NCBI GenBank assembly: GCA_965219995.1
Contig: CBDCOX010000002.1
Location: 64,001-128,000, forward strand
Source of the DNA: Candidatus Latescibacterota bacterium
Lineage (GTDB): Bacteria > Latescibacterota > UBA2968 > GCA-2709665
DNA: 64,000 bases
Reading direction: 5' to 3'
Positions within the stretch are counted from its first letter, which is position 1. The number at the start of each line of letters is the position of its first letter. The notes under the pieces were generated by a model, which ran no database searches, was not told the DNA's origin, and worked only from the letters and a program-made list of their open reading frames with translations. The position numbers were made by a program, and so were the translations under genes. Shown here in pieces: positions 1 through 64,000 of the stretch.

Positions 1-407
1 TTCAGAAAGACCGCCACGAAATGCTCTTTCCTGCGATCCTTGATCTCCGCCAGCAGCCCCACCGCGTCCGCGGGCTTCGTGATGGAGGGCTCGATGCCCA
101 TGCCCTGGTTCAGCGCCCGTCGCGACAGTTCGAATCCGGCCACGAGGCCGGCCGCCTTCGCCCTGCCGATGCCCTTGATGCCCGTCAGTTCCGCCAGGCC
201 CATCGCCATGAGCGACTGGAGCGCATGCTGTTTCAGGATCTCACCGGCAACCTCCAGCACGTTCCTGCCTTCATAGCCCGTACGCAGAAGGACTGCCAGC
301 AGTTCCTCGTTCCTCAGCGCTTCGGCGCCAAGCCGTTCCAGTTTCTCACGCGGCAGGTCCACGTCCGCGACACCGTCGATACCTCTGCCTCGTGCCAGCG
401 TTTCCAT
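1..407 (-). CDS. radC: DNA repair protein RadC (JAB family), N-terminal part, runs off window edge
   Basis: Manual translation of the minus strand from ATG at 407: METLARGRGIDGVADVDLPREKLERLGAEALRNEELLAVLLRTG...KGIGRAKAAGLVAGFELSRR...KEHFVAVFLN. PREKL, ELLAVLLRTG and the GIG HhH motif are RadC hallmarks. Absent from the ORF track because it has no stop in the window. Confidence 0.9.
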   Translation of the reverse strand, partial: METLARGRGIDGVADVDLPREKLERLGAEALRNEELLAVLLRTGYEGRNVLEVAGEILKQHALQSLMAMGLAELTGIKGIGRAKAAGLVAGFELSRRALNQGMGIEPSITKPADAVGLLAEIKDRRKEHFVAVFL

Positions 408-478
408 ACGGTCGGATCCCCGGTTGAAGTGAAACAAATAAAAAAGTTACCAGCGGTCAGCAATTCGCGGGTGTGAGG

Positions 479-570
479 GTGGGGCAGACATTCCTGTCTG
501 CCGCCGTCAATGCCCTTCTGCCGAAATGCAGACAGAAGAACGGCATGGGCGACCGGCCGGTCGCCCCTAC
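479..570. repeat. Pair of REP-like palindromes
   Basis: GTGG-GGCAGACA-TTCC-TGTCTGCC at 479-502 and GGGCGACCGGCCGGTCGCCC-CTAC at 547-570 (a GTAG-type REP on the minus strand), facing each other in an intergenic region. Confidence 0.65.
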
Positions 571-723
571 GCTTAAAGCAAACTCCGTTCCTGGAGAACG
601 ACAAACGTCAGTTCCCGTCCAAATCGCGGCACCCCGCCATGTCGCAGCACCATTCTGCAGGCGCGGGCCGTTCATTCTGTTCAATGCTGTGGAATCGCAG
701 GGAAAGATTCGTCCATACGAGCA

Positions 724-1932
724 ATGAACGCGAGAATCGGGTATAAGAAAAAGAATTCCGAAAAACGCCGACCCTTTGGTTATATTTCGAACCGTGCATC
801 GTTCGACCTGAAACTTTCGCTTCAGGAGGCATTTGTGGACGCGAATCAAGCGGTGAGCCTGTTCGAGCAGAACTGGTTTCTGCGCAACGATGAGAGGCTG
901 GATCTCACCGGAACGGAACGGCAGTTCATCTCGGCGGCGATGGGACCGGCGCCGAAGCGATGGGACGGGGAGCCCGACGTCTGCCGGATGACGGAGTTGC
1001 TTGCCGCGGCGCCGGCGGTGCTCGACCGCATTGGCGCGCGGTTGCTGACGGTGCTGGTTGGCATGAGAGGATGCGGGCCGGCCGTTACATTCCTCCTCGA
1101 ACAGGGTGTCCCGCTGGAGATCGACAGGACGTCGTACAACGTGCTGCACGAAGCGGCCTGGGGAGGGATGGTCGATACGTTGCAGGCGGTCTTTCAATCG
1201 GGCGTTGCGGACGCGACGTGTGTCTCGGTAAAGAAGCCCCACGTCGGATGGCCCGATAACCTGTCGCTTATGTACTGGGCCGCCGCGGGCGGATACGCCG
1301 AATGCGCCGAACTCCTTATTCGATACGGCGCCGGCGTTCACCATGAATTGCAGATAAAGGGCAACGGCGAGCGTGGAACGACGTCCCTTCAGGAGGCCGT
1401 CGCGTCCGGACGTGAGGAGGGCTCAAAGCTGGAAGGCAGGCTTGCGGTTGCGCGAATCCTCATCGAAGACGGCGCATACTATGACGTGTATTCCGCGTGC
1501 GCCCTGGACGATACGTCCCGGCTGAAGGAACTCATCGACCGGAATCCGGGGGCCGCCACCGGCGCCGATGCGTACGCAATGACGCCGCTGCATTGGGCGG
1601 TCCGGGCCGGATCGATGGCTTGCACGAAGAACATGCTGGCGTGCGGCGCCGTCGTCGACGCCCGGAACAAGGCAGGTCGGACCCCGCTTCAACTGGCGGC
1701 CGAGGCAGACCGGGCGGAGATGATTCGACTGCTCGCAGAGCAAGGCGCCGACCTCAACACGCAGGACAGGAAAGGACGCACCCCGCTCCATCGTGCGATG
1801 TATGAAGGCCGCGTGCGCGCCGCCGAAGCGCTGCTCGAGTCCGGCGCCGACCCGACGGTGCTGAACAAGAATGGCAAGAACGCCTTCGAAGTCGCCAGGA
1901 AGGAAGCGAAGAGGTTCAGAGAGCGGGTGTGA
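724..1932 (+). CDS. Ankyrin repeat protein
   Basis: Repeated ankyrin motifs: TPLHWAVRAG, GRTPLQLAAEAD, GADLNTQDRKGRTPLHRA, GADPTVLNKNGKNAFEVA. Confidence 0.9.
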   Translation: MNARIGYKKKNSEKRRPFGYISNRASFDLKLSLQEAFVDANQAVSLFEQNWFLRNDERLDLTGTERQFISAAMGPAPKRWDGEPDVCRMTELLAAAPAVLDRIGARLLTVLVGMRGCGPAVTFLLEQGVPLEIDRTSYNVLHEAAWGGMVDTLQAVFQSGVADATCVSVKKPHVGWPDNLSLMYWAAAGGYAECAELLIRYGAGVHHELQIKGNGERGTTSLQEAVASGREEGSKLEGRLAVARILIEDGAYYDVYSACALDDTSRLKELIDRNPGAATGADAYAMTPLHWAVRAGSMACTKNMLACGAVVDARNKAGRTPLQLAAEADRAEMIRLLAEQGADLNTQDRKGRTPLHRAMYEGRVRAAEALLESGADPTVLNKNGKNAFEVARKEAKRFRERV

Positions 1933-2021
1933 GATCCGGGAAATGTCGCCGGGATTGCGCCGCGGGGGAACCGCGGTCGTAAATCGAACAGTATGGTGAA
2001 ATCGAAAGCTGCGTGAAATAG

Positions 2022-3041
2022 GTGTCTATGTCGCCTGAGACAACGGATAATTCGCTGATCCGGGTCGAAAACGTCACCAAGACCTTCAAGAGACAGAAGA
2101 GAAAGGAGGGTCTTCAGGGGGCAATACAGGGACTCTTCAGCAGGCAATATGAGACCGTTACGGCCGTGGACGATGTCACGTTCGAGATCGCAAGGGGGGA
2201 GGTGGTGGGTTACATCGGTCCCAATGGCGCCGGTAAATCCACAACGATCAAAATGCTGGTGGGCATCCTCGTACCAACCTCCGGGAACATCCGTGTCCGC
2301 GGGCTGGTGCCTCACGAGAACCGAATCGAAAACGCCGGCCGTATGGGTGTCGTGTTCGGCCAGAGAACCCAGCTCTGGTGGGATATCCCGGTTTCAGAGT
2401 CATTCCGGCTCATGAGATACATGTACAAAATTCCACCGGAACGATTTCGGAAGAACCTGGGGTTATTCTCTGAAATCCTTGGCCTGGAGGAGTTTATCAA
2501 TACGCCAGTCAGGCAGCTCAGCCTCGGGCAGCGAATGAGGTCGGACATCTGCGCGGCGCTCCTGCACGATCCTGCGATTGTCTATCTCGACGAACCAACC
2601 ATCGGTCTGGACGTTGTGGTCAAGGAGAACATCAGGGATTTCATCAAAGAGATAAACCGGGAGCGTGACACCACGGTCATCCTGACCACCCATGATATGT
2701 CCGACATTGAGAAGCTCTGTACGCGCGTGATGGTGATCGACAGCGGCAGCATCATGTACGACGGCAACCTGCAGCAACTGAAAGAGCGATTCGGAATGGA
2801 CGAGACGCTTGATGTAGAAACGGAAGCGCCAGTTTCCGACCCGGACGATCTATACCAACTCGGGGTCTCGGAATTTCAACAGGACGGTAGCAAGTTATCC
2901 ATAAAATACAATAAGGCGACAGTCAACTCCACAACCGTAATCGGCTGGGTCATGGAACGACGTCGCGTGAGGGACTTTGTCGTCAGAGAGACTGAGATTG
3001 ATGAAGTCATCAGAAGGATGTACCTGGCCAGATCCAGTTGA
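2022..3041 (+). CDS. ABC-2 type exporter ATP-binding subunit (DrrA-like)
   Basis: Walker A GPNGAGKSTT, signature LSLGQRMR, Walker B YLDEPT, H-loop TTHDM. Confidence 0.95.
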   Translation: MSMSPETTDNSLIRVENVTKTFKRQKRKEGLQGAIQGLFSRQYETVTAVDDVTFEIARGEVVGYIGPNGAGKSTTIKMLVGILVPTSGNIRVRGLVPHENRIENAGRMGVVFGQRTQLWWDIPVSESFRLMRYMYKIPPERFRKNLGLFSEILGLEEFINTPVRQLSLGQRMRSDICAALLHDPAIVYLDEPTIGLDVVVKENIRDFIKEINRERDTTVILTTHDMSDIEKLCTRVMVIDSGSIMYDGNLQQLKERFGMDETLDVETEAPVSDPDDLYQLGVSEFQQDGSKLSIKYNKATVNSTTVIGWVMERRRVRDFVVRETEIDEVIRRMYLARSS

Positions 3042-3064
3042 ACCGGCTCACAGGCGGCCATGAT

Positions 3065-3865
3065 ATGAAAGTCTACATTGAATTTCTAAAGAACGCTTTC
3101 CAGTCCAATCTTGCCTACAAGATGAATGTATTCCTGAGCCTGGTCAGTTCTATCGTCGTTCTTCTGGTACAGATCTATTTCTGGCGCGCGCTGTTTCAGG
3201 ATATCGGTCAGACACAGACGAACATGGGGGTCATCAGCTTTCGGGACATGGTCACGTACACGCTTGTCAGCACCGGAATCTCCATCGCCATCAGCACGAC
3301 GACTGTGTTCAAAGTCAATGACAGAATCAGGACTGGAGAAATCGCAATGGACCTCATCAAGCCGGTGAGTCTGAAAGGCATGTTGTTTTGCGATGCGCTC
3401 GGAAACAACGGCTTCAGGATGGTTTTCCAGTTGACGCCGTTTCTGATCGTTGGCATCCTGATGTTCGGCATTCGCATACCCTCCGTACCGTATCTTGTCC
3501 TGTTCGTGATATCCGCGATCAACGGTATGATGATTTATTTTTCGATCAGCTATTTGATTGGACTGATCGGATTTTGGTTTCTTGCCGTGGCATCATTGAG
3601 CATGCTGTTCAATGTTCTGATCAACGTATTCTCGGGGGAAATGGTACCGTTGTGGTTCTTCCCTGAATTCCTGTACGAACTTTCCGTCTTCCTCCCGTTC
3701 CGTCTCATCTATTTTGCACCGCTGGCGATATTTCTGGAGAAAACAGTCCTTGCCGACGCGATCGGCATTGTCCTGCAGCAATTCCTTTGGATCGGAATTC
3801 TGGCGGGAATTGAAAGAATATTGTGGATGAGAGCAGTGAGAAAGCTGGTCATACAGGGCGGTTGA
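3065..3865 (+). CDS. ABC-2 family permease
   Basis: Hydrophobic; IRTGEIAMDLIKPV and FSGEMVPLWFFP motifs; follows the ATPase. Start taken at MKVY. Confidence 0.88.
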   Translation: MKVYIEFLKNAFQSNLAYKMNVFLSLVSSIVVLLVQIYFWRALFQDIGQTQTNMGVISFRDMVTYTLVSTGISIAISTTTVFKVNDRIRTGEIAMDLIKPVSLKGMLFCDALGNNGFRMVFQLTPFLIVGILMFGIRIPSVPYLVLFVISAINGMMIYFSISYLIGLIGFWFLAVASLSMLFNVLINVFSGEMVPLWFFPEFLYELSVFLPFRLIYFAPLAIFLEKTVLADAIGIVLQQFLWIGILAGIERILWMRAVRKLVIQGG

Positions 3866-3866
3866 G

Positions 3867-4688
3867 ATGGACAACTTAAGATTGTACGGACGATTCCTGG
3901 TCGTCTACCTGAAGACCCTGATCGAATACAGATTTAACTTTTTTGCCTCACAGATCATCACGATCGTTGTGTATCTGATCAGCTTCCTGGGCGTATGGAT
4001 TGTTCTGAATAAGTTCAAAATCATACACGGATGGAATTTCTATGAGATCATGCTGCTGTACAATCTCAATCTCTTTTCGTACGGCGCAAGCAGTCTGTTT
4101 TTCCGTGGACCCATGCGCCGTCTGGAGTATATGGTTCAGGAAGGTTCATTCGACAGTATTTTGATCTATCCGATGAACCCTTTCGCGAACTTGATCTGTC
4201 GCGATTTCAGTCATAGTTTCATGGCCCATATGGTCCTGGGCGTCGTATTTTTTTATATCTGTTTCGAAAACCTGAGCATTGTGTGGACGTGGATGAACGT
4301 GGTCTGGTTCGGGCTGGTGCTGATTGGCGCTACGTTGATCCAGGCGGCGATCATGGTACTGACAGGGACGATGAGCTTCTGGTTTGTGAGGTCGGCGGCA
4401 GTTGTCGATACGGCGATTTACGGTTTGAGGAGGTTTGTCAACTATCCTCTCGGCATGTACGACAAATGGGTGCAGGTACTCCTGACTTTCGTCATCCCCT
4501 ACGGCTTTGTTGCCTATTTCCCTGCTGAGCATTTCTTGAACAAATCGGACGCTCCATTGTTCCATGGGATCACGCTGTTCGATCCGTTGTTCCAGTACGG
4601 GACCCCCCTGATCGGCATTGCGAGCTTCTTCCTGGCGTACAGACTCTGGTGTGTCGGCATCAACAGATACGAGAGTACAGGGTCGTAG
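3867..4688 (+). CDS. ABC-2 family permease
   Basis: GSFDSILIYPMNP, YPLGMY, FVIPYGFVAYFPA and C-terminal RYESTGS, typical of the second DrrB-like permease. Confidence 0.88.
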   Translation: MDNLRLYGRFLVVYLKTLIEYRFNFFASQIITIVVYLISFLGVWIVLNKFKIIHGWNFYEIMLLYNLNLFSYGASSLFFRGPMRRLEYMVQEGSFDSILIYPMNPFANLICRDFSHSFMAHMVLGVVFFYICFENLSIVWTWMNVVWFGLVLIGATLIQAAIMVLTGTMSFWFVRSAAVVDTAIYGLRRFVNYPLGMYDKWVQVLLTFVIPYGFVAYFPAEHFLNKSDAPLFHGITLFDPLFQYGTPLIGIASFFLAYRLWCVGINRYESTGS

Positions 4689-4709
4689 TTTCCTGCGGGC
4701 TGTGAAAAT

Positions 4710-5765
4710 ATGCTGCGTACTTCCAAATACGTTCTGCGCTTCCTCGCGGCCATTCTGGCCGTCGTCGCAGTTCTATGGTTTGTGGAAATCGACCAGGTGG
4801 CAAAGGGCACAGGAAGAATCGTACCCGAGAGAGAAACCTGGATCAGCGGGCTCGTCGAAGCGCAGATCGCAAAGGTCTATGTGGAGGAGGGTCAACTGGT
4901 GGCGGCAGGAGATTCCCTGATTGCGTTCAAGAGCGACATTGCTGAATCGCGGCTCACCGTTGCAAGACGAGCCTACGAGCGTTCCGTGGCCGAGCGGGAG
5001 GCCGCGAGGGCCACGCTCCAGGCCGTTGAGGCGTCGCCTCCCGAACAGGAACTGAAAGGTCTCAGTAGTGAATTGGAAGCAATGAAGGAGAAATCTCGAT
5101 TGGCGAACTGGCAGTTGAAGATGGCACACCGATTATTCGATCACGGCGGGCTTGTCAGCGCTGACGATCTGGAGAAAGCCAGGTCAGATTCGATCCTCGC
5201 CACGATGCATATCGAGAAATCGTTGTCAGCGTTGGAGCTGTTGAAGTCAGGGCCGATAACTCCCCTGCGCAAGAAGGCGTTCTTTACGTTCAAGGCGAGG
5301 GATGCGGAAGTAGCCGAAGCTGAAGCCGCATACAACATGGTTCGCCGGGAAATGGGGCGCTATACACTGCGGGCGCCCGGACCGGGACGGATCCTGATGG
5401 TCCTGCGCAAGGCGGGCGGGGTTCCCTCCGTGGGCGATACGCTGATGTTGATCGGATCGGAGGATCCTGTGTTGGCCGAGTGCCACGTTCCGGCGGAGTT
5501 CGCTCCGTGGATCAGGCGAGGACAGGAAGTCAATCTCTGGCCGCAGTGGGAAAGTTCATTTGAATTCTCGGGGCAGGTACAGTCGGTGCGGCGCTATGTG
5601 CAGCGAAAGGGATATCCCTCCGTACGCGTCCTTGTGAGGATCGATTCGGCGCCCCCCCTTGTTCCCGGGAACCGACTCGTGGCCGAAGTAAAGCTGCGCC
5701 GCGCCAGTGTTCTTGAGTTGATTCTGTTTCCATTTGACTGGTCAATCGCCGGCGGATCGGAGTGA
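4710..5765 (+). CDS. HlyD-family membrane fusion/secretion adaptor protein
   Basis: N-terminal TM helix, lipoyl-like VYVEEGQLVAAGDSL motif, long coiled coil, LRAPGPGRI. Confidence 0.8.
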   Translation: MLRTSKYVLRFLAAILAVVAVLWFVEIDQVAKGTGRIVPERETWISGLVEAQIAKVYVEEGQLVAAGDSLIAFKSDIAESRLTVARRAYERSVAEREAARATLQAVEASPPEQELKGLSSELEAMKEKSRLANWQLKMAHRLFDHGGLVSADDLEKARSDSILATMHIEKSLSALELLKSGPITPLRKKAFFTFKARDAEVAEAEAAYNMVRREMGRYTLRAPGPGRILMVLRKAGGVPSVGDTLMLIGSEDPVLAECHVPAEFAPWIRRGQEVNLWPQWESSFEFSGQVQSVRRYVQRKGYPSVRVLVRIDSAPPLVPGNRLVAEVKLRRASVLELILFPFDWSIAGGSE

Positions 5766-5769
5766 CTCG

Positions 5770-7008
5770 CTAATCGCTGAAGACCTCGCTGGCGCCGGAC
5801 AGGAGGTTTTGGAGACGGTCGCCGGCCTTCATCACGCCTCGGATCCGCCGCAGGCAGGCCACGTCCTCCAGGGGGTTCCCGTCCACCGCGATGACGTCTG
5901 CCAGAAAACCCGGAGCGAGGCGCCCCAGCCGATCCGCCATTCCCAGCATATCGGCCGTATTCGTAGTCACGGCCCTGATCGCGTCGACGGTTGAGACGCC
6001 GAGGTCCGCCATCGCCCGGGCCTCTCGCCACAACGTCGCGTGCGTACTGTCGGTTCCGAGGCAGACTTTCACCCCGGCCAGAACGGCTTCCGGGAGATGG
6101 CGCGCCGTGCGTTCCCTGGCGCGTTCCACGCGCCGCCGCCACCAGTCCATGCCCCAGGTCTCGAAGGACTCGAATCCAACCTCCCGGTCGAAGAAAAGCT
6201 GGAGATTGGGGTCGCTCAGGTACGCGCCGGACTTGACGAACAGGTTTACGTCTTCGGCCTCGAGCAGATTGGCGTGTTCGATACTGTCGATCCCCGCATC
6301 CATGGCCCATCGCATCGCCGGGCCGCCGATCGCGTGCGCGGCCACAGGAACGCCCAGGTCGTGCGAGACGCCGATGGCCGCCTCGATCTCTTCCCGCGAA
6401 TAGGCCGCCACGTCGGTAAGGTCGCCCCGCAGATAGTCCTCGAACGTATCGCCGACTCTCACGTTGGTGATGAATAGTTTCGTCCAGTCCGCCCCTTCCG
6501 ACACGTTTTCACGGATCCGCGCCGCGAGTTCCGCTTCGCCGTCGGCCGGATGGGAAAGAAAGGGCGCCGTGCCGTTCGCCGGTCGCAGCGCCCGTACGCA
6601 GACCTTCAGCCGGGGTCCCGCGGCCTCTTTTCGTCGGATGGCCTCCCGGAACGGCTTTTCGACGCCCGCGCGGTCTCCGAGCGTCCGCATGGTGGTCACG
6701 CCTGCGGCCAGGTCGCTTCTGAGATTCATCGCTCCACGAAGGACCGCGGTTGCGGGATCCAGCTCGAAATGAACGTTCAGCGGAACGCGGAAGCGGTTGT
6801 TGGCCGTAATGTGGGCGTGGGCGTCGATCAGGGCCGGCATCACCGTCCAGGAGGACCAGTCCAGCGTCTCCCACGTTGGATCCACGTTCAGGGTCGCCGG
6901 CGCGCCCGCGTCCAGAACGCGGGCGCCATTGAGGATCACGACCCCGCCCGGAATCGCCGGCACGTCCGGGTCTGCGACGAGAAGCTTCGACTTGATCAGG
7001 GTCGGCAT
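5770..7008 (-). CDS. Metal-dependent amidohydrolase (Xaa-Pro dipeptidase-like)
   Basis: MPALIDAHAH, GVTTMR, AAHAIG, SIEH, LGTD and GRLAPGFLADVIAVDGNPL motifs. Start taken at MPTLIK. Confidence 0.9.
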   Translation of the reverse strand: MPTLIKSKLLVADPDVPAIPGGVVILNGARVLDAGAPATLNVDPTWETLDWSSWTVMPALIDAHAHITANNRFRVPLNVHFELDPATAVLRGAMNLRSDLAAGVTTMRTLGDRAGVEKPFREAIRRKEAAGPRLKVCVRALRPANGTAPFLSHPADGEAELAARIRENVSEGADWTKLFITNVRVGDTFEDYLRGDLTDVAAYSREEIEAAIGVSHDLGVPVAAHAIGGPAMRWAMDAGIDSIEHANLLEAEDVNLFVKSGAYLSDPNLQLFFDREVGFESFETWGMDWWRRRVERARERTARHLPEAVLAGVKVCLGTDSTHATLWREARAMADLGVSTVDAIRAVTTNTADMLGMADRLGRLAPGFLADVIAVDGNPLEDVACLRRIRGVMKAGDRLQNLLSGASEVFSD

Positions 7009-7040
7009 AGGCGGTCGGGTGCGCTCTTCGGATGCCGGGG

Positions 7041-7979
7041 TCAGACTCGGACAAGCTTGCGGAAACTGCGCATTTCTCTTGGCGGGACCATTTGCGAACC
7101 GAATGCGCTCCAGGACACTTCGCCGACGTAGATATCGCCTCGCGAGTCCACGGCAACCCCGTGCGGCGCCGTAAACTGGCCGGGACCCTCGCCTGCCCGC
7201 GGGTCTCCCAGCCGGGCGAGACGCCTGCCCGTCAGGTCGTGAACGCTCACGCACGAACCCACGTTCGGATAGGTTGCGTTGACCTCAAGCTGGGTCGGCA
7301 GTTGTCCGATATAGACGAGGTCGTTGTCGATATGCAGCCCGCACGGTCGGTGAAGGTTGTTCCACTGCGTGAGAAAATCGCCCTGCGGATCGAACACCTG
7401 TACCCGGTGGTTTTCCCGGTCGGCAATATAGACCGATCCGCGGCTGTCGGTGCAGACGCTGTGGACCAGGTTGAACTGCCCGGGATCGGTTCCGTAGTCT
7501 CCCCAGGAGAAGAGATGTTCGCCCGCCGGCGAGTACTTGTGCACCCGCGCGTTGCCGTAGCCGTCCGAGATGTAGAGGTCTCCCGTGGACGGGTCGAAGG
7601 CCACCTTCGTGGGCTGATTGAACGGCGCTCCGCTCTGGTCCGGGGCGCTCCGGCCGGGGGTCCCGATGACCATCAGGACCTCGCCTTCGAGCGTGCATTT
7701 GCGTACACAGTGGCCCTGGTCGTCCACGCAATAGAGCATCCCGTCGGGACCCAGGGTGAGGCCATGGGGGCGTACGAACAGGCCCTCGCCCCAGGAACCC
7801 AGGAATCGTCCGTCCCGCTCGAACACGATGACCGGATGTTCGCCACGGTTGAACACGTACACCCGGTCGTCCGAATCCACCGCCATGTCCACGACCTCTT
7901 TGAACCGCCAGCCGTCTGGCAGACGCGCCCAATCGGTTTGTTCTTCAAACTGATATTCACCGCTGCCGAGAAGAGCCAT
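7041..7979 (-). CDS. NHL-repeat beta-propeller protein (peptidyl-alpha-hydroxyglycine lyase-like)
   Basis: Repeats FNQPTKVAF, YISDGYGNARVHKY, PGQFNLVH, YIADRENHRVQVFD, PGQFTAPHGVAVDSRGDIYV. Start at MALLGSG with GGAG RBS. Confidence 0.9.
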   Translation of the reverse strand: MALLGSGEYQFEEQTDWARLPDGWRFKEVVDMAVDSDDRVYVFNRGEHPVIVFERDGRFLGSWGEGLFVRPHGLTLGPDGMLYCVDDQGHCVRKCTLEGEVLMVIGTPGRSAPDQSGAPFNQPTKVAFDPSTGDLYISDGYGNARVHKYSPAGEHLFSWGDYGTDPGQFNLVHSVCTDSRGSVYIADRENHRVQVFDPQGDFLTQWNNLHRPCGLHIDNDLVYIGQLPTQLEVNATYPNVGSCVSVHDLTGRRLARLGDPRAGEGPGQFTAPHGVAVDSRGDIYVGEVSWSAFGSQMVPPREMRSFRKLVRV

Positions 7980-8285
7980 AAAGTGCTCCTGTTTGTCCGG
8001 GTTAATGGATGACCCGACCGATCCGGTCGGGCGAATCCGGGGATCGCAAGGTACTGCGACGTTGCTCGGATTTCTCAGACGATCCGACCGGTGTCCAGTA
8101 TACGCCTCCGCGTTCGGGCGTGTCAACAGGAACGCACGCCGGCGCTGTTCGTCGGGTCGCCTGCGCCGTTGGTCTACAACGCACAATTTGCTTGTCTGCA
8201 ACCATACACCGCGCTATCTTTTCCCGCAGGAAGAACGAGCAATGCGTGGGTTGAGCAGACCGACACACATCCGGAGTCCGAAACC

Positions 8286-8591
8286 ATGCACATTTCTCCC
8301 GTTCACGTGGCCTTCCGGGGTTTTCATCTCGATCTCGCGGATGCCAGAATCCTGGACTGCATCCATCAGGGGCTGAGCGCGGGAAAGGTGAAGCGTCCCG
8401 CGTTCACGCGCTGGCCCGGGAGCGAACCGATCTCCGTCCAGATCGGCGAGTCGCACATGGTGAACTGGAGGCGCCAGTTCGAAGACGGCGTGTGCGTGGA
8501 CATCCCCGATGAAACGGCGCGAGCGCTGGACGATATCCTGGGCGTACCGGACATTCCTCCCCGCAGCCCTGCCCCTCCGGGGGAGACGTAA
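8286..8591 (+). CDS. Hypothetical protein (101 aa)
   Basis: ATG preceded by GGAG, coding-like codon usage, fills the gap between genes; no recognisable family. Confidence 0.55.
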   Translation: MHISPVHVAFRGFHLDLADARILDCIHQGLSAGKVKRPAFTRWPGSEPISVQIGESHMVNWRRQFEDGVCVDIPDETARALDDILGVPDIPPRSPAPPGET

Positions 8592-8750
8592 GACGGGAGT
8601 CGGGAGAGATTGTTCGCCCCGTGGGATTTCATTTTATGCCGTAGGCATTAGGGAAATTCCAATCGGGCAAGGATGTCATCTACCGTCTAACGTCTACCCT
8701 CTTACCGCTTTCAGGTCTTTCATCTACCCTCTCCCGTCTCCCCGTCTGTC
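8582..8750. repeat. Single copy of the GAGACG/CGTCTC MITE-like 100-bp family
   Basis: Core GCCGTAGGC...CCAATCGGGCAAGGATGTCATCTACCGTCT shared with copies at ~33.0, 39.4 and 43.3 kb; GAGACG arms upstream and CGTCTC arms downstream. Confidence 0.8.
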
Positions 8751-8822
8751 GAAAGGCGAAGGGAACAGGTGAGGTTTGAGGGGTGGGGAGATTCCCCCTC
8801 CAATCTGCAAAAGGAGCCTGAA

Positions 8823-9632
8823 ATGGACGATGAAGAGAGATATTTCTTCGATCTCAACGGCTATCTCGTGGTTGAGAACGCGCTCTCCTCCGAGGAAGTT
8901 GCCGCTTGCAACGAGGCCATAGACCGGAACGCCCACCGCATTCGCGAACGATCCGGCGAACAGTCCCTGTCCGGAAAATCCAGATCGCTGAAGGGTCTGC
9001 AGGGCCGCGGCGATCTCGGCGGGATGCTCACGTGGCCGAAGCCCTGGTGCCAGCCGTTCAGGGATCTTCTTGCCCATCCCTCGATCGTGCCGTACCTCAA
9101 CGAGGTGTTGCGCGAGGGCTTCCGCCTGGACCACGTCTACGGTATCATTATGCGCAAGGGCACGGAAGGACACGTGCTGCACGGCGGCGGCACCACGGAC
9201 GACCTGACCCATTTCTACCAGTTTCACAATGGCAGAATGCGCTGCGGCCTGACCGTTGTCGCATGGATGTTTACAGACTGCGGACCCGGGGACGGCGGCT
9301 TTTCATGTATTCCGGGGAGCCACAAATCGAATTATCCCACGCCCCGGGGCGTGGCCCTGCTGGACAGAGACATCGGCGTGGTGCGGCAGGTGGAAGCGAA
9401 AGCGGGTTCGGCCGTGATCTTCACCGAAGCCCTGACACACGGGACGATGCCGTGGACGGCCGACCACCAGCGGCGTTCCATCCTCTACAAATACTCGCCG
9501 GGCCCGCTGACGTATGCAAGCGTCTACGTGCCCGAGGGCGTGGATGAAGTGCTGGACGAGTTCACGCCCCGGCAGCGTGCCGTGCTGGAGCCGCCGTACC
9601 GCCCGGCCCGCCCGACCGTGTCCGCCGGCTGA
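8823..9632 (+). CDS. Phytanoyl-CoA dioxygenase (PhyH) family Fe(II)/2OG oxygenase
   Basis: FDLNGYLVVENAL, LHGG, IPGSHK, GSAVIFTEALTHGT and RRSILYKY motifs; AAGGAG RBS. Confidence 0.88.
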   Translation: MDDEERYFFDLNGYLVVENALSSEEVAACNEAIDRNAHRIRERSGEQSLSGKSRSLKGLQGRGDLGGMLTWPKPWCQPFRDLLAHPSIVPYLNEVLREGFRLDHVYGIIMRKGTEGHVLHGGGTTDDLTHFYQFHNGRMRCGLTVVAWMFTDCGPGDGGFSCIPGSHKSNYPTPRGVALLDRDIGVVRQVEAKAGSAVIFTEALTHGTMPWTADHQRRSILYKYSPGPLTYASVYVPEGVDEVLDEFTPRQRAVLEPPYRPARPTVSAG

Positions 9633-9706
9633 ACGTCGTCATTCCCGCCTCCCCGGCGCCGGTCGACGGGTTGACATTCGTGCAGTTCCGCATTGACCCA
9701 ATGCAG

Positions 9707-9737
9707 AAGCCCCGGTTGGATTCAACCGGGGCTTTCG
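9707..9737. terminator. Likely bidirectional terminator hairpin between convergent genes
   Basis: AAGCCCCGGTTG-GATT-CAACCGGGGCTT, a perfect 12-bp stem. Confidence 0.65.
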
Positions 9738-9772
9738 TACGTTCGGGATCTGCAACGGCGCCGGAACCGCCG

Positions 9773-10921
9773 CTAAAGGTAGTTCACACCGTACCACAGC
9801 GCCGGAATCGGGAACACCTCCGCCAGGACCTCGCCGGCGCGCCCTCCTGATTTCAGCAGCGAGTCTTCGGCGCCATCGAGCGTACCGAAGATCAGCTGCA
9901 CCGCGGCGCCCTGGTCCGGGGCCACCACCCGGTCGCCACCATACGAGAAGATCATCTCGTCTCCCTGCTCCCTGAAGACCAGGCTCTGCGCCGCCGACTC
10001 TCCCACCACTTCCGCGAAGTACGGCCGCATCCGCTCCATGAACTGCACGAAATTGATCAGCGTAACCGTCCCCGATGAATTGGCCGGCGCGCCGGTGATC
10101 CCCCTGGCCTGAAGACAGTCCTGGAACCAGCGGTCGCATCCCATGACGTGGAGCCCGATCGACTGGATGTCCAGCGTCCGGACCAGCTTTCCGAGGGCGC
10201 CGGTCAGGCATCGGCGGTCGCCTGCCGCCTCCTGTACCGGTATGCTGCCGTCGCCTTCGCCCGGCTGTTGCACGATCATATATCCGCGCGTCAGCCCTGC
10301 CTCGCACACTTTGAAGACCAGCGCGGGACGGTTCATGACGAACCCGTTGAAGGCGTAGGCGTAGTCGGAGGGGGGGCGCATCCATCGCACGTGCTCCTCC
10401 CGGTAGACCGAAGCCAGTTCGGGTACATCGTCAGGAGAGGCCGCCACCAGTTCCACGCCCGCGTCGTCGAAATCCCCGGCCCGATCCGCCTTGAGCGTGA
10501 AGTTCCAGTCGCGGCCGACGTAGCGGCAACCGTACCGGTGGTACATCTTGCGGTACCCGGAAACCAGCATGAAGTCCACCCCGTCGTCCCGGCAGACACG
10601 CATCGTGTCTTCGAACAGGGCCGTTGCGTACCCGTTGCCGCGGTGTTCTTCGTACGTGGCCACCCCGCCAAGGGACGACGCGCGCACGGTGCATCCGAAT
10701 ATGGACGCGTTCCGCCGCAGCGCGCCGATGTGAGACACGACGCGACCGTCCACCACCACCACCCGCATTTCACCGGCGTGCGCCGGGGTATAGAAGTGGG
10801 GATATTCGTCGACCAGACCCGGCCGGAACACGGTGTGGACCAGTTCGGACAGGCTCTCGAATTCGTCCGGATGCAGGCTGCGCATGCCATCGCGCCATGA
10901 GGGTTCGGTTTCTCTGGGCAT
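9773..10921 (-). CDS. GNAT family N-acetyltransferase (Eis-like, tandem GNAT)
   Basis: LGGVATYEEHRGNGYA acetyl-CoA motif, MYHRYG, Eis-like length. Confidence 0.85.
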   Translation of the reverse strand: MPRETEPSWRDGMRSLHPDEFESLSELVHTVFRPGLVDEYPHFYTPAHAGEMRVVVVDGRVVSHIGALRRNASIFGCTVRASSLGGVATYEEHRGNGYATALFEDTMRVCRDDGVDFMLVSGYRKMYHRYGCRYVGRDWNFTLKADRAGDFDDAGVELVAASPDDVPELASVYREEHVRWMRPPSDYAYAFNGFVMNRPALVFKVCEAGLTRGYMIVQQPGEGDGSIPVQEAAGDRRCLTGALGKLVRTLDIQSIGLHVMGCDRWFQDCLQARGITGAPANSSGTVTLINFVQFMERMRPYFAEVVGESAAQSLVFREQGDEMIFSYGGDRVVAPDQGAAVQLIFGTLDGAEDSLLKSGGRAGEVLAEVFPIPALWYGVNYL

Positions 10922-10968
10922 TCTCGTCTCCCTTCACCGGGGATCTGGGGACCCCAACGAGTCAGATG

Positions 10969-11244
10969 AACCTCAATTCCAAAAAAGAAAACCGTTAAAT
11001 TGGCCACAAAAAGCACAAAAGACACAAAACGTATCGGTGCAAACGGCGTGTGTCGTAACGCGGTGACCCTCAGGTATTTCCTTGTCTTTCGGCCATGCAC
11101 CCTGAAACAGGAAGGCGGTTTTTGTGCCTCTTGTGGCAATCTGCCTTTAATCGAAAAGTCCAGCCAGCCGAAACTGTGGAAAAAACTCCCGAAACGGGCC
11201 GAAAAGGTCGTCTCGCAGGACATTTTTTCCGTTCACGTCCAGTG
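10969..11244. repeat. Intergenic MITE-like element, copy 1 (internal inverted CACAAA arms)
   Basis: Starts AACCTCAATT, ends CATTTTTTCCGTTCACGTCCAGTG; both ends are shared with 34086-34254. Arms at 11003-11029 (+) and 11119-11137 (-). Confidence 0.8.
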
Positions 11245-11247
11245 TCC

Positions 11248-12213
11248 TCAATTATCCAGGCAATCCGACGCCGCTTCTCCCGACATAAAGCCCGGAACGC
11301 TGAAGTACCGTTCCGCCGAATCGCAGATCACCGTGGCCACGCGCTTGCCTTCGCCCATTTCCTCCGCCACCCGGAGCGCTGCCCAGACGTTCGCGCCCGC
11401 CGATATGCCGCTCAGGATACCCTCTTCGGACGCGAGGCGTCTTGCGGTCTCGAACGCGTCGGCCTCGGTCGCGCAGATCACCCGGTGGTAGATCTCCCGG
11501 TTCAGTACCTCGGGTACGAATCCCGCGCCGATGCCCTGGATGTCGTGAAGTCCCGGCGCACCGCCGGAAAGCACATTGGACCGTTGCGGTTCCACCGCCA
11601 CCACCAGGACCCCGGGCAGTTCCGCCTTCAGGACCTCGCCCACGCCCGTGATGGTGCCGCCCGTACCCACGCCGGCCACGAACGCGTCCAGCCGCCCCTC
11701 CACCGCATCCAGAATCTCGCGCGCGGTTGTGCGGCGGTGCACCTCGGGATTCGCCGGATTCGCGAACTGCTGGGGCATGAACGTCTCGGCGGGGGCCTCC
11801 CTCGCGATGCGTACCGCCTCGTCCACGGCGCCCTGCATGTCCTCCGCGCCCGGGGTCAGCACGACGTCGGCCCCGAAACTCTGCAGGAGGTCCCGCCGTT
11901 CCCGGCTCATGGAATCCGGCATGGTCAGCACCAGGCGATATCCCTTCGCCGCGGCAACAAGGGCAAGGCCGATGCCTGTATTCCCGCTGGTGGGCTCCAC
12001 AATGGTCATGCCCGGCTTCAGGCTGCCGTCCCGCTCGGCGGCATCGATCATGGCGAACGCAATCCGGTCCTTCACCGAACAGACCGGGTTGGCGGCCTCG
12101 ATCTTTGCGGCCACTTCGGCCATGCCCGGTTCCACCATCCGGTTCAGCCGCACCATCGGCGTTTCGCCGATCAGTTCCAGGATGTCGTCCACTACCGCGT
12201 TGGCCGCTGGCAT
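11248..12213 (-). CDS. cysK: Cysteine synthase A
   Basis: IGETPMVRL, NPVCSVKDRIA (PLP lysine), EPTSGNTGIGLA, GVGTGGTITG, HDIQGIGAGFVP. Confidence 0.95.
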   Translation of the reverse strand: MPAANAVVDDILELIGETPMVRLNRMVEPGMAEVAAKIEAANPVCSVKDRIAFAMIDAAERDGSLKPGMTIVEPTSGNTGIGLALVAAAKGYRLVLTMPDSMSRERRDLLQSFGADVVLTPGAEDMQGAVDEAVRIAREAPAETFMPQQFANPANPEVHRRTTAREILDAVEGRLDAFVAGVGTGGTITGVGEVLKAELPGVLVVAVEPQRSNVLSGGAPGLHDIQGIGAGFVPEVLNREIYHRVICATEADAFETARRLASEEGILSGISAGANVWAALRVAEEMGEGKRVATVICDSAERYFSVPGFMSGEAASDCLDN

Positions 12214-12223
12214 GTCGCTACCT

Positions 12224-12673
12224 TTAATGTTCTGTCCCGCGGGTCTCCACGGCCTCAATCGCCAGTTTCCCCAGCCGCTGAATGTCCTCCGCGATCGACT
12301 CGTCTTCCAGGTCCGCGGGGCCGCACCACCGGTATCCCTCGGCCTCGGAGGCCGCCACCTTCAGGCTGCCGCCCGTGACCCGTGCGAAATAGATCAGGTC
12401 GATGTGCTGGTGGTCGGCTGAAATCTGTTCCAGGAGGATGCATTCGGGGCGGCTCAGCACGTCCACCGTGCCCATCCGAGAGCGACGTGACAGGAGGGCA
12501 ACCTCCAGGCCGCATTCTTCCCGGACCTCCCGGACGGCCGCGTCGCACGGCAGTTCGTCCTTGTCGATATGCCCGCCGGGCGGAAGCCACAGCCTGAGCC
12601 GCTTGTGAAACAGCAACAACGTCCTGCCGTCCTGAACGACGAACGTGGTCGCGGTGAAATCTCGCGTCGTCAT
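12224..12673 (-). CDS. NUDIX hydrolase
   Basis: Nudix box PGGHIDKDELPCDAAVREVREECGL; HQHIDLIY. Start at MTTRDF. Confidence 0.9.
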   Translation of the reverse strand: MTTRDFTATTFVVQDGRTLLLFHKRLRLWLPPGGHIDKDELPCDAAVREVREECGLEVALLSRRSRMGTVDVLSRPECILLEQISADHQHIDLIYFARVTGGSLKVAASEAEGYRWCGPADLEDESIAEDIQRLGKLAIEAVETRGTEH

Positions 12674-13026
12674 CACCCTGAATATACCTTGCGCGACCGA
12701 GGGGTGAAAGTACAAAAGGACTGTGATTGGAGTGATTAAAACCTGATTAGCGTGATTAAGGCAAAGGCGGGTACAGGTCAAAAGCAACAAACATGGATGG
12801 ACAGGATGGACAGGATAAAACCAAACGAGAAGGTAAACCGGGTGGAAGCTGAGCGGCCAGGCTGCGCGGAACCGGTCATGAACGCCGACCCGGATTTCCG
12901 GACGTCCCAGCTGACCTGGTTTCTCGTACCGCCTTTTCCGGTCTTACGCCTTTATCCTGCCTGTCCTGTGCATCCATGTTAAATCGTGTGTTGCTTCTTG
13001 GGTTGTCGGGTGTCGTCATTTCCGGT

Positions 13027-13410
13027 CTACCAGATGGTCTGTGCGTAATACGCCTGGATGATCGCATCGGAGGTGACGATGGGGCAGGCGTTCAGGCCGG
13101 CGGTGGCGACGATGGTCCGATCGGCGGGGTCCCGATGGTCCCAGTCCAGTTCCAGATTTCTGATCCATGTCCGGGCGCAGACGGGGAGGATTTCGACGCG
13201 GTCGACTTGTTCCAGTCTGTCCGTGAATTCCCGGATGGAAACCGGTATAACCAGTTGTTCTTTCTTGACCTTGATACCGATTTCCCATATCGATATCGCA
13301 CTGAGGGCAATCCTGTCGGCGTCCGCAATCGCCTGTGCGGCAGCATTCGACAGCCGATCTCGATCGAGCGTCCAGAATATGAGGGAGGAGGTGTCCAGGA
13401 GGACCATCAC
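13027..13410 (-). CDS. vapC: VapC-family PIN domain toxin
   Basis: LLDTS, SAISIWEIGIK, HRDPADRTIVATA and IVTSD PIN motifs; GTG start overlaps the antitoxin stop (GTGA). Confidence 0.92.
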   Translation of the reverse strand: MMVLLDTSSLIFWTLDRDRLSNAAAQAIADADRIALSAISIWEIGIKVKKEQLVIPVSIREFTDRLEQVDRVEILPVCARTWIRNLELDWDHRDPADRTIVATAGLNACPIVTSDAIIQAYYAQTIW

Positions 13411-13637
13411 GATTCCGTCCATTCATCTGTGGTCGGAAGATTGATGTCGTCGCGATAGATGACCTGGCCCGAAAGCGCGCCGAACACGTCGTCGACCGTC
13501 TTCTTTCTCGAAATCGGCTGAATGCGCAACACCGGGCGCCTGCGATCCGTGACGATCAACGACTCGCCGGATTCCTCAAGCTCGCGAAAGATGCGCAGCA
13601 TGTGCGCTTTCAGTTTGCTCTTGGAGATGGAATTCAT
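13407..13637 (-). CDS. Phd/YefM-family antitoxin
   Basis: ISKSKLKAHMLRIFRELEESGESLIVTDRRRPVLRIQP Phd fold; directly upstream of vapC; AAGGAG RBS. Confidence 0.9.
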   Translation of the reverse strand: MNSISKSKLKAHMLRIFRELEESGESLIVTDRRRPVLRIQPISRKKTVDDVFGALSGQVIYRDDINLPTTDEWTES

Positions 13638-13659
13638 ACGATCTCCTTACGAAATAAAA

Positions 13660-13713
13660 ATGACTATAGTCATCACTATGGTCATAATATACATAAACAA
13701 GAAATACTGTCAA
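13660..13713 (-). promoter_or_regulatory. TA operon sigma70 promoter with palindromic operator
   Basis: TTGACA at 13713-13708 with an AT-rich -10 region (TATATT/TATTAT). Perfect 14-bp palindrome ATGACTATAGTCAT (13660-13673) plus an imperfect overlapping copy ATCACTATGGTCAT. Confidence 0.7.
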
Positions 13714-14252
13714 ATGAAACGACAGGGTATGACTAACGGGGACAAATCGAGAATTTCACATGGGCGGACAGGATGAACAGGATATAGATCACAAACCTGC
13801 AATATCCAGTCATCCCTGCGTACGATTCATTCCGGTCTTGAAGGATTTTCCTCCTCACCACCTGAGCCCATTACGTCCCACCTGAACCGTGTTCTCGCAC
13901 CGCCTTTTTTAATTATACGCCTTTATCCTGCCTGTCCTGTGCATCCGTGTTCCACTGCATCAATTCTCGATGGTCATTCGCTACCAACCATTACCGACAT
14001 GGATGGACAGGATAAACAGGATAACATCCAAACCGGAAACACCAGGTCAAGCCAGCAAATCAATTAATCCTGCCGTTGCAGATCCTGATTCAGGCTTCAC
14101 GAGATCGATGTCGCACACTGCGTCAACGTGCTTCTAATGTACTACGGAGTCTCGTCATCAGCCGCAGACCGCACCCTGTTGTGTCCCGTCTGTATGTTTG
14201 TGATGTGATCTCCTGTTTTGCCTTTATCCTGTCCATCCTGTGCATCCATGTT

Positions 14253-14864
14253 TCATTCTTCTTTGCCAGGATCTTCGCCGGTTTTTTCCCATGCCTTCGT
14301 GAATGTCTCCGGCTCAACGCCGAGCGCATCGGCCACGCGGTTAATGTAGTTGAAGAAGCCGATGATCTGGATGGCGTCGTGGATGGACCGATCGTCGAAA
14401 CCGTGCTCGCGCAGCCGCTCGATATCCGCGGCGGTAGAGTCTCTCGGATCCAGGCTGAGCTTCTTCGCGAAGGCGCATAGCGCGCGGTCGGCGGGGGAGA
14501 GGGGGGCCCGGCGCCAGTCGGCGGCAACCAGATGCACCAGCCGGTCGGCCTCGCTGTCATCTTCAACGCCGAAATCCGCGGCGACCTCGGCACGGAGGTC
14601 GTGGGCGTGGGCGCGTATTCAGTAGACGCAACGGTTTGCGGCCGAAACGACCACGGCGAGCATCTCTCGCTGCGCACGGCTGAGCGGGGAGGGGCCGTGC
14701 ATCAACGCGCCGTAGAAATCCAGCGACGCCTTCATCGCGCGGGGGTTCTGGCTCATCACGGAAACAATGCCCCAGACGCGCCCCTCCCGCCCCATCGCGG
14801 CGTCATACTGCTGCTTCAACAAACCCGTCGCGGCCTCCGGAGGAATGACGTCGATATAGGGCAT
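14253..14864 (-). CDS. AhpD/CMD-like peroxidase-related selenoprotein (CxxU), 203 aa with in-frame UGA
   Basis: ORFs 14619-14864 and 14253-14537 are in one frame, separated only by TGA at 14621-14619: REMLAVVVSAANRCVY-U-IRAHAHDL. This matches the AhpD CxYC..H motif. The C-terminal half (LREHGFDD, IIGFFNYINRVADALG) completes the fold. Confidence 0.88.
14582..14601 (-). promoter_or_regulatory. Putative bacterial SECIS hairpin
   Basis: Minus strand CGACCTC-CGTGCC-GAGGTCG; 7-bp stem starting 18 nt 3' of the UGA, with G at loop position 2. Confidence 0.7.
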
Positions 14865-15216
14865 CGCGGCCTCCTTCGCAACATGGATCAATGCGGAAAC
14901 GGCAAAACCAAAAAGGCAAGGTAAATTCAACAACACAAACCAACAAACATGGATGGACAGGATGGGCAGGATAAAAACCGTGAGAAACTAAGAAAATCGC
15001 TAAAGACACGAAAACCGCAAAGAACAGGTCAAATCAAAACTGCCAAACATGGATGGACAGGATGAGCAGGATAAAAACCGCGAAAAAAGATAAAATCAGT
15101 CAAACCTGCGGTAAGGCACACTGGCTGTTCAAGTTGCCATCTCAAACTTTATTTGTCTTTGAGTATTCTGAGGATTGTCTTATGGAAAATACGGAAAAAT
15201 AAGGAGTTGGCACGTA

Positions 15217-15246
15217 TAAAAATGGCCCAGGGATTTGCCTGGGCCG
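15217..15246 (-). terminator. Intrinsic terminator downstream of the yjzC-like gene
   Basis: GGCCCAGG/CCTGGGCC stem (15224-15245) followed on the minus strand by ATTTTTAT. Confidence 0.65.
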
Positions 15247-15277
15247 TTTAAGATCGCACATCTAAAGATCAATGCAA

Positions 15278-15478
15278 TCAACGTTTTCCATGCCCACTTT
15301 GATTCTTAGTACGGTCCACAAGTCGAAATTTCCAACCAGGACGTTGTGTTGGTGGCAAAGGTCTATCTATAATAGCAGTTATCTCAATTGCATTAGGGAC
15401 CTTACCACCAAGTGGTCCCACTTCCTGATATTGACCCGAAGCCTGAGCCAGCTCACCCGATCTTTGCAACCTAGGCAT
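15278..15478 (-). CDS. YjzC-like small protein
   Basis: SGELAQASGQYQEVGPLGGKV...RPLPPTQRPGWKF matches the YjzC pattern (SGQY.EVGP.GG...LPPT); GGAGG RBS. Confidence 0.75.
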   Translation of the reverse strand: MPRLQRSGELAQASGQYQEVGPLGGKVPNAIEITAIIDRPLPPTQRPGWKFRLVDRTKNQSGHGKR

Positions 15479-15794
15479 TGGAAAGTCCTCCAAATAAATT
15501 TGTCGTAAACAAAAACGGCATATTTATTAATGAGTTACGGGGGAATGGATATTGGGTTCTACGGGCTCACCTCCTTAACCCTTCCATTTGACCGTATCCT
15601 TGATTAGTGGTTCTTGCGCGGCTGCCGTCAACAGCCGCGCATCTTCTTACTTTAAAATAGCATTGTGTTCGCCAGAAGACAAACATTTAAATGAAAATTT
15701 ATCACAAAAACCCCCTCTTTTCGTACCATGTCAATGGCCTCAGAAGGTAGAGCTTCTGAGGCCATATCGTGAAGAGACTCAAAATTCAAATTCA

Positions 15795-15989
15795 TTATCC
15801 GTATGTTACCGAATCGGAGCCCTTCTCTTTACTAACTTTACCGGATACAAAGGGTACGGGTATCGTTTTGGGTCCCCGACTGCCATCATCACGACCATAG
15901 GGTTGTGTATTTTGTTCTTTGACAGATCGCTCCCAACCCTCATTACCAGGCGCAGGCGCAGGTGTCGGTGCTTCCTTTGGATGATTCAT
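15795..15989 (-). CDS. Small hydrophilic hypothetical peptide (64 aa)
   Basis: Starts 20 nt after the Ntn-hydrolase stop with an AAGGGG RBS; followed by a strong hairpin ATGGCCTCAGAAG/CTTCTGAGGCCAT (15734-15765). Confidence 0.45.
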   Translation of the reverse strand: MNHPKEAPTPAPAPGNEGWERSVKEQNTQPYGRDDGSRGPKTIPVPFVSGKVSKEKGSDSVTYG

Positions 15990-16009
15990 TTTGGCCCCTT
16001 TCTGACTTA

Positions 16010-16822
16010 CTATGGCAGCACACTACTGGTGACTCGTTTTTGTCGAACTATACGTAAGCCCTCCTTTTGAGTAATTACTGCAATATCCACTGGACCCCCG
16101 ACACTTCGAACCCCAGAAGTAAAATGCATTAGCTTAGTAGTAGTTTCAATAAGAAATACTGAAAGATCGATACAATCTTGAAGAGGCAAAAAACCATAAG
16201 GTATAGAGACAGATAACGGATTCAAAATAGTTTGTTGTATATTTTGACATTGTTCATCTGTTAATGATAATAAGTCTCGTAACTGTTGCAATACTTGATC
16301 ACCCACGCCACCTAAAAGGTGAAAAGCATGAGTTGTGACTCCACCCCAACATAAACCAAAATCACCGTCCGCTGCGCGTATTTCTATGGGCTCTATATTT
16401 TCATTTGGAACATGTGTTAAATAGACTCGACCATGTCCTTCATTTTCATTATAACCGCCCACTAAAAAATAAATATGGCCGGGTGGGTTATTAGGTGCCG
16501 CTGAGGCCCAAGCATTATTAAAGAAATCTCGAAGCAATAAGGCAAAATTCAACACTGATAATCGTGGTTGAGTTCTAATATAGTTTTCAAATTCTGGTAA
16601 ATAACTATGTACCGTTCTTGGCGAAAGTGAATTTATGGCTCCCGCTCCATATGTCATGGCCCCAATATGACTTTGCTTCTTAGTGTATAGTAGCTTCATT
16701 GCATTATCATACGTAGAAGCAAATACCAAATCCGTATTAGGTTCTTGTGATGTAAATGTTGTACGACTATCTACCGCTAAGACAACACCTTCTGAAGCCT
16801 TAAAAGCAATTGCAAAGGACAT
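16010..16822 (-). CDS. Proteasome-subunit-like Ntn hydrolase (hypothetical peptidase)
   Basis: N-terminus M-SFAIAFKASEGVVLAVDSRTT, KL at the proteasome Lys33-like position, FLVGGY, C-terminal SVGGPVDIAVIT; AT-rich; GAGG RBS. Confidence 0.7.
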   Translation of the reverse strand: MSFAIAFKASEGVVLAVDSRTTFTSQEPNTDLVFASTYDNAMKLLYTKKQSHIGAMTYGAGAINSLSPRTVHSYLPEFENYIRTQPRLSVLNFALLLRDFFNNAWASAAPNNPPGHIYFLVGGYNENEGHGRVYLTHVPNENIEPIEIRAADGDFGLCWGGVTTHAFHLLGGVGDQVLQQLRDLLSLTDEQCQNIQQTILNPLSVSIPYGFLPLQDCIDLSVFLIETTTKLMHFTSGVRSVGGPVDIAVITQKEGLRIVRQKRVTSSVLP

Positions 16823-16968
16823 CTCAAATACCTCTTAAATTTACCGTATCTTACAAAATAAAGCAAGTTTAAAACCACGCTTGATACGTTTAGTTATTAT
16901 CACTAATAGTTAAGTAGCAACCCTCAAAATATGAACTTCAAGATAAAATGTCAATAATTTAAACGACT

Positions 16969-17426
16969 TTAAACACACCCTCCCAAAACCCCCTCCTTCC
17001 GCCGATTGTACCGATAGCACGCCTCGGCCAGATACAGTTCCATCCACTTTAAGCTGTAGTGATGTTGAGTGCAGTAATACGCCCGTTTCACGGTTTCCCA
17101 GAACAACGCCAGCCGGCGCAACGGAGTCTCGCTGGGCCGATGATCGAAGTACCAATCCAACATCTTGAAGAAATTATGTCGAGTCGTGTGCAATCGCGTC
17201 CCCCGCTTAATCATCTCCTTCAAAGCCCCATAGACTGCTAGACTTACTCGTACCGATTCGGACCGTTACCCTTCCCCCGTGCTCGATCGCACCTACCAGC
17301 ATTGTCTTCTTCGTCCAGTATGCCCGGACTGATTTACTGTATCGCGGCTTTCCGCCCAGGTAAGTTTCACTGGCCTCGACTATACCGGTCAGCAATTCCC
17401 GACCTGCGACCCGTTGCATCTGTTGC
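16969..17426 (-). pseudogene. IS1595-family transposase relic (frameshifted, 5' truncated by IS21)
   Basis: LTGIVEASETYLGGKPR (canonical EADETY, with the catalytic D lost) and KTMLVGAIEHGGRV in one frame; HHYSLKWMELYLAEACYRYNRR in another. Confidence 0.8.
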
Positions 17427-17559
17427 TGTTAATGATCGCCCATATGCGGCCAATGCGGGATCGCCCTAATGGGGCCACCTGGGATGCGATATAGGTTTCG
17501 GACTATCCGGCAACGGTTCTACCTTCTGATTGTCTCCCCGACAGTCAGGAGGGAAGGAC

Positions 17560-19107
17560 ATGGCCAACCGGAGGTTCGAGATGTATCAGATTCGCCAGGT
17601 ATTGACGCGTATGCGGTTGGGCGATTCGGATCGTGCGATCGCCCGTTCAGGGTTGATGGGTCGGCAGAAGGCCGGCGCGCTTCGTGACGTGGCAGGCCGT
17701 GAGGGATGGCTGGACGCTTCCAACGTGTTGCCCGATGATGCCACGCTGGTGCAGGTGGTTCAGGTTCCAACCTCGCGACCTCAGTCGGCCTCGTCGGTTT
17801 TGCCCTACCAGGACAAGGTGACAGCCTGGTGGCGTGAGGGTATCCGGGGTACCGTCATCCACCAGGCGTTGGTGGACACCTACGGCTATGCCGGCTCGTA
17901 TTCTTCCATCCGTCGTTTTCTCCAGCAGCTCAAAGACGCTCATCCCGACGTCACCACCGTGTTGGACTTCGATCCGGGCGACGTGGCGCAGGTGGACTTC
18001 GGGCGGGGTCCCACGATACAGGACGTCTTCACCCACCAGACCATCGCGACGTGGATCTTCGTGATGGTGCTGGCCTGGTCTCGCCACCAGTATGCCGAGA
18101 TCGTGCCGGACCAGAAGGTCGAGACGTGGCTTTCCTGCCACAGAAGCGCCTTCGAGTTCTTCGGCGGAGTCCCGGCACGCGTGGTGATCGACAACCCCAA
18201 AAACGCCATCACCAGGGCCTGCTACCACGATCCGGAGGTGCAGCGCGCCTACGGCGAGTGCGCCGAAGGCTATGGCTTCACCATCTCCCCGTGCCCCGTG
18301 CGAGACCCGAAGAAGAAGGGGCGCGTGGAGGCTGCCGTGAAGTATGTCAAGCGCAGCTTTGTTCCCCTGCGCCAGTTCCGTGACATCAGAGATGCCAACC
18401 GGCAGTTGCAGGACTGGATCCTGGGGGTGGCCGGTAACCGCATTCACGGCACTACCCACGAACGACCCCTGACACGCTTTGCACAGACCGAGCGCGAGTT
18501 CCTCAAGCCGTTACCCGCCATTCCACCTGAGCAGGCGGCCTGGGCCAAGGTGAAGGTTCACGGCGACTGCCACGTCCAGTTCGAGAAGTGTCGATACTCC
18601 GTGCCCTATGCCCTGGTGCGCCAACAGCTCTGGTTGCGGGCCAGCCCAAAAACCGTGAGGATCTACCAGAACCACAACATGGTGGCCGTTCACCTCCGTA
18701 AAAACACACCTGGTGCACGCGCGACCGTTACCGAACATCTGCCGCCAGAGGCGCGCGCTTTCCTGATGCGCGATCCACAATGGTGCCTCAAACAGGCACA
18801 GCGTATCGGTCCTTCCTGCCACCACCTCATCAAGACCCTCTTCTCCGATCGCGTGCTGGACAACCTCCGCGCTGCGCAGGGCATCATCCGACTTTCACAA
18901 CGCTACGGCGCAAGGCGCCTCGAGGCCGCCTGCGACCGCGCCCTGGCCTTTGACAACCCCCGCTACCGGAGTGTCAAAAGCATCCTCGAAAAAGGTCTGG
19001 ACCAATGCAAGCATCCAAATGAGACGTCCACAGCCCCACACACCCTCGCGTCAGCCTATACGGGACAGGGACGTTTTTGTCGCGATGCCACAACCCTCTT
19101 CAGCTAA
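17560..19107 (+). CDS. istA: IS21 transposase IstA
   Basis: PGDVAQVDFG, FFGGVPARVVIDNPK, PKKKGRVEAAVKY, RIHGTT, YSVPY. Confidence 0.95.
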   Translation: MANRRFEMYQIRQVLTRMRLGDSDRAIARSGLMGRQKAGALRDVAGREGWLDASNVLPDDATLVQVVQVPTSRPQSASSVLPYQDKVTAWWREGIRGTVIHQALVDTYGYAGSYSSIRRFLQQLKDAHPDVTTVLDFDPGDVAQVDFGRGPTIQDVFTHQTIATWIFVMVLAWSRHQYAEIVPDQKVETWLSCHRSAFEFFGGVPARVVIDNPKNAITRACYHDPEVQRAYGECAEGYGFTISPCPVRDPKKKGRVEAAVKYVKRSFVPLRQFRDIRDANRQLQDWILGVAGNRIHGTTHERPLTRFAQTEREFLKPLPAIPPEQAAWAKVKVHGDCHVQFEKCRYSVPYALVRQQLWLRASPKTVRIYQNHNMVAVHLRKNTPGARATVTEHLPPEARAFLMRDPQWCLKQAQRIGPSCHHLIKTLFSDRVLDNLRAAQGIIRLSQRYGARRLEAACDRALAFDNPRYRSVKSILEKGLDQCKHPNETSTAPHTLASAYTGQGRFCRDATTLFS

Positions 19108-19127
19108 AAAAACGGGAGAACAACAAC

Positions 19128-19907
19128 ATGAACCCGATGCCCGAACTTGCCCCCATGCTCAAAAGACTGCGCCTGTCCGGCATCCTCGAGACACTGCCTG
19201 CCAGAAATCAGGAAGCCATCGACAACAAACTCGCTTACAGCGAGTTCCTCGCCCTGCTTGTCCAGGACGAGGTCGCACGCAGAGAACACAAAAAGTTCAA
19301 CCTGCGCCTGCGACGCGCGGGCTTCCGCGGCGAGAAAACCCTCGAGGGCTTCGACTTCGCCTTCAACCCCGCCATCAATCAGGCCTTCATCAAGGACCTG
19401 GCCACCTGTGCCTTCATCAAGGAAAAGGTCGCAATACTGATTGCAGGACCCTGCGGCACGGGCAAAAGCCACATCGCACAAGCCCTGGGACACCTCGCCG
19501 TCAGAGCCGGCTACGACACCCTGTTCACCACACAAACCAAGCTGTTGGGACAACTCCACGCCGCACGGGCGACAGGCACCTTCGAGCGGCGCTTCCACAA
19601 TGTTGTCAAAACACCGCTGCTCATCATCGATGACTTCGGCCTCAAACCCATGACGCCGCCACACGACGAGGACTTCCACGACCTCATCTCTGAACGCTAT
19701 GAACGGGCGGCTACCATCGTCACCTCAAACCTCGACTTCTCGGAATGGGTTCACGCCTTCCCGAATCGACTCCTCGGCGCCGCCACCCTCGACCGTCTCA
19801 GGCACGGCGCCTATCGCGTCATCCTCGACGGCGAAAGCTTCCGCGCACCTAAACCCTTACCACAATCACAAAAAAAACACCTTGGAAAGGAGGCCCAAGA
19901 GCACTAA
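19128..19907 (+). CDS. istB: IS21 helper ATPase IstB
   Basis: KTLEGFDF, GPCGTGKSH Walker A, LLIIDDFG, TIVTSN, ATLDRLRH. Confidence 0.95.
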   Translation: MNPMPELAPMLKRLRLSGILETLPARNQEAIDNKLAYSEFLALLVQDEVARREHKKFNLRLRRAGFRGEKTLEGFDFAFNPAINQAFIKDLATCAFIKEKVAILIAGPCGTGKSHIAQALGHLAVRAGYDTLFTTQTKLLGQLHAARATGTFERRFHNVVKTPLLIIDDFGLKPMTPPHDEDFHDLISERYERAATIVTSNLDFSEWVHAFPNRLLGAATLDRLRHGAYRVILDGESFRAPKPLPQSQKKHLGKEAQEH

Positions 19908-20011
19908 TTATATGCCCCTTCCGAAACACTAAAATCGACACTTCCAGGTGGCTCCATTACGCCGATCATGGGTGGCCCCATTAGGGCGATCCGTGACAAG
20001 GAGTAAAGGCC

Positions 20012-21277
20012 GTGGCTAAGACAGTAATGATATTCGGGGCAGGTGCAACGTTACCATTTTTCTGTCCACCCATTACAACCAGTAAGTTGACTGATTTGGT
20101 GCAGAATAGGCGGAAATGGAAAGACCTTCTGGATAGGTATAACACAGAAATGTGTCGCGCGAGTTGCCTTTTGGATTGTAAGGTCAAATGGGAGCCCGTA
20201 TCGCACCTAATCCAGCGGGCGTTCGAAGTAAAAGGGTGCGTCAACTTTGAGGAACTCATCGGGTTTTGTGATCTGTATTCATCGTACGTGATTCACGATA
20301 GTTACCTTGCAAACAGTGGAATTGGAATTGAAACAAAACGTCAGCACGATCTCTTGAGGTTCTTCAACGTTAGACAGCCAAATCAAGACTGTCAATACTG
20401 GCAGATGGTACCCTTTTTGTTCAGACAAATCATCGCCGAAGCAATCGAAGAATGGGTTGGTCAATATCGATCAAAAAACTACTGTAGCCTCCTGATCCGG
20501 CAAAAGGAATTGCTTTTGGGGCAACTTAGGCAGGGCGATCTGTCATGCTACTCTTTTAACTATGATGACGTCTTGCTTCAGACGGTTTCGGCTGGAAAGT
20601 TGCCCTTGCAGACGGGCTTCGTTTCCGGACGCTTTTGCGGAGAGAAATTCCTTAAAGCGCCATCTATTCTGGCGTTTTTGCACGGCCATGCCAGCTGGGC
20701 TCTGGACAACTGCGGTATGAGGGAATTTGGATCAATCTCTGATGCCAACCGTTGGCGAATCGGGCGTCTCTTCACCGATGATGCGCCTCCGATGGAATTC
20801 GTCGATGAATCTGGCGCCTACGATTTCAATTCATTTCTAACCACTGGCTTGGATAAGGACCCCTCATTCAACCGCAAACCCTATTGTGCGTACCACCAAA
20901 GACTTGCCTACGACCTTATGTCTGCAGATCGACTCATCGTGGTTGGATACTCGTTCAGGGACCAACACGTTGATAGGTTTCTGCTGAACTTTCTTGATCT
21001 CAAACCGACGACAAATAAAGTCATGGTCATTGACCGGTGGGATTATGATATTGATCAACAATCCGAGTTCACTAATCCGTTCGGATCGCTGCGCCGCGTA
21101 CTGGCCAAATTTGACGGTACGAGCATTCCCTTTACGCAGGGTGGCAACGGGCGAATAAACAACGTCGGCTATGGGCCTTTTTGTGGTTCGATTTGGATTT
21201 ACAAGAAAGGTTACGCCGACTTTCTTGTCGAGTGGGAGACCGTTCTCGATGAATGGCAATCGTCGGATAGTTCGTAG
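20012..21277 (+). CDS. SIR2-like (SIR2_2/AbiH-like) protein, probable NADase defence effector
   Basis: IFGAGAT, SFNYDD, FLHGH and LIVVGYSFRDQHV sirtuin-like motifs; lower GC than the core. Confidence 0.8.
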   Translation: MAKTVMIFGAGATLPFFCPPITTSKLTDLVQNRRKWKDLLDRYNTEMCRASCLLDCKVKWEPVSHLIQRAFEVKGCVNFEELIGFCDLYSSYVIHDSYLANSGIGIETKRQHDLLRFFNVRQPNQDCQYWQMVPFLFRQIIAEAIEEWVGQYRSKNYCSLLIRQKELLLGQLRQGDLSCYSFNYDDVLLQTVSAGKLPLQTGFVSGRFCGEKFLKAPSILAFLHGHASWALDNCGMREFGSISDANRWRIGRLFTDDAPPMEFVDESGAYDFNSFLTTGLDKDPSFNRKPYCAYHQRLAYDLMSADRLIVVGYSFRDQHVDRFLLNFLDLKPTTNKVMVIDRWDYDIDQQSEFTNPFGSLRRVLAKFDGTSIPFTQGGNGRINNVGYGPFCGSIWIYKKGYADFLVEWETVLDEWQSSDSS

Positions 21278-21440
21278 TTGAACGACCCGTTTTAAAAAGG
21301 TCGGCAGTTGCCTGTTTGTCATACCGCCATGCACAATTTCGGATTGAATGCCGAAATCGTCGTTTTGTGATTGGTCGATCCAATTGGATTTCTACGTACA
21401 GATGAGGCACGATCAAAATGTGAGTGAGATTGTGCTTCGC

Positions 21441-21683
21441 TTAATGTTTCGTGTCCTTGGGTGGGTGGGGGTCGTTTCCAGGAGGTACGGTATCCGAATC
21501 ACGCCAACGCCCATCCCGTCCCTGAATGCGAACCTCGCCCCCACCTAAGTTCCCAACAATCTCCTTTGCCCGTTGCTCAGCTTCACGCTGAGTGTCGTGA
21601 ACAGAACTGGCTTTTTCTGAATTCGGCCCCTTGACAGCCCAGCCTTCGGGATGTTTCGTTACATACCGTTCATTCCTGCCCAT
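21441..21683 (-). CDS. DUF2188 family small protein
   Basis: GWAVKGPNSEKASSVHDTQREAEQRAKEI...EVRIQGRDGRWRDSDT...NDPHPPKD; AAGGAGG RBS. Confidence 0.88.
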   Translation of the reverse strand: MGRNERYVTKHPEGWAVKGPNSEKASSVHDTQREAEQRAKEIVGNLGGGEVRIQGRDGRWRDSDTVPPGNDPHPPKDTKH

Positions 21684-22094
21684 ATCGACCTCCTTGATTT
21701 AGTTGATTCGTGTTTAACGGATGTTCAAAGAGTGTTGGTTCATTGAGGTTGTATCGCGGTTACTCTCGGTGACGCCGCCTCGAAAACCCGTAATGGAAGA
21801 GGTCGGAACTCATTCAACGCCTTCGATTCGCACATGCTTCTGCTATCCTACATTTGATTGTTCTCTGAACTACGGTATCGACCTCAGGGCAATGGAGATG
21901 GCTGTGCCGCTTACGTAGCGTTTTAGTGATGCGGTCAAGTGATCATTCGTTATTATCCCTCCTTTGGACCATGATGTTGCATTTTATGGGACGGATTCAG
22001 GCTCTCAACAATGGTCATGCTGCCAGGACCGATTGTCCGCGGTATCCCGTTACGGGAACTTTCGGTTCGTCAGCCTCCATCGCCAATTGTCGGT

Positions 22095-22484
22095 TCAGCG
22101 GGTCCACAGCTTAGACAACCAAGCCAGAAAGCCCGCCCGTGGCGTATAGTGTGCGCATTTGTTCCTTCTGTCATGCAAGCGCCCTGCCTCAATCTGCCGC
22201 TTCGACCACCGTCGGGCCCATTTCACGGTACAATGCTCAATCCAATAATGTGACATGCACTCGAAGCTCCAGTTGCCGATAGACGGGCTCAGAGAGATAG
22301 AATCTCCATCAAAGGAAAGTGTCCAGTCGGTGGGTGTCAGCGGCGTTACAACCTCGCCCCCGCAACCGCAGCAGCACTTATGCACGGCTGTGGCGTAGTC
22401 GATTGAGACGTAAATCGTCCGTTCTTGAAGATCCTCCGGAATAGTCTTGACGAATATAAATTCGAGGATCATCGACTGCCTCAT
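22095..22484 (-). CDS. DUF6527 family protein (putative Zn-binding hydrolase of a ubiquitin-like operon)
   Basis: HKCCCGCGGEVVTPL, SLSPSIGNWSFECMSHYWI; ATGA overlap with the ThiF gene stop. Confidence 0.85.
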   Translation of the reverse strand: MRQSMILEFIFVKTIPEDLQERTIYVSIDYATAVHKCCCGCGGEVVTPLTPTDWTLSFDGDSISLSPSIGNWSFECMSHYWIEHCTVKWARRWSKRQIEAGRLHDRRNKCAHYTPRAGFLAWLSKLWTR

Positions 22485-23665
22485 ACTTTGTCCTCATTGT
22501 TGATCACATTTCCGTCGAGTGTGTAAGTGCTGAAATGCTCGTGCTCCAAATCGAGGTAGAAACCGGCCAGCTTTTTCCATTTTATCACCGCCAAGGCAGC
22601 ATTAAGCGCGTTCAGTTCGGCTATCTGGATGTTTCGCGAGTATATGCCATCGTCGTCGCCACCAGAGAATCCGATTCTGTTTCGTTCTCTTATATGGTCG
22701 CGCTTCATGGGGGTGCTCGTCGTCACCCGTAGGACGCCCAATAGCTTGTCGTCGGCGAGTTCGATTCCCATACCTACATCAATGAATGGAATATCCAGAT
22801 CTTCAAGTTTTTCGATGATGGGTAGTTTCACGTTGCCCTTATCCACACAAAGAAAAACAAATTCCATGTCTTTCAATAGGCTGACGTTGGACGCGTCGAT
22901 ATGGAAGTCATGCGAAATGATGCCTTTCCGCATCTTGGCATAGCGATTCGAATGATGAGTGACTTTTTTGGGTATCGATCTTAACTCCTCAATGGAGGGT
23001 GCGCCGGGTGCCCGGAATGCGTTGTGTTGTAGGAATTCATCTCCGTCAAAGATATGGATCTCCCGAACCCACGTTTTTGCAACTAAATCAAGAATATAGG
23101 ACCCTGTTCCACCAAGGCCAATGATTGCAACTCTTTGGAGGTGAAGCCTATTCGAAACCGTCGTAATTCCTGCGCGGCTTGAAGCAGTGTCGACGTAGTT
23201 GAATATTGAGTCTGGGTCATCTGATGCGATCACCCGTCGGGTCTGCGCTGTAGCGGTCGAGTCAAGGGCTTCTGCGTGGCCTGCAATGATGGCAACGTAT
23301 GTGACCATCTTGTGGTAATAGTCCTTGTAATCTCCGCTAATTGGCTTACTTGAAAATGAGTGGTCTATCACCAAACCTTCGCAGATTTCCTGCCGGTCGC
23401 TTTGGAGCTTTATTTTTTCGAGTTCGGAACCGTTTCGATCACAAGGATGCTCACCGGCGAACATTGCCACGTGTGTGCTTGGAGTAGCGGTAACGTCGCC
23501 GGCAAGATCAAGGGAGGAGACGAGTACCCCCCGCCGCACCTGCTTTTGAGGGTTCACGTAAGGTACGTTGTACATCAATAGAAAGCCCGACCTGACGTCA
23601 ATCTCATAACCGTCATCCAACAGCCTTTTTAGGTCGGCACTACGATTTATCAGTTGCTGTGACAT
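22481..23665 (-). CDS. Fused E2-like (DUF6791) + ThiF/E1 adenylyltransferase
   Basis: N-terminal VPYVN...HSFSSKP...YYHKMVTY domain; C-terminal VAIIGLGGTGSYILD, DGDEFLQHNAFR and FLCVD ThiF motifs. Confidence 0.88.
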   Translation of the reverse strand: MSQQLINRSADLKRLLDDGYEIDVRSGFLLMYNVPYVNPQKQVRRGVLVSSLDLAGDVTATPSTHVAMFAGEHPCDRNGSELEKIKLQSDRQEICEGLVIDHSFSSKPISGDYKDYYHKMVTYVAIIAGHAEALDSTATAQTRRVIASDDPDSIFNYVDTASSRAGITTVSNRLHLQRVAIIGLGGTGSYILDLVAKTWVREIHIFDGDEFLQHNAFRAPGAPSIEELRSIPKKVTHHSNRYAKMRKGIISHDFHIDASNVSLLKDMEFVFLCVDKGNVKLPIIEKLEDLDIPFIDVGMGIELADDKLLGVLRVTTSTPMKRDHIRERNRIGFSGGDDDGIYSRNIQIAELNALNAALAVIKWKKLAGFYLDLEHEHFSTYTLDGNVINNEDKV

Positions 23666-23948
23666 TGAAGATCATGCCATCTTTGACCCTCACGATTTCG
23701 CCTTCGATAAGGATCCCTTCCGGTTTGTTTCCCACACCGTGTCGATAGGTAATGGTGAATTCGATAAATTTTCCAGTGGGAGGGTCATCGAATGCCAGCG
23801 CGACCAGTTCACGAAATGTCAACTCCGCCCTTATACTGACCTTTTTTTCTCGGCCGTTAACGATTATTGTGGCGTCTTTGGCGGGTCCGGAGTCCGCCTC
23901 CTTGTGTCCGAATTCACCGTTTTCTGCTTTTACGTGTTCAATCTGCAT
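23640..23948 (-). CDS. Multiubiquitin-domain (beta-grasp Ubl) protein
   Basis: IIVNGREKKV..ELTFRELVALAF...FTITY...GEIVRVKDGMIFNVTATDKS; AGGAG RBS before MQIEH. Confidence 0.85.
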   Translation of the reverse strand: MQIEHVKAENGEFGHKEADSGPAKDATIIVNGREKKVSIRAELTFRELVALAFDDPPTGKFIEFTITYRHGVGNKPEGILIEGEIVRVKDGMIFNVTATDKS

Positions 23949-24071
23949 TGCACTAACTCCTTTCTTCCTCAACCCGCAGACAGATGTGGATTTCGGCTGC
24001 GTCTGTCGCTGCCGACCATCTGGCCGTTCCTGCGTGCGAATCTCGAAACAGGTCCAGATTGGAATCTGCAG

Positions 24072-24208
24072 AATATACAAGAAATCAATAAATGTGTCAA
24101 TAACAAAAGGTGAAAACGCCTTTTATCAAACGCTTCTGCTCAAGATTTGGCCTTGGAAAGCCTTCTATGTTTTTATTGCTTGACATTCGTTCCCCGATTG
24201 CCTAAATT
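24072..24208. promoter_or_regulatory. Divergent sigma70 promoter pair between the Ubl operon and the regulators
   Basis: Minus strand: TTGACA(24100-24095)-17-TATATT(24077-24072). Plus strand: TTGACA(24180-24185)-17-TAAATT(24203-24208). Inverted repeat AAAAGG-N8-CCTTTT (24105-24124) between them. Confidence 0.75.
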
Positions 24209-24221
24209 CTGTGCCAGCGAT

Positions 24222-24602
24222 ATGCGACGGCGACCTGAATCAGAACGACTCTACGAGATTGTAGGGCAGAAGGTAGAACGTAGGCGGCGTGAGGCTAAGC
24301 TTACGCAGGCCCAATTGGCCGGGCTATGTGGCCTCGCGCGTGGTTCCATTGCCAACATTGAGAGCGGAAACCAGCGTCCAACCATTCATACGCTATGGGA
24401 TCTCGCGGAGGCGCTTAAGGTCGATATGCGCTCGCTTCTGCCTTCGCCTGAAGAATTCCTGCCGGATGTGGGGGGTACTGCGAGGCCGGTAATCACGGGT
24501 AGGTTACAGAAGGTGGCGGGAGAGAGTCGAAATCAGATTGCTTCCTTCATCGCTAGTAGCCGAGCGGAGGTCATGCCAGATGTCTCTGGAGAGGATGGCT
24601 GA
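24222..24602 (+). CDS. XRE-family HTH transcriptional regulator (CapH/ImmR-like)
   Basis: RRREAKLTQAQLAGLCGLARGSIANIESGNQRPTIHTLWDLAEALKV. Confidence 0.92.
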   Translation: MRRRPESERLYEIVGQKVERRRREAKLTQAQLAGLCGLARGSIANIESGNQRPTIHTLWDLAEALKVDMRSLLPSPEEFLPDVGGTARPVITGRLQKVAGESRNQIASFIASSRAEVMPDVSGEDG

Positions 24603-25083
24603 GGCGCTACTCGCAAATGCAGGCGTGAATTCCGCACCGGTTGACTTGAATCGAGTGGCAGAGCACTTGTGCATAAAGATTCAGTACGTCGACCTCGGTG
24701 AGGATTGTTCGGGCGTGCTCGTCCGTAATGGGGACCGTGCCGTGATTGGTGTCAATGAGGATCACCATTCGAATCGCCAGCGGTTTAGTATCGCGCATGA
24801 GATCGCCCATTTCGTTCTACATAGGGGCGATACGTACATCGACAAGGGGTATCGCGTACAATTTCGCGACCTTGAATCAGGCTCTGGGACAAAACGGGAA
24901 GAGATGGAGGCTAATGCACTTGCTGCGGCATTGCTAATGCCTGCCGCTTGGGTAAGGCGTGCCTTCCTCCTGAAGCCTTTTGATTTGGCTGAAGACGATG
25001 TACTTAAGATGCTTGCTGATAATTTTAACGTGAGCACTCAAGCGATGACCTACCGACTCATGAAACTACGAATGATCAGCTGA
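24580..25083 (+). CDS. ImmA/IrrE-family metallopeptidase (CapP-like)
   Basis: PVDL, RQRFSIAHEIAH (HExxH), EMEANALAAALLMP, FNVSTQAMTYRL; overlaps the HTH gene. Confidence 0.92.
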   Translation: MSLERMAEALLANAGVNSAPVDLNRVAEHLCIKIQYVDLGEDCSGVLVRNGDRAVIGVNEDHHSNRQRFSIAHEIAHFVLHRGDTYIDKGYRVQFRDLESGSGTKREEMEANALAAALLMPAAWVRRAFLLKPFDLAEDDVLKMLADNFNVSTQAMTYRLMKLRMIS

Positions 25084-25172
25084 AGGCCTGTTACTACTTT
25101 CACCCGCCTGCCAATCCGCTGCCGGACAATTCCCCGCTAATCTTTCTTCACTCAGCCGATTCTCCGATACGT

Positions 25173-27788
25173 TTAGCACAGGCTTGTTTGAAGGAGACTA
25201 GTCGGTTTTCTTTCCGTCTCCTGCCCATTCTGTCTATCCCCGTCGCCCCACACCCGCCGTATCGCCGCCTGAATCCTCTTCTCCATTCGCTTTATTAACT
25301 TCTTGTTCGCATCCAAGATGGCTTGTTCGCCCTTGATTTCGGTGACGATTTCTTCTTGTGTCTCGGCAGCGGGTAGGGGAATTCTGTAGCTTTCCAGGAC
25401 GGTTTTGGGAACCCGTTGTAGTCCTCCAGTTCCGGTCATCTGTGGTGTTGCCCATTTTCGAAATTTGGGCGTAGCGACGCTGAGGTATATCCATTCAGGG
25501 ATAACTTCCCGTTCCGGTCTCAGCACGTAAAACTCGCTCGAACCAAACCCGATTCCGTTGCTCAAGCCGTTGGCGATTCCCGCTTTGCCATTCTCAAAAC
25601 AGGGAGTCACCTTTGCAATAAGTACGTCGTCGTCCCTGAAGTAAGTATAGCTGGTGCCAACTTCATTTAAGCGCTTACAATGTCTCGGTGAAAAATACAT
25701 ACTGTTTGAGCCCAGATCAGCCATCGGCACAAAAGAAACGAATCTTGTGCCGTCGAATGCATTCAATTCCGATTTTCGAGGATTTAGATTGCAGACTTCC
25801 CCGATTTCCACCATCGGCCAATCGGGGTCGATGGGAATATGCGGTCGGTAGTTGTCGATGACTGCGCGCGCACCGTCGATCACCCGCTGATACCCCTTGA
25901 TCTCCGCCACAATCTCCCGCTGCACATCCAGAGGCGGTAGGGGAAAACTGAAGCTCGAATACTGTCTCGCGTTAATATTGGTAAGCGTGCCTGTCTTCGA
26001 GTTACTGTCTATCCACTCGCGCCACGTCTCTGACTTGGTTACGTGATAAACAAATTCAGGAACGGCTTTAGTCGGATCGATACGGAAACGAATCAAGTAA
26101 CCAGCGTATTGATAATTTCCTTGCTGATTTCCGTGCAGGTAGGTACGTCCAACGGAGCCCGAGCGTGCGATAAGTAGGTCACCAGGTTTCAAGAAGAGGT
26201 CTGGCTCGATTAGTGAAGGCGAAACTGAATCGCTTGAACGGAGTTCTCCGTCGTCTGTAATGTCAGTTATCCGCACATATCGTACTTTGTTATCGAATGT
26301 AACTTTGCGTGCCCCGGAACCGTACGTCGGTTTGCCCAAGATAATTTCGCCAAGGTTTACCCAGGCGTATTTTGTATCGTTGGTTCTGTATTCCCTATAC
26401 CTCTCCCCACTCAGGTTGTACTCCCCACCAGCCGCGATTTTTGACTTTGGGACGATGAGTGGCACCCCTTGCTGAATGAGTTGCTCCAGGATTGACTGAT
26501 CGGCGGCGGGGTGTGGTTCGCCTTTATCCTGCCCATCCTGTCCATCCATGTTCCCAACATTGCCAATGTACTCCTTCATGGCCTCCAAGGTCCGCGGGAG
26601 GTCGTTCAGATCGATCGGTCTGCGCTGGGCGCCGAGGTCGAAGCCGTCATTTTCGACTTTGAAGAAGGCGATCTGATCGGTCCGTTTCGCCAGGGATTTG
26701 TCGAGGATCAGGATTGACGTCTTGACGCCGGAGTAGGGATTGAAGACGCCCGCGGGGAGGGAGACGACGGCGACCAGATAGTCCTCGACCAGCATCTTGC
26801 GCAGTTGTTTGTGGGCGTTTTGGCTCTGGAAGATGATGCCCTCGGGGACGATGATCCCGGCGCGGCCGGATGGCGTAAGATGTTCGGCCATGTAGTCCAC
26901 GAACAGGACTTCGCTGCGTTTGGATTTCACGGAAAAGCGGTTGTGCGGGCGGATGCCGCCCTTCGGCGACATGAACGGCGGATTGGCCAGAATGACGTCG
27001 GCGTATTCGTTCCAGCGGTCCTCGCTGGTGAGGGTGTCGTATTCGACAATGTGCGGTTTCTGAAAGCCGTGCAGGTACATGTTTACCAATGACAGTCGGA
27101 CCATATCCGGTGAGATATCGTAGCCCTTGAAGTTTGCGGTGAGTTTTTCCCGTTCGTCAGGTGTGAGCGTACTGTTTCCGTCGTCGTCGGTATTGGCCTC
27201 GACAATGTGCTTGTACGAGGAAATGAGAAACCCGGCAGTGCCGCAGGCCGGGTCCAGAATGGTTTCGTTTTTCTTCGGGTCGATCACCGCGACGATGAAG
27301 TCGATGATGTGGCGCGGGGTGCGGAACTGACCGGCGTCGCCCTGCGAACCCAGGACCGAGAGCAGGTACTCGAAGGCATCCCCGAGGCGCTCGCTGTGGT
27401 CGTACGTGAACTCGTCGATGACCTTCAAAAAGGCGCGGAGCGTTTCCGGGTCGCGATAGGGGAGGTAGGCGTTGTTGAAGATGTCCCTGAAAAGCGGCGG
27501 TATGCCGGGATTCTCGGGCATTCGGTCAATGGCTTCGGCGTAGACATTGAGCATCTCATGTCCGCCCAGGCCGGAACGCATCAGCTTCGGCCAGCCGAAC
27601 CGGGCAAATTCACCGGCGAAGAATTTCCGCGTGCCGCCCAGCTCCTCGCTCTTGGCGTCCATGTCGTCCATGAACTTGTAGATCAACGCGATCGTGATCT
27701 GCTCGACCTGGCTCTTGGGATCCGGCACCTTCCCGACCAAAATATCGCGGGCGGTATCTATACGGCGTTTCGTTTCAGCGTCTAACAT
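25173..27788 (-). CDS. Type I RM N6-adenine methyltransferase fused to specificity subunit (HsdM-HsdS)
   Basis: GQFRTPRHI, DPACGTAGFL and ANPPF MTase motifs, then two TRDs each followed by PLPPLDVQREIV / PLPAAETQEEIV conserved helices. Confidence 0.92.
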   Translation of the reverse strand: MLDAETKRRIDTARDILVGKVPDPKSQVEQITIALIYKFMDDMDAKSEELGGTRKFFAGEFARFGWPKLMRSGLGGHEMLNVYAEAIDRMPENPGIPPLFRDIFNNAYLPYRDPETLRAFLKVIDEFTYDHSERLGDAFEYLLSVLGSQGDAGQFRTPRHIIDFIVAVIDPKKNETILDPACGTAGFLISSYKHIVEANTDDDGNSTLTPDEREKLTANFKGYDISPDMVRLSLVNMYLHGFQKPHIVEYDTLTSEDRWNEYADVILANPPFMSPKGGIRPHNRFSVKSKRSEVLFVDYMAEHLTPSGRAGIIVPEGIIFQSQNAHKQLRKMLVEDYLVAVVSLPAGVFNPYSGVKTSILILDKSLAKRTDQIAFFKVENDGFDLGAQRRPIDLNDLPRTLEAMKEYIGNVGNMDGQDGQDKGEPHPAADQSILEQLIQQGVPLIVPKSKIAAGGEYNLSGERYREYRTNDTKYAWVNLGEIILGKPTYGSGARKVTFDNKVRYVRITDITDDGELRSSDSVSPSLIEPDLFLKPGDLLIARSGSVGRTYLHGNQQGNYQYAGYLIRFRIDPTKAVPEFVYHVTKSETWREWIDSNSKTGTLTNINARQYSSFSFPLPPLDVQREIVAEIKGYQRVIDGARAVIDNYRPHIPIDPDWPMVEIGEVCNLNPRKSELNAFDGTRFVSFVPMADLGSNSMYFSPRHCKRLNEVGTSYTYFRDDDVLIAKVTPCFENGKAGIANGLSNGIGFGSSEFYVLRPEREVIPEWIYLSVATPKFRKWATPQMTGTGGLQRVPKTVLESYRIPLPAAETQEEIVTEIKGEQAILDANKKLIKRMEKRIQAAIRRVWGDGDRQNGQETERKPTSLLQTSLC

Positions 27789-28063
27789 CGAAGAACCTCA
27801 GACTTACATGGATGGACAGGATGAACAGGATAAATTCAAGAACCCAAAACATCGGATTCAGCCAACGCATCAACGATTCCAGCCGTTGCAGTGGTATATA
27901 TCATCCAGAGCTTGTTGCTGAAAACTGCCTTGTAATTGACGGTTCGAGAATGCAGAACTTCGTTGAGAAAGAGTCTTGTTTCCTTGTGATTTTCAATGTA
28001 TATTTCGTTTGTCTGGACGTTTTATTAGCTCTTGCAAATTGACTAAAATGTCTTATTGCAGGC

Positions 28064-28094
28064 CCCACGGGTTTCGGCTCGTGGGATTTTTTTT
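28064..28094 (+). terminator. Plus-strand intrinsic terminator-like hairpin
   Basis: CCCACGGGT-TTCG-GCTCGTGGG followed by ATTTTTTTT. Confidence 0.6.
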
Positions 28095-28236
28095 GTATTT
28101 GAATGAATCGTAGGAAGAAACGAGTTGAGGTTTATAGCTTATATGCCGGTTTTCGGGGTGGTTTTCCTTTGTGTTTTTGTGCCTTTTGTGGCCATTTTGT
28201 TTTTTTCTTGCCTCTGATCCTGTGCATCCATGTTTC

Positions 28237-30765
28237 CTAAGCAGCAAACTGATTTAGCGGGACGTAGTCCTTGACGTATTCGGGGACGAGTTTGCGGTAT
28301 TTCTCCGGTACGGCGCCAAGGTCCTTCATTGAGAGAACGGGGTTGGTGGCCAGGCCGGTGTAGTCCCGGTTTTCGATGATGTGACGTACCTGGTCGCTGG
28401 TGACGTACGCTTTGAAGTAGTTCTTGATCGCGGGGATGGACTCGACCTGTTCGGGGGTATAGTCGGCCACGAACTTCCCGAATTCCTCTTCCAGCATCTC
28501 ATCTTTGGATTTAAACCGCGGAATCAGCCCAAACACCTTTTCCAGGATCTCCCTGAGCGTGATGCGACGGTCCACGGCTGCGGCCTTGCGCAGCTTTTCG
28601 AGCGTGTAATACTCCTCGGGCCGGTCGAAGACTTCCCGGTTGACGTAGTCGATGACCCGGTCCCACTGCCCCGCCTCCACGGCCTGCGCGATGACGTCAT
28701 CCTTCCGAACAGCATCCTCGAATTTCTCGAAGAACATCCGATCGATCCTCATCCCTTCCGCTCCGACGGCCTCGACCTTGATGGTCGACAGGATGTCCCG
28801 ACCCAGGTACTCGTAGGCACCAGCGTCGGCGACGGGAGTATTCGGATCCTCTTTTTCGATAGCAACCTTGTAGGAAGGCAGTCCCAACACTTCGTCGTAG
28901 TTGAACTCGGTTTCGAAGTATTCGCAGTTGGCGAAGAAGTCGAACAGCTTGAACTCGGTCTTATCCGGCTCGTCTACGCGTTCCGCGATGGCCGGATTCT
29001 GCAACTGTTCGAGGAAGTTATGCTTCCTTGTACCTCGCCCCTTGATCTGGATGAAGTCGGTGGGCGAGAAGATCGGGCGAAAGAGACCGAGATTAAGGAT
29101 GTCGGTACAATCATATCCCGTTGTCATCATGCCGACCGTCACACAAACCCGCGCTTTGCTCGTCAGATACTCAGGGAGGAAGTTCCCGGATCCGAGCAGG
29201 TTATTGTTGCTGAAATTAACGGTGAACCGCTGGGCATCCGAAATCTGCGATGTGACCTGTACGGCGAAGTCCGACTTGTATCTGTCCGGAAACATGACGT
29301 GAGCCATCAGGTTGAGGATTTGAGTCAGTTTTGCAGCGTGTTTTTGACTGACGGCGAAGACGATGGACTTGCCGATTTCGCCGCTGACGGGGTCACGAAG
29401 CGCGTTTTCGAGGAACGTCTTGCAGAAGAGCTGGTTGGTCGCGTCGGAATAGAATCGCTTCTCGAACTCACGCTTTTTGTAAGCCTCTTCCTGTTCTTCA
29501 CCCTCATCGTCCGTAAATGATACGACGAATCCCTGTTCGGAGAGCAACTTTGTTGTCACTTTCGTTCGCGCGTCAACGACCGTCGGGTTGATCAGATAGC
29601 CGTCCTTCACGCCGTCCAGCAGGGAGTATTTGAATGTGGGCTGCCCGCTTTCGCACCCAAATGTACGGTAGGTGTCCAGGAGCAAACGGCGTTCTGCTTC
29701 GCGCGGGTCCCGCGTGGTCGGGCTGGTCCCGTCGAATCCTCTCAGATAGTCCCGGGGAGTTGCGGTCAGGCCCAGTTTGTACCCGACGAAGTAGTCGAAT
29801 ACGGACCGGGCGTTGCCACCGATGGACCGGTGGGCTTCGTCGGAGATGACGAGGTCGAAGTCGGTGGGCGAAAACAGCGATTGGTACTTATTGTTGAACA
29901 GCAGCGACTGGACCGTGGTGACGACGATCTCCGCGGAACGCCAGTCGTCCCGCCGTTCCTTGTAGATCACCGTTTGGAAGTCAGCCGAAAGCAGGGCGGT
30001 GAAGACCTTCCTCGCCTGTTCCTCGAGTTCCAGCCGGTCGACGAGAAACAGCACACGAGAGGCATTGCCGGAGCGCAGAAAGAGCTTGATCACAGCCGCG
30101 GACACCAGGGTCTTGCCGGTTCCGGTGGCCATTTCGAACAGGAACCGGTCTTTCCCGTCCTTCACGATCCTCTGAAGCGTATGAACGGCCCGGAGTTGGT
30201 AGGGGCGGAGGAAATTCAATCCGTTGGACTTGATAAAGGCGGGGCGTTCGGCTTCGTTCGTCCACGCCGCTTCCGAGGCATAATTCGGCCGCTGGGTGAG
30301 TACGATGTAATCCTCACTGACGGACTCATCGACCAGGCGCTGAGGGTTGGGCTGGACTTTATTGTAGTTGGTTACGGAGTCCGGCGTCGGGAAGGAAGTG
30401 ATGACGTACGGATTGCCTCTCTCGAGGTCCCAGAAGTAATGCAGATTTCCGTTCGACAGGATGACGAAGCGGCAGTTCTGCGAGCGGGCGTATTTTCGTG
30501 CCTGTTCTTTGCCCACCAGCGGGTTTTTGTCCTCCGACTTGGCCTCCAGGACGATCAGCGGGAAGCCTTTTTCGTCAAGGAGGAGAAAGTCTACGCGACC
30601 TGTCGCGTTCTCAAAGTCGTCGCCCAGTGCGTCCAGGTCGGCCTTCTTCAGCTTGACGCTCGCCTCGACGCGAATGTTGGCAGGCTTGCCTTCATTGTCG
30701 AAGAACCGCCACCCCGCCGCCTCGAGCAGTTTGTTGATCTTGATCCTCGCCGCTGCTTCGTTCAT
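28237..30765 (-). CDS. hsdR: Type I restriction endonuclease subunit R (EcoAI/EcoEI-like)
   Basis: N-terminal D..LEAK nuclease motif, LRPYQ, MATGTGKT, DEAHRS, GLTATP, TTGYD, QIKGRGTR. Confidence 0.93.
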   Translation of the reverse strand: MNEAAARIKINKLLEAAGWRFFDNEGKPANIRVEASVKLKKADLDALGDDFENATGRVDFLLLDEKGFPLIVLEAKSEDKNPLVGKEQARKYARSQNCRFVILSNGNLHYFWDLERGNPYVITSFPTPDSVTNYNKVQPNPQRLVDESVSEDYIVLTQRPNYASEAAWTNEAERPAFIKSNGLNFLRPYQLRAVHTLQRIVKDGKDRFLFEMATGTGKTLVSAAVIKLFLRSGNASRVLFLVDRLELEEQARKVFTALLSADFQTVIYKERRDDWRSAEIVVTTVQSLLFNNKYQSLFSPTDFDLVISDEAHRSIGGNARSVFDYFVGYKLGLTATPRDYLRGFDGTSPTTRDPREAERRLLLDTYRTFGCESGQPTFKYSLLDGVKDGYLINPTVVDARTKVTTKLLSEQGFVVSFTDDEGEEQEEAYKKREFEKRFYSDATNQLFCKTFLENALRDPVSGEIGKSIVFAVSQKHAAKLTQILNLMAHVMFPDRYKSDFAVQVTSQISDAQRFTVNFSNNNLLGSGNFLPEYLTSKARVCVTVGMMTTGYDCTDILNLGLFRPIFSPTDFIQIKGRGTRKHNFLEQLQNPAIAERVDEPDKTEFKLFDFFANCEYFETEFNYDEVLGLPSYKVAIEKEDPNTPVADAGAYEYLGRDILSTIKVEAVGAEGMRIDRMFFEKFEDAVRKDDVIAQAVEAGQWDRVIDYVNREVFDRPEEYYTLEKLRKAAAVDRRITLREILEKVFGLIPRFKSKDEMLEEEFGKFVADYTPEQVESIPAIKNYFKAYVTSDQVRHIIENRDYTGLATNPVLSMKDLGAVPEKYRKLVPEYVKDYVPLNQFAA

Positions 30766-31150
30766 TCTGATATCTTTTCAGAAATTAACCAACATGGATG
30801 GACAGGATGGACAGGATAAAAACCGCAAGAAACTACGAAAACAACAAAAGCCACAAAAGGCACAAACTGGGCAGATCAAAACATCCAACATGGATGGGCA
30901 GGATGGGCAGGATAAAACCACACAAAACAACGAAAACACCGAGAGCCACAAAATGCACAAAGGGCACAAACAGGGGAAAACCAGGACCACTAAAGAATGT
31001 ACTGGAAGAACTGTATGAGTTGATTGTGTCTCTTCCTCAGCAGCGACTCCCGATCTGATCTGCGTGATCTTGGCCGTTGAACCTCTTTATTGTTCGCCTG
31101 CTCTTATCCGGTCTGTCCTGCTATGTCCATGGTCCCCTGTTTCAAGCGCT

Positions 31151-31369
31151 TTACTCGAACAGCGTTCGTGGTAGCCCCGATTGCCGAATGATTGCCATCA
31201 GTGTCCCTTTTCGTAGTTCCTTGTGGTCAGGAACCGGTACAGTGATCGTACTCTCGGACGTGATCCTCTGCATGACGACATGGCTGCTCCTGCGCCGGAC
31301 TTCGGTAAATCCGTGGTCCGCGAGTATTTCACAGGTTTCGCGTCCCGACAATACCCGAAGTCTAACCAA
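31151..31369 (-). CDS. hicA: HicA-family toxin
   Basis: LSGRETCEILADHGFTEVRRRSSHVVM...VPVPDHKELRKGTLMAIIRQSGL; TTG start with GGAGG RBS inside the hicB end. Confidence 0.9.
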   Translation of the reverse strand: MVRLRVLSGRETCEILADHGFTEVRRRSSHVVMQRITSESTITVPVPDHKELRKGTLMAIIRQSGLPRTLFE

Positions 31370-31583
31370 TGGCAACCTCCACCTGGGTTACGTACACTTC
31401 CTCGTGCAGGCGCTGCTGAATCTCAGTATCTGAGGCCGTTTCCAGGAACAACTCCAACGCCTCCTTCAGGTTTCCCCTTGCTTCAGAAACGGTTCCACCC
31501 TGACTCGCGATGTCCACTTCAGGGCACAGGGCAACGTATCCATCGCCTTCGCGTTCTATAATTGCAGTCAACTTTCTTGTCAT
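31362..31583 (-). CDS. hicB: HicB-family antitoxin (short form)
   Basis: TAIIEREGDGYVALCPEVDIASQGGTVSEARGNLKEALELFLE. Confidence 0.9.
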   Translation of the reverse strand: MTRKLTAIIEREGDGYVALCPEVDIASQGGTVSEARGNLKEALELFLETASDTEIQQRLHEEVYVTQVEVAIG

Positions 31584-31887
31584 CGCAAGCTCCCGTCGTG
31601 AGGATTTCCTTGTTTGACGCTTTCCTTCCTCCTCCGCTTTTGCAGTTGCCATTCATCACAGCCGTTTCCCGCCGTTATGATGTTGTCTGATTTTCGTTCT
31701 TCGACTTGGTTCTTCCCGTTTTTTAGCTTTCTGTTTTTATCCTGCTGATCCGGTGTATCCATGTTGTCCGGTTTTGATCTTTCGGTTTGGTTCTTCCCCG
31801 CTGTTGTCCCATGTTTTGGTTTTCTGCCTTTATCCTGTCCATCCTGTATATCCATGTTCCCCTGTATCAATCCTCGATGGTCCTTCG

Positions 31888-32385
31888 CTACCACCCGCCC
31901 ACCTGCGTCCGGTCCACGATATCCCGTGTGAGAATGTCGAACGCGGCGCCGAGGCCTGCGTGCCGGGCTTCCTCGCGCTGGCCCGCGGCGCTGTAGATGC
32001 CGTATCCCTTCAGGCGTTTCTCCTCCCACAATAGCTTCTTGTTCTTCACATCGAAGCAGCTCACGTCCAGGAAGACCGAAATCTGGAACTGGTCCTCCTG
32101 GCTGCGGTAGGTGAACGGATCGTCCCGCACCTCCACGATCGTGCCGCGAAGCACGACGTCCGCGCGGTCCTCGTCCGTCACGCGCAGCGCCGCGTCCTGG
32201 ATGAACGCCTGGATCAGGCTGTCCGTGAGGGCCTGCTGGATCTCCGGCTCCAGGCTCTCGTTCTCCATCAGCGGAATGGCCACCGAGCGGAAACCCGATC
32301 CGCCGGTCGCGGAGGTCGAATAGTACGCGCATCCGCCCAGCCAGAACAGGACCAGTGCGGCGCAGGGAAGGAGAGAACGCTTCAA
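31888..32385 (-). CDS. LptE-family lipoprotein
   Basis: Lipobox LGGC, SVAIPLMENES, ADVVLRGTI, LLWEEK; C-terminal ...VGGW typical of FCB-type LptE. Confidence 0.75.
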   Translation of the reverse strand: MKRSLLPCAALVLFWLGGCAYYSTSATGGSGFRSVAIPLMENESLEPEIQQALTDSLIQAFIQDAALRVTDEDRADVVLRGTIVEVRDDPFTYRSQEDQFQISVFLDVSCFDVKNKKLLWEEKRLKGYGIYSAAGQREEARHAGLGAAFDILTRDIVDRTQVGGW

Positions 32386-32843
32386 TCCGATTCCTCCTTC
32401 GCGTCCGACGTGTCCTCCGCCGGCGCGCCGCCTGACGCCGCTTCCTCCGGCGCCTCGGCTTCAGCGCTTTCGACGGCTTCTTCCCCGCCTTCCGCGGCAG
32501 TCGCTTCGACGTCCGCCGCGGGCGCCTCGGCATCATCCTCGGAAGCATCTGCCTCGTCCGGCCCCTTGTTCGCCTCGTCGACGTAATTCATCCGCAACTC
32601 GTACAGCGCGTGCTCCAGAAACTTCTGTTCGTTGTCGCTGAGATTGCCCTTCGTCTTCGCCTGAAGCATGCCCAGTATGTCAATGGTGTTCTTCGCCTGC
32701 GCGAGGTCCCGTTCCACCTTATTGGTCGCCGGGTTCATCACCTTGCCCAGATGCTGCCAGGCCGCCCCCTGAAACATCAGCACGACCTGCGTAAACAGAA
32801 ACTCGTTCATCTGTTCCTGGGTGATGGATTCACTTTCAGCCAT
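32382..32843 (-). CDS. DUF1844 domain protein with acidic tail
   Basis: AWQHLGK..NP...DLAQAKNTIDILGMLQAKTKGNLSDNEQKFLEHALYELRMNYV. Confidence 0.88.
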   Translation of the reverse strand: MAESESITQEQMNEFLFTQVVLMFQGAAWQHLGKVMNPATNKVERDLAQAKNTIDILGMLQAKTKGNLSDNEQKFLEHALYELRMNYVDEANKGPDEADASEDDAEAPAADVEATAAEGGEEAVESAEAEAPEEAASGGAPAEDTSDAKEESD

Positions 32844-32920
32844 CTGTATAACCTCCTTGAAATGATTGACTTAAGCACTACGTGGAAATGTGCTCTTATG
32901 GTCCTGAATCGTTATGTGGG

Positions 32921-33330
32921 TAGACGCAAGACGTGAGACGGGAGATGATATCAGCGCCCTAAAGGCGGGGAGAGGGTAGAGGTGAGACGGTAGAGAATGT
33001 GATTGCCTGGTGCGGTTTCACTTCTTGCCGGAGGCATTAAGTACGAACAAATCGGGCAAGGATGTCATCTACCGTCTTGCGTCTAACGTCTCACCGATTC
33101 TATTGCCCTGTGTGGTTTCACTTCTTGCCGGAGGCATAAAGGAAGAGCCAATCGGGCAAGGATGTCATCTACCCTCTACCGTCTCCCGTCTCACGGGTTT
33201 TCTTGCCCCGTCCGGTTTCAACTTACGCCGGAGGCAATTAGTACGAACCAATCGGGCAAGGATGTCATCTACCGTCTACTCACGGGTTTTAGTTTTTCCT
33301 TCTTCCTTCTTCCTTCTTCGTTCTTCCTTT
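32921..33330. repeat. Tandem array of three 100-bp units (GAGACG/CGTCTC MITE-like family)
   Basis: GATGTCATCT recurs at 33061, 33161 and 33261; CTTCTTGCCGGAGGCA at 33021 and 33121; flanked by GAGACG arms and a (TTCTTCC)n tract. Confidence 0.9.
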
Positions 33331-33337
33331 TACTTTC

Positions 33338-33970
33338 TCACGTCCCACCGCCAATCGCTTCCTCTAATTTCGCCAGCGCCGTCCCGGCGTCCGCCCATCC
33401 GCGGACGATGTCTGTCTGCGTGCCGTCCCGTTTCACGACCACGCTGGGAAACTCCCGCACGCCCATCGACCGCCGCAAGTTGAAGCCCGCCTGCAATTCC
33501 GCCTCGATCTCCGGCGACCGGATGTCCCGGTCGAACCGTTGCGCGTCCAGCGGCGGTGAAAGCGATCCGGCAACCGCGGTCAGCGTATCGATATCCGAGG
33601 GGTTCCGCGCCTCCCGGTAATACGCACGCTGGATGGCGTCGAACATTTCCGGCACGGCGTCGTCCCGCTGCGCCCCTGCCGCCAGCACCGCGCGGCAGGC
33701 GGGGTAGGTCGACCGGCGAGGTTTGCATTTGCGCCAGAAGTCCCAGTTGAATTCCGCCCCCGTCGTCTTTGTGACCTCACGCCAGTTCATCTGCACGTAC
33801 GCGCGGGTCTCTTCCGGCATCGGATCGTCGGAATCCCTGGCCAGCCCGCCCATCACGTAACCCACCGGGATGGAATCCGGAAGCGCCGCCACGATTTCCC
33901 GAAGCACCGGCCGGAACCCCCAGCACCACGAACACATGGGGTCGGCCACGTAATAGAGTCGGTGATCCAC
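33338..33970 (-). CDS. DsbA-family thioredoxin-fold protein
   Basis: YVADPMCSWCWGF (CxxC), TYPACRAV, GVREFPSVV (cis-Pro). Confidence 0.9.
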   Translation of the reverse strand: MDHRLYYVADPMCSWCWGFRPVLREIVAALPDSIPVGYVMGGLARDSDDPMPEETRAYVQMNWREVTKTTGAEFNWDFWRKCKPRRSTYPACRAVLAAGAQRDDAVPEMFDAIQRAYYREARNPSDIDTLTAVAGSLSPPLDAQRFDRDIRSPEIEAELQAGFNLRRSMGVREFPSVVVKRDGTQTDIVRGWADAGTALAKLEEAIGGGT

Positions 33971-34085
33971 GATTCGTCCCTTCGAAGGATGCGTACGAAA
34001 AAACAGACGTCAGACTGGATCGAATAACTTCGAACGGCTCGGCTCGCGAAGCCGGATTTCACAAGCGCCGCACGGGTACAATATT

Positions 34086-34254
34086 AACCTCAATTCGAAA
34101 AAAGAAAACCGAAAAATCGGCCACAAAAAGCACAAAAGGCACAGAAAGCATCGGTGCAATGCGGCGTGTGTCGTAACGCGGGGAACCGCCGGTTATTTCC
34201 TCACCGGGCCGAAAAGGTCGTCCGGAAGCACATTTTTTCCGTTCACGTCCAGTG
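34086..34254. repeat. Intergenic MITE-like element, copy 2 (internally deleted)
   Basis: Same ends as 10969-11244 but about 107 bp shorter. Confidence 0.8.
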
Positions 34255-34561
34255 ACCCGCAGGTTCCTGGAAATCAGATGTTAAATCGCCTTTATCAACT
34301 TGCATATATTCGAACCAACGTTCCCGAAAAATGTTGAATCAAGGGTAAAGACGGGAGTCCAAAAAGGCAAGCCCGTCGACCCCGTCTGAATCTGTACAAT
34401 AGCGTTTCACCGCACTTCTCCTGCGGCCCGACAGAATCCGCTTGCGCGTGCGCGACAGTTGTGCGTACTTTCGACAACACTGTTCCTGCGAGATCCGTCC
34501 CGTGCACTCGAGCTGCATCGGGACCGATTTATCGGAAAATCATCAGAAAAGGAGGTCGCCC

Positions 34562-35026
34562 GTGAACGTGGAAGTCACTATTAACGGCGAGCGCCACAGC
34601 CACGACGTGGAGCCCAGGCTGCTGCTTGTGCATTATCTGCGCGACGTCGTCGGCCTTACCGGCACCCACGTCGGCTGCGAAACCAGCCTCTGCGGCGCCT
34701 GCACGGTGATGCTCGACGGGCAGGCCGTGAAATCCTGTACCCTGCTCGCGGTGCAGGCGAACGGCGCCGAGATTACGACCATCGAGGGCCTGGCCGAGAA
34801 CGGCGAACTTCATCCCGTACAGGAGGGCTTCTGGGAATGTCACGGCCTTCAGTGCGGTTTCTGCACGCCCGGGATGATCATCGCCGCCCACCAGCTGTTG
34901 CAGCGCAACTCGCGGCCCACCGAGGCGCAGATCCGTCGCGGCATCGAAGGCAACCTGTGCCGCTGCACCGGGTACCAACACATCGTGGACGCCGTCCAGT
35001 ACGCGGCCCGAAAGATGAGATCCTGA
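34562..35026 (+). CDS. coxS: Molybdenum hydroxylase small (2Fe-2S) subunit, CoxS-like
   Basis: [28 protein letters not shown]; AGGAGG RBS before GTG. Confidence 0.9.
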
Positions 35027-35039
35027 AAGGAGGTCTTCC

Positions 35040-37370
35040 ATGCCTGTCAGCAAATCCGTAGGCGCCAGAATCAAGCGCAGGGAAGATCCCAGGCTGATCC
35101 AGGGCCTTGCGCAATACGTAGACGACATCCAGTTGCCGGGCACGCTGCACGTCGCCGTGCTCCGCAGCCCGTACGGGCACGCGCACATCCGCGGTATCGA
35201 CGCCTCGGCCGCCTCGGACCATCCGGGCGTGGTGGCCGTGGTTACCGGCGACGATTTGAAGGACAACATCGGCACCATTCCCTGCGCCACCACCGATCCC
35301 GAGGGCTTTCCGGGCATCCAGGTCCCCGATCATCCGGTCCTGGCGCACGGCAAGGTACGGTTCGTCGGGGAGCCGGTCGCGGCCGTGGTCGCCGACAGTT
35401 CATATGCCGCCAGGGACGCGGCTGAACTCATCGAGGTGGACTACGACCCGCTCGACGCCGTCAACTCGTCCGAGGCGGCGCTGGCTGACGGCGCCCCGCT
35501 TCTGCACGAACAATTCGGCAGCAACCAGGCCTTCACATGGGCGATTGCCGGCGGCGACATCGACGACGCCTTCGCCCAGGCCGACCGCGTGGTCAAACAG
35601 CGTTTCAACCACCAGCGGCTGGTGCCCAACCCGCTGGAAACCCGGGGTGTGGTCGCACAGTTTCAGCCAGGTGACGGAAAACTCACGGTCTGGTCATCCA
35701 CGCAGATCCCGCATCTGCTCAGGACTCAGCTCTCGGTCATTCTCAACCGGCCCGAGCAACTCGTGCAGGTCATCGCTCCCGAGGTGGGCGGCGGATTCGG
35801 CTGCAAGCTGAACGTCTACGCCGAGGAAGCCCTGGTGGGGCACCTGGCCATCCAGCTCAAGAGGCCGGTCAAGTGGATCGAAAGCCGGAGGGAGAACTTC
35901 CTGCACACCATCCACGGTCGAGACCAGGTCGGCGACGTGGAGATCCCCGTCAAGAACGACGGAACCATCCTGGGTCTCAAATACACCGTGGAGGCCGACG
36001 TGGGCGCCTACTACCAGTTGCTCACACCGGCGATCCCCACCCTCACGGGGCTGATGCTCTGCGGTTGTTACAGGTTCCAGAACGTCTCGATGGAACTCAC
36101 CGCGGCCTTCACCAACAAGATGGCCACCGACGCGTACCGGGGCGCGGGCAGGCCGGAAGCCACGTACCTCATCGAACGCATGCTGGACTGCGTGGCTCAC
36201 GACCTGGACATGGACCCCCTGGAGGTCCGCCGAAGGAACTTCATCGGCAAGGACGAGTTTCCCTTCGAAACCGGCACCGCAGTCGCCTACGACAGCGGCG
36301 ACTACGAAATCGCGCTCAACAAGGCGCTCAGGAAGATCGACTACGAAGGCTTCCGCAAGGAGCAGGCGGACGCCCGCGAACAGGGCCGGTACCTGGGCAT
36401 CGGCTTCTCCACGTACGTGGAGATCTGCGGCATGGGTCCCTCGGCGGCCATGCCGGCGGGCGGCTGGGAGAGCGGCACGGTAAGGGTGGACCCGACGGGC
36501 AAAGTCACCGTTCTCACCGGGGTCTCGCCCCACGGCCAGGGGCAGGAAACCACGTTTGCCCAGCTCATCGCCGACGGTCTCGGGGTGGATATCGACGACG
36601 TGCGCATCATCCACGGCGATACCGAAGCCGTGCAGTACGGCATCGGCACGTTCGGTTCCCGCGCGACCGCGGTGGGCGGTACGGCCATGGTAATGGCGAT
36701 GGAAAAGATCAAGGAAAAGGCCGTGAACATCGCCGCGCACCTGCTGGAGAGCAACCCGCAGGACATCGTCGTCGAAGACGGCAAGTACGGCGTCAAGGGC
36801 TCGCCCGACCAGGGCGTCACCCTGGCGGAGATCTCCATGGCCGCACACGGGGGCGTGAATCTGCCGCCGGATACCGAGCCGGGTATGGCGGCCACCCATT
36901 TCTTCGAGCCGTCCAACTTCACCTACCCGTTCGGCACGCACATCGCCATCGTGGAAGTGGACGCGGACACCGGAGAGGTGGACATCCTGCGGTATATCGC
37001 CGTTGACGACTGCGGCCAGATCATCAACCCGCTGATCGTCGAGGGTCAGATCCACGGGGGCATCGCCCAGGGTCTGGGCCAGGCGCTATATGAAGAGGCC
37101 ATCTACGACGAGAGCGGGCAGATGCTCACCGGCTCGTTCATGGACTATGCCCTGCCCAAGGCGCACAACTTCCCGCGCTTCGAGCTCGACAACACGGTCA
37201 CGCCCTCGCCGGTGAATCCGATGGGCGTCAAAGGCGTGGGAGAGGCGGGCACCATCGGCTCCACGCCGTCCATCGTCAACGCGGTGGTGGACGCGCTCAA
37301 ACCGTTCGGCGTGCGGCACATCGACATGCCGCTGCGTCCCGAAAAACTCTGGAAGCTCATGCAGGGGTAG
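35040..37370 (+). CDS. coxL: Xanthine dehydrogenase-family molybdopterin large subunit, form II CoxL-like
   Basis: REDPRL, VGGGFGCK, active-site AYRGAGRPE, HGQGQET, GSR, KGVGEAG. Confidence 0.88.
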   Translation: MPVSKSVGARIKRREDPRLIQGLAQYVDDIQLPGTLHVAVLRSPYGHAHIRGIDASAASDHPGVVAVVTGDDLKDNIGTIPCATTDPEGFPGIQVPDHPVLAHGKVRFVGEPVAAVVADSSYAARDAAELIEVDYDPLDAVNSSEAALADGAPLLHEQFGSNQAFTWAIAGGDIDDAFAQADRVVKQRFNHQRLVPNPLETRGVVAQFQPGDGKLTVWSSTQIPHLLRTQLSVILNRPEQLVQVIAPEVGGGFGCKLNVYAEEALVGHLAIQLKRPVKWIESRRENFLHTIHGRDQVGDVEIPVKNDGTILGLKYTVEADVGAYYQLLTPAIPTLTGLMLCGCYRFQNVSMELTAAFTNKMATDAYRGAGRPEATYLIERMLDCVAHDLDMDPLEVRRRNFIGKDEFPFETGTAVAYDSGDYEIALNKALRKIDYEGFRKEQADAREQGRYLGIGFSTYVEICGMGPSAAMPAGGWESGTVRVDPTGKVTVLTGVSPHGQGQETTFAQLIADGLGVDIDDVRIIHGDTEAVQYGIGTFGSRATAVGGTAMVMAMEKIKEKAVNIAAHLLESNPQDIVVEDGKYGVKGSPDQGVTLAEISMAAHGGVNLPPDTEPGMAATHFFEPSNFTYPFGTHIAIVEVDADTGEVDILRYIAVDDCGQIINPLIVEGQIHGGIAQGLGQALYEEAIYDESGQMLTGSFMDYALPKAHNFPRFELDNTVTPSPVNPMGVKGVGEAGTIGSTPSIVNAVVDALKPFGVRHIDMPLRPEKLWKLMQG

Positions 37371-37470
37371 GTCGTCTGCCCGTTCCGTCAGGGCGCGCGG
37401 AAAACCGGCCGACTGTCGGTTGAACGCGCCCGCGCGGATGTTCAAATCTTCGATACCTGGAGAGAAGCCA

Positions 37471-38337
37471 ATGATTCCCAGCCCATTCGACTATCACGCG
37501 CCGAAGACCCTGAGAAAGGCGCTCAGTCTGCTTCAGGAACACGGCGGCGACGCGAAGATCCTGGCAGGCGGCCACAGCCTGATCCCGCTGATGAAGCTGC
37601 GGTTCGCCTCGCCGGCAACCCTCATCGACCTGGGCGGCATTTCGGGTCTGCGGAAGGTCGTCGCGGGAAACGAAACCATCTCGATCGGCGCCCTTGCGAC
37701 GCACCACGCGGTGGAGAGCCACCGGCTGCTGAAATCCAGATGCGGCCTGCTCCCTGAAACCGCGTCGGCGATCGGCGACGTCCAGGTGCGCAATCGCGGC
37801 ACGGTGGGCGGAAGCCTGGTTCACGCGGATCCCGCAGCGGACTGGCCAGCCGCGATGCTGGCGTTGAACGCCGAACTCGACGTCTCCGGCCCCGGCGGCG
37901 ACCGGAGCGTTGCCATCGGCGATTTCTTCGAAGACCTGCTCACCACCGCCATCGGCGACGACGAAATCCTCACCCGAATCCGCATCGCCACGCCGCCGGC
38001 CGGCTCCGGAGGCGCGTACGTCAAGATGCATCAGTCCGCCTCGGGATTCGCCATCTGCGGCGTTGCCGCGCAGGTCACACGGAGCAACGGCGCCTGCACG
38101 TCGGTCGCCATCGGCGTCACGGGCGTTTCGGCGGTGGCCTACAGGGCTTCTGCCGCGGAAGCCGCGCTGCAGGGCGGACCGCTCGATGCCGAGACCATCG
38201 CCGCGGCGGCCGACAAGGCCGCCGACGGCGTCGATGACTTTCAGGAAGACCACCATGCCTCGGGCGAGTACCGGGCGCACCTGGCCAGGGTCTTCACGCG
38301 CCAGGCGCTTACCCGGGCCGCCGAGCGGGCTGCCTGA
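37471..38337 (+). CDS. coxM: FAD-binding medium subunit, CoxM-like
   Basis: MIPSPFDYHAP, LAGGHSLIP, VRNRGTVGGSLVHADP, ASGEYR. Confidence 0.9.
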   Translation: MIPSPFDYHAPKTLRKALSLLQEHGGDAKILAGGHSLIPLMKLRFASPATLIDLGGISGLRKVVAGNETISIGALATHHAVESHRLLKSRCGLLPETASAIGDVQVRNRGTVGGSLVHADPAADWPAAMLALNAELDVSGPGGDRSVAIGDFFEDLLTTAIGDDEILTRIRIATPPAGSGGAYVKMHQSASGFAICGVAAQVTRSNGACTSVAIGVTGVSAVAYRASAAEAALQGGPLDAETIAAAADKAADGVDDFQEDHHASGEYRAHLARVFTRQALTRAAERAA

Positions 38338-38437
38338 AAGCGTCAGATCAACCGAACAGATCATCGCGTGCGTCCGGTAGTGTCTCCGGGCGCACGCGAG
38401 CGCGTACCCACCCGCCGTAACTCCTGAGGAGGCGCAT

Positions 38438-38947
38438 TTGAAACTGCAGGGCACGCATACGATCAACGCGCCGCGCGAGCGTGTCTTCGACCTGCTCACC
38501 GACCCCGAGGCCCTCGCCAGGTGCATTCCCGGGGCCCGCAATCTGGCGCTTGTAGGGGAGAACACGTACGAACTGGAAATCAACGCCGGCGTGGGGCCCA
38601 TCAGAGGCAGTTACAGCGGCACGGTCCGCCTGGAAGACCTGGACCCGCCCCAACACTATCGCATGGTCGTGGATGCAAAGGGCAAGACCGGGTTCGTCAA
38701 GGGCGAGGGAAGCATCGACCTCGCCGACGAGGACGACGGTACGCAGGTATCCTACAGCGGCAACGTGCAGCTTGGCGGCCCCGTGGCGGCGGTGGGACAG
38801 CGGTTGCATCTGAGTGTCTCGAAGATGATGACGCGACAGCTCTTCGGCGCGATCGAGGCCGAGGCCAACGCTGCGCCCGGAGAATCCGTCAAGCATGGCA
38901 TCCTGCGGGACTATCTGCGCGGGAAGAAGCCCGGCGACGGGCAATAG
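38438..38947 (+). CDS. coxG: CoxG-like SRPBCC protein
   Basis: APRERVFDLLTDPEALARCIPG, GPVAAVGQRL; follows coxSLM. Confidence 0.85.
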   Translation: MKLQGTHTINAPRERVFDLLTDPEALARCIPGARNLALVGENTYELEINAGVGPIRGSYSGTVRLEDLDPPQHYRMVVDAKGKTGFVKGEGSIDLADEDDGTQVSYSGNVQLGGPVAAVGQRLHLSVSKMMTRQLFGAIEAEANAAPGESVKHGILRDYLRGKKPGDGQ

Positions 38948-38993
38948 CGTTGCGAGCCCGGACCGGAGTGTCGAAGAAACGGCTGAGTTCCCC

Positions 38994-39359
38994 ATGCCCC
39001 ATATCAACTGGAACGACGTCCCCGTCAACGATCTCGCCCCCGGTGTGCGTATCCGCGCGCCCTACGGCGAGAATCTCATGATCTCCCTGCTGGAAATGGA
39101 CGAAGGCGCGGTGGTGCCGCTGCACCATCATCCGCACGAGCAGGGCGGAATCATGCTCGAAGGACGGGTCGAGCTGACGATCGGCGACGTCACCCGTACG
39201 GTAGAAAAGGACGACGCCTATCTCATCCCGCCCAATGTGCCGCATCGAGCGGTGGCCGTGGACGGCCCGGCGGTTGTGCTGGACATCTTCAGCCCGGTCA
39301 GGGAAGACTACGTGGAACTGGGCAACCGCTACATTCCTCCGGATGACAGGCCGGGATAG
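38994..39359 (+). CDS. Cupin domain protein
   Basis: VPLHHHPHEQ, IPPNVPH, LDIFSPVREDY. Confidence 0.9.
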   Translation: MPHINWNDVPVNDLAPGVRIRAPYGENLMISLLEMDEGAVVPLHHHPHEQGGIMLEGRVELTIGDVTRTVEKDDAYLIPPNVPHRAVAVDGPAVVLDIFSPVREDYVELGNRYIPPDDRPG

Positions 39360-39367
39360 CCAGTCCG

Positions 39368-39540
39368 TGAGACGGGAGACGTTAGACGTGAGATGATGTA
39401 AGTGCCTGTTCGGTATCATCTCTTGCCGGAGGCATAAAGGTATAACCAATCGGGCAAGGACGTCTTCTCCCGTCTCCCGTCTCCCGTCTCACCGCTTTCA
39501 GTTCTTCCTTCTTCCTTCTTCCTTCTACCCTCTCCCCGCT
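39368..39540. repeat. Single copy of the GAGACG/CGTCTC MITE-like 100-bp family between convergent genes
   Basis: TGAGACGGGAGACG...GCCGGAGGC...CCAATCGGGCAAGGA...CGTCTCCCGTCTCCCGTCTCA inverted arms. Confidence 0.85.
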
Positions 39541-39553
39541 TTCGGGTTTTTCC

Positions 39554-42500
39554 CTACCGTGACTTCGCAGGGTCCGTAGACTTGAGTAGATTCCCTGCAA
39601 ACCCCCTCAGAAAATGCCTCAGGTCATCCAGATAGGTATAGAACAGCGGCACCACGAAGAGCGTCAGGACCGTGGACGACAAGAGGCCGCCGATCATCGT
39701 GATGCCCAGCGGGGCGTAGGGCGTGCCGAGCATGGTCGCGGATCCCGCGGCCATCGGGAACAGTCCGAAGACCGTTGTAAAGGTGGTCATCAGAATCGGC
39801 CGGAACCGGTTGTATCCGGCCTCCTCGATCGCCTCTGAGCGGCTCATACCGCTCCCCCTCAACCGATTGATCATATCCACCAGCACGATCGCGTTGTTCA
39901 CGACCACGCCGATGAGCAGAATGATACCCATCTGGGCCATCTTCCCCATGACGGTGTTCGTCAGGAACAGACTCCAGTACACGCCCAGAAACGCGAAGGG
40001 GATCGACAACAGGACCGCGAACGGAAGCACGAAGGACTCGAACAGCACGCCCATCAGCAGGAAGACGCAGGTAATCGCCATCACGATTGCGAACGACATC
40101 GTATCGTCGGACTCCTGGAATCTGGAATAGGTCTCTCCCTTGTTCCAGGAATACCCCCGCGGCATGGCGAATCCCACCATCGCGCGGTCGATCTGTTCCC
40201 ACAACCCTTTCAGGTCTTCCTGCGTTGTAAATGCCCGCACCCGCATCCGCATTTTTCCGTCCTCGCGCCGAATATTGCCGCTGCCTTCCGTAATGTTGAA
40301 CGAGGCGAATGCCGAGAGGGGAATCTGGGTACCGGTATTCGAGCGAAACGGGAATTTCTTGAGTTGTGCCAGCGTCTGGCGATCGTCTTCGTCCATGAAC
40401 AGCCGGACTGAAATCATCCGGTCGTCGTCGTGATACGGCGCCAGGTTGACCCCGCGCAACTGGTAGGAAATGCTGCGGCCCACGGCCCGGGCGGAAATCC
40501 CGTACGCGTGCGCCTGTTCCTTGTTGACGAGCACCTGCACTTCCTTTTCCGCGTATTCCAGGTCGCTGTCCACGCTGACGACGTCCGGAATCGCCTCCAC
40601 CCGCTGTCGCACGGCCTCCGACAGCCGCCCCAGCAGATCGATGTCGTCTCCGTAGAGATAAACCGAGACTCCCGGCTCACTGCGCCACCGCGTCTGAACC
40701 ATCACCCGCACACCGACGAATTTCGGTATGTGTTTCTTGACGTCCTCGATTACCTCCGCCCGGGTCATCTGCCCCTTGACGGGAAGACCGGCTTTCTTTC
40801 GAACGCTCTTGTAAAACTGGTACCACCAGTCCCTGTTCGGCTCTTCTTTCAGATACACCCGGATAAAACCCCGGATAAGACTGCTCTGTCGCCAGTAACC
40901 CAGCCGCACCGTTTCTATCCGGTAGGCGTCCCGTTTGCTGTCCAGGAAATCCTCGATCTGGGTTGCGACACGTTCCATCTCCGCACGTTTGAAAAAGGGC
41001 GGGGCATTGAATCGAATGAAAAATTCGTTGTTTACCCGGGCGCGACCGGTGGTCTTCTTGACGTTCGAAACCGGATAGAAAACCGAAACAAACAGGATGA
41101 TGAAGATCAGGGAAGCATCACGCCGGTGATTCAGAATCCACCGAAGGCCTCCTTGGTATTTCCGCCGCATCCACCGGACCGACCCCGGATCCTTCCTTGC
41201 GGCGTGCCTGCCGAGAAGCTTCGCCGCAAGGGGGATGAAGATCAGCGCCACGAAGAGAGACCCCAACAGCGACACGACCACCGGAATACCGACCCTGGTG
41301 AGTTCGAACGTCAGCCCCATGTCTCCCGTCATAAACATCAACGGCAGGAAGACCACCACCGTGGTCAGCGTCGCCATCGATATGGCCATGCCCACCTCGC
41401 TGGCGCCGGTAACGGACGCCTTGTGCGCATCCATTCCCTTCGCCCGCATCCGATAGATGTTCTCCACGATCACGATCGCGTTATCCACCACCATTCCCAT
41501 CCCCACCATCAGGCCCATCATGGTCAGCAGATTCAACGACCAGTCCAGAAAATAGAGCACGGAAATCGTCATCATGATGCACAGTGGAATCGACAGGGTA
41601 ATCAGGGCCGTCATCCGCACGGCGCGGAGGAAATACAGCAGGATCAGGGAGGCGAACAGGGCGCCCCAGATCGCGGTCGTTCGAATATTGTCTATCGAAT
41701 CCCGCACCGCCCGGCCCTGATCCCACAAAACGTTGAACTGTGCTCCGGTCTCCTGGGCGATCCGATCCAGTTCCTCCTTCACCCGGACCGATACGTCCAC
41801 GACGTTGGCGCTCGATTCCTTGTACACGTCGAGCCCGACGGCTTCCTTGCCATTGATTCGCCAGGATCCCAGGCGCGGCGGTATTCCGAACAGCACGCCT
41901 CCCACGTCGGATACGGTGACGGGATCCAGGCCGTTCGACCGCCTGATGGGTATCCGGCGGATCTCGTCCATGTCCCGATACCGCGCCAGGGAGCGGATGA
42001 AGTATTTCTTGCCGCCCTCCTGCAGGTGACCGCCGGCCAGCGCGAAGTTCTCCCCCTGCAGCGCCTGTACCACGTCGGCGGGTCGGACGCCCAGCGAACG
42101 CATGCGCTCCTGCAGCACAACGACCGTGATCTCCTTCCTGAATCTCCCCCAGAAAGAGATCTTCGCCACCCCGTCGATCCGCTCCAGACGCCGTTGAACC
42201 CTGTCTTCAATGAAGGACTGGATATCCTCAAGTCCCTCGGGCGGGGCCACCCCCATCCATATAATTTCCTGGTCGGTCTCCTCGTTATACTTCCACACAC
42301 CCGTTCTCTCGCGCTTCTCGGGGGGCAATTCCAGTTTCAGCCGGTCAAACCGGTCCATGACCTGGTTGTAGGCCAGGGACATGTCGGTCTCCGGACGAAA
42401 CCTCAGACCGGCATTCGCCCAGTCCTTGCCGGCCCACGTTCGCATTGACTCGAGGTTTTTCACCGTTCCGAGATAGGTCTCGAACAGCCTGCAAATTTCC

Positions 42501-42700
42501 TGGTCGTTCTCCTTGGGCGACGTATCCCGGCTGTCCACCCACACCCACAACCGTTTCCACTCCCACCCGGACGGAAAGGCCTGAAGGCGTATCTTCGCAT
42601 AAGACACGCAACCGATCACCAGCAGCGCCACGAGGCACATGGCCACCGTGACCGGCCGCGAAATGGAAATCCGCGGCAAGAGCGCTTGTCGGTCTTTCAC
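39554..42700 (-). CDS. AcrB/AcrD/AcrF-family RND efflux permease
   Basis: ISRPVTV, GMVVDNAIVIVENI, GVVVNNAIVLVD, RFRPILMTT; 1048 aa. Confidence 0.93.
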   Translation of the reverse strand: MKDRQALLPRISISRPVTVAMCLVALLVIGCVSYAKIRLQAFPSGWEWKRLWVWVDSRDTSPKENDQEICRLFETYLGTVKNLESMRTWAGKDWANAGLRFRPETDMSLAYNQVMDRFDRLKLELPPEKRERTGVWKYNEETDQEIIWMGVAPPEGLEDIQSFIEDRVQRRLERIDGVAKISFWGRFRKEITVVVLQERMRSLGVRPADVVQALQGENFALAGGHLQEGGKKYFIRSLARYRDMDEIRRIPIRRSNGLDPVTVSDVGGVLFGIPPRLGSWRINGKEAVGLDVYKESSANVVDVSVRVKEELDRIAQETGAQFNVLWDQGRAVRDSIDNIRTTAIWGALFASLILLYFLRAVRMTALITLSIPLCIMMTISVLYFLDWSLNLLTMMGLMVGMGMVVDNAIVIVENIYRMRAKGMDAHKASVTGASEVGMAISMATLTTVVVFLPLMFMTGDMGLTFELTRVGIPVVVSLLGSLFVALIFIPLAAKLLGRHAARKDPGSVRWMRRKYQGGLRWILNHRRDASLIFIILFVSVFYPVSNVKKTTGRARVNNEFFIRFNAPPFFKRAEMERVATQIEDFLDSKRDAYRIETVRLGYWRQSSLIRGFIRVYLKEEPNRDWWYQFYKSVRKKAGLPVKGQMTRAEVIEDVKKHIPKFVGVRVMVQTRWRSEPGVSVYLYGDDIDLLGRLSEAVRQRVEAIPDVVSVDSDLEYAEKEVQVLVNKEQAHAYGISARAVGRSISYQLRGVNLAPYHDDDRMISVRLFMDEDDRQTLAQLKKFPFRSNTGTQIPLSAFASFNITEGSGNIRREDGKMRMRVRAFTTQEDLKGLWEQIDRAMVGFAMPRGYSWNKGETYSRFQESDDTMSFAIVMAITCVFLLMGVLFESFVLPFAVLLSIPFAFLGVYWSLFLTNTVMGKMAQMGIILLIGVVVNNAIVLVDMINRLRGSGMSRSEAIEEAGYNRFRPILMTTFTTVFGLFPMAAGSATMLGTPYAPLGITMIGGLLSSTVLTLFVVPLFYTYLDDLRHFLRGFAGNLLKSTDPAKSR

Positions 42701-42883
42701 GTGAAACTCCTGAATAACCTGGAGTCGAACAACCGGTTCATCGAAAACGGTACAGATAAAAGATACACATCCGGTGTATCGGAAAGCAAATATTCAATTC
42801 GCGAGAACGCGGGCATGTCCGCCAACGTCAAGCATGAAGACACTCACACGGAGGCACAAAGGGAAAAACAGCAATTCGCATTC

Positions 42884-43270
42884 AGCGATCAGCCGTCAGC
42901 TCGAAGCAAATTCGAGAATCTAATTCAAATTCCCCTTTTCCCCAAATTCCCTGCCTCCGGCGGGTTCCTTTTGAAGCGACCAAAAGGAACCAAAAGTCGC
43001 CGCTGGGCGCGGGGCCTGCCACAGGCATAGCGCGAATACCCTCACAGGATGCACGTAGCCCTCTGCCCTGACACCCTCGGAGGAACATCGATCCGCGTAG
43101 CTGGACGGATCAGCGCGCTCTGCTCCGGGTGCCCTCCGATCCGGAGATGCCTTTGTAGATCGAATGGCACCTTTTTGATGAGGACAGCGGTTAGCGATCA
43201 GCCGTCAGTTTGATGCAAGAGACCAAAGTCAACTTTAACTTCCACATCTCCCCAAATTCCCTAACGGCGG
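42884..43270. repeat. Intergenic ~80-bp imperfect direct repeat
   Basis: AGCGATCAGCCGTCAG...CCCCAAATTCCCT...GGCGGG at 42884-42964 and 43193-43271. Confidence 0.65.
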
Positions 43271-43595
43271 GGAGACGTAGACGGGAGATGATGTGAATGC
43301 CTGTTCGGTATCATCTCTTGCCGTAGGCATAGTGGAAGAACCAATCGAGCAAAGATGTCATCTACCGTCTCCCGTCTTGCGTCTCACCGGTCTTCTTGCC
43401 CCGTGCAGTTTCATTTCTTGCCATCGGCATAAAGGAAGAACCATTCGAGCAAGGATGTCATCTACCGTCTCCCGTCTTGCGTCTCACCGGTTTTCTTGCC
43501 CCGTGCAGTTTCATTTCTCGCCGGAGGCTTAAAGGTAGAACCAATGGGGCAAGGATGTCATCTACCGTCTCCCGTCTCACGTCTCACGTCTCCCC
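43270..43595. repeat. Tandem array of three 100-bp units (GAGACG/CGTCTC MITE-like family)
   Basis: TCAT(C/T)TCT(T/C)GCC starts at 43311, 43411 and 43511, an exact 100-nt period. Confidence 0.9.
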
Positions 43596-43614
43596 GCTCT
43601 TCGATTGTTTCCCC

Positions 43615-43643
43615 TTGACAGATGATGGTCAAAATCCTATGTT
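43615..43643 (+). promoter_or_regulatory. sigma70 promoter of the T-box/pheST transcript
   Basis: TTGACA-17 nt-TATGTT immediately before the T-box leader. Confidence 0.75.
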
Positions 43644-43650
43644 CTCACCC

Positions 43651-43965
43651 AAAGCGATGACGGAGGAAAGTAAGCCGTCCCCAACCGGAAAGGGAGGGGG
43701 CGCCCCGGACTGAAAGCGCCCTCGCGGCATGAACGGCCGAAGTTCCCTCTCGAGCTGCAACGCTGAATGCGATTGCCGGCCGCAGTGCAGTATGGAAAAA
43801 AGGAAACCGGCAACCGTTACTAGGCGGCGCCGGTGTCTCCCGCCGACAACAGGGAGGGGCGGTAACGGCCGCCTGTCAAGCGGCGCCTGAAGGGCGCAAA
43901 TAGGGTGGTACCGCGGAAGACGTCACGTCCTTTCGTCCCTATGGGGATGAAAGGTCTTTTTTTTT
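43651..43965 (+). ncRNA. T-box riboswitch, Phe (UUC specifier)
   Basis: 5' AAGCGATGA...AAAGTA, CTGAAAG motif, GAAG-TTC specifier at 43743-43745, CCGTTA, T-box AATAGGGTGGTACCGCG (43899-43915), terminator CCTTTCGTCCC/GGGGATGAAAGG + T9; upstream of pheS. Confidence 0.92.
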
Positions 43966-44030
43966 CGGCCCGGACGTCCGGCCGCGCCGTCTTCCGCCAA
44001 TCCGGAGCACCCACTCCAGGGAGCATTATC

Positions 44031-45617
44031 GTGGATCAATCGACCGACCTGTCGTCCCTTCACGCCCTCGAGATCAAGACGCTGCGCGCGTTCGAAACCT
44101 GCGAGGAACACGAGCTGACCGACGCCGCCCTGCCCGAAGCCGCGGGCATCGGTCCCGGACAGGTCCGGCGCGCCGTCGAATGGCTGCGTTCCAAGGGTCT
44201 CCTGGACGTCGCCGGTGAAGCAACGGTCTCGACCGTCAGCCTCACGGAATCGGGGGTCGCCCTGGCCGGCATCGGTGCGACGCCGGAGGCCGCGCTTTTG
44301 CTGCGCGCCCGGGAAGAGCCCGCACCCACGTTGAAGCACCTGCAGGCGGATACCCGCTTCGACCGCGGAGAATGGGGCAGCGCATACGGCGGGCTGAAGG
44401 CCGAAGGCACAATCAGGCAGGACGGCGGCGCCATCCGCATCGCCGATCCCGACAGAGCCGCCTTCTATACCGAAAGGCTCGTGCCGGGGCTGTTCGGGCG
44501 CTTTCGGGAGGCCGGCGACGATGCCGCGCTGAATCTCGACGACTTTACCGAAGAGATTCAGTCCTATATCCGGGAACGAACGAGCAAACGCGGCAAGGGC
44601 AAGGCCGCCATCCGAGTGGACGAACGCCTGGAACGCACGTACAGGCTTACGCCGGCCGGTAGGGGTACGCTGGAGCGCATTCTGGAATCCGGGCTGACGG
44701 GCGACGAGGTCTCCCGCCTCACGCCGGAGATGTTGCAGTCGGGCGACTGGAGAGACGTCTCGTTCCGGCGGTACGACATCAGCATCAAGCCCCCGCGTAT
44801 TCTCATCGGCCGCCTGCACCCGTACCGCGCCTATCTCGACGGTGTCCGGCGCAAACTGCTGTCTCTCGGGTTCGAGGAAATGAAGGGCCCGCTGGTGGAA
44901 ACCGAATTCTGGAATATGGATGCCCTGTTCATGCCGCAGTTTCACGCGGCACGAAATATCCATGACGCCTATTACGTCAAGGAACCCATCCGTTCGAAAG
45001 CGCCCGAAGAACCCTTCTTCTCCAATGTGGCCGCCGCCCACGCCGACGGCGGCGACACCGGCTCCCGCGGCTGGCGGTACGAATTCAGTCCGGCCCGCGC
45101 GCGCCGTCTCATCCTGCGCAGCCAGGGTACCGCGCTGTCGGGCCGTACGCTTGCTTCCGGACCGAACGTCCCGGGGAAGTATTTCGCGGTTGCGCGATGC
45201 TTCCGGTACGACGACGTCGACGCCACCCACGCTGCCGATTTCTTCCAGGTGGAGGGTATCGTCCTGGGCGAGGGCATCAATTTCCGGAGTCTGCTGGGCC
45301 TGCTGAAGCTGTTTGCGCTGGAGATCGCGCAGTCGGACGAATGCCGGTTTTTGCCGGACTATTTCCCGTTCACCGAGCCCTCGGTCGAGCTCCAGGCCAG
45401 GCACCCGTCTCTGGGCTGGATCGAATTCGGCGGCGCCGGCCTGTTCCGGCCCGAACTCACGCGCCCGCTGGGCGTCGAGGTCCCGGTCATCGCATGGGGT
45501 CTGGGCATCGACCGGATGGCGATGGTAGCCCTGGATATAGACGACATCCGCGACCTGTTCAGCACGGACCTGGATCGGATCCGGAACGAAAGAGAAAACA
45601 GGCCAACGGCGACCTGA
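44031..45617 (+). CDS. pheS: Phenylalanine--tRNA ligase alpha subunit, archaeal/eukaryotic long type
   Basis: 528 aa with ~250-aa N-terminal extension; GRLHP, FWNMDALFMPQFHAAR, FRYDDVDATH, YFPFTEPS, GAGLFRPE, AWGLGIDRMAM. Confidence 0.93.
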   Translation: MDQSTDLSSLHALEIKTLRAFETCEEHELTDAALPEAAGIGPGQVRRAVEWLRSKGLLDVAGEATVSTVSLTESGVALAGIGATPEAALLLRAREEPAPTLKHLQADTRFDRGEWGSAYGGLKAEGTIRQDGGAIRIADPDRAAFYTERLVPGLFGRFREAGDDAALNLDDFTEEIQSYIRERTSKRGKGKAAIRVDERLERTYRLTPAGRGTLERILESGLTGDEVSRLTPEMLQSGDWRDVSFRRYDISIKPPRILIGRLHPYRAYLDGVRRKLLSLGFEEMKGPLVETEFWNMDALFMPQFHAARNIHDAYYVKEPIRSKAPEEPFFSNVAAAHADGGDTGSRGWRYEFSPARARRLILRSQGTALSGRTLASGPNVPGKYFAVARCFRYDDVDATHAADFFQVEGIVLGEGINFRSLLGLLKLFALEIAQSDECRFLPDYFPFTEPSVELQARHPSLGWIEFGGAGLFRPELTRPLGVEVPVIAWGLGIDRMAMVALDIDDIRDLFSTDLDRIRNERENRPTAT

Positions 45618-45672
45618 AGCGCCGGGAGCCGGAATTCGCGCGCATCCCGCGCGTATGCATCGAGGAGCACGC

Positions 45673-47358
45673 ATGCCCACCATCACCGTGATCAGGAAAG
45701 ACCTCGAACGGCTCGCGGGTCAGACCTACGACCTGCCCGAGCTCGAACGGGCCCTCGAGGCTGTCAAAGCCGAGGTCAAGGTCGAAGACGACGCCCTGTT
45801 GAAAATCCAGTTGAAGGATACCAATCGGCCGGATCTCTGGTCGTCGGAGGGCGTCGCCCGGTTGCTCAAGGGGCATCGCGAGGGCGTGCACGAACCCTAT
45901 CCGTTTTTCGAGGACCCGCCAGGGGAACTCGAACTGCGCGTCGACCCCGCGCTGGAAAGCCTCCGTCCCTACATCGCCGCCTTCGCCTGCGAAGGGATCT
46001 CGGTGGACGAAGCGGCCCTCGAGCAGCTCATCGAGGCTCAGGAAAAACTGGCGGAAGGCTACGGTCGCGGTCGAAGCGCCGTTGCCATCGGCATCTACGA
46101 CGCTACCGACGTCGCCTTTCCCGTCCGCTACGCCGCGGCCGATCCGGATGCGACCCGCTTTATCCCGCTGGGAATGGAGACCGGGCTGACGCTTCGGGAT
46201 ATCCTGAGCGAACACCCCACGGGCCGGACGTACGCGCACCTGCTGGAAGGCTTCAGCGCCTTTCCCCTCATCACCGACAGCCGGGGTGAGGTCCTCTCCA
46301 TGCCTCCCGTGATCAACAGCCGGAACCCGGGCGCGGTGGAGGTCGGCGATTCGTTTCTCTTCTGCGAGGCCACCGGAACCGAACTCGACGCCGTGCTGCT
46401 CTCCGTTGCCATCATGGCCGCCAACATGGCCGACCGGGGAGGCCGCATTCTGCCCGTAAACACCATCTATCCTTACAATACACCGCGCGGGCGCGAGATC
46501 CGGTGCCCTCTGGATATGACCGAAACCGTCGAAGTCGACCTGGACGACCTCCGGCGCGTGATCGGCGGCGCCATCGACAACGGAAGCATCGAACGCGCCC
46601 TGGCCGCCATGGGGTACCGGGACGTCGCGTTGGACCCGAATCGCGTCCGGGCCAGGCCGGCGCCATACCGGGACGATATCCTCCATCCCGTGGACCTCAT
46701 CGAAGACGTTATCGTGGCCGTGGGCTTCGACAACTTCGAACCCGAATTGCCGCACGATTTCACCGTCGGCAAGTCCGCGCCCGAGGAGGACCTTGCCGAC
46801 CGCATCCGCGGCCTGATGGTTGGATGCGGGTTCCAGGAAGTCTTTCTGCCGATTCTCTCGTCGCGCGCCGACCTGACGGAGGGCGTGCGCGACACCGGCG
46901 CGGGGATTGTCGAGATCTCCAACCCCATGTCCGAGAACTACAGCGCGGTTCGTAACGCCCTGTTGCCCGGGCTTCTGCGCGTGGAAGCCGCGAGCCGGAA
47001 AGCCCCGTATCCCCATCATATCTTCGAAGTGGGCGAGGTCTGCGTCATCGCGCGGGACGACCTCTACGGCACCCGTACCGAAATCTGCCTGGCTGCGCTG
47101 GAGGCCCACGCCGATGCCAATCTCTCGGGGATCCAGAGCCATCTCGAAGCCATCGCCTACTACCTCGGATTCGACTATCGTCTCACGCCGTCCGAGCACC
47201 CCACGTTTCTGCCCGGGCGGGCGGGCGAAATCCGGTTGGACGGGAATCGCTTCGGCATCATCGGCGAGATCCATCCCGAGGTCCTGGAGAACCGGGGCAT
47301 ATCCGTGCCCGTAAGCGCGTTCGAGGTCAACATCGATATCGCCGGAACGCAATCGTAA
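45673..47358 (+). CDS. pheT: Phenylalanine--tRNA ligase beta subunit, archaeal/eukaryotic short type
   Basis: 561 aa; MPTI start, NRPDLWSSEG, VLSMPPVINS, YRDDILHPVDLIEDV, IFEVGE, IGEIHPEVL; ends without the bacterial B8 anticodon-binding domain. Confidence 0.93.
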   Translation: MPTITVIRKDLERLAGQTYDLPELERALEAVKAEVKVEDDALLKIQLKDTNRPDLWSSEGVARLLKGHREGVHEPYPFFEDPPGELELRVDPALESLRPYIAAFACEGISVDEAALEQLIEAQEKLAEGYGRGRSAVAIGIYDATDVAFPVRYAAADPDATRFIPLGMETGLTLRDILSEHPTGRTYAHLLEGFSAFPLITDSRGEVLSMPPVINSRNPGAVEVGDSFLFCEATGTELDAVLLSVAIMAANMADRGGRILPVNTIYPYNTPRGREIRCPLDMTETVEVDLDDLRRVIGGAIDNGSIERALAAMGYRDVALDPNRVRARPAPYRDDILHPVDLIEDVIVAVGFDNFEPELPHDFTVGKSAPEEDLADRIRGLMVGCGFQEVFLPILSSRADLTEGVRDTGAGIVEISNPMSENYSAVRNALLPGLLRVEAASRKAPYPHHIFEVGEVCVIARDDLYGTRTEICLAALEAHADANLSGIQSHLEAIAYYLGFDYRLTPSEHPTFLPGRAGEIRLDGNRFGIIGEIHPEVLENRGISVPVSAFEVNIDIAGTQS

Positions 47359-47401
47359 ACGCCGAACGAGGCCGCGGAATCCTGCCGCCGACGCGGATAA
47401 C

Positions 47402-48760
47402 TCAACCGTTACTCCCCAGGATTTCGTAGACTCTCGGCGGATGACGGTGGTCCCGGACCTCGCGGAACAGCGCTTCGGCTTCTTGCATCATCCCGGCGCG
47501 GCCGTAATAATAAATCAGGTTGCCGGCTTCGTTGGGTCTGCGTGCAAGCGCCCATACCTTTTCCTGTTTGCCCACGGCCCGCTTCCAATCTCCCAGGTGA
47601 AATGCCAGGTACGTACCCATCTGCCTGAGTGCGATGTACGCCCAGACGGTCTTTTTGTCCAGTCTGTACACCCGCTCATATAGCGGATAGGCCTCGGCCC
47701 ATCGTTTCTGCCGCGCAAGCGACAGTGCCAGGTAGTTGAGACACTCCTGGTTGTCCGGGGCGTGTCCGGCCGCTCGCCGCGCAACCGCCTCCATTGCTTC
47801 GAAGTCCCGCTTCCACAGGAACATCTGCGCTTTCGCGGTAAGCGCAACGATGTCATCCGGCGCATGCGAGAGCCGGGCATCGCACAGCACGATGCAGTTG
47901 TCAACCGCACGTGCCTGCGCTTCTGCGTCGTGCCGCCGCGCGGCAGCGAGCGCCATCGCAACCTCGATCGAATCCGGCCGCGCCTTTGCGGCTCTTTGCA
48001 GCGTTGCCGCTTCTTCCTCGGTTGGTCCATCGAACGGGTCGCCGGTACGGCCCAGTTCCATCATCGCCGCGGGATGGTCGGGGCATACTTCCAGCGCTTC
48101 CCTGAACCGGGCCCGAGCCGCATCGGTCCTCAGGTACAAACGATCCGTCCGTCCCTGCTCCAGGAGACGGGCGATGGTCTGCGCGACGAACCCGTCGGGC
48201 AGGTCGTTCCTGCTCCTTTCGTCCCGTGCCATGCGGAAGACCTCCTTTTGAAGCTGCCTGCGCGCCCGATAGAGGCGCTGTTTTACAGCCCCCTGGGTCG
48301 ATCCCACCCGAAGGGCCACGTCCCGGATGGTATATCCCTCGAGATAGTGCATCGTGAACGCCCGTACACTGGCGCCCGGAAGGCGCGCGAGCAGTTCCTG
48401 TATTGCCTCGTTGCGAAGAACCGGTGCGTCATGATGTGGTTTCGGTTCCGTCGCCGTGCCGGCCGATTCGTTCATGGCCACCCGCCGTCGAGCCTGCCTC
48501 AGCCTGTTCAGGCAGAGGTTCCGAAGGATCCGGCCGACCCATGGTAGAAAACGGGAGGGATCCTCCAGCGCATCCAGCCGCACAAATGCTTTCAGGAATG
48601 CCTCCTGAAGCGCATCCCGTGCGTCTTCGTCGGCGCGCAGGTAACCCAGCGCCTGGCGGAAGAGGCGACTTCCGTGGCGCTTCACCAGGGTCTCGAAAGC
48701 GGCGAGATCGCCCGAGCGCGCTGCGGCGACCAACCGGGCGTCTGTTGACGGTTTTTCCAT
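47402..48760 (-). CDS. ECF RNA polymerase sigma factor with C-terminal TPR extension
   Basis: DARLVAAARSGDLAAFETLVKRH, DALQEAFLKAF (sigma2); YLEGYTIRDVA...VKQRLYRARRQL (sigma4); TPR-like helices follow. Confidence 0.88.
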   Translation of the reverse strand: MEKPSTDARLVAAARSGDLAAFETLVKRHGSRLFRQALGYLRADEDARDALQEAFLKAFVRLDALEDPSRFLPWVGRILRNLCLNRLRQARRRVAMNESAGTATEPKPHHDAPVLRNEAIQELLARLPGASVRAFTMHYLEGYTIRDVALRVGSTQGAVKQRLYRARRQLQKEVFRMARDERSRNDLPDGFVAQTIARLLEQGRTDRLYLRTDAARARFREALEVCPDHPAAMMELGRTGDPFDGPTEEEAATLQRAAKARPDSIEVAMALAAARRHDAEAQARAVDNCIVLCDARLSHAPDDIVALTAKAQMFLWKRDFEAMEAVARRAAGHAPDNQECLNYLALSLARQKRWAEAYPLYERVYRLDKKTVWAYIALRQMGTYLAFHLGDWKRAVGKQEKVWALARRPNEAGNLIYYYGRAGMMQEAEALFREVRDHRHPPRVYEILGSNG

Positions 48761-48869
48761 GGGTCTGCCAGAAAGACACCGCACCGTGGAGGCAGGTAAC
48801 ACCCCGGACTCATGAGGCGTATCTTCCACGCAAAGTTGAAAGCCGATTATTCCTGTATCCCAACACTAC

Positions 48870-48909
48870 AAAAACGGGTTACGTCATATCGACGTAACCC
48901 GTTGTTTTT
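48870..48909 (-). terminator. Terminator downstream of tRNA-Leu
   Basis: AACGGGTTACGTC/GACGTAACCCGTT 13-bp stem with T/A tracts on both sides. Confidence 0.8.
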
Positions 48910-48997
48910 TGGTGCCGAAGGGGGGATTCGAACCCCCACGAGCACAAGGCTCACTGCGCCCTGAACGCAGCGCGTCTACCAGTTCCACCACTTCGGC
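48910..48997 (-). tRNA. tRNA-Leu (anticodon CAG)
   Basis: GCCGAAG acceptor stem, D-loop GGAACTGGTAGAC, anticodon arm CTGCG-TTCAGGG-CGCAG, long variable arm, GGTTCGAATCC T-loop, encoded CCA. Promoter TTGACA-17-TATATT at 49071-49043. Confidence 0.96.
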
Positions 48998-49067
48998 ACA
49001 TGAGCCATTGGCCTGGGGCCGGGACCCGCAGACCGGAAAGGAAATATATAAAACCGCCTTGACCTTG

Positions 49068-49502
49068 TCAAGATTCCTCGGCCACGAACAGGTTCCGGAA
49101 ACCCTCGGGCATCCGCTTCGGTTTCCGGGTGGCGTAATCGAGGAAGGCGATCCCGGTTTTCGCCCTGGCGACTTCGATGCCGGTGTCCCGGTCGGTTATG
49201 CGGTAACAGATGTCGCATCCGATGCGGGTCATGCCGTCCACGGCGACCTGAAAGGTCAGGGTCTGGCCGTAGAACGCTTCGGACTTGTACTGGATGACGG
49301 CGTCGACCATGATGATGCCCACCCCGTCCACGTCCAGTTCGGTGAATCCGTGGCTTTCGAGAAAACGCACCCTGGCCTCGTGGACGAGCGACAGGACGGC
49401 ATTGTTGTCCATGTGCCCGCCGTAGTTGATGTCGGAAACGCGAAGCCGGACGTCGGTGGCGTAGTCGAAGGTCCCGGGGAGTTCAAGTTTGACGCGAGAC
49501 AT
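49068..49502 (-). CDS. Acyl-CoA thioesterase (4HBT/hotdog fold)
   Basis: VRLRVSDINYGGHMDN, VHEARVRFL, AKTGIAFLDY. Confidence 0.88.
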   Translation of the reverse strand: MSRVKLELPGTFDYATDVRLRVSDINYGGHMDNNAVLSLVHEARVRFLESHGFTELDVDGVGIIMVDAVIQYKSEAFYGQTLTFQVAVDGMTRIGCDICYRITDRDTGIEVARAKTGIAFLDYATRKPKRMPEGFRNLFVAEES

Positions 49503-49566
49503 GGTTACGGCCTCGTATTTTTTTCCATGCGATACCCGTTCGATGCCGGAACGGCGCATCCACACG

Positions 49567-52500
49567 TCACGGAAGCGTCAGCCGCCACACGTCGTTCACG
49601 ACAGGCCATGTATTGCCCGCGACCACCCAGAGGCTGTTCTTGAACACGTAGCAGGTGGACTCGTGGCGGGGCGAAAAACGGGTATCGGGTTTGAATTCGT
49701 GCCACTCCCGGCCGTCTTCGGTGTACCAGACGTCGCCCAGGTTTACCGAATTGGCGTTGTCGTACCCGCCGATGATCCAGAGTCTGCCCGCGTAGACCTT
49801 CGGAATGAACCACATCCGCGGCGACCAGGGGGCGTGTTCGAGTACGCGCGTCCAGTGGACGCCGTCCTCCGAACACCAAACATCGTTCAGGGTCGTGTAA
49901 TGCGGGTAGCCCTTTTCGGGCGGGTCGTTGCGCCCGTCGATCCTGCCTCCCATCACCCACAGCCTGTTGTCGTACGCGGCCACGGCGGAGGCGGACCGGT
50001 CGCCGTAGGGGGCGTTGGACGCGACCCGGATCCAGTCAACGCCGTCGCCGGTGCGCCAGACGTCGGTACCGCTGCCAAGCTGCCACATCCTGTCCCGGTA
50101 AATCACGAGTTCGCCGTAACCCCTCGGCCCGAAGGGGGTTTCTTCCAGCACCCGGGTCCAGTCGACGCCGTCCGGCGAAGACCAGACGCTTCCCTTGACG
50201 GCCCACATCTTGTCCTTGTAGGCCACCATTTCGCTGTAGCCGTCGTACGGCGTGGCTTCGCTTACCAGGTGCCAGCTGATGCCGTCGGACGAATTCCAGA
50301 GGTCCCGGGTGAGGATTCCGGAATGGTAGTAGGCGTTGCTGATCCAGAGTTTGTCCTGAAACACCACGTCTTCGGACGTATCGCGCGGCGTGAACGGCGC
50401 ATTGCGGACCAGGTTGATCCAGTCGCCGGTCCGGGTGGCGCTGACGTCGGAGGCGTTGATGCGCAGGCTGGTCACGGTGGGGATTTCGATTGTCGCCGGG
50501 CCCGTCCACGACCGCCCCGGAAAGAACAGGAGGCGGCCGCCCTTCGCGGTGATTTCGTACCCGGGGTCATCCTCCAGCTCCAGCAGAGCGCCGCCGGCTT
50601 CCGGGTGTTGGAGGGTTTTGATCTTGTGACCGTAGGTGAATCCGTCGCCGTCCTTGACAATGGCGGTAAGGCCCGCGAGGTCCACGCCGGTGGGAAGATC
50701 GGTGTCTATGACGAGTCCGTCCACGTCGTCGCCGTCAGCCTTTCGTAGCGCCTTGAGGACGCTACCGGTACGTGTGCCCCGGCCGCCGAGCTTTCGGATT
50801 CCCTTCTGGAGAAGCGTGCCCCCGATGAGGATCAACTCTTCGACTTCGCCGTTCCGTTCACGGACAAAGCCGACGCGGCCGCGGAAGCGGAGGTCGCCGC
50901 ACTCGAGCGTGCGGTTCTCGTCCGACGCGGAAAGGATATAGTCGGTGATGCCGCCGGCTTCGACTCTCAGGACGATGTCATCGTCGGTGCCGCCCTGCGC
51001 ATCGAGGCGGTCCACGCCGGTGACGGCGGGCCGGTCTCCGCGGGGTTCCAGGACGGTACTGAAGAGCGTGGAGAGGTTCTCGCCTTCCCGGCGATGGAGG
51101 AGCATGGGCATGGTGATGGCGTCCAGAAGGGTGTCGTCCTCGTCCGCATTCCGGATGGAGGGCGCCCGGGCCGTGAAGAGGTCTCCGCCCGGGCCGGTCA
51201 GGCTGTAAACGCGGACCGAACCCTCGGGTGACGCCTGGCTGGTGAACGTCGCACGCCACGGCCGGGAGACTTCGGCGCGCCGTACGTCGCGGATGAACGC
51301 GTATCCCAGGTTGTGTCCCCCGGCGTCGCCCTTGACGCTCTCTCCGGTGGGCAGGGTGGCGGTCACGCCCGCCGGGAGCAGCGTTTCGGCGTGGGGCTCG
51401 GCGGGAAGGTCGGTCTCGACCGCGCCGTCGTGGTCCGCGTCGCCTGCCAGGATGTACTCGTGACGACGGCCGCCCGCGACCCTGAACAGGTCGACGACGT
51501 ACGTCTGTTCCGATGAAAGACCGATCTGTAACAGCATCCGCCGATAGGTGGACGTGACGCCCGGATAGGCGCGGTCGCCCGAGGCTTCGATCGCCTGGAA
51601 CGTATCGCTGTTCGGTACGAAAAGCAGGAGGTTGCCGTCCGAGGGCGCATTTTCGGAGCCGAACGCCTGGTCCTTGCCGTCCACGGCAACCGTGTTATGC
51701 GACAGCGTGCTGATCGTCCAGCACCGGTGGCGCGTGTGGGTATACCCGATGTCGCTCAGGCGCTCCTGGCCGCGCGCGTAGAGGGTAATGCTCAGGAGAT
51801 CCGCGTGCTGGTGGCCGTATCCGCCGGAGAAGTGGAGGTACGTCTGCGTGCGGTCGTCTCCGCTGCCCGTACTCAGACGGGCGTGGCCCATGCCCGGCAG
51901 GAGCATCGGGCCCGTCGATTCGGGGGCATCTCGCCGTCCTTTTGCCCAGGTGTCGTGGGTGGGGACCACGCGGCCGTTGGGATAACAGAGAAGCTCTGGG
52001 ATGCCCGCGGCCTTTGTCAGGATGGGGAAACGGGCGTTCAGGTCCAGATTGTCGTAGCGTTCCCCGTCGTCGGGATGCACGTATCCGTCCGGGTCGCTGT
52101 AGCCGTCCAGTCTCTCCATCACCTGACGCAGCCCGCCGATGGTCTGGTTGTGGTACGAGATCGCTCCTTCGCGCCATACCCCGTCCACGAGGAAGTTGAC
52201 GGCGATGAGCCGCGAGATACGGTCGACCACGTCGTGAATGTAGTCGGGTTCCTTCAGGACCCGTCCCGCCGCGACCATGCCGCGCAGAAGCGTGGGATCC
52301 ATGTTGCCGAGCGCCGGCGGGAATCCCCGAACGAAGGCTACGCTCGCGTGGAGGAACTCGTCCTCGATGCGACGAATCATGGTTTCGTCCAGTTCCCCGC
52401 TGTCCCGGATCAGGTCGTAGGCGTAGATCAGGTTCTCCGGTATGTCCATGTAGGCCCACCAGTCCCACTTGGAGGCCCGGTAATCCTGGACCGGATAGGG

Positions 52501-53112
52501 AAAGCCCTGGCTGCCCGGGAAAATGATCTTCTGCCGGAAGGGCAGGTCGTGGTGAACGCAGTACCCGGGATAGACCTCGGCGAACCGGTTCAGAATGAGG
52601 GCCGCACGCCGGGCGAGGGAACGGTCTCCCGTCGCAAAGTAGAGCGTCGCCAGGTCATGGGCGGCGTTGGCGAACCAGGCCCGCGCCCGGTACCACCCCT
52701 TTGCCTGGAAGAAGTGCCTGTACCCGGAGTCGTCCTCCCAGTACGGATACTCCTGTGTCTCGCCAACGGGATTGACGACGCTCAGAATTCCGGTATCCGG
52801 AAATCTCTCGTTGGGATACTTCAGGCCGCAGTATTTGCAGAAGACGCGGTCCGGGTCTTCGAAGGTCCAGTCGATCTGTCCCTCCTGCGCGCCGCCGTCG
52901 CAGTTGGGACAGTCCACGAAGTAGATGCCCGCGCGGTGGGGAATGCGGCGCAGAAGCTCGCGTTCCGACAGCGAGATGACGGGTTCGAGGTTCCGGCGCA
53001 GGCGCTCCACGTCGGAATCGTCCAGGTCGGGCGGAAAGACTGGGTCCGCGCCGGCGGGGTCGGGCCGGAGCGCGAGAAGGATCAGGACGAGCACGAGGGC
53101 GAACATCAGCAT
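49567..53112 (-). CDS. Secreted heparinase II/III-family protein with C-terminal Kelch-like propeller
   Basis: Signal peptide; DGVWREGAISYH, GHQHADLLSITLY, DIGY and TLSHNTVAVDG heparinase II/III motifs; C-terminal repeats LWVMGG..NDVWCSEDGVHW, APWSPR, LWIIGG. Confidence 0.82.
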   Translation of the reverse strand: MLMFALVLVLILLALRPDPAGADPVFPPDLDDSDVERLRRNLEPVISLSERELLRRIPHRAGIYFVDCPNCDGGAQEGQIDWTFEDPDRVFCKYCGLKYPNERFPDTGILSVVNPVGETQEYPYWEDDSGYRHFFQAKGWYRARAWFANAAHDLATLYFATGDRSLARRAALILNRFAEVYPGYCVHHDLPFRQKIIFPGSQGFPYPVQDYRASKWDWWAYMDIPENLIYAYDLIRDSGELDETMIRRIEDEFLHASVAFVRGFPPALGNMDPTLLRGMVAAGRVLKEPDYIHDVVDRISRLIAVNFLVDGVWREGAISYHNQTIGGLRQVMERLDGYSDPDGYVHPDDGERYDNLDLNARFPILTKAAGIPELLCYPNGRVVPTHDTWAKGRRDAPESTGPMLLPGMGHARLSTGSGDDRTQTYLHFSGGYGHQHADLLSITLYARGQERLSDIGYTHTRHRCWTISTLSHNTVAVDGKDQAFGSENAPSDGNLLLFVPNSDTFQAIEASGDRAYPGVTSTYRRMLLQIGLSSEQTYVVDLFRVAGGRRHEYILAGDADHDGAVETDLPAEPHAETLLPAGVTATLPTGESVKGDAGGHNLGYAFIRDVRRAEVSRPWRATFTSQASPEGSVRVYSLTGPGGDLFTARAPSIRNADEDDTLLDAITMPMLLHRREGENLSTLFSTVLEPRGDRPAVTGVDRLDAQGGTDDDIVLRVEAGGITDYILSASDENRTLECGDLRFRGRVGFVRERNGEVEELILIGGTLLQKGIRKLGGRGTRTGSVLKALRKADGDDVDGLVIDTDLPTGVDLAGLTAIVKDGDGFTYGHKIKTLQHPEAGGALLELEDDPGYEITAKGGRLLFFPGRSWTGPATIEIPTVTSLRINASDVSATRTGDWINLVRNAPFTPRDTSEDVVFQDKLWISNAYYHSGILTRDLWNSSDGISWHLVSEATPYDGYSEMVAYKDKMWAVKGSVWSSPDGVDWTRVLEETPFGPRGYGELVIYRDRMWQLGSGTDVWRTGDGVDWIRVASNAPYGDRSASAVAAYDNRLWVMGGRIDGRNDPPEKGYPHYTTLNDVWCSEDGVHWTRVLEHAPWSPRMWFIPKVYAGRLWIIGGYDNANSVNLGDVWYTEDGREWHEFKPDTRFSPRHESTCYVFKNSLWVVAGNTWPVVNDVWRLTLP

Positions 53113-53248
53113 GACGGGATATCCTCTCGATTCTGAACGATTCGCAATGGCTGCAACGCCCATGTCGGTAACGAACGGCTGGCGGCGGCTCGAACGTTCG
53201 ATGACGGCCGGGTCCGAAACGTCGCACCGTCCGGGTTCGGGGCGTGCG

Positions 53249-54814
53249 TCATGGTCGGCTCGCCGGCGATGCGTTGCGGCGCAGCACCCTGCCCGGCAGC
53301 GCGCCGGTTGGGGCGCCCCCTTCCACGGCCGGCGTTCCGTTGACCAGCACGTACGGGATCCCCACGGGACCTCCGGTGGGGTTCTCGAACGTGGCGGTCG
53401 AGTTGACGGTCTCCGGATCGAAGATCACGATGTCGGCGGCGTTGCCTTCGGCGATTTCGCCGCGGTCGGCGAGGCCGAATCGCCGGGCGGGGAAGCCGCT
53501 CATCTTGTGGATGGCTTCCGCGAGAGAGATCAGGTTCTTCTCGCGGACGATTTCACCGGGTACGCGTGCGAAACACCCGAATCCCCTGGGGTGGGGGTGG
53601 CGCACGTTGTAGATGCCGTCGCTCGCGACCATCATCCGAGGGTGCGTTGCGGTATTCCTGACCGTGGTTTCGTTGGTCTCGGGGGTGTCCTGCCACGGAA
53701 AAATGTACGTGGACAGGCCGTCCTCCTCCAGGATGAGATCGTAGGCGAAGTCCTCCGGAGCGACGCCCGCCCCCGCGGCCAGGTCCGACAGGGTGGCGCC
53801 GACGTAGCGTCCTGATCGGGTGTGTCCGACCACCTGGTTGCAGGCGCCCAGCCAGCCGCGGAGATGGGGAAGGACCCGTTCCTTCACACCGGGGTTCGCC
53901 AGGTGATCCAGGACGTCTCCCGGAGCACCGATCTGGTCCTCAACGGGGAGCATGATGGTCATGTGGGACATGCCGGCAGGGTAGAGATAGGACTCGAAGG
54001 TGAGGTCGATATCCTCCCTGTCGGCAATTTCCAGTAGCTCGGCGCCCTCCCGGTCGGCCCGCTCATGGGAATGGTGTACGGGAATGCCGGACTGACGGAA
54101 GATTTCGAAGGTCTCCTTCCAGGCATCCGCCCGTCCGAGAATGTGGTTGCGGATGTGCGCCGCGTAAATGCCGCCGTAGGAAGCGGCCACTTTGCACAGT
54201 TCCACCAGTTCGCGCAGGTCGGAATTTGCGCTCGGCTGGTAGTCCAGCCCCAGGCAGAGGCAGCCCGCGCCCGCTTCCATCCATTGCCGCACCAGGTCGG
54301 CCATGGCGGCGATCTGCGTATCGGTGGCGGGACCGGGCGACCATCCGCAGACATTAAGGCGCACGGCGCAGTGGGGCACCTGCGGGTAGACGTTGCAGGG
54401 ACTGTTCCCGGGAAACAGTTTCAGGTAGTCTTCAATGGATTCCCAGGTGAGGTCCAGATCCGCCGATCCGGCGGCGAACCGGGTGTACTCCCACATCTGT
54501 CCTCGCAGGTCCGGAGACAACGGCGCCCATCCGAAGCCGTCGGGCGCGAGGAGCTGCGTGGTAACGCCCTGGACGACACCCGCAAAGCGGTGGATTCCGG
54601 TCAGCAGGGCGGGCTCGCAATGCACGTGCACGTCGATGAATCCGGGACAGACCACGTGGCCGCGGGCATCGATCTCCCGTTTCGCCTCAACATTCGAGAG
54701 GCTGTCCACGGCGGCGATCCGGTCGCCCTGTACGGCGATATCCGCCGGGAACGGGTCTCTACGGCCTGTCCCGTCGACCACGAGGCCGTTGCGGATGAGG
54801 GTGTCGAACGTCAT
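53249..54814 (-). CDS. N-acyl-D-amino-acid deacylase family amidohydrolase
   Basis: IRNGLVVDGTG, PGFIDVHVH, QGVTT, HPRGFGCFAR, DRGEIAEGNAADIVIFDP. Confidence 0.88.
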   Translation of the reverse strand: MTFDTLIRNGLVVDGTGRRDPFPADIAVQGDRIAAVDSLSNVEAKREIDARGHVVCPGFIDVHVHCEPALLTGIHRFAGVVQGVTTQLLAPDGFGWAPLSPDLRGQMWEYTRFAAGSADLDLTWESIEDYLKLFPGNSPCNVYPQVPHCAVRLNVCGWSPGPATDTQIAAMADLVRQWMEAGAGCLCLGLDYQPSANSDLRELVELCKVAASYGGIYAAHIRNHILGRADAWKETFEIFRQSGIPVHHSHERADREGAELLEIADREDIDLTFESYLYPAGMSHMTIMLPVEDQIGAPGDVLDHLANPGVKERVLPHLRGWLGACNQVVGHTRSGRYVGATLSDLAAGAGVAPEDFAYDLILEEDGLSTYIFPWQDTPETNETTVRNTATHPRMMVASDGIYNVRHPHPRGFGCFARVPGEIVREKNLISLAEAIHKMSGFPARRFGLADRGEIAEGNAADIVIFDPETVNSTATFENPTGGPVGIPYVLVNGTPAVEGGAPTGALPGRVLRRNASPASRP

Positions 54815-54914
54815 GGGATACACCTTCGGAGAAGCGCGTTGGCGGGCCGGTTGAGATTGCGAACCGAAGATAAACAGGATTTCTCTTCGGCGCACCGGAA
54901 TTCAAAACAGCTTC

Positions 54915-56882
54915 CTACCAGTCGTTGAGCTTGTGGCCGTCTCCGTTGAACCAGAAAACGTCCGCGACGACCCCCAGACCCACGCCGACGAGATATCCCA
55001 TGAACATGCCCAGAAAGAGGGGTGTCAGGCGTCTGTAGCTGTTGAGGCCGCCGAATCTCATGATAAGGGCTTTGGTGAACCACGCGATAAAAATGGAGGT
55101 GACGCTGCTTCTGAGTACATTGGAGGCGGAAATGGTGAATCCGATGGGATGAATGGGGAATCCCGGAAAGCGGTATCGCAGGAAGACGAGGAGGCCGGTG
55201 AACGCGGCGCCGATGCCGAAGAACCCGACGCGGTCCCAGCTTGTGCCGGCCGTCCCCTGCTGGATGCGGGCGGCCGTATATCGCCAGATGCCAACGGCGC
55301 CGTCGCCGGAGCCGTTGAAGCTGACCACGCCGAAGTTATAGCTGCCCACGCCGTAGTAGCCGTGGTAGAGAATGAAGGCGATCACGGAAAGGGCGCCGCC
55401 AAGGGCGCCCAGGAGAACGCCGGGCGCCAGCAGCCGTCGGCGTTCGGGCCGCATGGCCACGCCCAGCCTGGGGACGTGGGCCAGAGCGGTGATCGCCCAG
55501 GTCTTGGCGTCGCAGAAAAAGGTGTAGGTCAGGCCCAGGGCAACCGCGCTGTGCGGACCCATTCCGGAAATGCCGAAAAGGTGCCACGTAAACGCCTGCG
55601 CCGTAATGGGGCCGCGCAGATACACGAGGCCGCTTTCCACGATAATGCGCGCCAGACCCAGGTAGAGCGCGAGGGTGGCGAACCAGAAAGCGATCAGGGG
55701 GCCGGCGGCCATCCCGGCGCGGAAAAGCCACACGAGCAGGTACGCGCATCCGGCCAGGAGCAGAACTACCGCCGTGCGGTAGGAGATGAGTTCGTTTGAG
55801 TCGTCGACGTCGTCGACTGCGCCCGTACCTCTGGTGCTCGCCGCGCGCGCAAAGGCCTTCCTGAATACCGCGGCCAGGTGGCTCCGGGCAACCCAGAGCC
55901 CCCAGCCCGCAAAAACCGTGAGACCGCCGAAGCTCTGCCAGCCGATGGCGGGATCGAAGGAGCACCACATATCAGAACCGCCGATACTGAAGCCCAGGCG
56001 GTTGAAGACGCCCACCTGCAGGATGGCCAGAAGGTGGAAGAGCCAGATGCTGAACAGGACGCTGGATTCGGTGAAGTACGCGAACGCGATCGTCATCGGA
56101 TGGATGGAAAATGCAAAGTAGGGGAAACCCTCGCCGATCCGGATCACCTTGCGGCTGAGGACCGTCATGGGTACGTCCAGTACGGGTATGGCCCTGACGA
56201 ACCACGTCGCGATATTCCAGCAGAAGATGGCGACGACCAGCCAGAAACCGAACCGGAACAGGCGTGACCGGACCAGGGTGGCCAGACTGCGCCCGGAACC
56301 GGAGTCGCCGGTGAGCTCGAGCACGGCGGTGGCGATCGGGAACGTGAGGCGTTCGTTGTCCATCCACTGTTTGCGGAGGATGACGACCAGGCAGAAGCTG
56401 ACGGTAAGCACCGAACCGAGGAATCCGCCCCACCAGAAAACCGGCGCCGCCCAGGCGCTCCAGGGGAATTCCTGGCCCTTGAACAGACTCTCGTAAAAGC
56501 CCGTTGCGGCCGTTGGATCCGCGACGATGGTCCAGGAGGGGACCCTGGAGAGCAGGTGTTCGGCCCATTGATTCTCGGGTGTCGCAAAATAGGTGGGCGC
56601 CGTAACCACGCCCAGCAGGTATCCCGAAAGCCACTCCCCCTGCATGGTCGCCGCGACCATTCCAATACAGCAGATGGACACCAATTCCGAGGCCGACAGG
56701 CCGCGACCTCGACGATAGAGGGGCAGATTGAGTGCGAGCAGGCAAATGAAGGGAATCAGCAGGGCTACCGACAGGTGCGCATAGTCGGCGCGCGAGGAAT
56801 GCGCGATGAGGCTGGAGTAGGTGGGCCAGAGGTTGACCCAGACGGCCATGGACAGGCCGACGAGGAGCGCGCGCAGCGTCAT
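54915..56882 (-). CDS. DUF6785/DUF6784 multi-pass membrane protein (putative OPT-like transporter)
   Basis: Many TM helices; ILRKQWMDNERLTFPI, RIIVESG, FPIHPIGF, PLFLGMFMG. Confidence 0.75.
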   Translation of the reverse strand: MTLRALLVGLSMAVWVNLWPTYSSLIAHSSRADYAHLSVALLIPFICLLALNLPLYRRGRGLSASELVSICCIGMVAATMQGEWLSGYLLGVVTAPTYFATPENQWAEHLLSRVPSWTIVADPTAATGFYESLFKGQEFPWSAWAAPVFWWGGFLGSVLTVSFCLVVILRKQWMDNERLTFPIATAVLELTGDSGSGRSLATLVRSRLFRFGFWLVVAIFCWNIATWFVRAIPVLDVPMTVLSRKVIRIGEGFPYFAFSIHPMTIAFAYFTESSVLFSIWLFHLLAILQVGVFNRLGFSIGGSDMWCSFDPAIGWQSFGGLTVFAGWGLWVARSHLAAVFRKAFARAASTRGTGAVDDVDDSNELISYRTAVVLLLAGCAYLLVWLFRAGMAAGPLIAFWFATLALYLGLARIIVESGLVYLRGPITAQAFTWHLFGISGMGPHSAVALGLTYTFFCDAKTWAITALAHVPRLGVAMRPERRRLLAPGVLLGALGGALSVIAFILYHGYYGVGSYNFGVVSFNGSGDGAVGIWRYTAARIQQGTAGTSWDRVGFFGIGAAFTGLLVFLRYRFPGFPIHPIGFTISASNVLRSSVTSIFIAWFTKALIMRFGGLNSYRRLTPLFLGMFMGYLVGVGLGVVADVFWFNGDGHKLNDW

Positions 56883-56972
56883 GATGTCCGCCGTCGGATG
56901 TCGGTACGCGGTGGGGCCGAACCTGATGGTGCGGTCGGCGCGGCTTCAAATCCTGTCGATACGGAGTTGGGT

Positions 56973-58025
56973 CTACAGACTTCCGGACACCGCAATCTTG
57001 ATGGCGTCCTTCCCGTCCAGGCGATAGCTGCCGGCCAGTGCGTTGAAGCCTTCGGGCACGCGGTCCAGCGGGATGGTGTGGCTGACCATATCCGTAAAGG
57101 GGAACTCGTTCCTCTCCAGGATGGGAAGCCCGCGCACGAAGTGTTCCGGGTAACTCGCCCAGACCGCTTCGAAACGCAGGTTCTTGCGCATGAACATCCG
57201 ATTGGGATTGCATTCGAAGGAACCGACGTCGACGAAATGGCCCATTTCGACGTAGGTGCCGTCCTGCCGGAGATAATCCAGACCCTCAGGGATGGCTTGC
57301 AGAAAGCCCGTGCACTCGAAGACGACGTCGGCGCCGGCCCCCTTCGGCGTGGCGTCCCGAACCAATCGCTTGCGTTCTTCCGGGTCCGGGACGTCGGCGA
57401 TGTCGACCGTGACGTCCGCGCCGATTTCCCGTGCGAGCGCCAGGCGTCCCGGGGGGCCGCCGACCATGATCAGCCGGCCGGCGCCGCTGACCTTCGCGCA
57501 GATGAGGGTGACAAGGCCGATGGCGCCGGAACCCTGAACGACGACGGTGTCTCCGAATTGGATCCGTGCCCGCATAACGCCGTGTACGCCGATCGTGAAG
57601 GGCTCGAGCAGAACGGCGACCTCGGCCGGCAGATCGGTCTTGAAGAAAACGGTCTCCGGATTCCAGAGATAGATGTATTCGGCAAAGCCGCCGCGCAGAT
57701 AGGGCTGCTCTCCGGCAGGGATAAATCCGTAAGCGCCTTGAGACGTGCCCGGCACCAGCGCGATTCGGTCGCCCGGTCTGACGGGGCGTCCCAGGTGGTC
57801 GTGGGTCACGCCGTCGCCAAGCGTGTCGACGATCCCCACGTTCTCGTGCCCCAGAATAATCTCGTCGTCCAATCTCTGGTATTCCCAGTTGTGCAGGTCG
57901 GTGCCGCAGATGCCGGCGAGTTCCTGTCTCAACAGGACCGTTCCGGGCGCCGGTTCCGGTACGGGGTACTCCCGGACTTCAAATCGTTCGCCGACCACGA
58001 CCGAGGCGCGTCCGGTTCGGGACAT
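56973..58025 (-). CDS. Zinc-binding alcohol dehydrogenase (MDR family)
   Basis: GICGTDLH, LGHENVG, GGFAEY, VQGSGAIGL, DVVFECTG; the structural-Zn cysteine loop is absent. Confidence 0.9.
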   Translation of the reverse strand: MSRTGRASVVVGERFEVREYPVPEPAPGTVLLRQELAGICGTDLHNWEYQRLDDEIILGHENVGIVDTLGDGVTHDHLGRPVRPGDRIALVPGTSQGAYGFIPAGEQPYLRGGFAEYIYLWNPETVFFKTDLPAEVAVLLEPFTIGVHGVMRARIQFGDTVVVQGSGAIGLVTLICAKVSGAGRLIMVGGPPGRLALAREIGADVTVDIADVPDPEERKRLVRDATPKGAGADVVFECTGFLQAIPEGLDYLRQDGTYVEMGHFVDVGSFECNPNRMFMRKNLRFEAVWASYPEHFVRGLPILERNEFPFTDMVSHTIPLDRVPEGFNALAGSYRLDGKDAIKIAVSGSL

Positions 58026-58057
58026 ATGACACCTCCTCCGGATTTCAGTTGAACGTG

Positions 58058-58858
58058 TCAGGACTGCGCGTAGAAACGGATGTTCGGGACGTTGTCAATA
58101 CTGCCCATTTCGTAGGCGTATCTGCAAAAGAGATCCAGACCCTCCTGTTCGGCCCGGCCGAAGTCATAATGGATCCTGTTGCCCAGGTAGTCCTCGTAGA
58201 ACCTGGCCGAACCGGGACGTGGCGACACATGGTTCGCTGCGATACGGGGAATTTCCCGCACACCCAGCGCTTTGGCCCGGATCAGTTGCCGGGTCTGATC
58301 CGGACGCAGTGCGCCCGACCGTCCCGTCCAGCAGGCGTAGACAAACGGAAGCCCCGTAAGCCGGGTCCAGGCTTCACCGAGATCCAGCACGCGGTAAGGC
58401 GTGGTATCGAGAGCCAGCGCCGCGTCTCCGATGATGACGGCGGCATCGGCATGATCGAGCATGCGCACTGCGTCGGGGGGATGGTGGAAGGCCCTGGGTT
58501 CGCATCGGAATTGTCTTTTCAGAACAATACGGCTGAGGACGGTGGATGTCCGGGAATTGACGTCGAGCGCCAGCGTTCGGATGTCGGCAGGGTCTCTCCG
58601 GTGCAGAAGCAGTACGCTTCGCACACGGCCCCGGGAAGAGATACTCACTTCGGGGACGACGCTGTATGGGTCCGGGCCGCGTGCGATTTCGATGGAGGGG
58701 ATAAGCGCGACGTCGGTTTCGCGGCCGTGAAGACGTTCCGCACAGCGGGATGGCACGTCGTAAACGAAATCGAAGCGGTGTTCGATGCGGCCGGATTCCA
58801 GGGCGTGCACCAGCGGATGGGTGTTCAGAAAAGAGACGACACCGAGGCGGGTTGTCAT
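58058..58858 (-). CDS. mqnA: Chorismate dehydratase (futalosine pathway)
   Basis: RLGVVSFLNTHPL, VRSVLL, SRTSTVL, IIGDAAL, DLGEAWTRLTGLPFVYACW. Confidence 0.9.
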   Translation of the reverse strand: MTTRLGVVSFLNTHPLVHALESGRIEHRFDFVYDVPSRCAERLHGRETDVALIPSIEIARGPDPYSVVPEVSISSRGRVRSVLLLHRRDPADIRTLALDVNSRTSTVLSRIVLKRQFRCEPRAFHHPPDAVRMLDHADAAVIIGDAALALDTTPYRVLDLGEAWTRLTGLPFVYACWTGRSGALRPDQTRQLIRAKALGVREIPRIAANHVSPRPGSARFYEDYLGNRIHYDFGRAEQEGLDLFCRYAYEMGSIDNVPNIRFYAQS

Positions 58859-58869
58859 TCGCGCAGCTT

Positions 58870-59985
58870 TCAGTTCACCATTTCGTACCGGGTGTTTCGT
58901 CTCGCCGGCCGGTAGCCGGCGTCCCGGATGAGGCGCAGCATGGTGCCAGGACTCATGTCGTCGGTGTGGCTTGTACCCGCGGCGGAGACGACGTTCTCCT
59001 CCATCATGGTGCTCCCGAAGTCGTTGACGCCGTATTTCAGCCCGACCTGGGCGATCTTGGGGCCCTGCGTCACCCACGAGGCCTGGAAACTCGGGATGTT
59101 GTCCAGGAACAGCCGGGAGACCGCAATCGTGCGGAGGTAGTCGTAGCCGGTGGCCTTCTTCCCGTTCCAGCGGACTTTGTCCGCGGCCAGATCGGTGTCG
59201 TCCGGCTGAAAGTTCCACGCAATGAAAGCGGTCATGCCGCCCGTGTCGTCCTGGAGGTCCCGGATGTGTTTCAGATGTTCGAGGCGCTGCTCGACGGATT
59301 CGACGTGGCCGTACATCATTGTGGCGGTGGTGTGCATGCCCAGTTCGTGCGCCGCGCGGTGTACCTCCAGCCATTCGTGCGCGCGGTCCTTGCGGAAGCC
59401 GATGACGTCGCGGACCTCGTCCGAGAGAATTTCGGCGCCGGCGCCGGGGATGGAATCCAGGCCGGCGTCCCGCAGGCGGCGAATACAGTCGGAGATGGAC
59501 ATCCGCGAGATGTGCGCCACGTAGATGATCTCCGTGGCGGACAGGCAGTGCTGGTGGACGGACGGATATCGTTCCCGGATGCCGGAGAAGAGATCTTCAT
59601 AGTAGTCGATGCGCAGTTTGGGATTCAGGCCGCCCTGCATGAGGATTTCGTTCGATTTGGGGGCCTGCCCGCCCGCGGCCACAAGTTCGTCGATTTTCCG
59701 GAAGATCTGTTCCCGAGGCAGGACGTAACCCTCGGCGGACCCCGGCGGGCGGTAGAACGCGCAGAAGTCGCAGCGCACCCAGCAGACGTTGGTGTAGTTG
59801 ATGTTCCGGCCGACGTTGTAGGTCACCACGTCTTCCGGCCACCTGCGCCTGCGTACCGTATCCGCAAGCATGCCCAGTTCCGTGACGTTGGGATGCGCCA
59901 TCAGCCGCCGGGCGTCTTCCAACGTGATGCGCTCTTCTGTGTGGATCTTCTCAGCAACATCATCGATCATCGATCGGTTCTCCAT
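58870..59985 (-). CDS. mqnC: Cyclic dehypoxanthinyl futalosine synthase (radical SAM)
   Basis: RNINYTNVCWVRCDFCAF, LMQGG, SIPGAGAEIL, QASWVTQG, NDFGSTMMEENVV. Confidence 0.92.
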   Translation of the reverse strand: MENRSMIDDVAEKIHTEERITLEDARRLMAHPNVTELGMLADTVRRRRWPEDVVTYNVGRNINYTNVCWVRCDFCAFYRPPGSAEGYVLPREQIFRKIDELVAAGGQAPKSNEILMQGGLNPKLRIDYYEDLFSGIRERYPSVHQHCLSATEIIYVAHISRMSISDCIRRLRDAGLDSIPGAGAEILSDEVRDVIGFRKDRAHEWLEVHRAAHELGMHTTATMMYGHVESVEQRLEHLKHIRDLQDDTGGMTAFIAWNFQPDDTDLAADKVRWNGKKATGYDYLRTIAVSRLFLDNIPSFQASWVTQGPKIAQVGLKYGVNDFGSTMMEENVVSAAGTSHTDDMSPGTMLRLIRDAGYRPARRNTRYEMVN

Positions 59986-60069
59986 GCCGGTTGTCCCATT
60001 ACCCCCCTGTTCGCGATGGCGATTCTCCCGAGCGGTCGCAGCGGCGAACCGACGGCCGTCGACGTGCTT

Positions 60070-61221
60070 TCAAGGCAACACGGGCAATTCGCCAGCGACG
60101 GCAACGGGTTCCTCGTCTTCGGGGATCTCACCCGGCGATTCGAGTTCGTTGTAGAGATTGTCGCGTTCGGCGGGCTTCCGCCCGGCCTCGACGATGCGTT
60201 CCACCAGTTGTTTCCGGGTGAGCGCCTGCCGGGTCTCTTCGTACGCGCGCCTCGTGATTTCGTACTCCTGGATGGTGCCGTCGATGTCGTCCGCACCGTA
60301 CCAGAGTGCGACCTGGGAGATCTCGATGGTGTTCATGATCCAGAACGTCTTGATGTGCGGAAAATTGTCCAGCATGAGTCGCGCGACGGCGATTTCACGC
60401 AGGTCGGCCTCGCCCGTGGGGGCGGGCAGGTCTTCCAGTTCGGTGCGTTCAGGGTGGAAGGAAAGCGGAATGTAGGCCAGAAAACCGCCGGTCTCGTCCT
60501 GGAGTTCCCGAAGGCTGACCAGGTGCTGAACCCTTTCGTCCGGATTCTCGATGTGGCCGTAGAGCATGGTGGCGTTGGTGGGCAGGCCCACTTCGTGAGC
60601 GGTGCGGGCAACCCGCATCCATTCGTCGGAGTCGGCCTTGGTCCAGAACATCTCCGCCTGCACCCGATCGCTGAAGACTTCGGCGCCCCCGCCGGGGATC
60701 GAAGACACGCCCACCGCCTTGAGGTCCAGCATGACGTCGCGGAGCGGTTTCTTCGCGGCTCTGGCGATCTGTACCCATTCGATCGCCGTAAATGCCTTTA
60801 CGGCGACGTCCGGGCGGACTTCCTTCACGGCGTGTACGATGTCGATATAGTAGGAATAGGGAAGTTTGGGATTAATCCCCGCCACCATGTGGATTTCGGA
60901 GATGGGAATGTGCAAATACTGTCTGACCCGTTCCTGGACGTCTTCAGGCGACAGGACGTATCCCCGGCTGTCTTTCGGCGGTACGTAGAAGGAACAGAAT
61001 CTGCAGAGCTTGTTGCAGATGTTGGTGTAGTTGATGTGCTGGTTGCGCACGTACCAGGCCACGTTGCCGCAAAGACGCTCGCGTACGAAATTGGCCATGT
61101 ACCCCACCGCGTTGAGATCCGACGTATCGTATAGCCGCATGCCGTCCCCGGCGGAGAGGCGTTCGCCCGCGATGACTTTTTCGTACACGTCGATGAGTTC
61201 GTCAGGAATCTTCGGTTTCAT
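60070..61221 (-). CDS. mqnE: Aminofutalosine synthase (radical SAM)
   Basis: HINYTNICNKLCRFCSF, EIHMVAG, VKAFTAIE, PGGGAEVF, HIKTFWIM, GADDIDGT. Confidence 0.92.
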   Translation of the reverse strand: MKPKIPDELIDVYEKVIAGERLSAGDGMRLYDTSDLNAVGYMANFVRERLCGNVAWYVRNQHINYTNICNKLCRFCSFYVPPKDSRGYVLSPEDVQERVRQYLHIPISEIHMVAGINPKLPYSYYIDIVHAVKEVRPDVAVKAFTAIEWVQIARAAKKPLRDVMLDLKAVGVSSIPGGGAEVFSDRVQAEMFWTKADSDEWMRVARTAHEVGLPTNATMLYGHIENPDERVQHLVSLRELQDETGGFLAYIPLSFHPERTELEDLPAPTGEADLREIAVARLMLDNFPHIKTFWIMNTIEISQVALWYGADDIDGTIQEYEITRRAYEETRQALTRKQLVERIVEAGRKPAERDNLYNELESPGEIPEDEEPVAVAGELPVLP

Positions 61222-61287
61222 CTTGAGATCCTCAACGTCGCGTCAATCGGCGGCAACCCGATAAGGATTGACGCCACCGGCTGTGGT

Positions 61288-62988
61288 TCAATTCTGACTC
61301 AGCATTTCCCGGGCGTGTTCCATGGTAAGGGCCGAAATCTTCTCCCCGCCCAGAAGCTTCGCAAGTTCCCGCGCGCGGTCTTCGTGGTCCAGGCGGATTA
61401 CCCGGGTGACGGTGCGTCCGTTCGATTCGGCCTTGTGCACTGCCAGATGGGTATCCGCCATTCTGGCAATTTGAGGCAGATGGGTGATGCAGATGGTCTG
61501 GCGCGCGCCCGACAGGCTCTTGAGCTTCCTGCCCACCACGTCCGCGATACGGCCGGAAATGCCGATATCGATTTCGTCGAAGATGAGGACCTGTACCGGA
61601 TCGGACCGGGAGAGCACGGATTTGAGGGCGAGCATGATCCGGGACACCTCTCCGCCGGAAGCCACTCTGACCAGCGGTCTGAGGGCTTCGCCGGGGTTCG
61701 TGGAAATGTGGAATTCCACGCGCTCGATGCCCTTCGGGCCCACGCGAAACCGCCTGTCTTCCAGGGCTACCCAACCGTCGGGCGACTCGTCCCTGATCAG
61801 CTCAACGCGGAATTCGGCCCGCGGAATCCCCAGGTCGCCGAGCGCATCCATCGTTGCGCGCGCGAGGTCTCGCGCGGCGGCTTCGCGCGCTCCGGAAAGC
61901 CGGGCGCACAGCTTTGCCAGGCCGGCACGGGCGGAGTCGATTTCTCCTTCCACCTCGGCCAGTGAACGGTCCAGACGCTCCGATTGCGCCAGTTCCTTCT
62001 CCGCGTCCTCACGATACTCGAGCACCGTTTCCAGGCTGCCGCCGTATTTCTTCTTCAGGTGCGCCAGGTCTTCCAGGCGACCGGTGACTTCCGCCAGGCG
62101 TTCCGGGTTGTGCTCGACGCTTCGTGCATAGTCCGAAAAGAAACGGGCCATTTCTTCGATGGCATAGCGCTGGGCGGTCACTTCATCGGCTTGAAGGCGG
62201 AGTGATTCGTCCATCTGCACGGCGTCTTTCAGGAGCTGTTCTGCCGCGCCCAGGCGATCCACGATGGAGTCGTCGCCCTGATAGAGCAGCGCTTCCAGGC
62301 TGACGGCGGTTTCGATCAGTCGTTCGGCGTGGGTGAGCAGCGATCGTTCCTGAAAAAGCCGCTCGTCTTCGTCCGGCTCCGGGTCTGCCGCGGCGATTTC
62401 CTCAACCTGAAATTCGAGAAGTTCCCGGCGGTCGCGCATGCGCCGGGCTTCGGCGTCGGCGTTTTCCCGCCTTGCGAGCAGATCCGCCAGACGACCGTGG
62501 GCGATACCGACCGATTCCCGGAGTTCGCCGAGGCTGCCGAACCCGTCCAGAAAGTCGATATGACGATCCGCATAGAGCAGCGACTGGTGATCGTGTTGTC
62601 CGTGAAGGTCGACCAGGGCCCGGGCCAGGTCGAGCAGTCCCCGGACGGGAACGGTCAGACCGTTGACGAAACAGCGGCTGCGACCGTTCGCGGCGACCTC
62701 CCGGCGGATGATGAGTTCACCGTGCTCGGCCTCGATGCCCATGGCGTCCAGAAGCGGCAGACAGCCGTGATCGGGCTGCAGCTGAAAAACGGCCTCGACA
62801 AGACACCGTTTCTCGCTCGTCCGGATCACGTCCGCGCTCGCCCGCGTTCCGAGAACCAGACCCAGGGCGCCGATGAGGATGGATTTGCCCGCGCCGGTTT
62901 CACCCGTAATGATGTTCAGCCCGGGTCCGAATTCAATCTCAACTCTGTCGATCAACGCGTAGTTGACGACCAGCAGGCGGCAGAGCAC
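61288..62988 (-). CDS. recN: DNA repair protein RecN
   Basis: TGETGAGKSI, DLHGQHDHQSL, NPGEALRPL..VASGGEVSRIML, FDEIDIGISG, ITHLPQIA. Confidence 0.96.
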   Translation of the reverse strand: MLCRLLVVNYALIDRVEIEFGPGLNIITGETGAGKSILIGALGLVLGTRASADVIRTSEKRCLVEAVFQLQPDHGCLPLLDAMGIEAEHGELIIRREVAANGRSRCFVNGLTVPVRGLLDLARALVDLHGQHDHQSLLYADRHIDFLDGFGSLGELRESVGIAHGRLADLLARRENADAEARRMRDRRELLEFQVEEIAAADPEPDEDERLFQERSLLTHAERLIETAVSLEALLYQGDDSIVDRLGAAEQLLKDAVQMDESLRLQADEVTAQRYAIEEMARFFSDYARSVEHNPERLAEVTGRLEDLAHLKKKYGGSLETVLEYREDAEKELAQSERLDRSLAEVEGEIDSARAGLAKLCARLSGAREAAARDLARATMDALGDLGIPRAEFRVELIRDESPDGWVALEDRRFRVGPKGIERVEFHISTNPGEALRPLVRVASGGEVSRIMLALKSVLSRSDPVQVLIFDEIDIGISGRIADVVGRKLKSLSGARQTICITHLPQIARMADTHLAVHKAESNGRTVTRVIRLDHEDRARELAKLLGGEKISALTMEHAREMLSQN

Positions 62989-62990
62989 GT

Positions 62991-63857
62991 TCAGGACTCC
63001 CGAGTATCACGCCGGTCCAGACTCCAGTCCAGTTTTCGACTGAGCATCTGATAGAAGGACAACCCCTGGAGGTTGATCAGACGGGTCGTATGGGCGGCCT
63101 GTCGGATGTGTACGCGTTCTTCAGGCTGTATAGGTGAGACGATCTTGCCGTCGGCGGTTACCATGATATCGGTGTGTTCGGCGATCACCTGGACGGTGAT
63201 CGACTGACTGTCCGGTACGACGGCGGGACGCAACGATAGCGAGTGCGCGCAGATTGGCGTGACGATGAACGCCCGCAAATCGGGATGGACGATGGGCCCT
63301 CCCGCAGAAAGGCTGTAACTGGTTGATCCCGTTGGGGTTGAAACGATAATGCCATTCCCGAAAAAGGAGCTGAACGGCGTTTCGGAAATCCAGGACTTCA
63401 CCTGGACCAGGCGGGCGAGCACGGCTTTTTCGAATGTGAACTCGTTGAGCGCGAAGAAGGTCCTGTCGCCGATTTCCGCTTCGAGGACCATGCGTTCCTC
63501 GAGCTGGTATTCACCCCGCCTCAGTCTGCCCAGACTCTCCCGCAACTCTTCTGGCGCGGCACCGGCCAGAAACCCCAGCCGCCCGAGGTTGACGCCCAGA
63601 ATGGGCTTCTGCGAAGCGCCGACCAGGTTGGCCGCACGCAGAATGGTACCGTCCCCGCCCAGGGCGACAACGATATCCGAACAACCGGCCAGGTGGGCGC
63701 CGGGCCGGTAAGAGACTCCGCTGGAGACGCAGACTTCCCTTAACGGTTCCTCCAGAATGAGCTCGATGTCCTGGTCCTGCGCGAGCCGCACAAAATTCTG
63801 GATGATGGGACCGATGCCGTCCCGTTCGGAATATGCAAGAATGCCGATGCGCTTCAT
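62991..63857 (-). CDS. nadK: NAD(+)/NADH kinase
   Basis: LGGDGTIL, GVNLGRLGFL, ALNE, STPTGSTSYSLSAGGP. Confidence 0.95.
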   Translation of the reverse strand: MKRIGILAYSERDGIGPIIQNFVRLAQDQDIELILEEPLREVCVSSGVSYRPGAHLAGCSDIVVALGGDGTILRAANLVGASQKPILGVNLGRLGFLAGAAPEELRESLGRLRRGEYQLEERMVLEAEIGDRTFFALNEFTFEKAVLARLVQVKSWISETPFSSFFGNGIIVSTPTGSTSYSLSAGGPIVHPDLRAFIVTPICAHSLSLRPAVVPDSQSITVQVIAEHTDIMVTADGKIVSPIQPEERVHIRQAAHTTRLINLQGLSFYQMLSRKLDWSLDRRDTRES

Positions 63858-63935
63858 TGGGACCGGTCTTCGTGGATAATTCGCTCTGGCTGTATCATTC
63901 AATGTAGCCTGAATTCCCGGATCTCGCAATCGGTG

Positions 63936-64000
63936 TTACGCACCCTGGTCCGGGGGTTCCCTGTCGGCATCCAGATCGGTCAGCTGAAAGTCGTTCCCGC
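63936..64000 (-). CDS. C-terminal end of an upstream gene (possibly exonuclease VII small subunit)
   Basis: Open frame ...GNDFQLTDLDADREPPDQGA* enters from the window edge; the identity is a guess from context only. Confidence 0.3.
   Translation of the reverse strand, partial: GNDFQLTDLDADREPPDQGA

What the first reader, a model, noticed from the sequence alone, without database searches (positions are those of the whole stretch)
12790..31858. Cassette-like array: TA, redox and restriction genes individually bracketed by inverted 30-bp repeats, with no integrase in view
Seen: 16 copies of AACATGGATGGACAGGATGGACAGGATAAAA (9-nt period) occur only in this 19 kb. Spacers between minus-strand genes carry a (+) arm then a (-) arm 160-430 bp later: 12790/12951, 13758/13922, 13997/14223, 27806/28217, 30791+30887/31104. 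Read on the coding strand, an arm starts right after a stop (TGA-AACATGGATG after the selenoprotein, TAG-GAAACATGGATG after hsdR). The inverted arm ends shortly before the next start (17 nt before hsdM-S, 25 nt before hsdR). The cargo is vapBC, the Sec peroxidase, hsdMS, hsdR and hicBA, all co-oriented. Established: integron arrays have this gene/hairpin/gene layout and are enriched in TA and defence genes. These sites lack the attC RYYYAAC...GTTRRRY ends and no intI is present. From memory, similar 9-mer repeats flank GxxExxY nuclease-fold genes in other genomes, without a known mechanism. Inference: an undescribed gene capture/shuffling platform using ssDNA hairpin sites and a trans-encoded recombinase or nuclease.
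Basis: partly seen in the sequence, partly recalled or inferred. Interest (0 to 1): 0.85.

Follow-up and report, generated by a model that had tools for sequence, protein, structure and literature searches.

The report
Nuclease-linked hairpin repeats in defence island
The 30-base inverted repeats are not gene-capture sites but copies of a genome-wide hairpin repeat that in related bacteria brackets a small GxxExxY nuclease gene, and they have piled up in a fast-changing defence-gene hotspot.

Summary
The repeats are real: 14 solid and 2 degenerate copies lie in window 12790-31858, and their positions next to stops and starts are as described.

They are not confined to this locus. The genome, an uncultured Latescibacterota MAG, holds about 109 copies. 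Of these, 13 lie in the locus (expected 0.38), and all 14 congeners carry the motif.

The motif ATG-GAT-GGA-CAG-GAT-GGA-CAG-GAT-AAA is the start codon plus the first codons (MDxQDxQD) of one clade of GxxExxY (Pfam PDDEXK_3) nuclease genes. These genes sit between a sense arm and an inverted arm in three sister genomes and in many unrelated metagenome contigs.

In the window, the (+)...(-) spacers are gene-less versions of that cassette. The TA, selenoprotein, restriction and hicAB genes lie between these units, not inside them. Their order is the same across 12 congeners.

The NUDIX-lptE interval is a genus-wide hypervariable defence island of 3-28 kb.

The integron-like capture model is not supported. 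A REPIN/RAYT-like partnership between repeat and nuclease is plausible but unproven.

This scan noted GxxExxY genes flanked by inverted repeats on other DNA before. I found no paper describing it.

The parts
12790..12980 (-). Gene-less hairpin unit 1, between vapC and NUDIX: L-type arm 12790-12820 (+) and R-type arm 12951-12980 (-).
   Evidence: Folds as a long hairpin in ssDNA, z = -4.8. Absent from G001 and present in G010 at 94% identity.
13758..13951 (-). Gene-less hairpin unit 2: arm 13758-13786 (+, 4 mismatches) and arm 13922-13951 (-, 5 mismatches).
13952..13996 (.). 45-nt relic between two units. It copies the junction between the lptE 3' end and its arm.
   Evidence: family D6: 13907-13989 against 31814-31896, 81% identity. 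The same piece is repeated twice in G010.
13997..14252 (-). Gene-less hairpin unit 3: arm 13997-14025 (+) and arm 14222-14252 (-). The latter directly abuts the TGA stop of the selenoprotein gene.
   Evidence: Fold z = -4.7. Positions 13934-14234 are missing from a related-strain contig whose joint lies in the two (-) arms.
14946..15076 (+). Two tandem L-type arms (14946-14976 and 15046-15076, 100-nt period) upstream of the selenoprotein gene. They form the left border of the 16-kb island.
   Evidence: families D3, D5. Arms are present at the same place in the 8 congeners aligned, one reduced to a single truncated arm. Homology with G001 ends at 14976.
26522..26552 (-). R-type arm inside the hsdM-S reading frame, in frame; it encodes MDGQDGQDK.
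   Evidence: The peptide is conserved in all 4 aligned HsdM-S proteins.
27805..28234 (-). Gene-less unit between hsdR and hsdM-S: arm 27805-27835 (+) and a degenerate arm at about 28203-28234 (-). An intact or truncated GxxExxY gene sits at this position in G008 and G012.
   Evidence: G008 and G012 cassettes.
30791..31135 (-). Two tandem L-type arms (30791-30821 and 30887-30917) plus a degenerate inverted arm at about 31104-31135 after the hicA stop. They form the right border of the 16-kb island.
   Evidence: (D5: 30779-30866 is 81% identical to 14934-15021).
31736..31858 (-). Two tandem sense arms (31828-31858 and 31736-31765) downstream of the lptE stop.
13016..13637 (-). Toxin-antitoxin pair (PIN/VapC-like toxin, Phd/YefM-like antitoxin), lying between units.
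   Evidence: weak Phd hit. Orthologues in G014 and G002 hit PIN. Found in 11 of 12 congeners, not in G012, always first after NUDIX.
14253..14864 (-). CMD/AhpD-like selenoprotein gene with a CVY-U motif.
   Evidence: The in-frame TGA is conserved in 13 of 13 genomes. SelA is present in the genome.
15077..25172 (.). Strain-specific island cargo: unknown ORFs, IS21 (17530-19907), DUF6527 + E1-like ThiF/DUF6791 + Multi_ubiq (22095-24080), and HTH + M78 (24147-25083).
   Evidence: Apart from 74-87% matches to the HTH/M78 pair and a few short patches, G001, G012, G008 and G013 carry different cargo here; the other eight congeners lack it.
25173..30765 (-). Type I restriction-modification genes: fused hsdM-S 25173-27788 and hsdR 28237-30765.
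   Evidence: Shared with G001, G012, G008 and G013 at 83-95% identity.
31151..31583 (-). hicA (31151-31375) and hicB (31362-31583).

Best explanation
The arms are the terminal repeats of one family of 'GxxExxY cassettes', together with their gene-less derivatives.

The full cassette is a roughly 410-nt PD-(D/E)XK nuclease gene of Pfam family PDDEXK_3. Its ATG and first eight codons (MDxQDxQD) are the 9-nt-periodic motif itself. An inverted copy of the motif follows the gene, so the unit can close into a long hairpin in ssDNA or RNA.

In this genome the gene of this clade has been lost. What remains is about 109 gene-less copies:
- Single 'L-type' heads with varied tails, scattered through intergenic DNA. 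Their head end lies close to a stop or start codon.
- Paired L...R units, which are almost confined to the NUDIX-lptE interval.

That interval is a genus-wide hotspot where defence and TA genes are gained and lost. In sister genomes it is also where the motif-bearing nuclease gene lives. The TA, selenoprotein, restriction and hicAB genes are resident island genes separated by these units. They are not captured cassettes.

Shown: the identity of the arms, their distribution, their link to the nuclease gene across phyla, and the collinear gene order.

Inferred:
- The units spread or are maintained through the nuclease, in the manner of REPIN/RAYT.
- Recombination between arms drives local duplications and deletions.
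- The hairpin hides the nuclease start codon.
For: Distribution in this genome:
- 109 copies at up to 5 mismatches. 95 are intergenic by my crude gene caller, against 16% intergenic DNA. 13 lie in the locus against 0.38 expected (P = 4e-16). The maximum in any other 19-kb stretch is 5.
- The head side lies within 60 nt of a gene boundary in 63 of 95 copies; the tail side does so in 5 of 95.
- All four gene-orientation contexts occur: 39, 34, 16 and 9 copies.

Distribution in relatives:
- The motif is in 14 of 14 congeners. It was found in 2 of the 16 genomes searched from other genera, with 1-2 copies each.
- All 13 syntenic loci carry 4-21 arms.

Link to GxxExxY genes:
- The PDDEXK_3 genes of G010, G008 and G012 lie in this same interval. 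They have a sense arm at the ATG and an inverted arm downstream. Their products begin MDRQDRQDK, MDKQDGQDK and MDAQDKQDH.
- Of 28 fetched homologues from many lineages, 20 begin MDxQDxQD. Some end in YPVHPVHPC, which is the inverted arm translated.
- In 80 metagenome loci encoding relatives, a strict 9-mer-period CAGGA pattern occurs in sense at the gene start in 25, in antisense after the gene in 25, and in both places in 15. A reversed control pattern occurs in 0.
- Other GxxExxY subfamilies in the genus carry their own flanking repeat types, sense upstream and antisense downstream.

Structure:
- Units fold as hairpins, with z = -4.8 and -4.7.
- In the G010 cassette RNA, the arm holding the AUG pairs with the downstream arm, z = -2.6.

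Gene order:
- TA, selenoprotein gene, island and hicAB are collinear wherever present in 12 congeners.
Against: - G000 has the most copies (85 at up to 2 mismatches) but no GxxExxY gene of this clade. Its single PDDEXK_3 gene is flanked by another repeat type. The three genomes that do carry the clade's gene have 46, 11 and 9 copies.
- No clean empty site or target duplication was found for an array unit or for a gene-carrying cassette.
- Several arms sit at orthologous positions in species only 80-88% identical, and the motif is better kept than its surroundings. That fits a host function or gene conversion as well as mobility.
- Arm pairs show no compensatory change: 6.58 mismatches within pairs against 6.65 between pairs.
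- The best evidence of transposition points to a DDE transposase rather than the nuclease. Six of 14 copies of a 305-nt subfamily have an exact 4-nt duplication at NTAG-like sites. An IS5-like element in the genome also has YTAR duplications.
- No activity of any GxxExxY protein is known to me or was found in print.
Confidence: 0.6

Rival explanations
1. Host-function reading. The arms are conserved cis-elements of the host or of the island. As RNA hairpins between genes of a long minus-strand transcript they would insulate, stabilise or process the message and mask start codons. Alternatively, they are binding sites for a host DNA-binding protein. The GxxExxY gene would then be just one gene regulated this way.
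For: - Arms sit at orthologous positions upstream of the selenoprotein gene in the 9 genomes aligned (one reduced to a single truncated arm), and the motif is kept while the tails diverge.
- Of 7 arms from other species whose flanks map to G000, 4 have an arm at the matching place. I compared coordinates by eye.
- L and R arms keep different consensus sequences, so the constraint is on sequence and not only on pairing.
- Heads lie 17-41 nt from starts and stops.
- The arm is tolerated in frame inside hsdM-S in 4 of 4 species.
- An RNA-library contig of a relative covers 14832-14979. This is weak, because DNA can be present in such libraries.
Against: - Copies occur in both orientations and in convergent, divergent and co-directional spacers without bias.
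- Copy number ranges from 5 to 85 among congeners.
- No CsrA, the obvious reader of CAGGAUG repeats, is encoded in this genome, which is 98.6% complete.
- No Rfam family matches.
- The same motif travels with GxxExxY genes in unrelated lineages. That is hard to explain by a host-specific factor.
Confidence: 0.2
2. First reader's model. The array is an integron-like platform in which TA, redox and restriction genes are individual cassettes, captured and shuffled at hairpin sites by a recombinase or nuclease encoded elsewhere.
For: - Genes in the array are co-oriented and most spacers carry a hairpin unit.
- Content between NUDIX and lptE differs in every congener.
- The 16-kb island is flanked by direct tandem arms (D5).
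- Some breakpoints lie in arms.
- The selenoprotein module is duplicated within the array in G013, and partly in G008.
Against: - Shared modules keep one order in all 12 comparisons, and their divergence tracks that of the flanks.
- None of the shared modules was found at another place in the 13 loci, apart from the in-array duplications.
- 96 of 109 arms lie outside the locus, mostly as single heads.
- The only genes found inside a (+)...(-) unit are GxxExxY genes.
- There is no tyrosine recombinase within 2 Mb and no Y1/HUH gene in the genome.
- Arm ends do not share attC-like cores, read.
Confidence: 0.07
3. Ordinary MITE reading. The repeats are non-autonomous derivatives of a DDE insertion sequence, moved by an IS5-like transposase. 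The GxxExxY genes are passengers or favoured landing sites.
For: - A 305-nt subfamily (14 copies aligned) has TGAATAATTCAC inverted termini. Its flanking 4-nt duplications are exact in 6 of 14 copies and one mismatch off in about 5 more.
- 25 of 109 heads have NTAR-CC within 45 to 28 nt upstream (23 of them at -31 to -28), against 0 of 109 controls.
- Five copies of a 1.56-kb IS are 95-98% identical and carry CTAA/TTAA/TTAG duplications.
- Targets containing TAA or TAG would explain why heads abut stop codons.
Against: - The IS termini (CCTCAATGYGAAA) resemble the MITE termini only weakly.
- The array units lack these termini and show no duplications.
- The motif is conserved with GxxExxY genes across phyla, where this IS is not known to be present.
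Confidence: 0.1

Closest known systems
REP/REPIN elements and their RAYT (REP-associated tyrosine transposase) genes. Source: Bertels & Rainey 2011, PMC3116915 and PMC3337134; I read the outlines and abstracts only.
   Same: - Short repeats dispersed in extragenic space, with inverted doublets that fold as hairpins.
- A low-copy gene flanked by inverted copies of its own repeat type.
- Different gene subfamilies carry different repeat types.
- Clusters and tandem arrangements occur.
   Different: - The associated gene is a PD-(D/E)XK fold protein (PDDEXK_3), not a Y1 HUH transposase. No Y1_Tnp gene exists in this genome.
- The repeat is built from 9-nt tandem sub-repeats and includes the gene's start codon.
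- The genome with the most copies lacks the cognate gene.
- No activity has been shown.
MITEs derived from IS5-family elements, and Correia-type elements. The comparison is recalled general knowledge; no paper was read.
   Same: - Non-coding units of 60-300 nt, intergenic and in both orientations.
- One subfamily has inverted termini and 4-bp duplications at TAG/TAA-containing targets.
   Different: - Most copies share only the internal 9-mer head.
- Paired units in the array have no detectable duplications.
- The motif is linked to a nuclease gene across phyla.
Integron attC/cassette arrays.
   Same: - Co-oriented genes separated by hairpin-forming sites.
- Enrichment in TA and defence genes.
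- Strain-variable content.
   Different: - No intI.
- No attC core sites.
- Gene order is conserved.
- The sites are spread over the whole chromosome.
- The hairpin unit lies between genes and is not attached to each gene.
Defence-island integration hotspots between conserved core genes. The concept is recalled general knowledge.
   Same: A fixed pair of core flanks (PALP/NUDIX on one side and lptE/DUF1844/DsbA on the other) holds different defence cargo in each genome: type I RM, CBASS-like SMODS+HORMA+AAA, AAA_15/21+DUF3226 and ubiquitin-like systems.
   Different: The borders and internal spacers are filled with one hairpin repeat family. No integrase is present.

Membership tests
Integron | An adjacent intI tyrosine recombinase with attI and Pc. 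| tested here: not met
   No Phage_integrase hit among the 22 ORFs of the interval and its flanks. The only two in the genome are at 2.16 and 3.16 Mb, while the locus is at 0.08-0.10 Mb.
Integron | attC sites with conserved R''/R' core sequences at cassette boundaries. | tested here: not met
   Read from the sequence: arms end in CCATGTT followed by different bases (AAATCG, CCACTG, TCATTC) with no shared GTTRRRY. No dedicated attC model was run.
Integron | Cassettes present, absent and re-ordered independently among close relatives. | tested here: not met
   Shared modules are collinear in 12 of 12 comparisons. Only large islands differ.
REPIN/RAYT system | A RAYT (Y1 HUH transposase) gene flanked by the repeats. 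| tested here: not met
   No PF01797 match in a genome that is 98.6% complete; the control genomes ring.
REPIN/RAYT system | Inverted repeat doublets that form hairpins and are dispersed in extragenic space. | tested here: met
   Fold z = -4.8 and -4.7. 95 of 109 copies are intergenic. There are 24 doublets in the 13 loci. Outside the hotspot, however, most copies are single heads.
DDE-type MITE | Terminal inverted repeats plus target-site duplication. | tested here: inconclusive
   Met for the 305-nt subfamily, with 6 of 14 exact 4-nt duplications. Not seen for the units of the array.
GxxExxY (PDDEXK_3) repeat-flanked cassette. This grouping comes from this scan's notes, not from a published family. 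| A PDDEXK_3 gene between a sense and an inverted copy of a short periodic repeat. | tested here: met
   Met in sister genomes G010, G008 and G012 for this motif, and in 15 of 80 metagenome loci by a strict pattern. In the window itself the units are gene-less: tblastn found no remnant.
CsrA-binding sponge or leader (CAGGAUG repeats) | A CsrA protein encoded by the organism. | tested here: not met
   No PF02599 match in the genome; the control genomes ring.

The most novel reading that the evidence does not exclude
The CAGGAT-period arms are the recognition or hairpin sites of their own GxxExxY nuclease. Gene and repeats together form a REPIN/RAYT-like partnership built on a PD-(D/E)XK fold. 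The partnership is spread across phyla, and its motif is so constrained that it doubles as the gene's start codon and first codons.

At the NUDIX-lptE hotspot, the accumulated units serve as portable recombination sites that drive the turnover of defence islands.
Probability: 0.25. Interest if true: 0.8.

Novelty: new variant of a known kind. Interest (0 to 1): 0.55.

Why it matters
GxxExxY/PDDEXK_3 is a very large orphan family. My search returned more than 7,800 relatives among the 8,000 candidates scored. The 2012 survey of the superfamily lists its function as unknown.

Three observations give the family a concrete, testable role:
- One clade carries a DNA motif that is both its start codon and its flanking inverted repeat.
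- That motif is conserved across distant lineages.
- The motif has multiplied to about a hundred gene-less copies in one genome.

The role would be a nuclease that works on, or is controlled by, its own hairpin repeats.

The finding also explains a striking, integron-like picture in a sponge-associated Latescibacterota genome without invoking a new capture machine. It marks one conserved interval as the defence-island hotspot of the genus.

Tried and rejected
- **CsrA sponge idea.** The motif resembles CsrB-type CAGGAUG repeats (recalled), but the genome has no csrA.
- **Coding small proteins.** ORFs opened by the motif's ATG have a median of 41 codons, and 20 of 109 reach 60. The +1 control frame has a median of 32 and 15 of 109. 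There is no sign of a conserved product except the hsdM-S case.
- **Remnants of the nuclease gene inside the window's units.** tblastn with 24 PDDEXK_3 proteins found only the one gene at 3.64 Mb.
- **Clean empty sites.**
  - G001 lacks unit 12778-13014 but has 32 unrelated bases in its place.
  - G000 lacks the 1.3-kb cassette of G004 locus L129 but has 31 unrelated bases there.
  - Neither case shows a target duplication.
- **Compensatory change between paired arms.** None was found.
- **Rfam.** Only one sub-threshold microRNA hit, E = 0.097.
- **Public reads.**
  - Holders are sponge and marine metagenomes, and all data were contigs.
  - Most 'joints' have 20-28 nt sides and simply reflect the repeat occurring in other contexts.
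  - RNA-library contigs were 90-95% alike and few.
  - No circles or empty-site joints could be read from this.
  - The parts of the island without cover say nothing.
- **Copy number against presence of the cognate gene.** No relation was seen.
- **Pfam coverage.** Only 150 of the 291 ORFs listed for the sister loci were scanned. The loci of G004, G011, G003, G006, G009 and G013, and most of the second half of the G008 locus (L016, first two ORFs only), were not scanned.
- **Literature.** One search failed on a term with brackets. I replaced it with accession terms.
Full report
**Observation**

The 31-mer from the finding occurs 9 times at up to 3 mismatches in the window, all between 12790 and 31858, with none expected by chance. 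The repeat finder lists eight (+) and eight (-) copies there; three of the (-) copies are weak. With a 29-mer at up to 6 mismatches I count 14.

The positional claims hold on the minus strand:
- The selenoprotein stop is followed at once by the arm.
- The hsdR stop reads TAG-GAAACATGGATG.
- The inverted arm ends 17 nt before the hsdM-S ATG and 25 nt before the hsdR ATG.

Pfam confirms NUDIX, a Phd-like antitoxin, a CMD/AhpD-like protein with an in-frame TGA, a fused N6_Mtase plus Methylase_S, HsdR and HicA. It also shows an IS21 pair at 17530-19907, a DUF6527 / E1-like / multi-ubiquitin trio, and an HTH plus M78 pair inside the interval.

**The motif is genome-wide**

The window is C2:64001-128000 of a 5.43-Mb assembly. 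Record titles of the nearest relatives name Candidatus Latescibacterota MAGs.

- The chromosome holds 109 copies at up to 5 mismatches.
- Thirteen lie in the 19-kb locus against 0.38 expected (P = 4e-16). No other 19-kb stretch holds more than 5.
- By a crude gene caller of my own, 95 of 109 copies are intergenic, although only 16% of the DNA is.
- All four arrangements of neighbouring genes occur: 39, 34, 16 and 9 copies.
- The copies are polar. The ACATGG 'head' lies within 60 nt of a gene boundary, stop or start, in 63 of 95. The A-rich 'tail' side does so in 5 of 95.
- Alignment of the copies with their flanks shows a modular element. About 35 nt to the left of the motif are shared, followed by tails of up to 200 nt that fall into subfamilies.
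- The motif is present in all 14 congeners at 5-46 copies (up to 2 mismatches), against 85 in G000. It is almost absent from the other genera searched.

**One subfamily is an ordinary MITE**

Fourteen copies of a 305-nt subfamily share near-palindromic termini (TGAATAATTCAC). They are flanked by 4-nt direct repeats such as ATAG, TTAG, CTAG and TGAA. The repeat is exact in 6 of 14 copies and one mismatch off in about five more.

Across all 109 heads, NTAR-CC lies 28-45 nt upstream of the motif in 25 (23 of them within 28-31 nt), against 0 of 109 control stretches.

The genome has five copies of a 1.56-kb IS that are 95-98% identical. They carry a DDE_Tnp_1 transposase and CTAA/TTAA/TTAG duplications. 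Targets that contain TAA or TAG would explain why so many heads abut stop codons. The IS and MITE termini are only weakly alike, however, so this link is an inference.

**The locus is a genus-wide hotspot**

The flanks (PALP and NUDIX on one side; lptE, DUF1844 and a DsbA-like gene on the other) are found in all 14 congeners. In the 12 where both lie on one contig, they are 3.2 to about 28 kb apart. I fetched those 12 loci.

- Every locus is packed with arms in both orientations: 4 to 21 each, including 21 in 12 kb of G010.
- Cargo differs between genomes: type I RM, SMODS + HORMA + AAA, AAA_15/21 with DUF3226, a group II intron, insertion sequences, a Schlafen-like gene and others (only 150 of 291 ORFs were scanned).
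- The shared modules are collinear wherever they are present: TA, then a second hicB-like piece, then the selenoprotein gene, then the variable island, then hicAB, then lptE. Their identities (76-93%) track those of the flanks at 85-93%. This is not shuffling.
- Homology blocks end at gene boundaries or in arms. Every spacer here contains arms, so that coincidence has little power.

Specific cases:
- Homology with G001 stops at 14976, the end of an arm.
- The 16-kb island of G000 lies between two pairs of tandem direct arms that are 81% alike (D5).
- The short loci of G004, G006 and G011 go from the first pair straight to hicA.
- A related-strain contig joins 13933 to 14235, both inside (-) arms.
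- A 45-nt copy of the lptE 3' junction sits between two units at 13952-13996. It occurs twice more in G010.

Together these fit recombination between arms that duplicates and deletes segments.

**What the arms are**

In G010, G008 and G012 a PDDEXK_3 (GxxExxY) gene lies within this same interval. A (+) arm sits at its 5' end and an inverted arm lies downstream. So the gene sits inside a (+)...(-) unit, whereas TA, the selenoprotein gene and hsdR lie between units.

The reading frames start at the arm's own ATG: MDRQDRQDK, MDKQDGQDK and MDAQDKQDH. The motif ATG GAT GGA CAG GAT GGA CAG GAT AAA is therefore the start of the gene.

This is not local chance:
- A search returned more than 7,800 relatives among the 8,000 candidates scored, named 'GxxExxY protein' where a source names them.
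- Of 28 fetched, 20 begin MDxQDxQD and two more carry it after a short extension. Some run on into YPVHPVHPC, which is the inverted arm translated.
- In 80 metagenome loci encoding relatives of 46-71% identity, a strict pattern (GATnnnCAGGAnnnnCAGGA) is in sense at the gene start in 25, in antisense just after the gene in 25, and in both places in 15. A reversed control pattern is in none.
- In several of these loci the cassette follows an hsdR-like stop codon, as in G008 and G012 (read by eye). In G000 the matching spacer between hsdR and hsdM-S (27805-28234) is gene-less.
- Other GxxExxY subfamilies in the genus carry other short periodic repeats, sense upstream and antisense downstream. Examples are CACAAAGA units around G000's only PDDEXK_3 gene at 3,637,727-3,638,077, and ACTACGAAA/CGCGAAA units in another subfamily.

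**Finer structure**

- The 24 (+)...(-) pairs in the 13 loci have distinct arm types. The (+) 'L' arm consensus is TACATGGATGGACAGGATGAACAGGATAAA. The (-) 'R' arm consensus is AACATGGATGCACAGGATAGGCAGGATAAA.
- The R type is followed by GG, as at the gene starts.
- Paired arms are no more alike than unpaired ones: 6.58 against 6.65 mismatches. The constraint is therefore on sequence, not on pairing alone.
- R-type arms are almost confined to the hotspot. The dispersed copies are L-type single heads.
- Units fold into long hairpins as ssDNA, z = -4.8 and -4.7.
- In the G010 cassette RNA, the arm holding the AUG pairs with the downstream arm in both the MFE and the centroid structures, z = -2.6.

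**Mechanism**

Shown:
- The arms belong to the repeat family of one GxxExxY clade.
- The window's spacers are gene-less units of that family.
- The locus is a conserved variable island.
- The resident genes are collinear.

Inferred:
- The nuclease recognises or is regulated by its arms, as RAYTs are thought to act on REPINs (abstracts of PMC3116915 and PMC3337134).
- The hotspot's density reflects local duplication around the family's home site.
- Arm-arm recombination promotes island turnover.

Against a simple nuclease-driven picture:
- G000 has the most copies and no cognate gene.
- No clean empty site was found.
- Several arms are old and orthologous.
- The only transposition signature is of the DDE type.

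Also ruled out: there is no Y1/HUH gene, no nearby tyrosine recombinase, no CsrA and no Rfam match.

**Comparison and novelty**

The nearest described system is REPIN/RAYT. The layout is similar, but the defining transposase is absent and a PD-(D/E)XK protein stands in its place.

The integron definition fails on intI, on attC cores and on cassette independence.

Full-text searches gave no paper linking the family to flanking repeats:
- 'GxxExxY' found 3 papers, 2 of them listed. I read the passage in one.
- 'PDDEXK_3' found 1.
- 'PF13366 / TIGR04256 / DUF4143' found 5.
- The 2012 survey lists the function as unknown (passage only).

Subscription journals are not covered by these searches. This scan's own earlier notes report GxxExxY genes between inverted repeat arrays in more than 150 genomes, with the same REPIN/RAYT analogy. 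Those are unchecked AI notes, and I reached the link here independently.

**Verdict**

The integron-like reading is not. The underlying repeat-nuclease association is real and apparently undescribed. The new details here are that the motif is the gene's start codon, that it is conserved across phyla, and that it is concentrated in one defence hotspot.

Noticed in passing
window 25173-27788 (arm at 26522-26552): hsdM and hsdS are one 871-codon frame. The repeat arm lies in frame within it and encodes MDGQDGQDK, ahead of the C-terminal EYNLSGERY stretch. The peptide is conserved in the fused proteins of all 4 species aligned. G001 has an 11-residue insertion that splits it.
   Followed up: partly
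window 14253-14864 (-): CMD/AhpD-like gene with an in-frame TGA giving a C-V-Y-U motif. The TGA is conserved in 13 of 13 genomes of the genus, and a SelA gene is present. It is a likely selenoprotein. SECIS and selB were not examined.
   Followed up: partly
window 32918-33290: A second, unrelated dispersed repeat. It has inverted runs of GGTAGACG/GTGAGACG-type 8-mers around tandem units of about 110 nt, with dozens of copies in G000 and its congeners.
   Followed up: no
G000 C2:3637400-3638780 (outside the window; locus L111): The genome's only PDDEXK_3 gene is flanked by inverted CACAAAGA 8-mer runs. A tandem array of units of about 140 nt, each carrying the same run, follows it.
   Followed up: partly
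window 17530-19907 and 22095-25083: An IS21 pair (istA/istB). Next to it lies a DUF6527 + ThiF/DUF6791 + Multi_ubiq trio, which looks like a ubiquitin-like conjugation defence set (name recalled), and then an HTH + M78 (IrrE-like) pair.
   Followed up: no
G000 C2: 648501, 1604503, 2743473, 3502314, 4015537: Five copies of a 1.56-kb IS, 95-98% identical, with a 511-codon DDE_Tnp_1 frame, CCTCAATGYGAAA termini and 4-bp CTAA/TTAA/TTAG duplications. One copy is inserted beside a motif-bearing MITE.
   Followed up: partly
loci L136, L137, L147, L148 (metagenome contigs); G008 L105; G012 L125: The GxxExxY cassette with this motif sits directly after the stop codon of an hsdR-like gene in several unrelated contigs. 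This suggests the cassette and this type I RM operon travel together, or that the spot is a favoured target (read by eye).
   Followed up: no
G000 C2:3901903 (+): Here the motif opens a 10-codon frame (MDGQDEQDPR). Its TGA overlaps the ATG of a downstream gene that begins MSYDAIVIGGG, so it may act as a coupled leader.
   Followed up: no
G010 locus L011 1800-2760 and 8270-8700: Arms also form direct tandem arrays with a period of about 135 nt (three to four units). (+)...(-) units are repeated back to back, separated only by the 45-nt lptE-junction relic.
   Followed up: partly

Follow-up and report, generated by a model that had tools for sequence, protein, structure and literature searches.

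Type II Bub operons are defined by BubA, BubBD and BubE and usually have no JAB peptidase (Ye et al., bioRxiv 10.1101/2024.11.21.623953). They were formerly called '6E.2' and have been described in E. coli ZDHYS365 (Ye et al.; Gong et al., bioRxiv 2024). The R219A, Y342F and S106A substitutions in the E. coli BubBD are reported to abolish BubA-BubA conjugates. In the Type II E2-like domain, the invariant Ser is accompanied by Lys and His, and BubE carries a C4 zinc site and a Ser-His dyad. The systems of E. coli and Citrobacter are the only ones in which ATP-dependent conjugation via oxyesters has been demonstrated. CapH and CapP are present in 168 of the 544 catalogued Bub operons (31%) (Ye et al.).

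CapH and CapP are known from E. coli MS115-1 and Thauera sp. K11 (Lau et al. 2022; Calloji et al. 2026). CapP is a protein of about 290 aa with a peptidase domain, an HTH-like linker and a GAF domain, and single-stranded DNA is bound in a groove that the peptidase and GAF domains form together. A cysteine switch is found in 33% of CBASS CapPs and hence is not obligatory. ImmR/ImmA of ICEBs1 and DdrO/IrrE of Deinococcus follow the same logic, in which an M78 peptidase cleaves the repressor after DNA damage (Lau et al.).

Here we analyse a locus in a window of 64,000 nucleotides from a Candidatus Latescibacterota bacterium (assembly GCA_965219995.1, contig CBDCOX010000002.1, forward-strand positions 64,001 to 128,000); all coordinates are those of the window. 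An earlier note, made from the sequence alone, had proposed a ubiquitin-like (Ubl) conjugation operon at this place. It had described the Bub pathways as using Tyr/Ser oxyesters and a Ser-His hydrolase, and this picture fits Ye et al. Our analysis indicates that the locus is very probably an intact Type II Bub Ubl conjugation operon under the control of an HTH repressor and peptidase switch.

Results

Gene order and gene starts

The span 22095-25083 contains five genes. All of the open reading frames of the five-gene layout drawn in the earlier note are present at the limits given there, and each has a Pfam domain. The minus strand carries bubE (22095-22484; DUF6527, E 9.3e-23), bubBD (22481-23665; DUF6791, 5.7e-57, and ThiF, 4.6e-10) and bubA (longest form 23640-24080; Multi_ubiq, 1.2e-14). 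On the plus strand lie the genes of an XRE-family HTH protein (longest form 24147-24602; HTH_3, 9.3e-14) and of an M78 HExxH peptidase (longest form 24538-25083; Peptidase_M78, 1.9e-21), with the predicted promoters between the two groups. For all five genes the E-values are far beyond chance. The bubE and bubBD genes overlap by 4 nt, and bubBD and bubA by 26 nt. The motifs quoted in the note were also found: HSFSSKP at BubBD residues 102-108, GIYSRNIQ at BubBD residues 340-347 and SPSIGNW...SHYWI in BubE. The HEIAH motif was located in the peptidase. The order bubA-bubBD-bubE is kept in 25/25 related loci from at least nine phyla. No Pfam match to a JAB peptidase was found in the operon proteins or in the seven neighbouring proteins scanned.

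The longest frames of bubA, capH and the peptidase gene are most likely too long at the 5' end, and a later ATG is preferred for each. The likely start of bubA is ATG 23948, which follows AAAGGAG (23640..23948, minus strand, 102 aa). A start at TTG 24080 is disfavoured because this codon lies upstream of the predicted -10 hexamer. The likely start of capH is ATG 24222 (24222..24602, plus strand, 126 aa), which is supported by the equivalent start position in the homologous CapH of locus L021. For the peptidase gene it is ATG 24580 (24580..25083, plus strand, 167 aa), supported by the two best peptidase matches, which are 98% and 84% identical and both 167 aa long.

The E2-E1 fusion BubBD

BubBD (22481..23665, minus strand, 394 aa) consists of an E2-like domain (residues 1 to about 145) and an E1 adenylation domain (about 160 to 394). 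It has more than 8000 homologues, some of which are named 'tRNA A37 threonylcarbamoyladenosine dehydratase' or 'ThiF family adenylyltransferase' in the sources. The alignment comprised the query and 137 homologues, which are 41-60% identical and come from a list of 150 representatives of 50% clusters; the 13 shortened or over-long rows were excluded. The key residues of the query are His65, Ser105, Lys107, Arg218 and Tyr342. His65 and Arg218 are each conserved in 138/138 sequences, and Lys107 in 122/138. Ser105 is found in 136/138, with Cys in the other two. Tyr342 is also found in 136/138, and the remaining two have Tyr one column before. Thus, the Tyr of GIY and the Ser of FSSKP, on which the note had laid stress, are conserved in homologues. 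The nucleotide-binding Gly loop is kept as well (Gly183 138/138, Gly185 137/138, Gly188 136/138), together with Asp207 (138/138). The query contains exactly three Cys (75, 95 and 273) and no CxxC pair, just as the note had counted. No column of the alignment is a conserved Cys; the highest is Cys75, with 93/138.

The AlphaFold2 model of full-length BubBD has a pLDDT of 95.8, and its best Foldseek match is Citrobacter BubCD (E 1.7e-15), followed by PaaA, UBA5, MccB and ThiF. Confidence in this model is lowest in the crossover loop (residues 330-349; pLDDT 74-81 by block), as is expected for a mobile loop. For the N-terminal domain (model pLDDT 84.5), Foldseek alone gave nothing significant: the best match was Atg3 with E 0.089, and BubB stood at rank 23. 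Using VIA-align against 48,161 PDB chains, we obtained Citrobacter BubB (9eav_D) as the best match, with Z 9.4 and an rmsd of 3.6 Å over 121 of 128 residues. VPS37A, the Tsg101 UEV, UBE2E1 and Ubc8 came next, with Z 5.6-6.0. This bears out the E2/UBC fold claimed for the domain.

Citrobacter Type I Bub proteins are therefore the best structural match for both halves of BubBD, but the likeness in sequence is weak (E 0.008) and limited to the E1 half. Both systems are cysteine-free, based on Tyr and Ser, and have a DUF6527 peptidase. They differ in their fusions, which are Ubl-E2 and JAB-E1 in Type I and E2-E1 here. The putative helpers of the E2 Ser also differ, being His and Asp in Type I and Lys and His here.

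Type II CBASS Cap2 and Bil (BilA-D) are likewise bacterial E1/E2 conjugation systems of defence islands, and Cap2 is also an E2-E1 fusion. However, Cap2 and Bil rely on catalysis by cysteines and on a JAB peptidase, and the target of Cap2 is a CD-NTase; none of these is found here. We rejected Type II CBASS (Cap2) as a candidate, with no CD-NTase or JAB match in the neighbourhood and no conserved Cys. The PADLOC E1-E2 models match BubBD only over the Rossmann stretch (about 150-290), with E-values of 4e-7 or weaker.

The E1 half has ThiF, MccB and PaaA among its structural matches, which, like the homologue names given above, could also point to a ThiS/MoaD-type sulfur carrier or to an MccB/PaaA-like peptide modification, without protein conjugation. 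We consider this extremely improbable. The best structural matches are Bub proteins and not ThiF, and the E1 is fused to an E2-like domain with conserved Ser, Lys and His. Neither a rhodanese domain nor a conserved Cys is present, and BubA ends in TDKS instead of Gly-Gly. Synteny of the three genes with DUF6527 is strict in the 25/25 loci, and thiamine or molybdopterin genes were not found adjacent.

The ubiquitin-like protein BubA

BubA (102 aa) has an N-terminal tail of about 25 aa and one beta-grasp Multi_ubiq domain. Its match in the PDB is beta-grasp domain 3 of the E. coli ZDHYS365 Ubl (9cd2; E 1.4e-8), and the alignment runs to the final residue of both proteins. The E. coli Ubl consists of three domains and assembles into Ca2+-dependent filaments (Gong et al.), whereas BubA has a single domain and a short tail. 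Single-domain Ubls make up 40% of the catalogued Bub Ubls, so BubA falls inside the range already described. All 26/26 aligned sequences share the C-terminal Ser, and in 30/30 Type II BubA proteins examined the C-terminus is Ser and never Gly. The Type I Ubl needs JAB cleavage to bare its C-terminal Gly, whereas the C-terminal Ser of BubA is free from the outset. An observation that runs against the identity is that BubA ends in Ser and the residue shown to be adenylated in Type I is Gly. The C-terminal tail is encoded within the conserved 26-nt bubA/bubBD overlap.

The earlier note had called for a co-fold of the Ubl with the fusion protein. In the co-fold of BubA residues 24-102 with BubBD residues 160-394, BubA docks on the E1 half with an ipSAE of 0.64, and the best of three controls gave 0.00. 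A mark of 0.64 is attained by 58/80 solved complexes and by 2/110 mismatched pairs. The runs had at least 83% of contacts in common, and the partner pLDDT was at least 84. Predicted contacts of the BubA tail (97-102) are BubBD residues 183, 185-188, 273-275, 297-302 and 345-347. According to this prediction, the C-terminus of the beta-grasp Ubl would enter the E1 adenylation site at the Gly loop. As the Citrobacter BubCD-BubA complex is already solved, the co-fold result indicates likeness and is no proof for the present copy.

BubE and comparison with E. coli operons

BubE (22095..22484, minus strand, 129 aa) has a predicted C4 zinc site formed by Cys37, Cys39, Cys41 and Cys76 and a putative Ser68-His79 dyad. 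Cys37 is conserved in 26/26 aligned sequences, and Cys39, Cys41, Cys76, Ser68 and His79 each in 25/26. The C-terminal tail is hydrophobic (GFLAWLSKLW).

The locus agrees with the operon of E. coli ZDHYS365 in its three genes, in their order and in having no JAB. Common to both are the E2-E1 fusion with Ser (plus Lys and His), Arg and a crossover-loop Tyr, and BubE with the C4 zinc site and the Ser-His dyad. The Ubl tail TDKS is identical to that of 9cd2. A second, annotated E. coli operon encodes a BubBD that is 50% identical and a DUF6527 protein that is 55% identical to BubE, and has the same 26-nt bubA/bubBD overlap. Its BubBD differs from the query in indels, and residue numbers are not mapped one-to-one onto ZDHYS365.

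Some related loci are damaged: L011 carries a displaced bubE with a frameshift, and L024 and L025 each have a split bubBD. Together with an IS21 element 2 kb from the operon, this could mean that the locus is a decaying, non-functional remnant on a mobile island. Such decay is very unlikely, as all five frames are open and of full length compared to homologues, no catalytic or zinc residue has been lost and both predicted promoters are near consensus. The reading as an intact Type II Bub operon is preferred.

Predicted promoters and the regulator pair

Two predicted sigma-70-like promoters lie between the divergent genes, in agreement with the pair of near-consensus sites described in the note. 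The promoter-like site of bubA-bubBD-bubE (24072..24100, minus strand) is TTGACA-17-TATATT, with 11/12 consensus matches, and that of capH-peptidase (24180..24208, plus strand) is TTGACA-17-TAAATT, with 10/12. A consensus scan of 21900-25300 gave six promoter-like sites compared to 3.2 ± 1.6 in shuffles, so the predicted promoters are consensus matches and not functional proof. The first site implies a bubA 5' leader of about 115 nt. The capH-peptidase mRNA would be nearly leaderless, because ATG 24222 is only 13 nt past the -10 hexamer. Using an inverted-repeat search of 24040-24225, we found the imperfect palindrome TCCAGATTGGAATCTGCA at 24053..24070. It lies just downstream of the bubA -10 hexamer and is a candidate operator.

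The HTH protein is capH-like (PADLOC capH, 2.4e-9), and the peptidase is a short capP-like member of the ImmA-IrrE family M78. Close homologues of the peptidase are called 'ImmA/IrrE family metallo-endopeptidase' in the sources. The HTH-then-peptidase gene order is common with CapH and CapP, and the pair stands upstream of and divergent from the operon it would control, as in the layout of Lau et al. The zinc motif HEIAH and the downstream Glu of EMEAN align with Thauera CapP and IrrE. The best PADLOC model for the peptidase is capP (6.6e-37), but it covers only profile positions 4-153 of 242. In the alignment with the 291-aa Thauera CapP (7t5t), the match spans residues 89-177, that is, only the peptidase and linker. 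It turned out that the 167-aa protein, which ends after the linker, has no GAF domain, the 7t5t alignment stopping at residue 177; the next gene begins 90 nt after its stop codon. IrrE has a GAF domain as well, and the peptidase here does not. No cysteine switch was seen in the 33-residue stretch from HEIAH to the third zinc ligand, which has zero Cys. ImmA is about as short as this peptidase. The best 120 homologues listed are all 144-186 aa long, though proteins of up to 293 aa were eligible; judged by these sequences, the short GAF-less peptidase is a conserved subfamily. At locus L033, a 43% identical short peptidase and its HTH partner adjoin a CBASS-like operon.

Since the peptidase has neither a GAF domain nor a cysteine switch, CapP-style sensing of ssDNA cannot simply be assumed here. 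It is conceivable, if somewhat unlikely, that the regulator pair answers a signal other than ssDNA, for example a RecA-dependent or a phage- or element-encoded factor, and that the Bub cue differs from that of CapP-controlled systems. In favour of this, only the peptidase and linker of Thauera CapP have a counterpart here, the ssDNA groove of CapP needs the GAF side, the loop after HEIAH is without Cys and the short form is conserved. However, capP is still the best PADLOC model, and the short pair of L033 stands next to a CBASS-like operon, the setting in which CapH and CapP were defined. The cysteine switch is absent from most CBASS CapPs, and the peptidase domain alone may still bind ssDNA.

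Genomic setting

The locus lies in a low-GC stretch with the IS21 element, a SIR2-like gene, DUF2188/PDC-S16 and a Type I R-M system, which upholds the defence-island setting suggested in the note. In the Discussion of Ye et al. and in the available text of the EMBO J 2026 paper (PMC13373217), phage protection is demonstrated for no Bub operon, and a global stress-response role is raised by the authors themselves. It is possible, if somewhat unlikely, and suggested by these statements and by the low-GC island with its adjoining IS21, that the enzymes act as described but serve in a general stress response or in the maintenance of a mobile element. DNA damage would then lead to the attachment of BubA to proteins of the host or of the element. 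The defence-type neighbours (Type I R-M, SIR2-like and DUF2188/PDC-S16) speak against this, as does the L033 pair beside a CBASS-like operon, but neither is decisive.

Discussion

The Latescibacterota operon is an ordinary member of the published Type II Bub operons and not a new system. At the sequence level, every feature that defines these operons is present, and the association with CapH and CapP is likewise already published. The analysis shows the gene content, the catalytic residues with their conservation, the folds and a predicted pose of the Ubl on the E1. The likely mechanism is taken over from the systems of E. coli and Citrobacter, on which experiments were done; conjugation with each of its enzymatic steps is inferred, as are induction and its signal, the target, the role in the cell and any antiphage function. 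The HTH protein would repress the bubA promoter, and after a stress signal the peptidase would cut the repressor. DNA damage may be what induces the operon. The cargo would be a Ubl conjugation operon, in contrast to the element excision or DNA repair genes controlled by ImmR/ImmA and DdrO/IrrE. The E1 half of dimeric BubBD would adenylate the carboxylate of the C-terminal Ser102 of BubA, with the participation of the Gly-rich loop 183-188 and Arg218. BubA would then be transferred as an oxyester to Tyr342 of the flexible crossover loop, and from Tyr342 to Ser105 of the E2-like domain, where Lys107 and His65 would assist in forming the second oxyester. The last transfer would be from Ser105 to a lysine of the target protein. 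BubE, presumably acting as a zinc-stabilised Ser68-His79 peptidase, would strip BubA off the targets.

The differences from the known Type II Bub operons are small: the single-domain Ubl and the short peptidase without a GAF domain or a cysteine switch. We think it unlikely that the non-Gly Ubl tail and the GAF-less peptidase are real mechanistic departures of the Type II clade that are absent from the main-text discussion of the papers. In that case, E1, E2 and BubE may recognise and act on a non-Gly Ubl terminus, and the 26-nt dual-coding overlap may tie the amount of Ubl made to that of the ligase. The 167-aa peptidase, in turn, may respond to a signal other than ssDNA held between a peptidase and a GAF domain.

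A Type II Bub operon with a divergent regulator pair

In the window, the bubE gene (DUF6527, Pfam 9.3e-23) occupies 22095-22484 on the minus strand. The adjoining minus-strand ORF at 22481-23665, bubBD, encodes a DUF6791 domain (residues 10-160, Pfam 5.7e-57) followed by a ThiF domain (residues 172-298, Pfam 4.6e-10), and the bubA ORF (minus strand, 23640-24080) matches Multi_ubiq at 1.2e-14. On the plus strand there are a capH-like HTH_3 ORF (24147-24602, Pfam 9.3e-14) and a Peptidase_M78 ORF (24538-25083, Pfam 1.9e-21). The earlier note had named these five ORFs from the sequence, and their limits proved exact; the motifs that it quoted and its count of three cysteines in BubBD were also correct. 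PADLOC recognizes the regulator pair as capP (6.6e-37) and capH (2.4e-9), and its CBASS E1-E2 models match BubBD only weakly and locally.

The Bub family was defined by two preprints from one laboratory (Ye et al. 10.1101/2024.11.21.623953; Gong et al. 10.1101/2024.11.21.623966). As described by Ye et al. (10.1101/2024.11.21.623953), conjugation proceeds via Tyr and Ser residues, of the E1 crossover loop and the E2 domain, respectively; in Type II, the Ser is accompanied by Lys and His, both invariant. BubE has a C4 zinc site and acts as a weak Ser-His peptidase, and CapH and CapP accompany 168 of the 544 catalogued Bub operons (31%) (Ye et al.). The window operon fits the published Type II definition gene for gene. 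The reading of these genes as a Bub-type conjugation operon, made in the earlier note, is supported by genes, residues and folds that match the published family. The operon adds another member to the known Type II Bub systems and is not a new system. Readings of it as CBASS, Bil, a ThiS-type pathway or a pseudogene were considered and rejected.

Judging from the sequence, the most likely start of bubA is ATG 23948, which follows AAAGGAG and gives a protein of 102 aa. TTG 24080, the start of the longest bubA ORF, lies upstream of the predicted bubA -10. For capH the most likely start is ATG 24222, and for the peptidase gene ATG 24580 (167 aa). The two back-to-back promoters that had been proposed were found in the intergenic region by a consensus scan, as consensus matches only: TTGACA-17-TATATT for bubA (24100->24072, minus strand, 11/12) and TTGACA-17-TAAATT for capH (24180-24208, plus strand, 10/12). 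A bubA leader of about 115 nt is predicted (window 23949-24221 region); an Rfam scan of 12000-33000 gave no family at the gathering score and no match for this leader. From the predicted promoter position, the capH mRNA would have almost no leader. Imperfect palindromes at 24053-24070 and 24105-24124 adjoin the bubA promoter hexamers and are candidate operators. They remain candidates, since a metagenome scan with the peptidase found only five loci, at 32-44% identity, a set too small and too divergent for judging whether the operator is conserved.

Distribution of the operon and its genomic setting

A word-indexed search with BubBD returned at least 8000 homologues at E <= 0.001. The best non-self match was 76% identical, and the 120 best were all 62-78% identical. 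The genes bubA, bubBD and bubE, with their order kept, were present in the 25 genome loci examined, from Bacteroidota, Acidobacteriota, Planctomycetota, Actinomycetota, Verrucomicrobiota, Elusimicrobia, Proteobacteria, Campylobacterota and Firmicutes. The annotated chromosome of E. coli CP61_Sichuan carries the same three genes (BubBD 50% and BubE 55% identical). Among 40 relatives of the host from the same genus, family or order, only 3 gave a BubBD match at E <= 1e-10, the best being 37% identical. The operon lies in a stretch with a GC content of 0.48-0.56, and the flanks have 0.60-0.66. The rarity of BubBD among relatives together with the low-GC stretch fits horizontal acquisition.

Some of these loci are irregular. 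In two Bacteroidota loci (L024 2675-3863 and L025 6001-7189), the E2 and E1 halves of BubBD are encoded by separate ORFs in different frames (the first of 155-160 aa, the second covering the remainder), which from the sequence could be either a natural split or a frameshift that both genomes share. At another locus (L011 6001-11770), bubE is frameshifted and about 4 kb away from bubBD; by its sequence, this looks like a Bub operon broken by an insertion.

The nearest neighbour on the bubE side is a DUF2188 protein (21441-21683, minus strand; PADLOC PDC-S16, 1.2e-22). Its gene is 411 nt downstream of bubE and has its own promoter-like site. DUF2188 homologues lie directly upstream of bubA in two of the compared loci (L018, 61% identical; L003, 37%), and these sequences hint at a recurrent association of DUF2188 with Bub loci. 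Further outward are the gene of a 421-aa SIR2-like protein (20012-21277, plus strand; C-terminal stretch, PADLOC Aga_SIR2 2e-9, Pfam SIR2_2 below cut-off), which may be a stand-alone defence gene, and then IS21 istA, with rve and Mu-transposase C domains, and istB (17530-19907, plus strand). The IS21 element lies inside the low-GC island and has a GC content of about 0.60. On the other side, the peptidase gene converges with a Type I R-M system, the two stops being only 90 nt apart. The system consists of a fused methylase-specificity protein of 871 aa (25173-27788, minus strand) and an HsdR-like enzyme of 842 aa (28237-30765, minus strand). With DUF2188/PDC-S16, the SIR2-like gene, IS21 and the R-M system flanking the operon, the defence-island setting suggested earlier holds, and defence island is a fair description of the surroundings.

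The host genome also contains a second, much more diverged Bub-like operon (G000:C2:4170775-4172610; L028 7775-9610). Its Ubl has 97 aa, a weak Multi_ubiq match and a C-terminal Ala. The ThiF protein (378 aa) is 24% identical to BubBD, and its N-terminal half has no DUF6791 match; the third gene encodes a DUF6527 protein of 131 aa. Immediately after these genes come those of an EcoRI-like adenine methylase and a GmrSD/HNH enzyme. One relative of the host (G014) has a ThiF protein similar to that of the second operon.

Predicted folds and the Ubl-E1 complex

The AlphaFold2 model of full-length BubBD has a pLDDT of 95.8, the crossover loop being its weakest stretch, and that of the N-domain has a pLDDT of 84.5. 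The best matches of the full model are the Citrobacter BubCD chains (E 1.7e-15), followed by PaaA, UBA5, MccB and ThiF. For the N-domain, VIA-align against 48,161 PDB representatives gave Citrobacter BubB as the best match (Z 9.4, rmsd 3.6 A, 121 residues); UEV and E2 chains came next at Z 5-6, well below BubB. This bears out the E2/UBC-like fold proposed for the domain. Foldseek against the PDB found no match to the N-domain at E <= 0.001 (best Atg3, E 0.089; BubB at rank 23, probability 0.54), so the fold assignment comes from VIA-align. A sequence search of the PDB with BubE gave no match at E <= 10, in agreement with the statement in the paper of Ye et al. that no BubE structure exists.

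The co-fold of BubA 24-102 with the E1 half of BubBD (160-394) passed at an ipSAE of 0.64; the highest value among three controls was 0.00. Of 80 solved complexes, 58 reach the mark used, as do 2 of 110 mismatched pairs. The runs had at least 83% of contacts in common, with a partner pLDDT of at least 84. In the predicted pose, the BubA tail (97-102) contacts the Gly-rich loop of BubBD (183-188) as well as residues 273-275, 297-302 and 345-347. Since the Citrobacter BubCD-BubA complex is already solved, this result indicates likeness, not binding.

Conservation of the catalytic residues

An exhaustive HMMER search gave 2023 BubBD cluster representatives at E <= 0.001, of which 579 were at E <= 1e-30. 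Our alignment comprised the query and 137 of the 150 representatives listed (identity to the query 41-59%), after exclusion of 13 truncated or over-long rows (P0162, P0174, P0180, P0188, P0211, P0212, P0220, P0234, P0240, P0242, P0244, P0255 and P0263). His65 and Arg218 are kept in 138/138 sequences, and Lys107 in 122/138. Ser105 is kept in 136, with Cys in the other two, and Tyr342 also in 136, the two exceptions having Tyr one column earlier. The crossover-loop Tyr and the E2 Ser picked out from the window sequence are thus conserved in homologues. No Cys column exceeds 93/138. The BubBD of E. coli CP61_Sichuan has other indels, and its offsets disagree with the residue numbers for E. coli ZDHYS365 in the paper.

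The two representatives with Cys in place of the E2 Ser (P0138 and P0156; LCSKP, LCNMP) retain the crossover-loop Tyr. By their sequences, they may be natural thioester/oxyester hybrids.

All 26 sequences in an alignment of the window BubE with its counterparts from the 25 genome loci have Cys37; Cys39, Cys41, Cys76, Ser68 and His79 are each present in 25/26. For Ser68, Cys76 and His79, the sequence that lacks the residue is in every case the frameshifted copy of L011.

The BubA C-terminus and its overlap with bubBD

The Ubl of Type I Bub exposes Gly, whereas every Type II BubA examined ends in Ser. We found a C-terminal Ser in 30/30 Type II BubA proteins and Gly in none; the ending is mostly TDKS, usually T-D/N-K/R-S. 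The 30 proteins are those of the window, the 25 loci (L001-L025), two loci of relatives, PDB entry 9cd2 and E. coli CP61; L030, L031 and L038 are also among the loci covered. In all examined, bubA and bubBD share 26 nt (window 23640-23665), which hold the last eight bubA codons and the first eight-plus of bubBD. With the bubA stop 26 nt inside bubBD, the same nucleotides encode both the Ubl tail and the N-terminus of the ligase. We found no discussion of the BubA C-terminal Ser or Gly in the main texts of both Bub preprints. The invariant Ser and the conserved overlap are cheap to test and bear on Ubl recognition by Bub E1s.

A short regulator peptidase

CapP has about 290 aa and consists of a peptidase domain, an HTH-like linker and a GAF domain. 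It holds ssDNA in a groove that the peptidase domain forms with the GAF domain, and a cysteine-switch loop occurs in 33% of CBASS CapPs (Lau et al. 10.1101/2022.04.27.489752; Calloji et al. 10.64898/2026.05.16.725639). The window peptidase, in contrast, has 167 aa. Its alignment with the 291-aa Thauera CapP spans residues 89-177 of the latter, and of the 242 positions in the PADLOC capP model it covers only 4-153. Its stretch from HEIAH to the third zinc ligand is free of Cys. Therefore, we regard it as an ImmA/IrrE-family peptidase of the CapP type lacking the GAF domain. The short form is not a truncation: the 120 best homologues are all 144-186 aa long (63-98% identical), with proteins of up to 293 aa eligible.

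The same short HTH-peptidase pair accompanies the Bub operon in L021. At another locus (L033 1081-5507), a 43% identical short GAF-less peptidase and its HTH partner are divergent from a CBASS-like operon, which encodes a 394-aa protein without a Pfam match, a Prok-E2_A/ThiF/JAB fusion and a patatin. Thus, the short GAF-less regulator class is common to different cargo types. The repressor-cleavage logic probably holds for the window pair, and ssDNA is a possible trigger.

Proposed mechanism and significance

The HTH protein would repress the bubA promoter, and its cleavage by the peptidase would lift the repression. The E1 half of BubBD would then adenylate the C-terminal carboxylate of BubA, which would pass to Tyr342 as an oxyester and on to Ser105 of an E2 domain. 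According to predictions described by Ye et al. (10.1101/2024.11.21.623953), this E2 belongs to the opposite protomer in a dimer. BubA would next be placed on a lysine of a target, and BubE would undo the modification. These enzymatic steps are transferred by analogy from the work on E. coli and Citrobacter; observed directly for the window operon are its genes, residues, folds and docking prediction. According to an article of June 2026 from the laboratory that defined the family (PMC13373217), protection against phage has yet to be demonstrated for Bub operons.

By itself the window locus, an intact operon, adds little to the Type II Bub family, with hundreds of members catalogued and thousands detectable. 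Its value is that of a clean and compact test case, with a single-domain Ubl, a complete set of catalytic residues, promoters close to the consensus and a minimal peptidase switch of 167 aa. The reasons to study any Bub member are the targets of BubA, the choice between phage defence and a general stress response, and how oxyester intermediates stay reactive.
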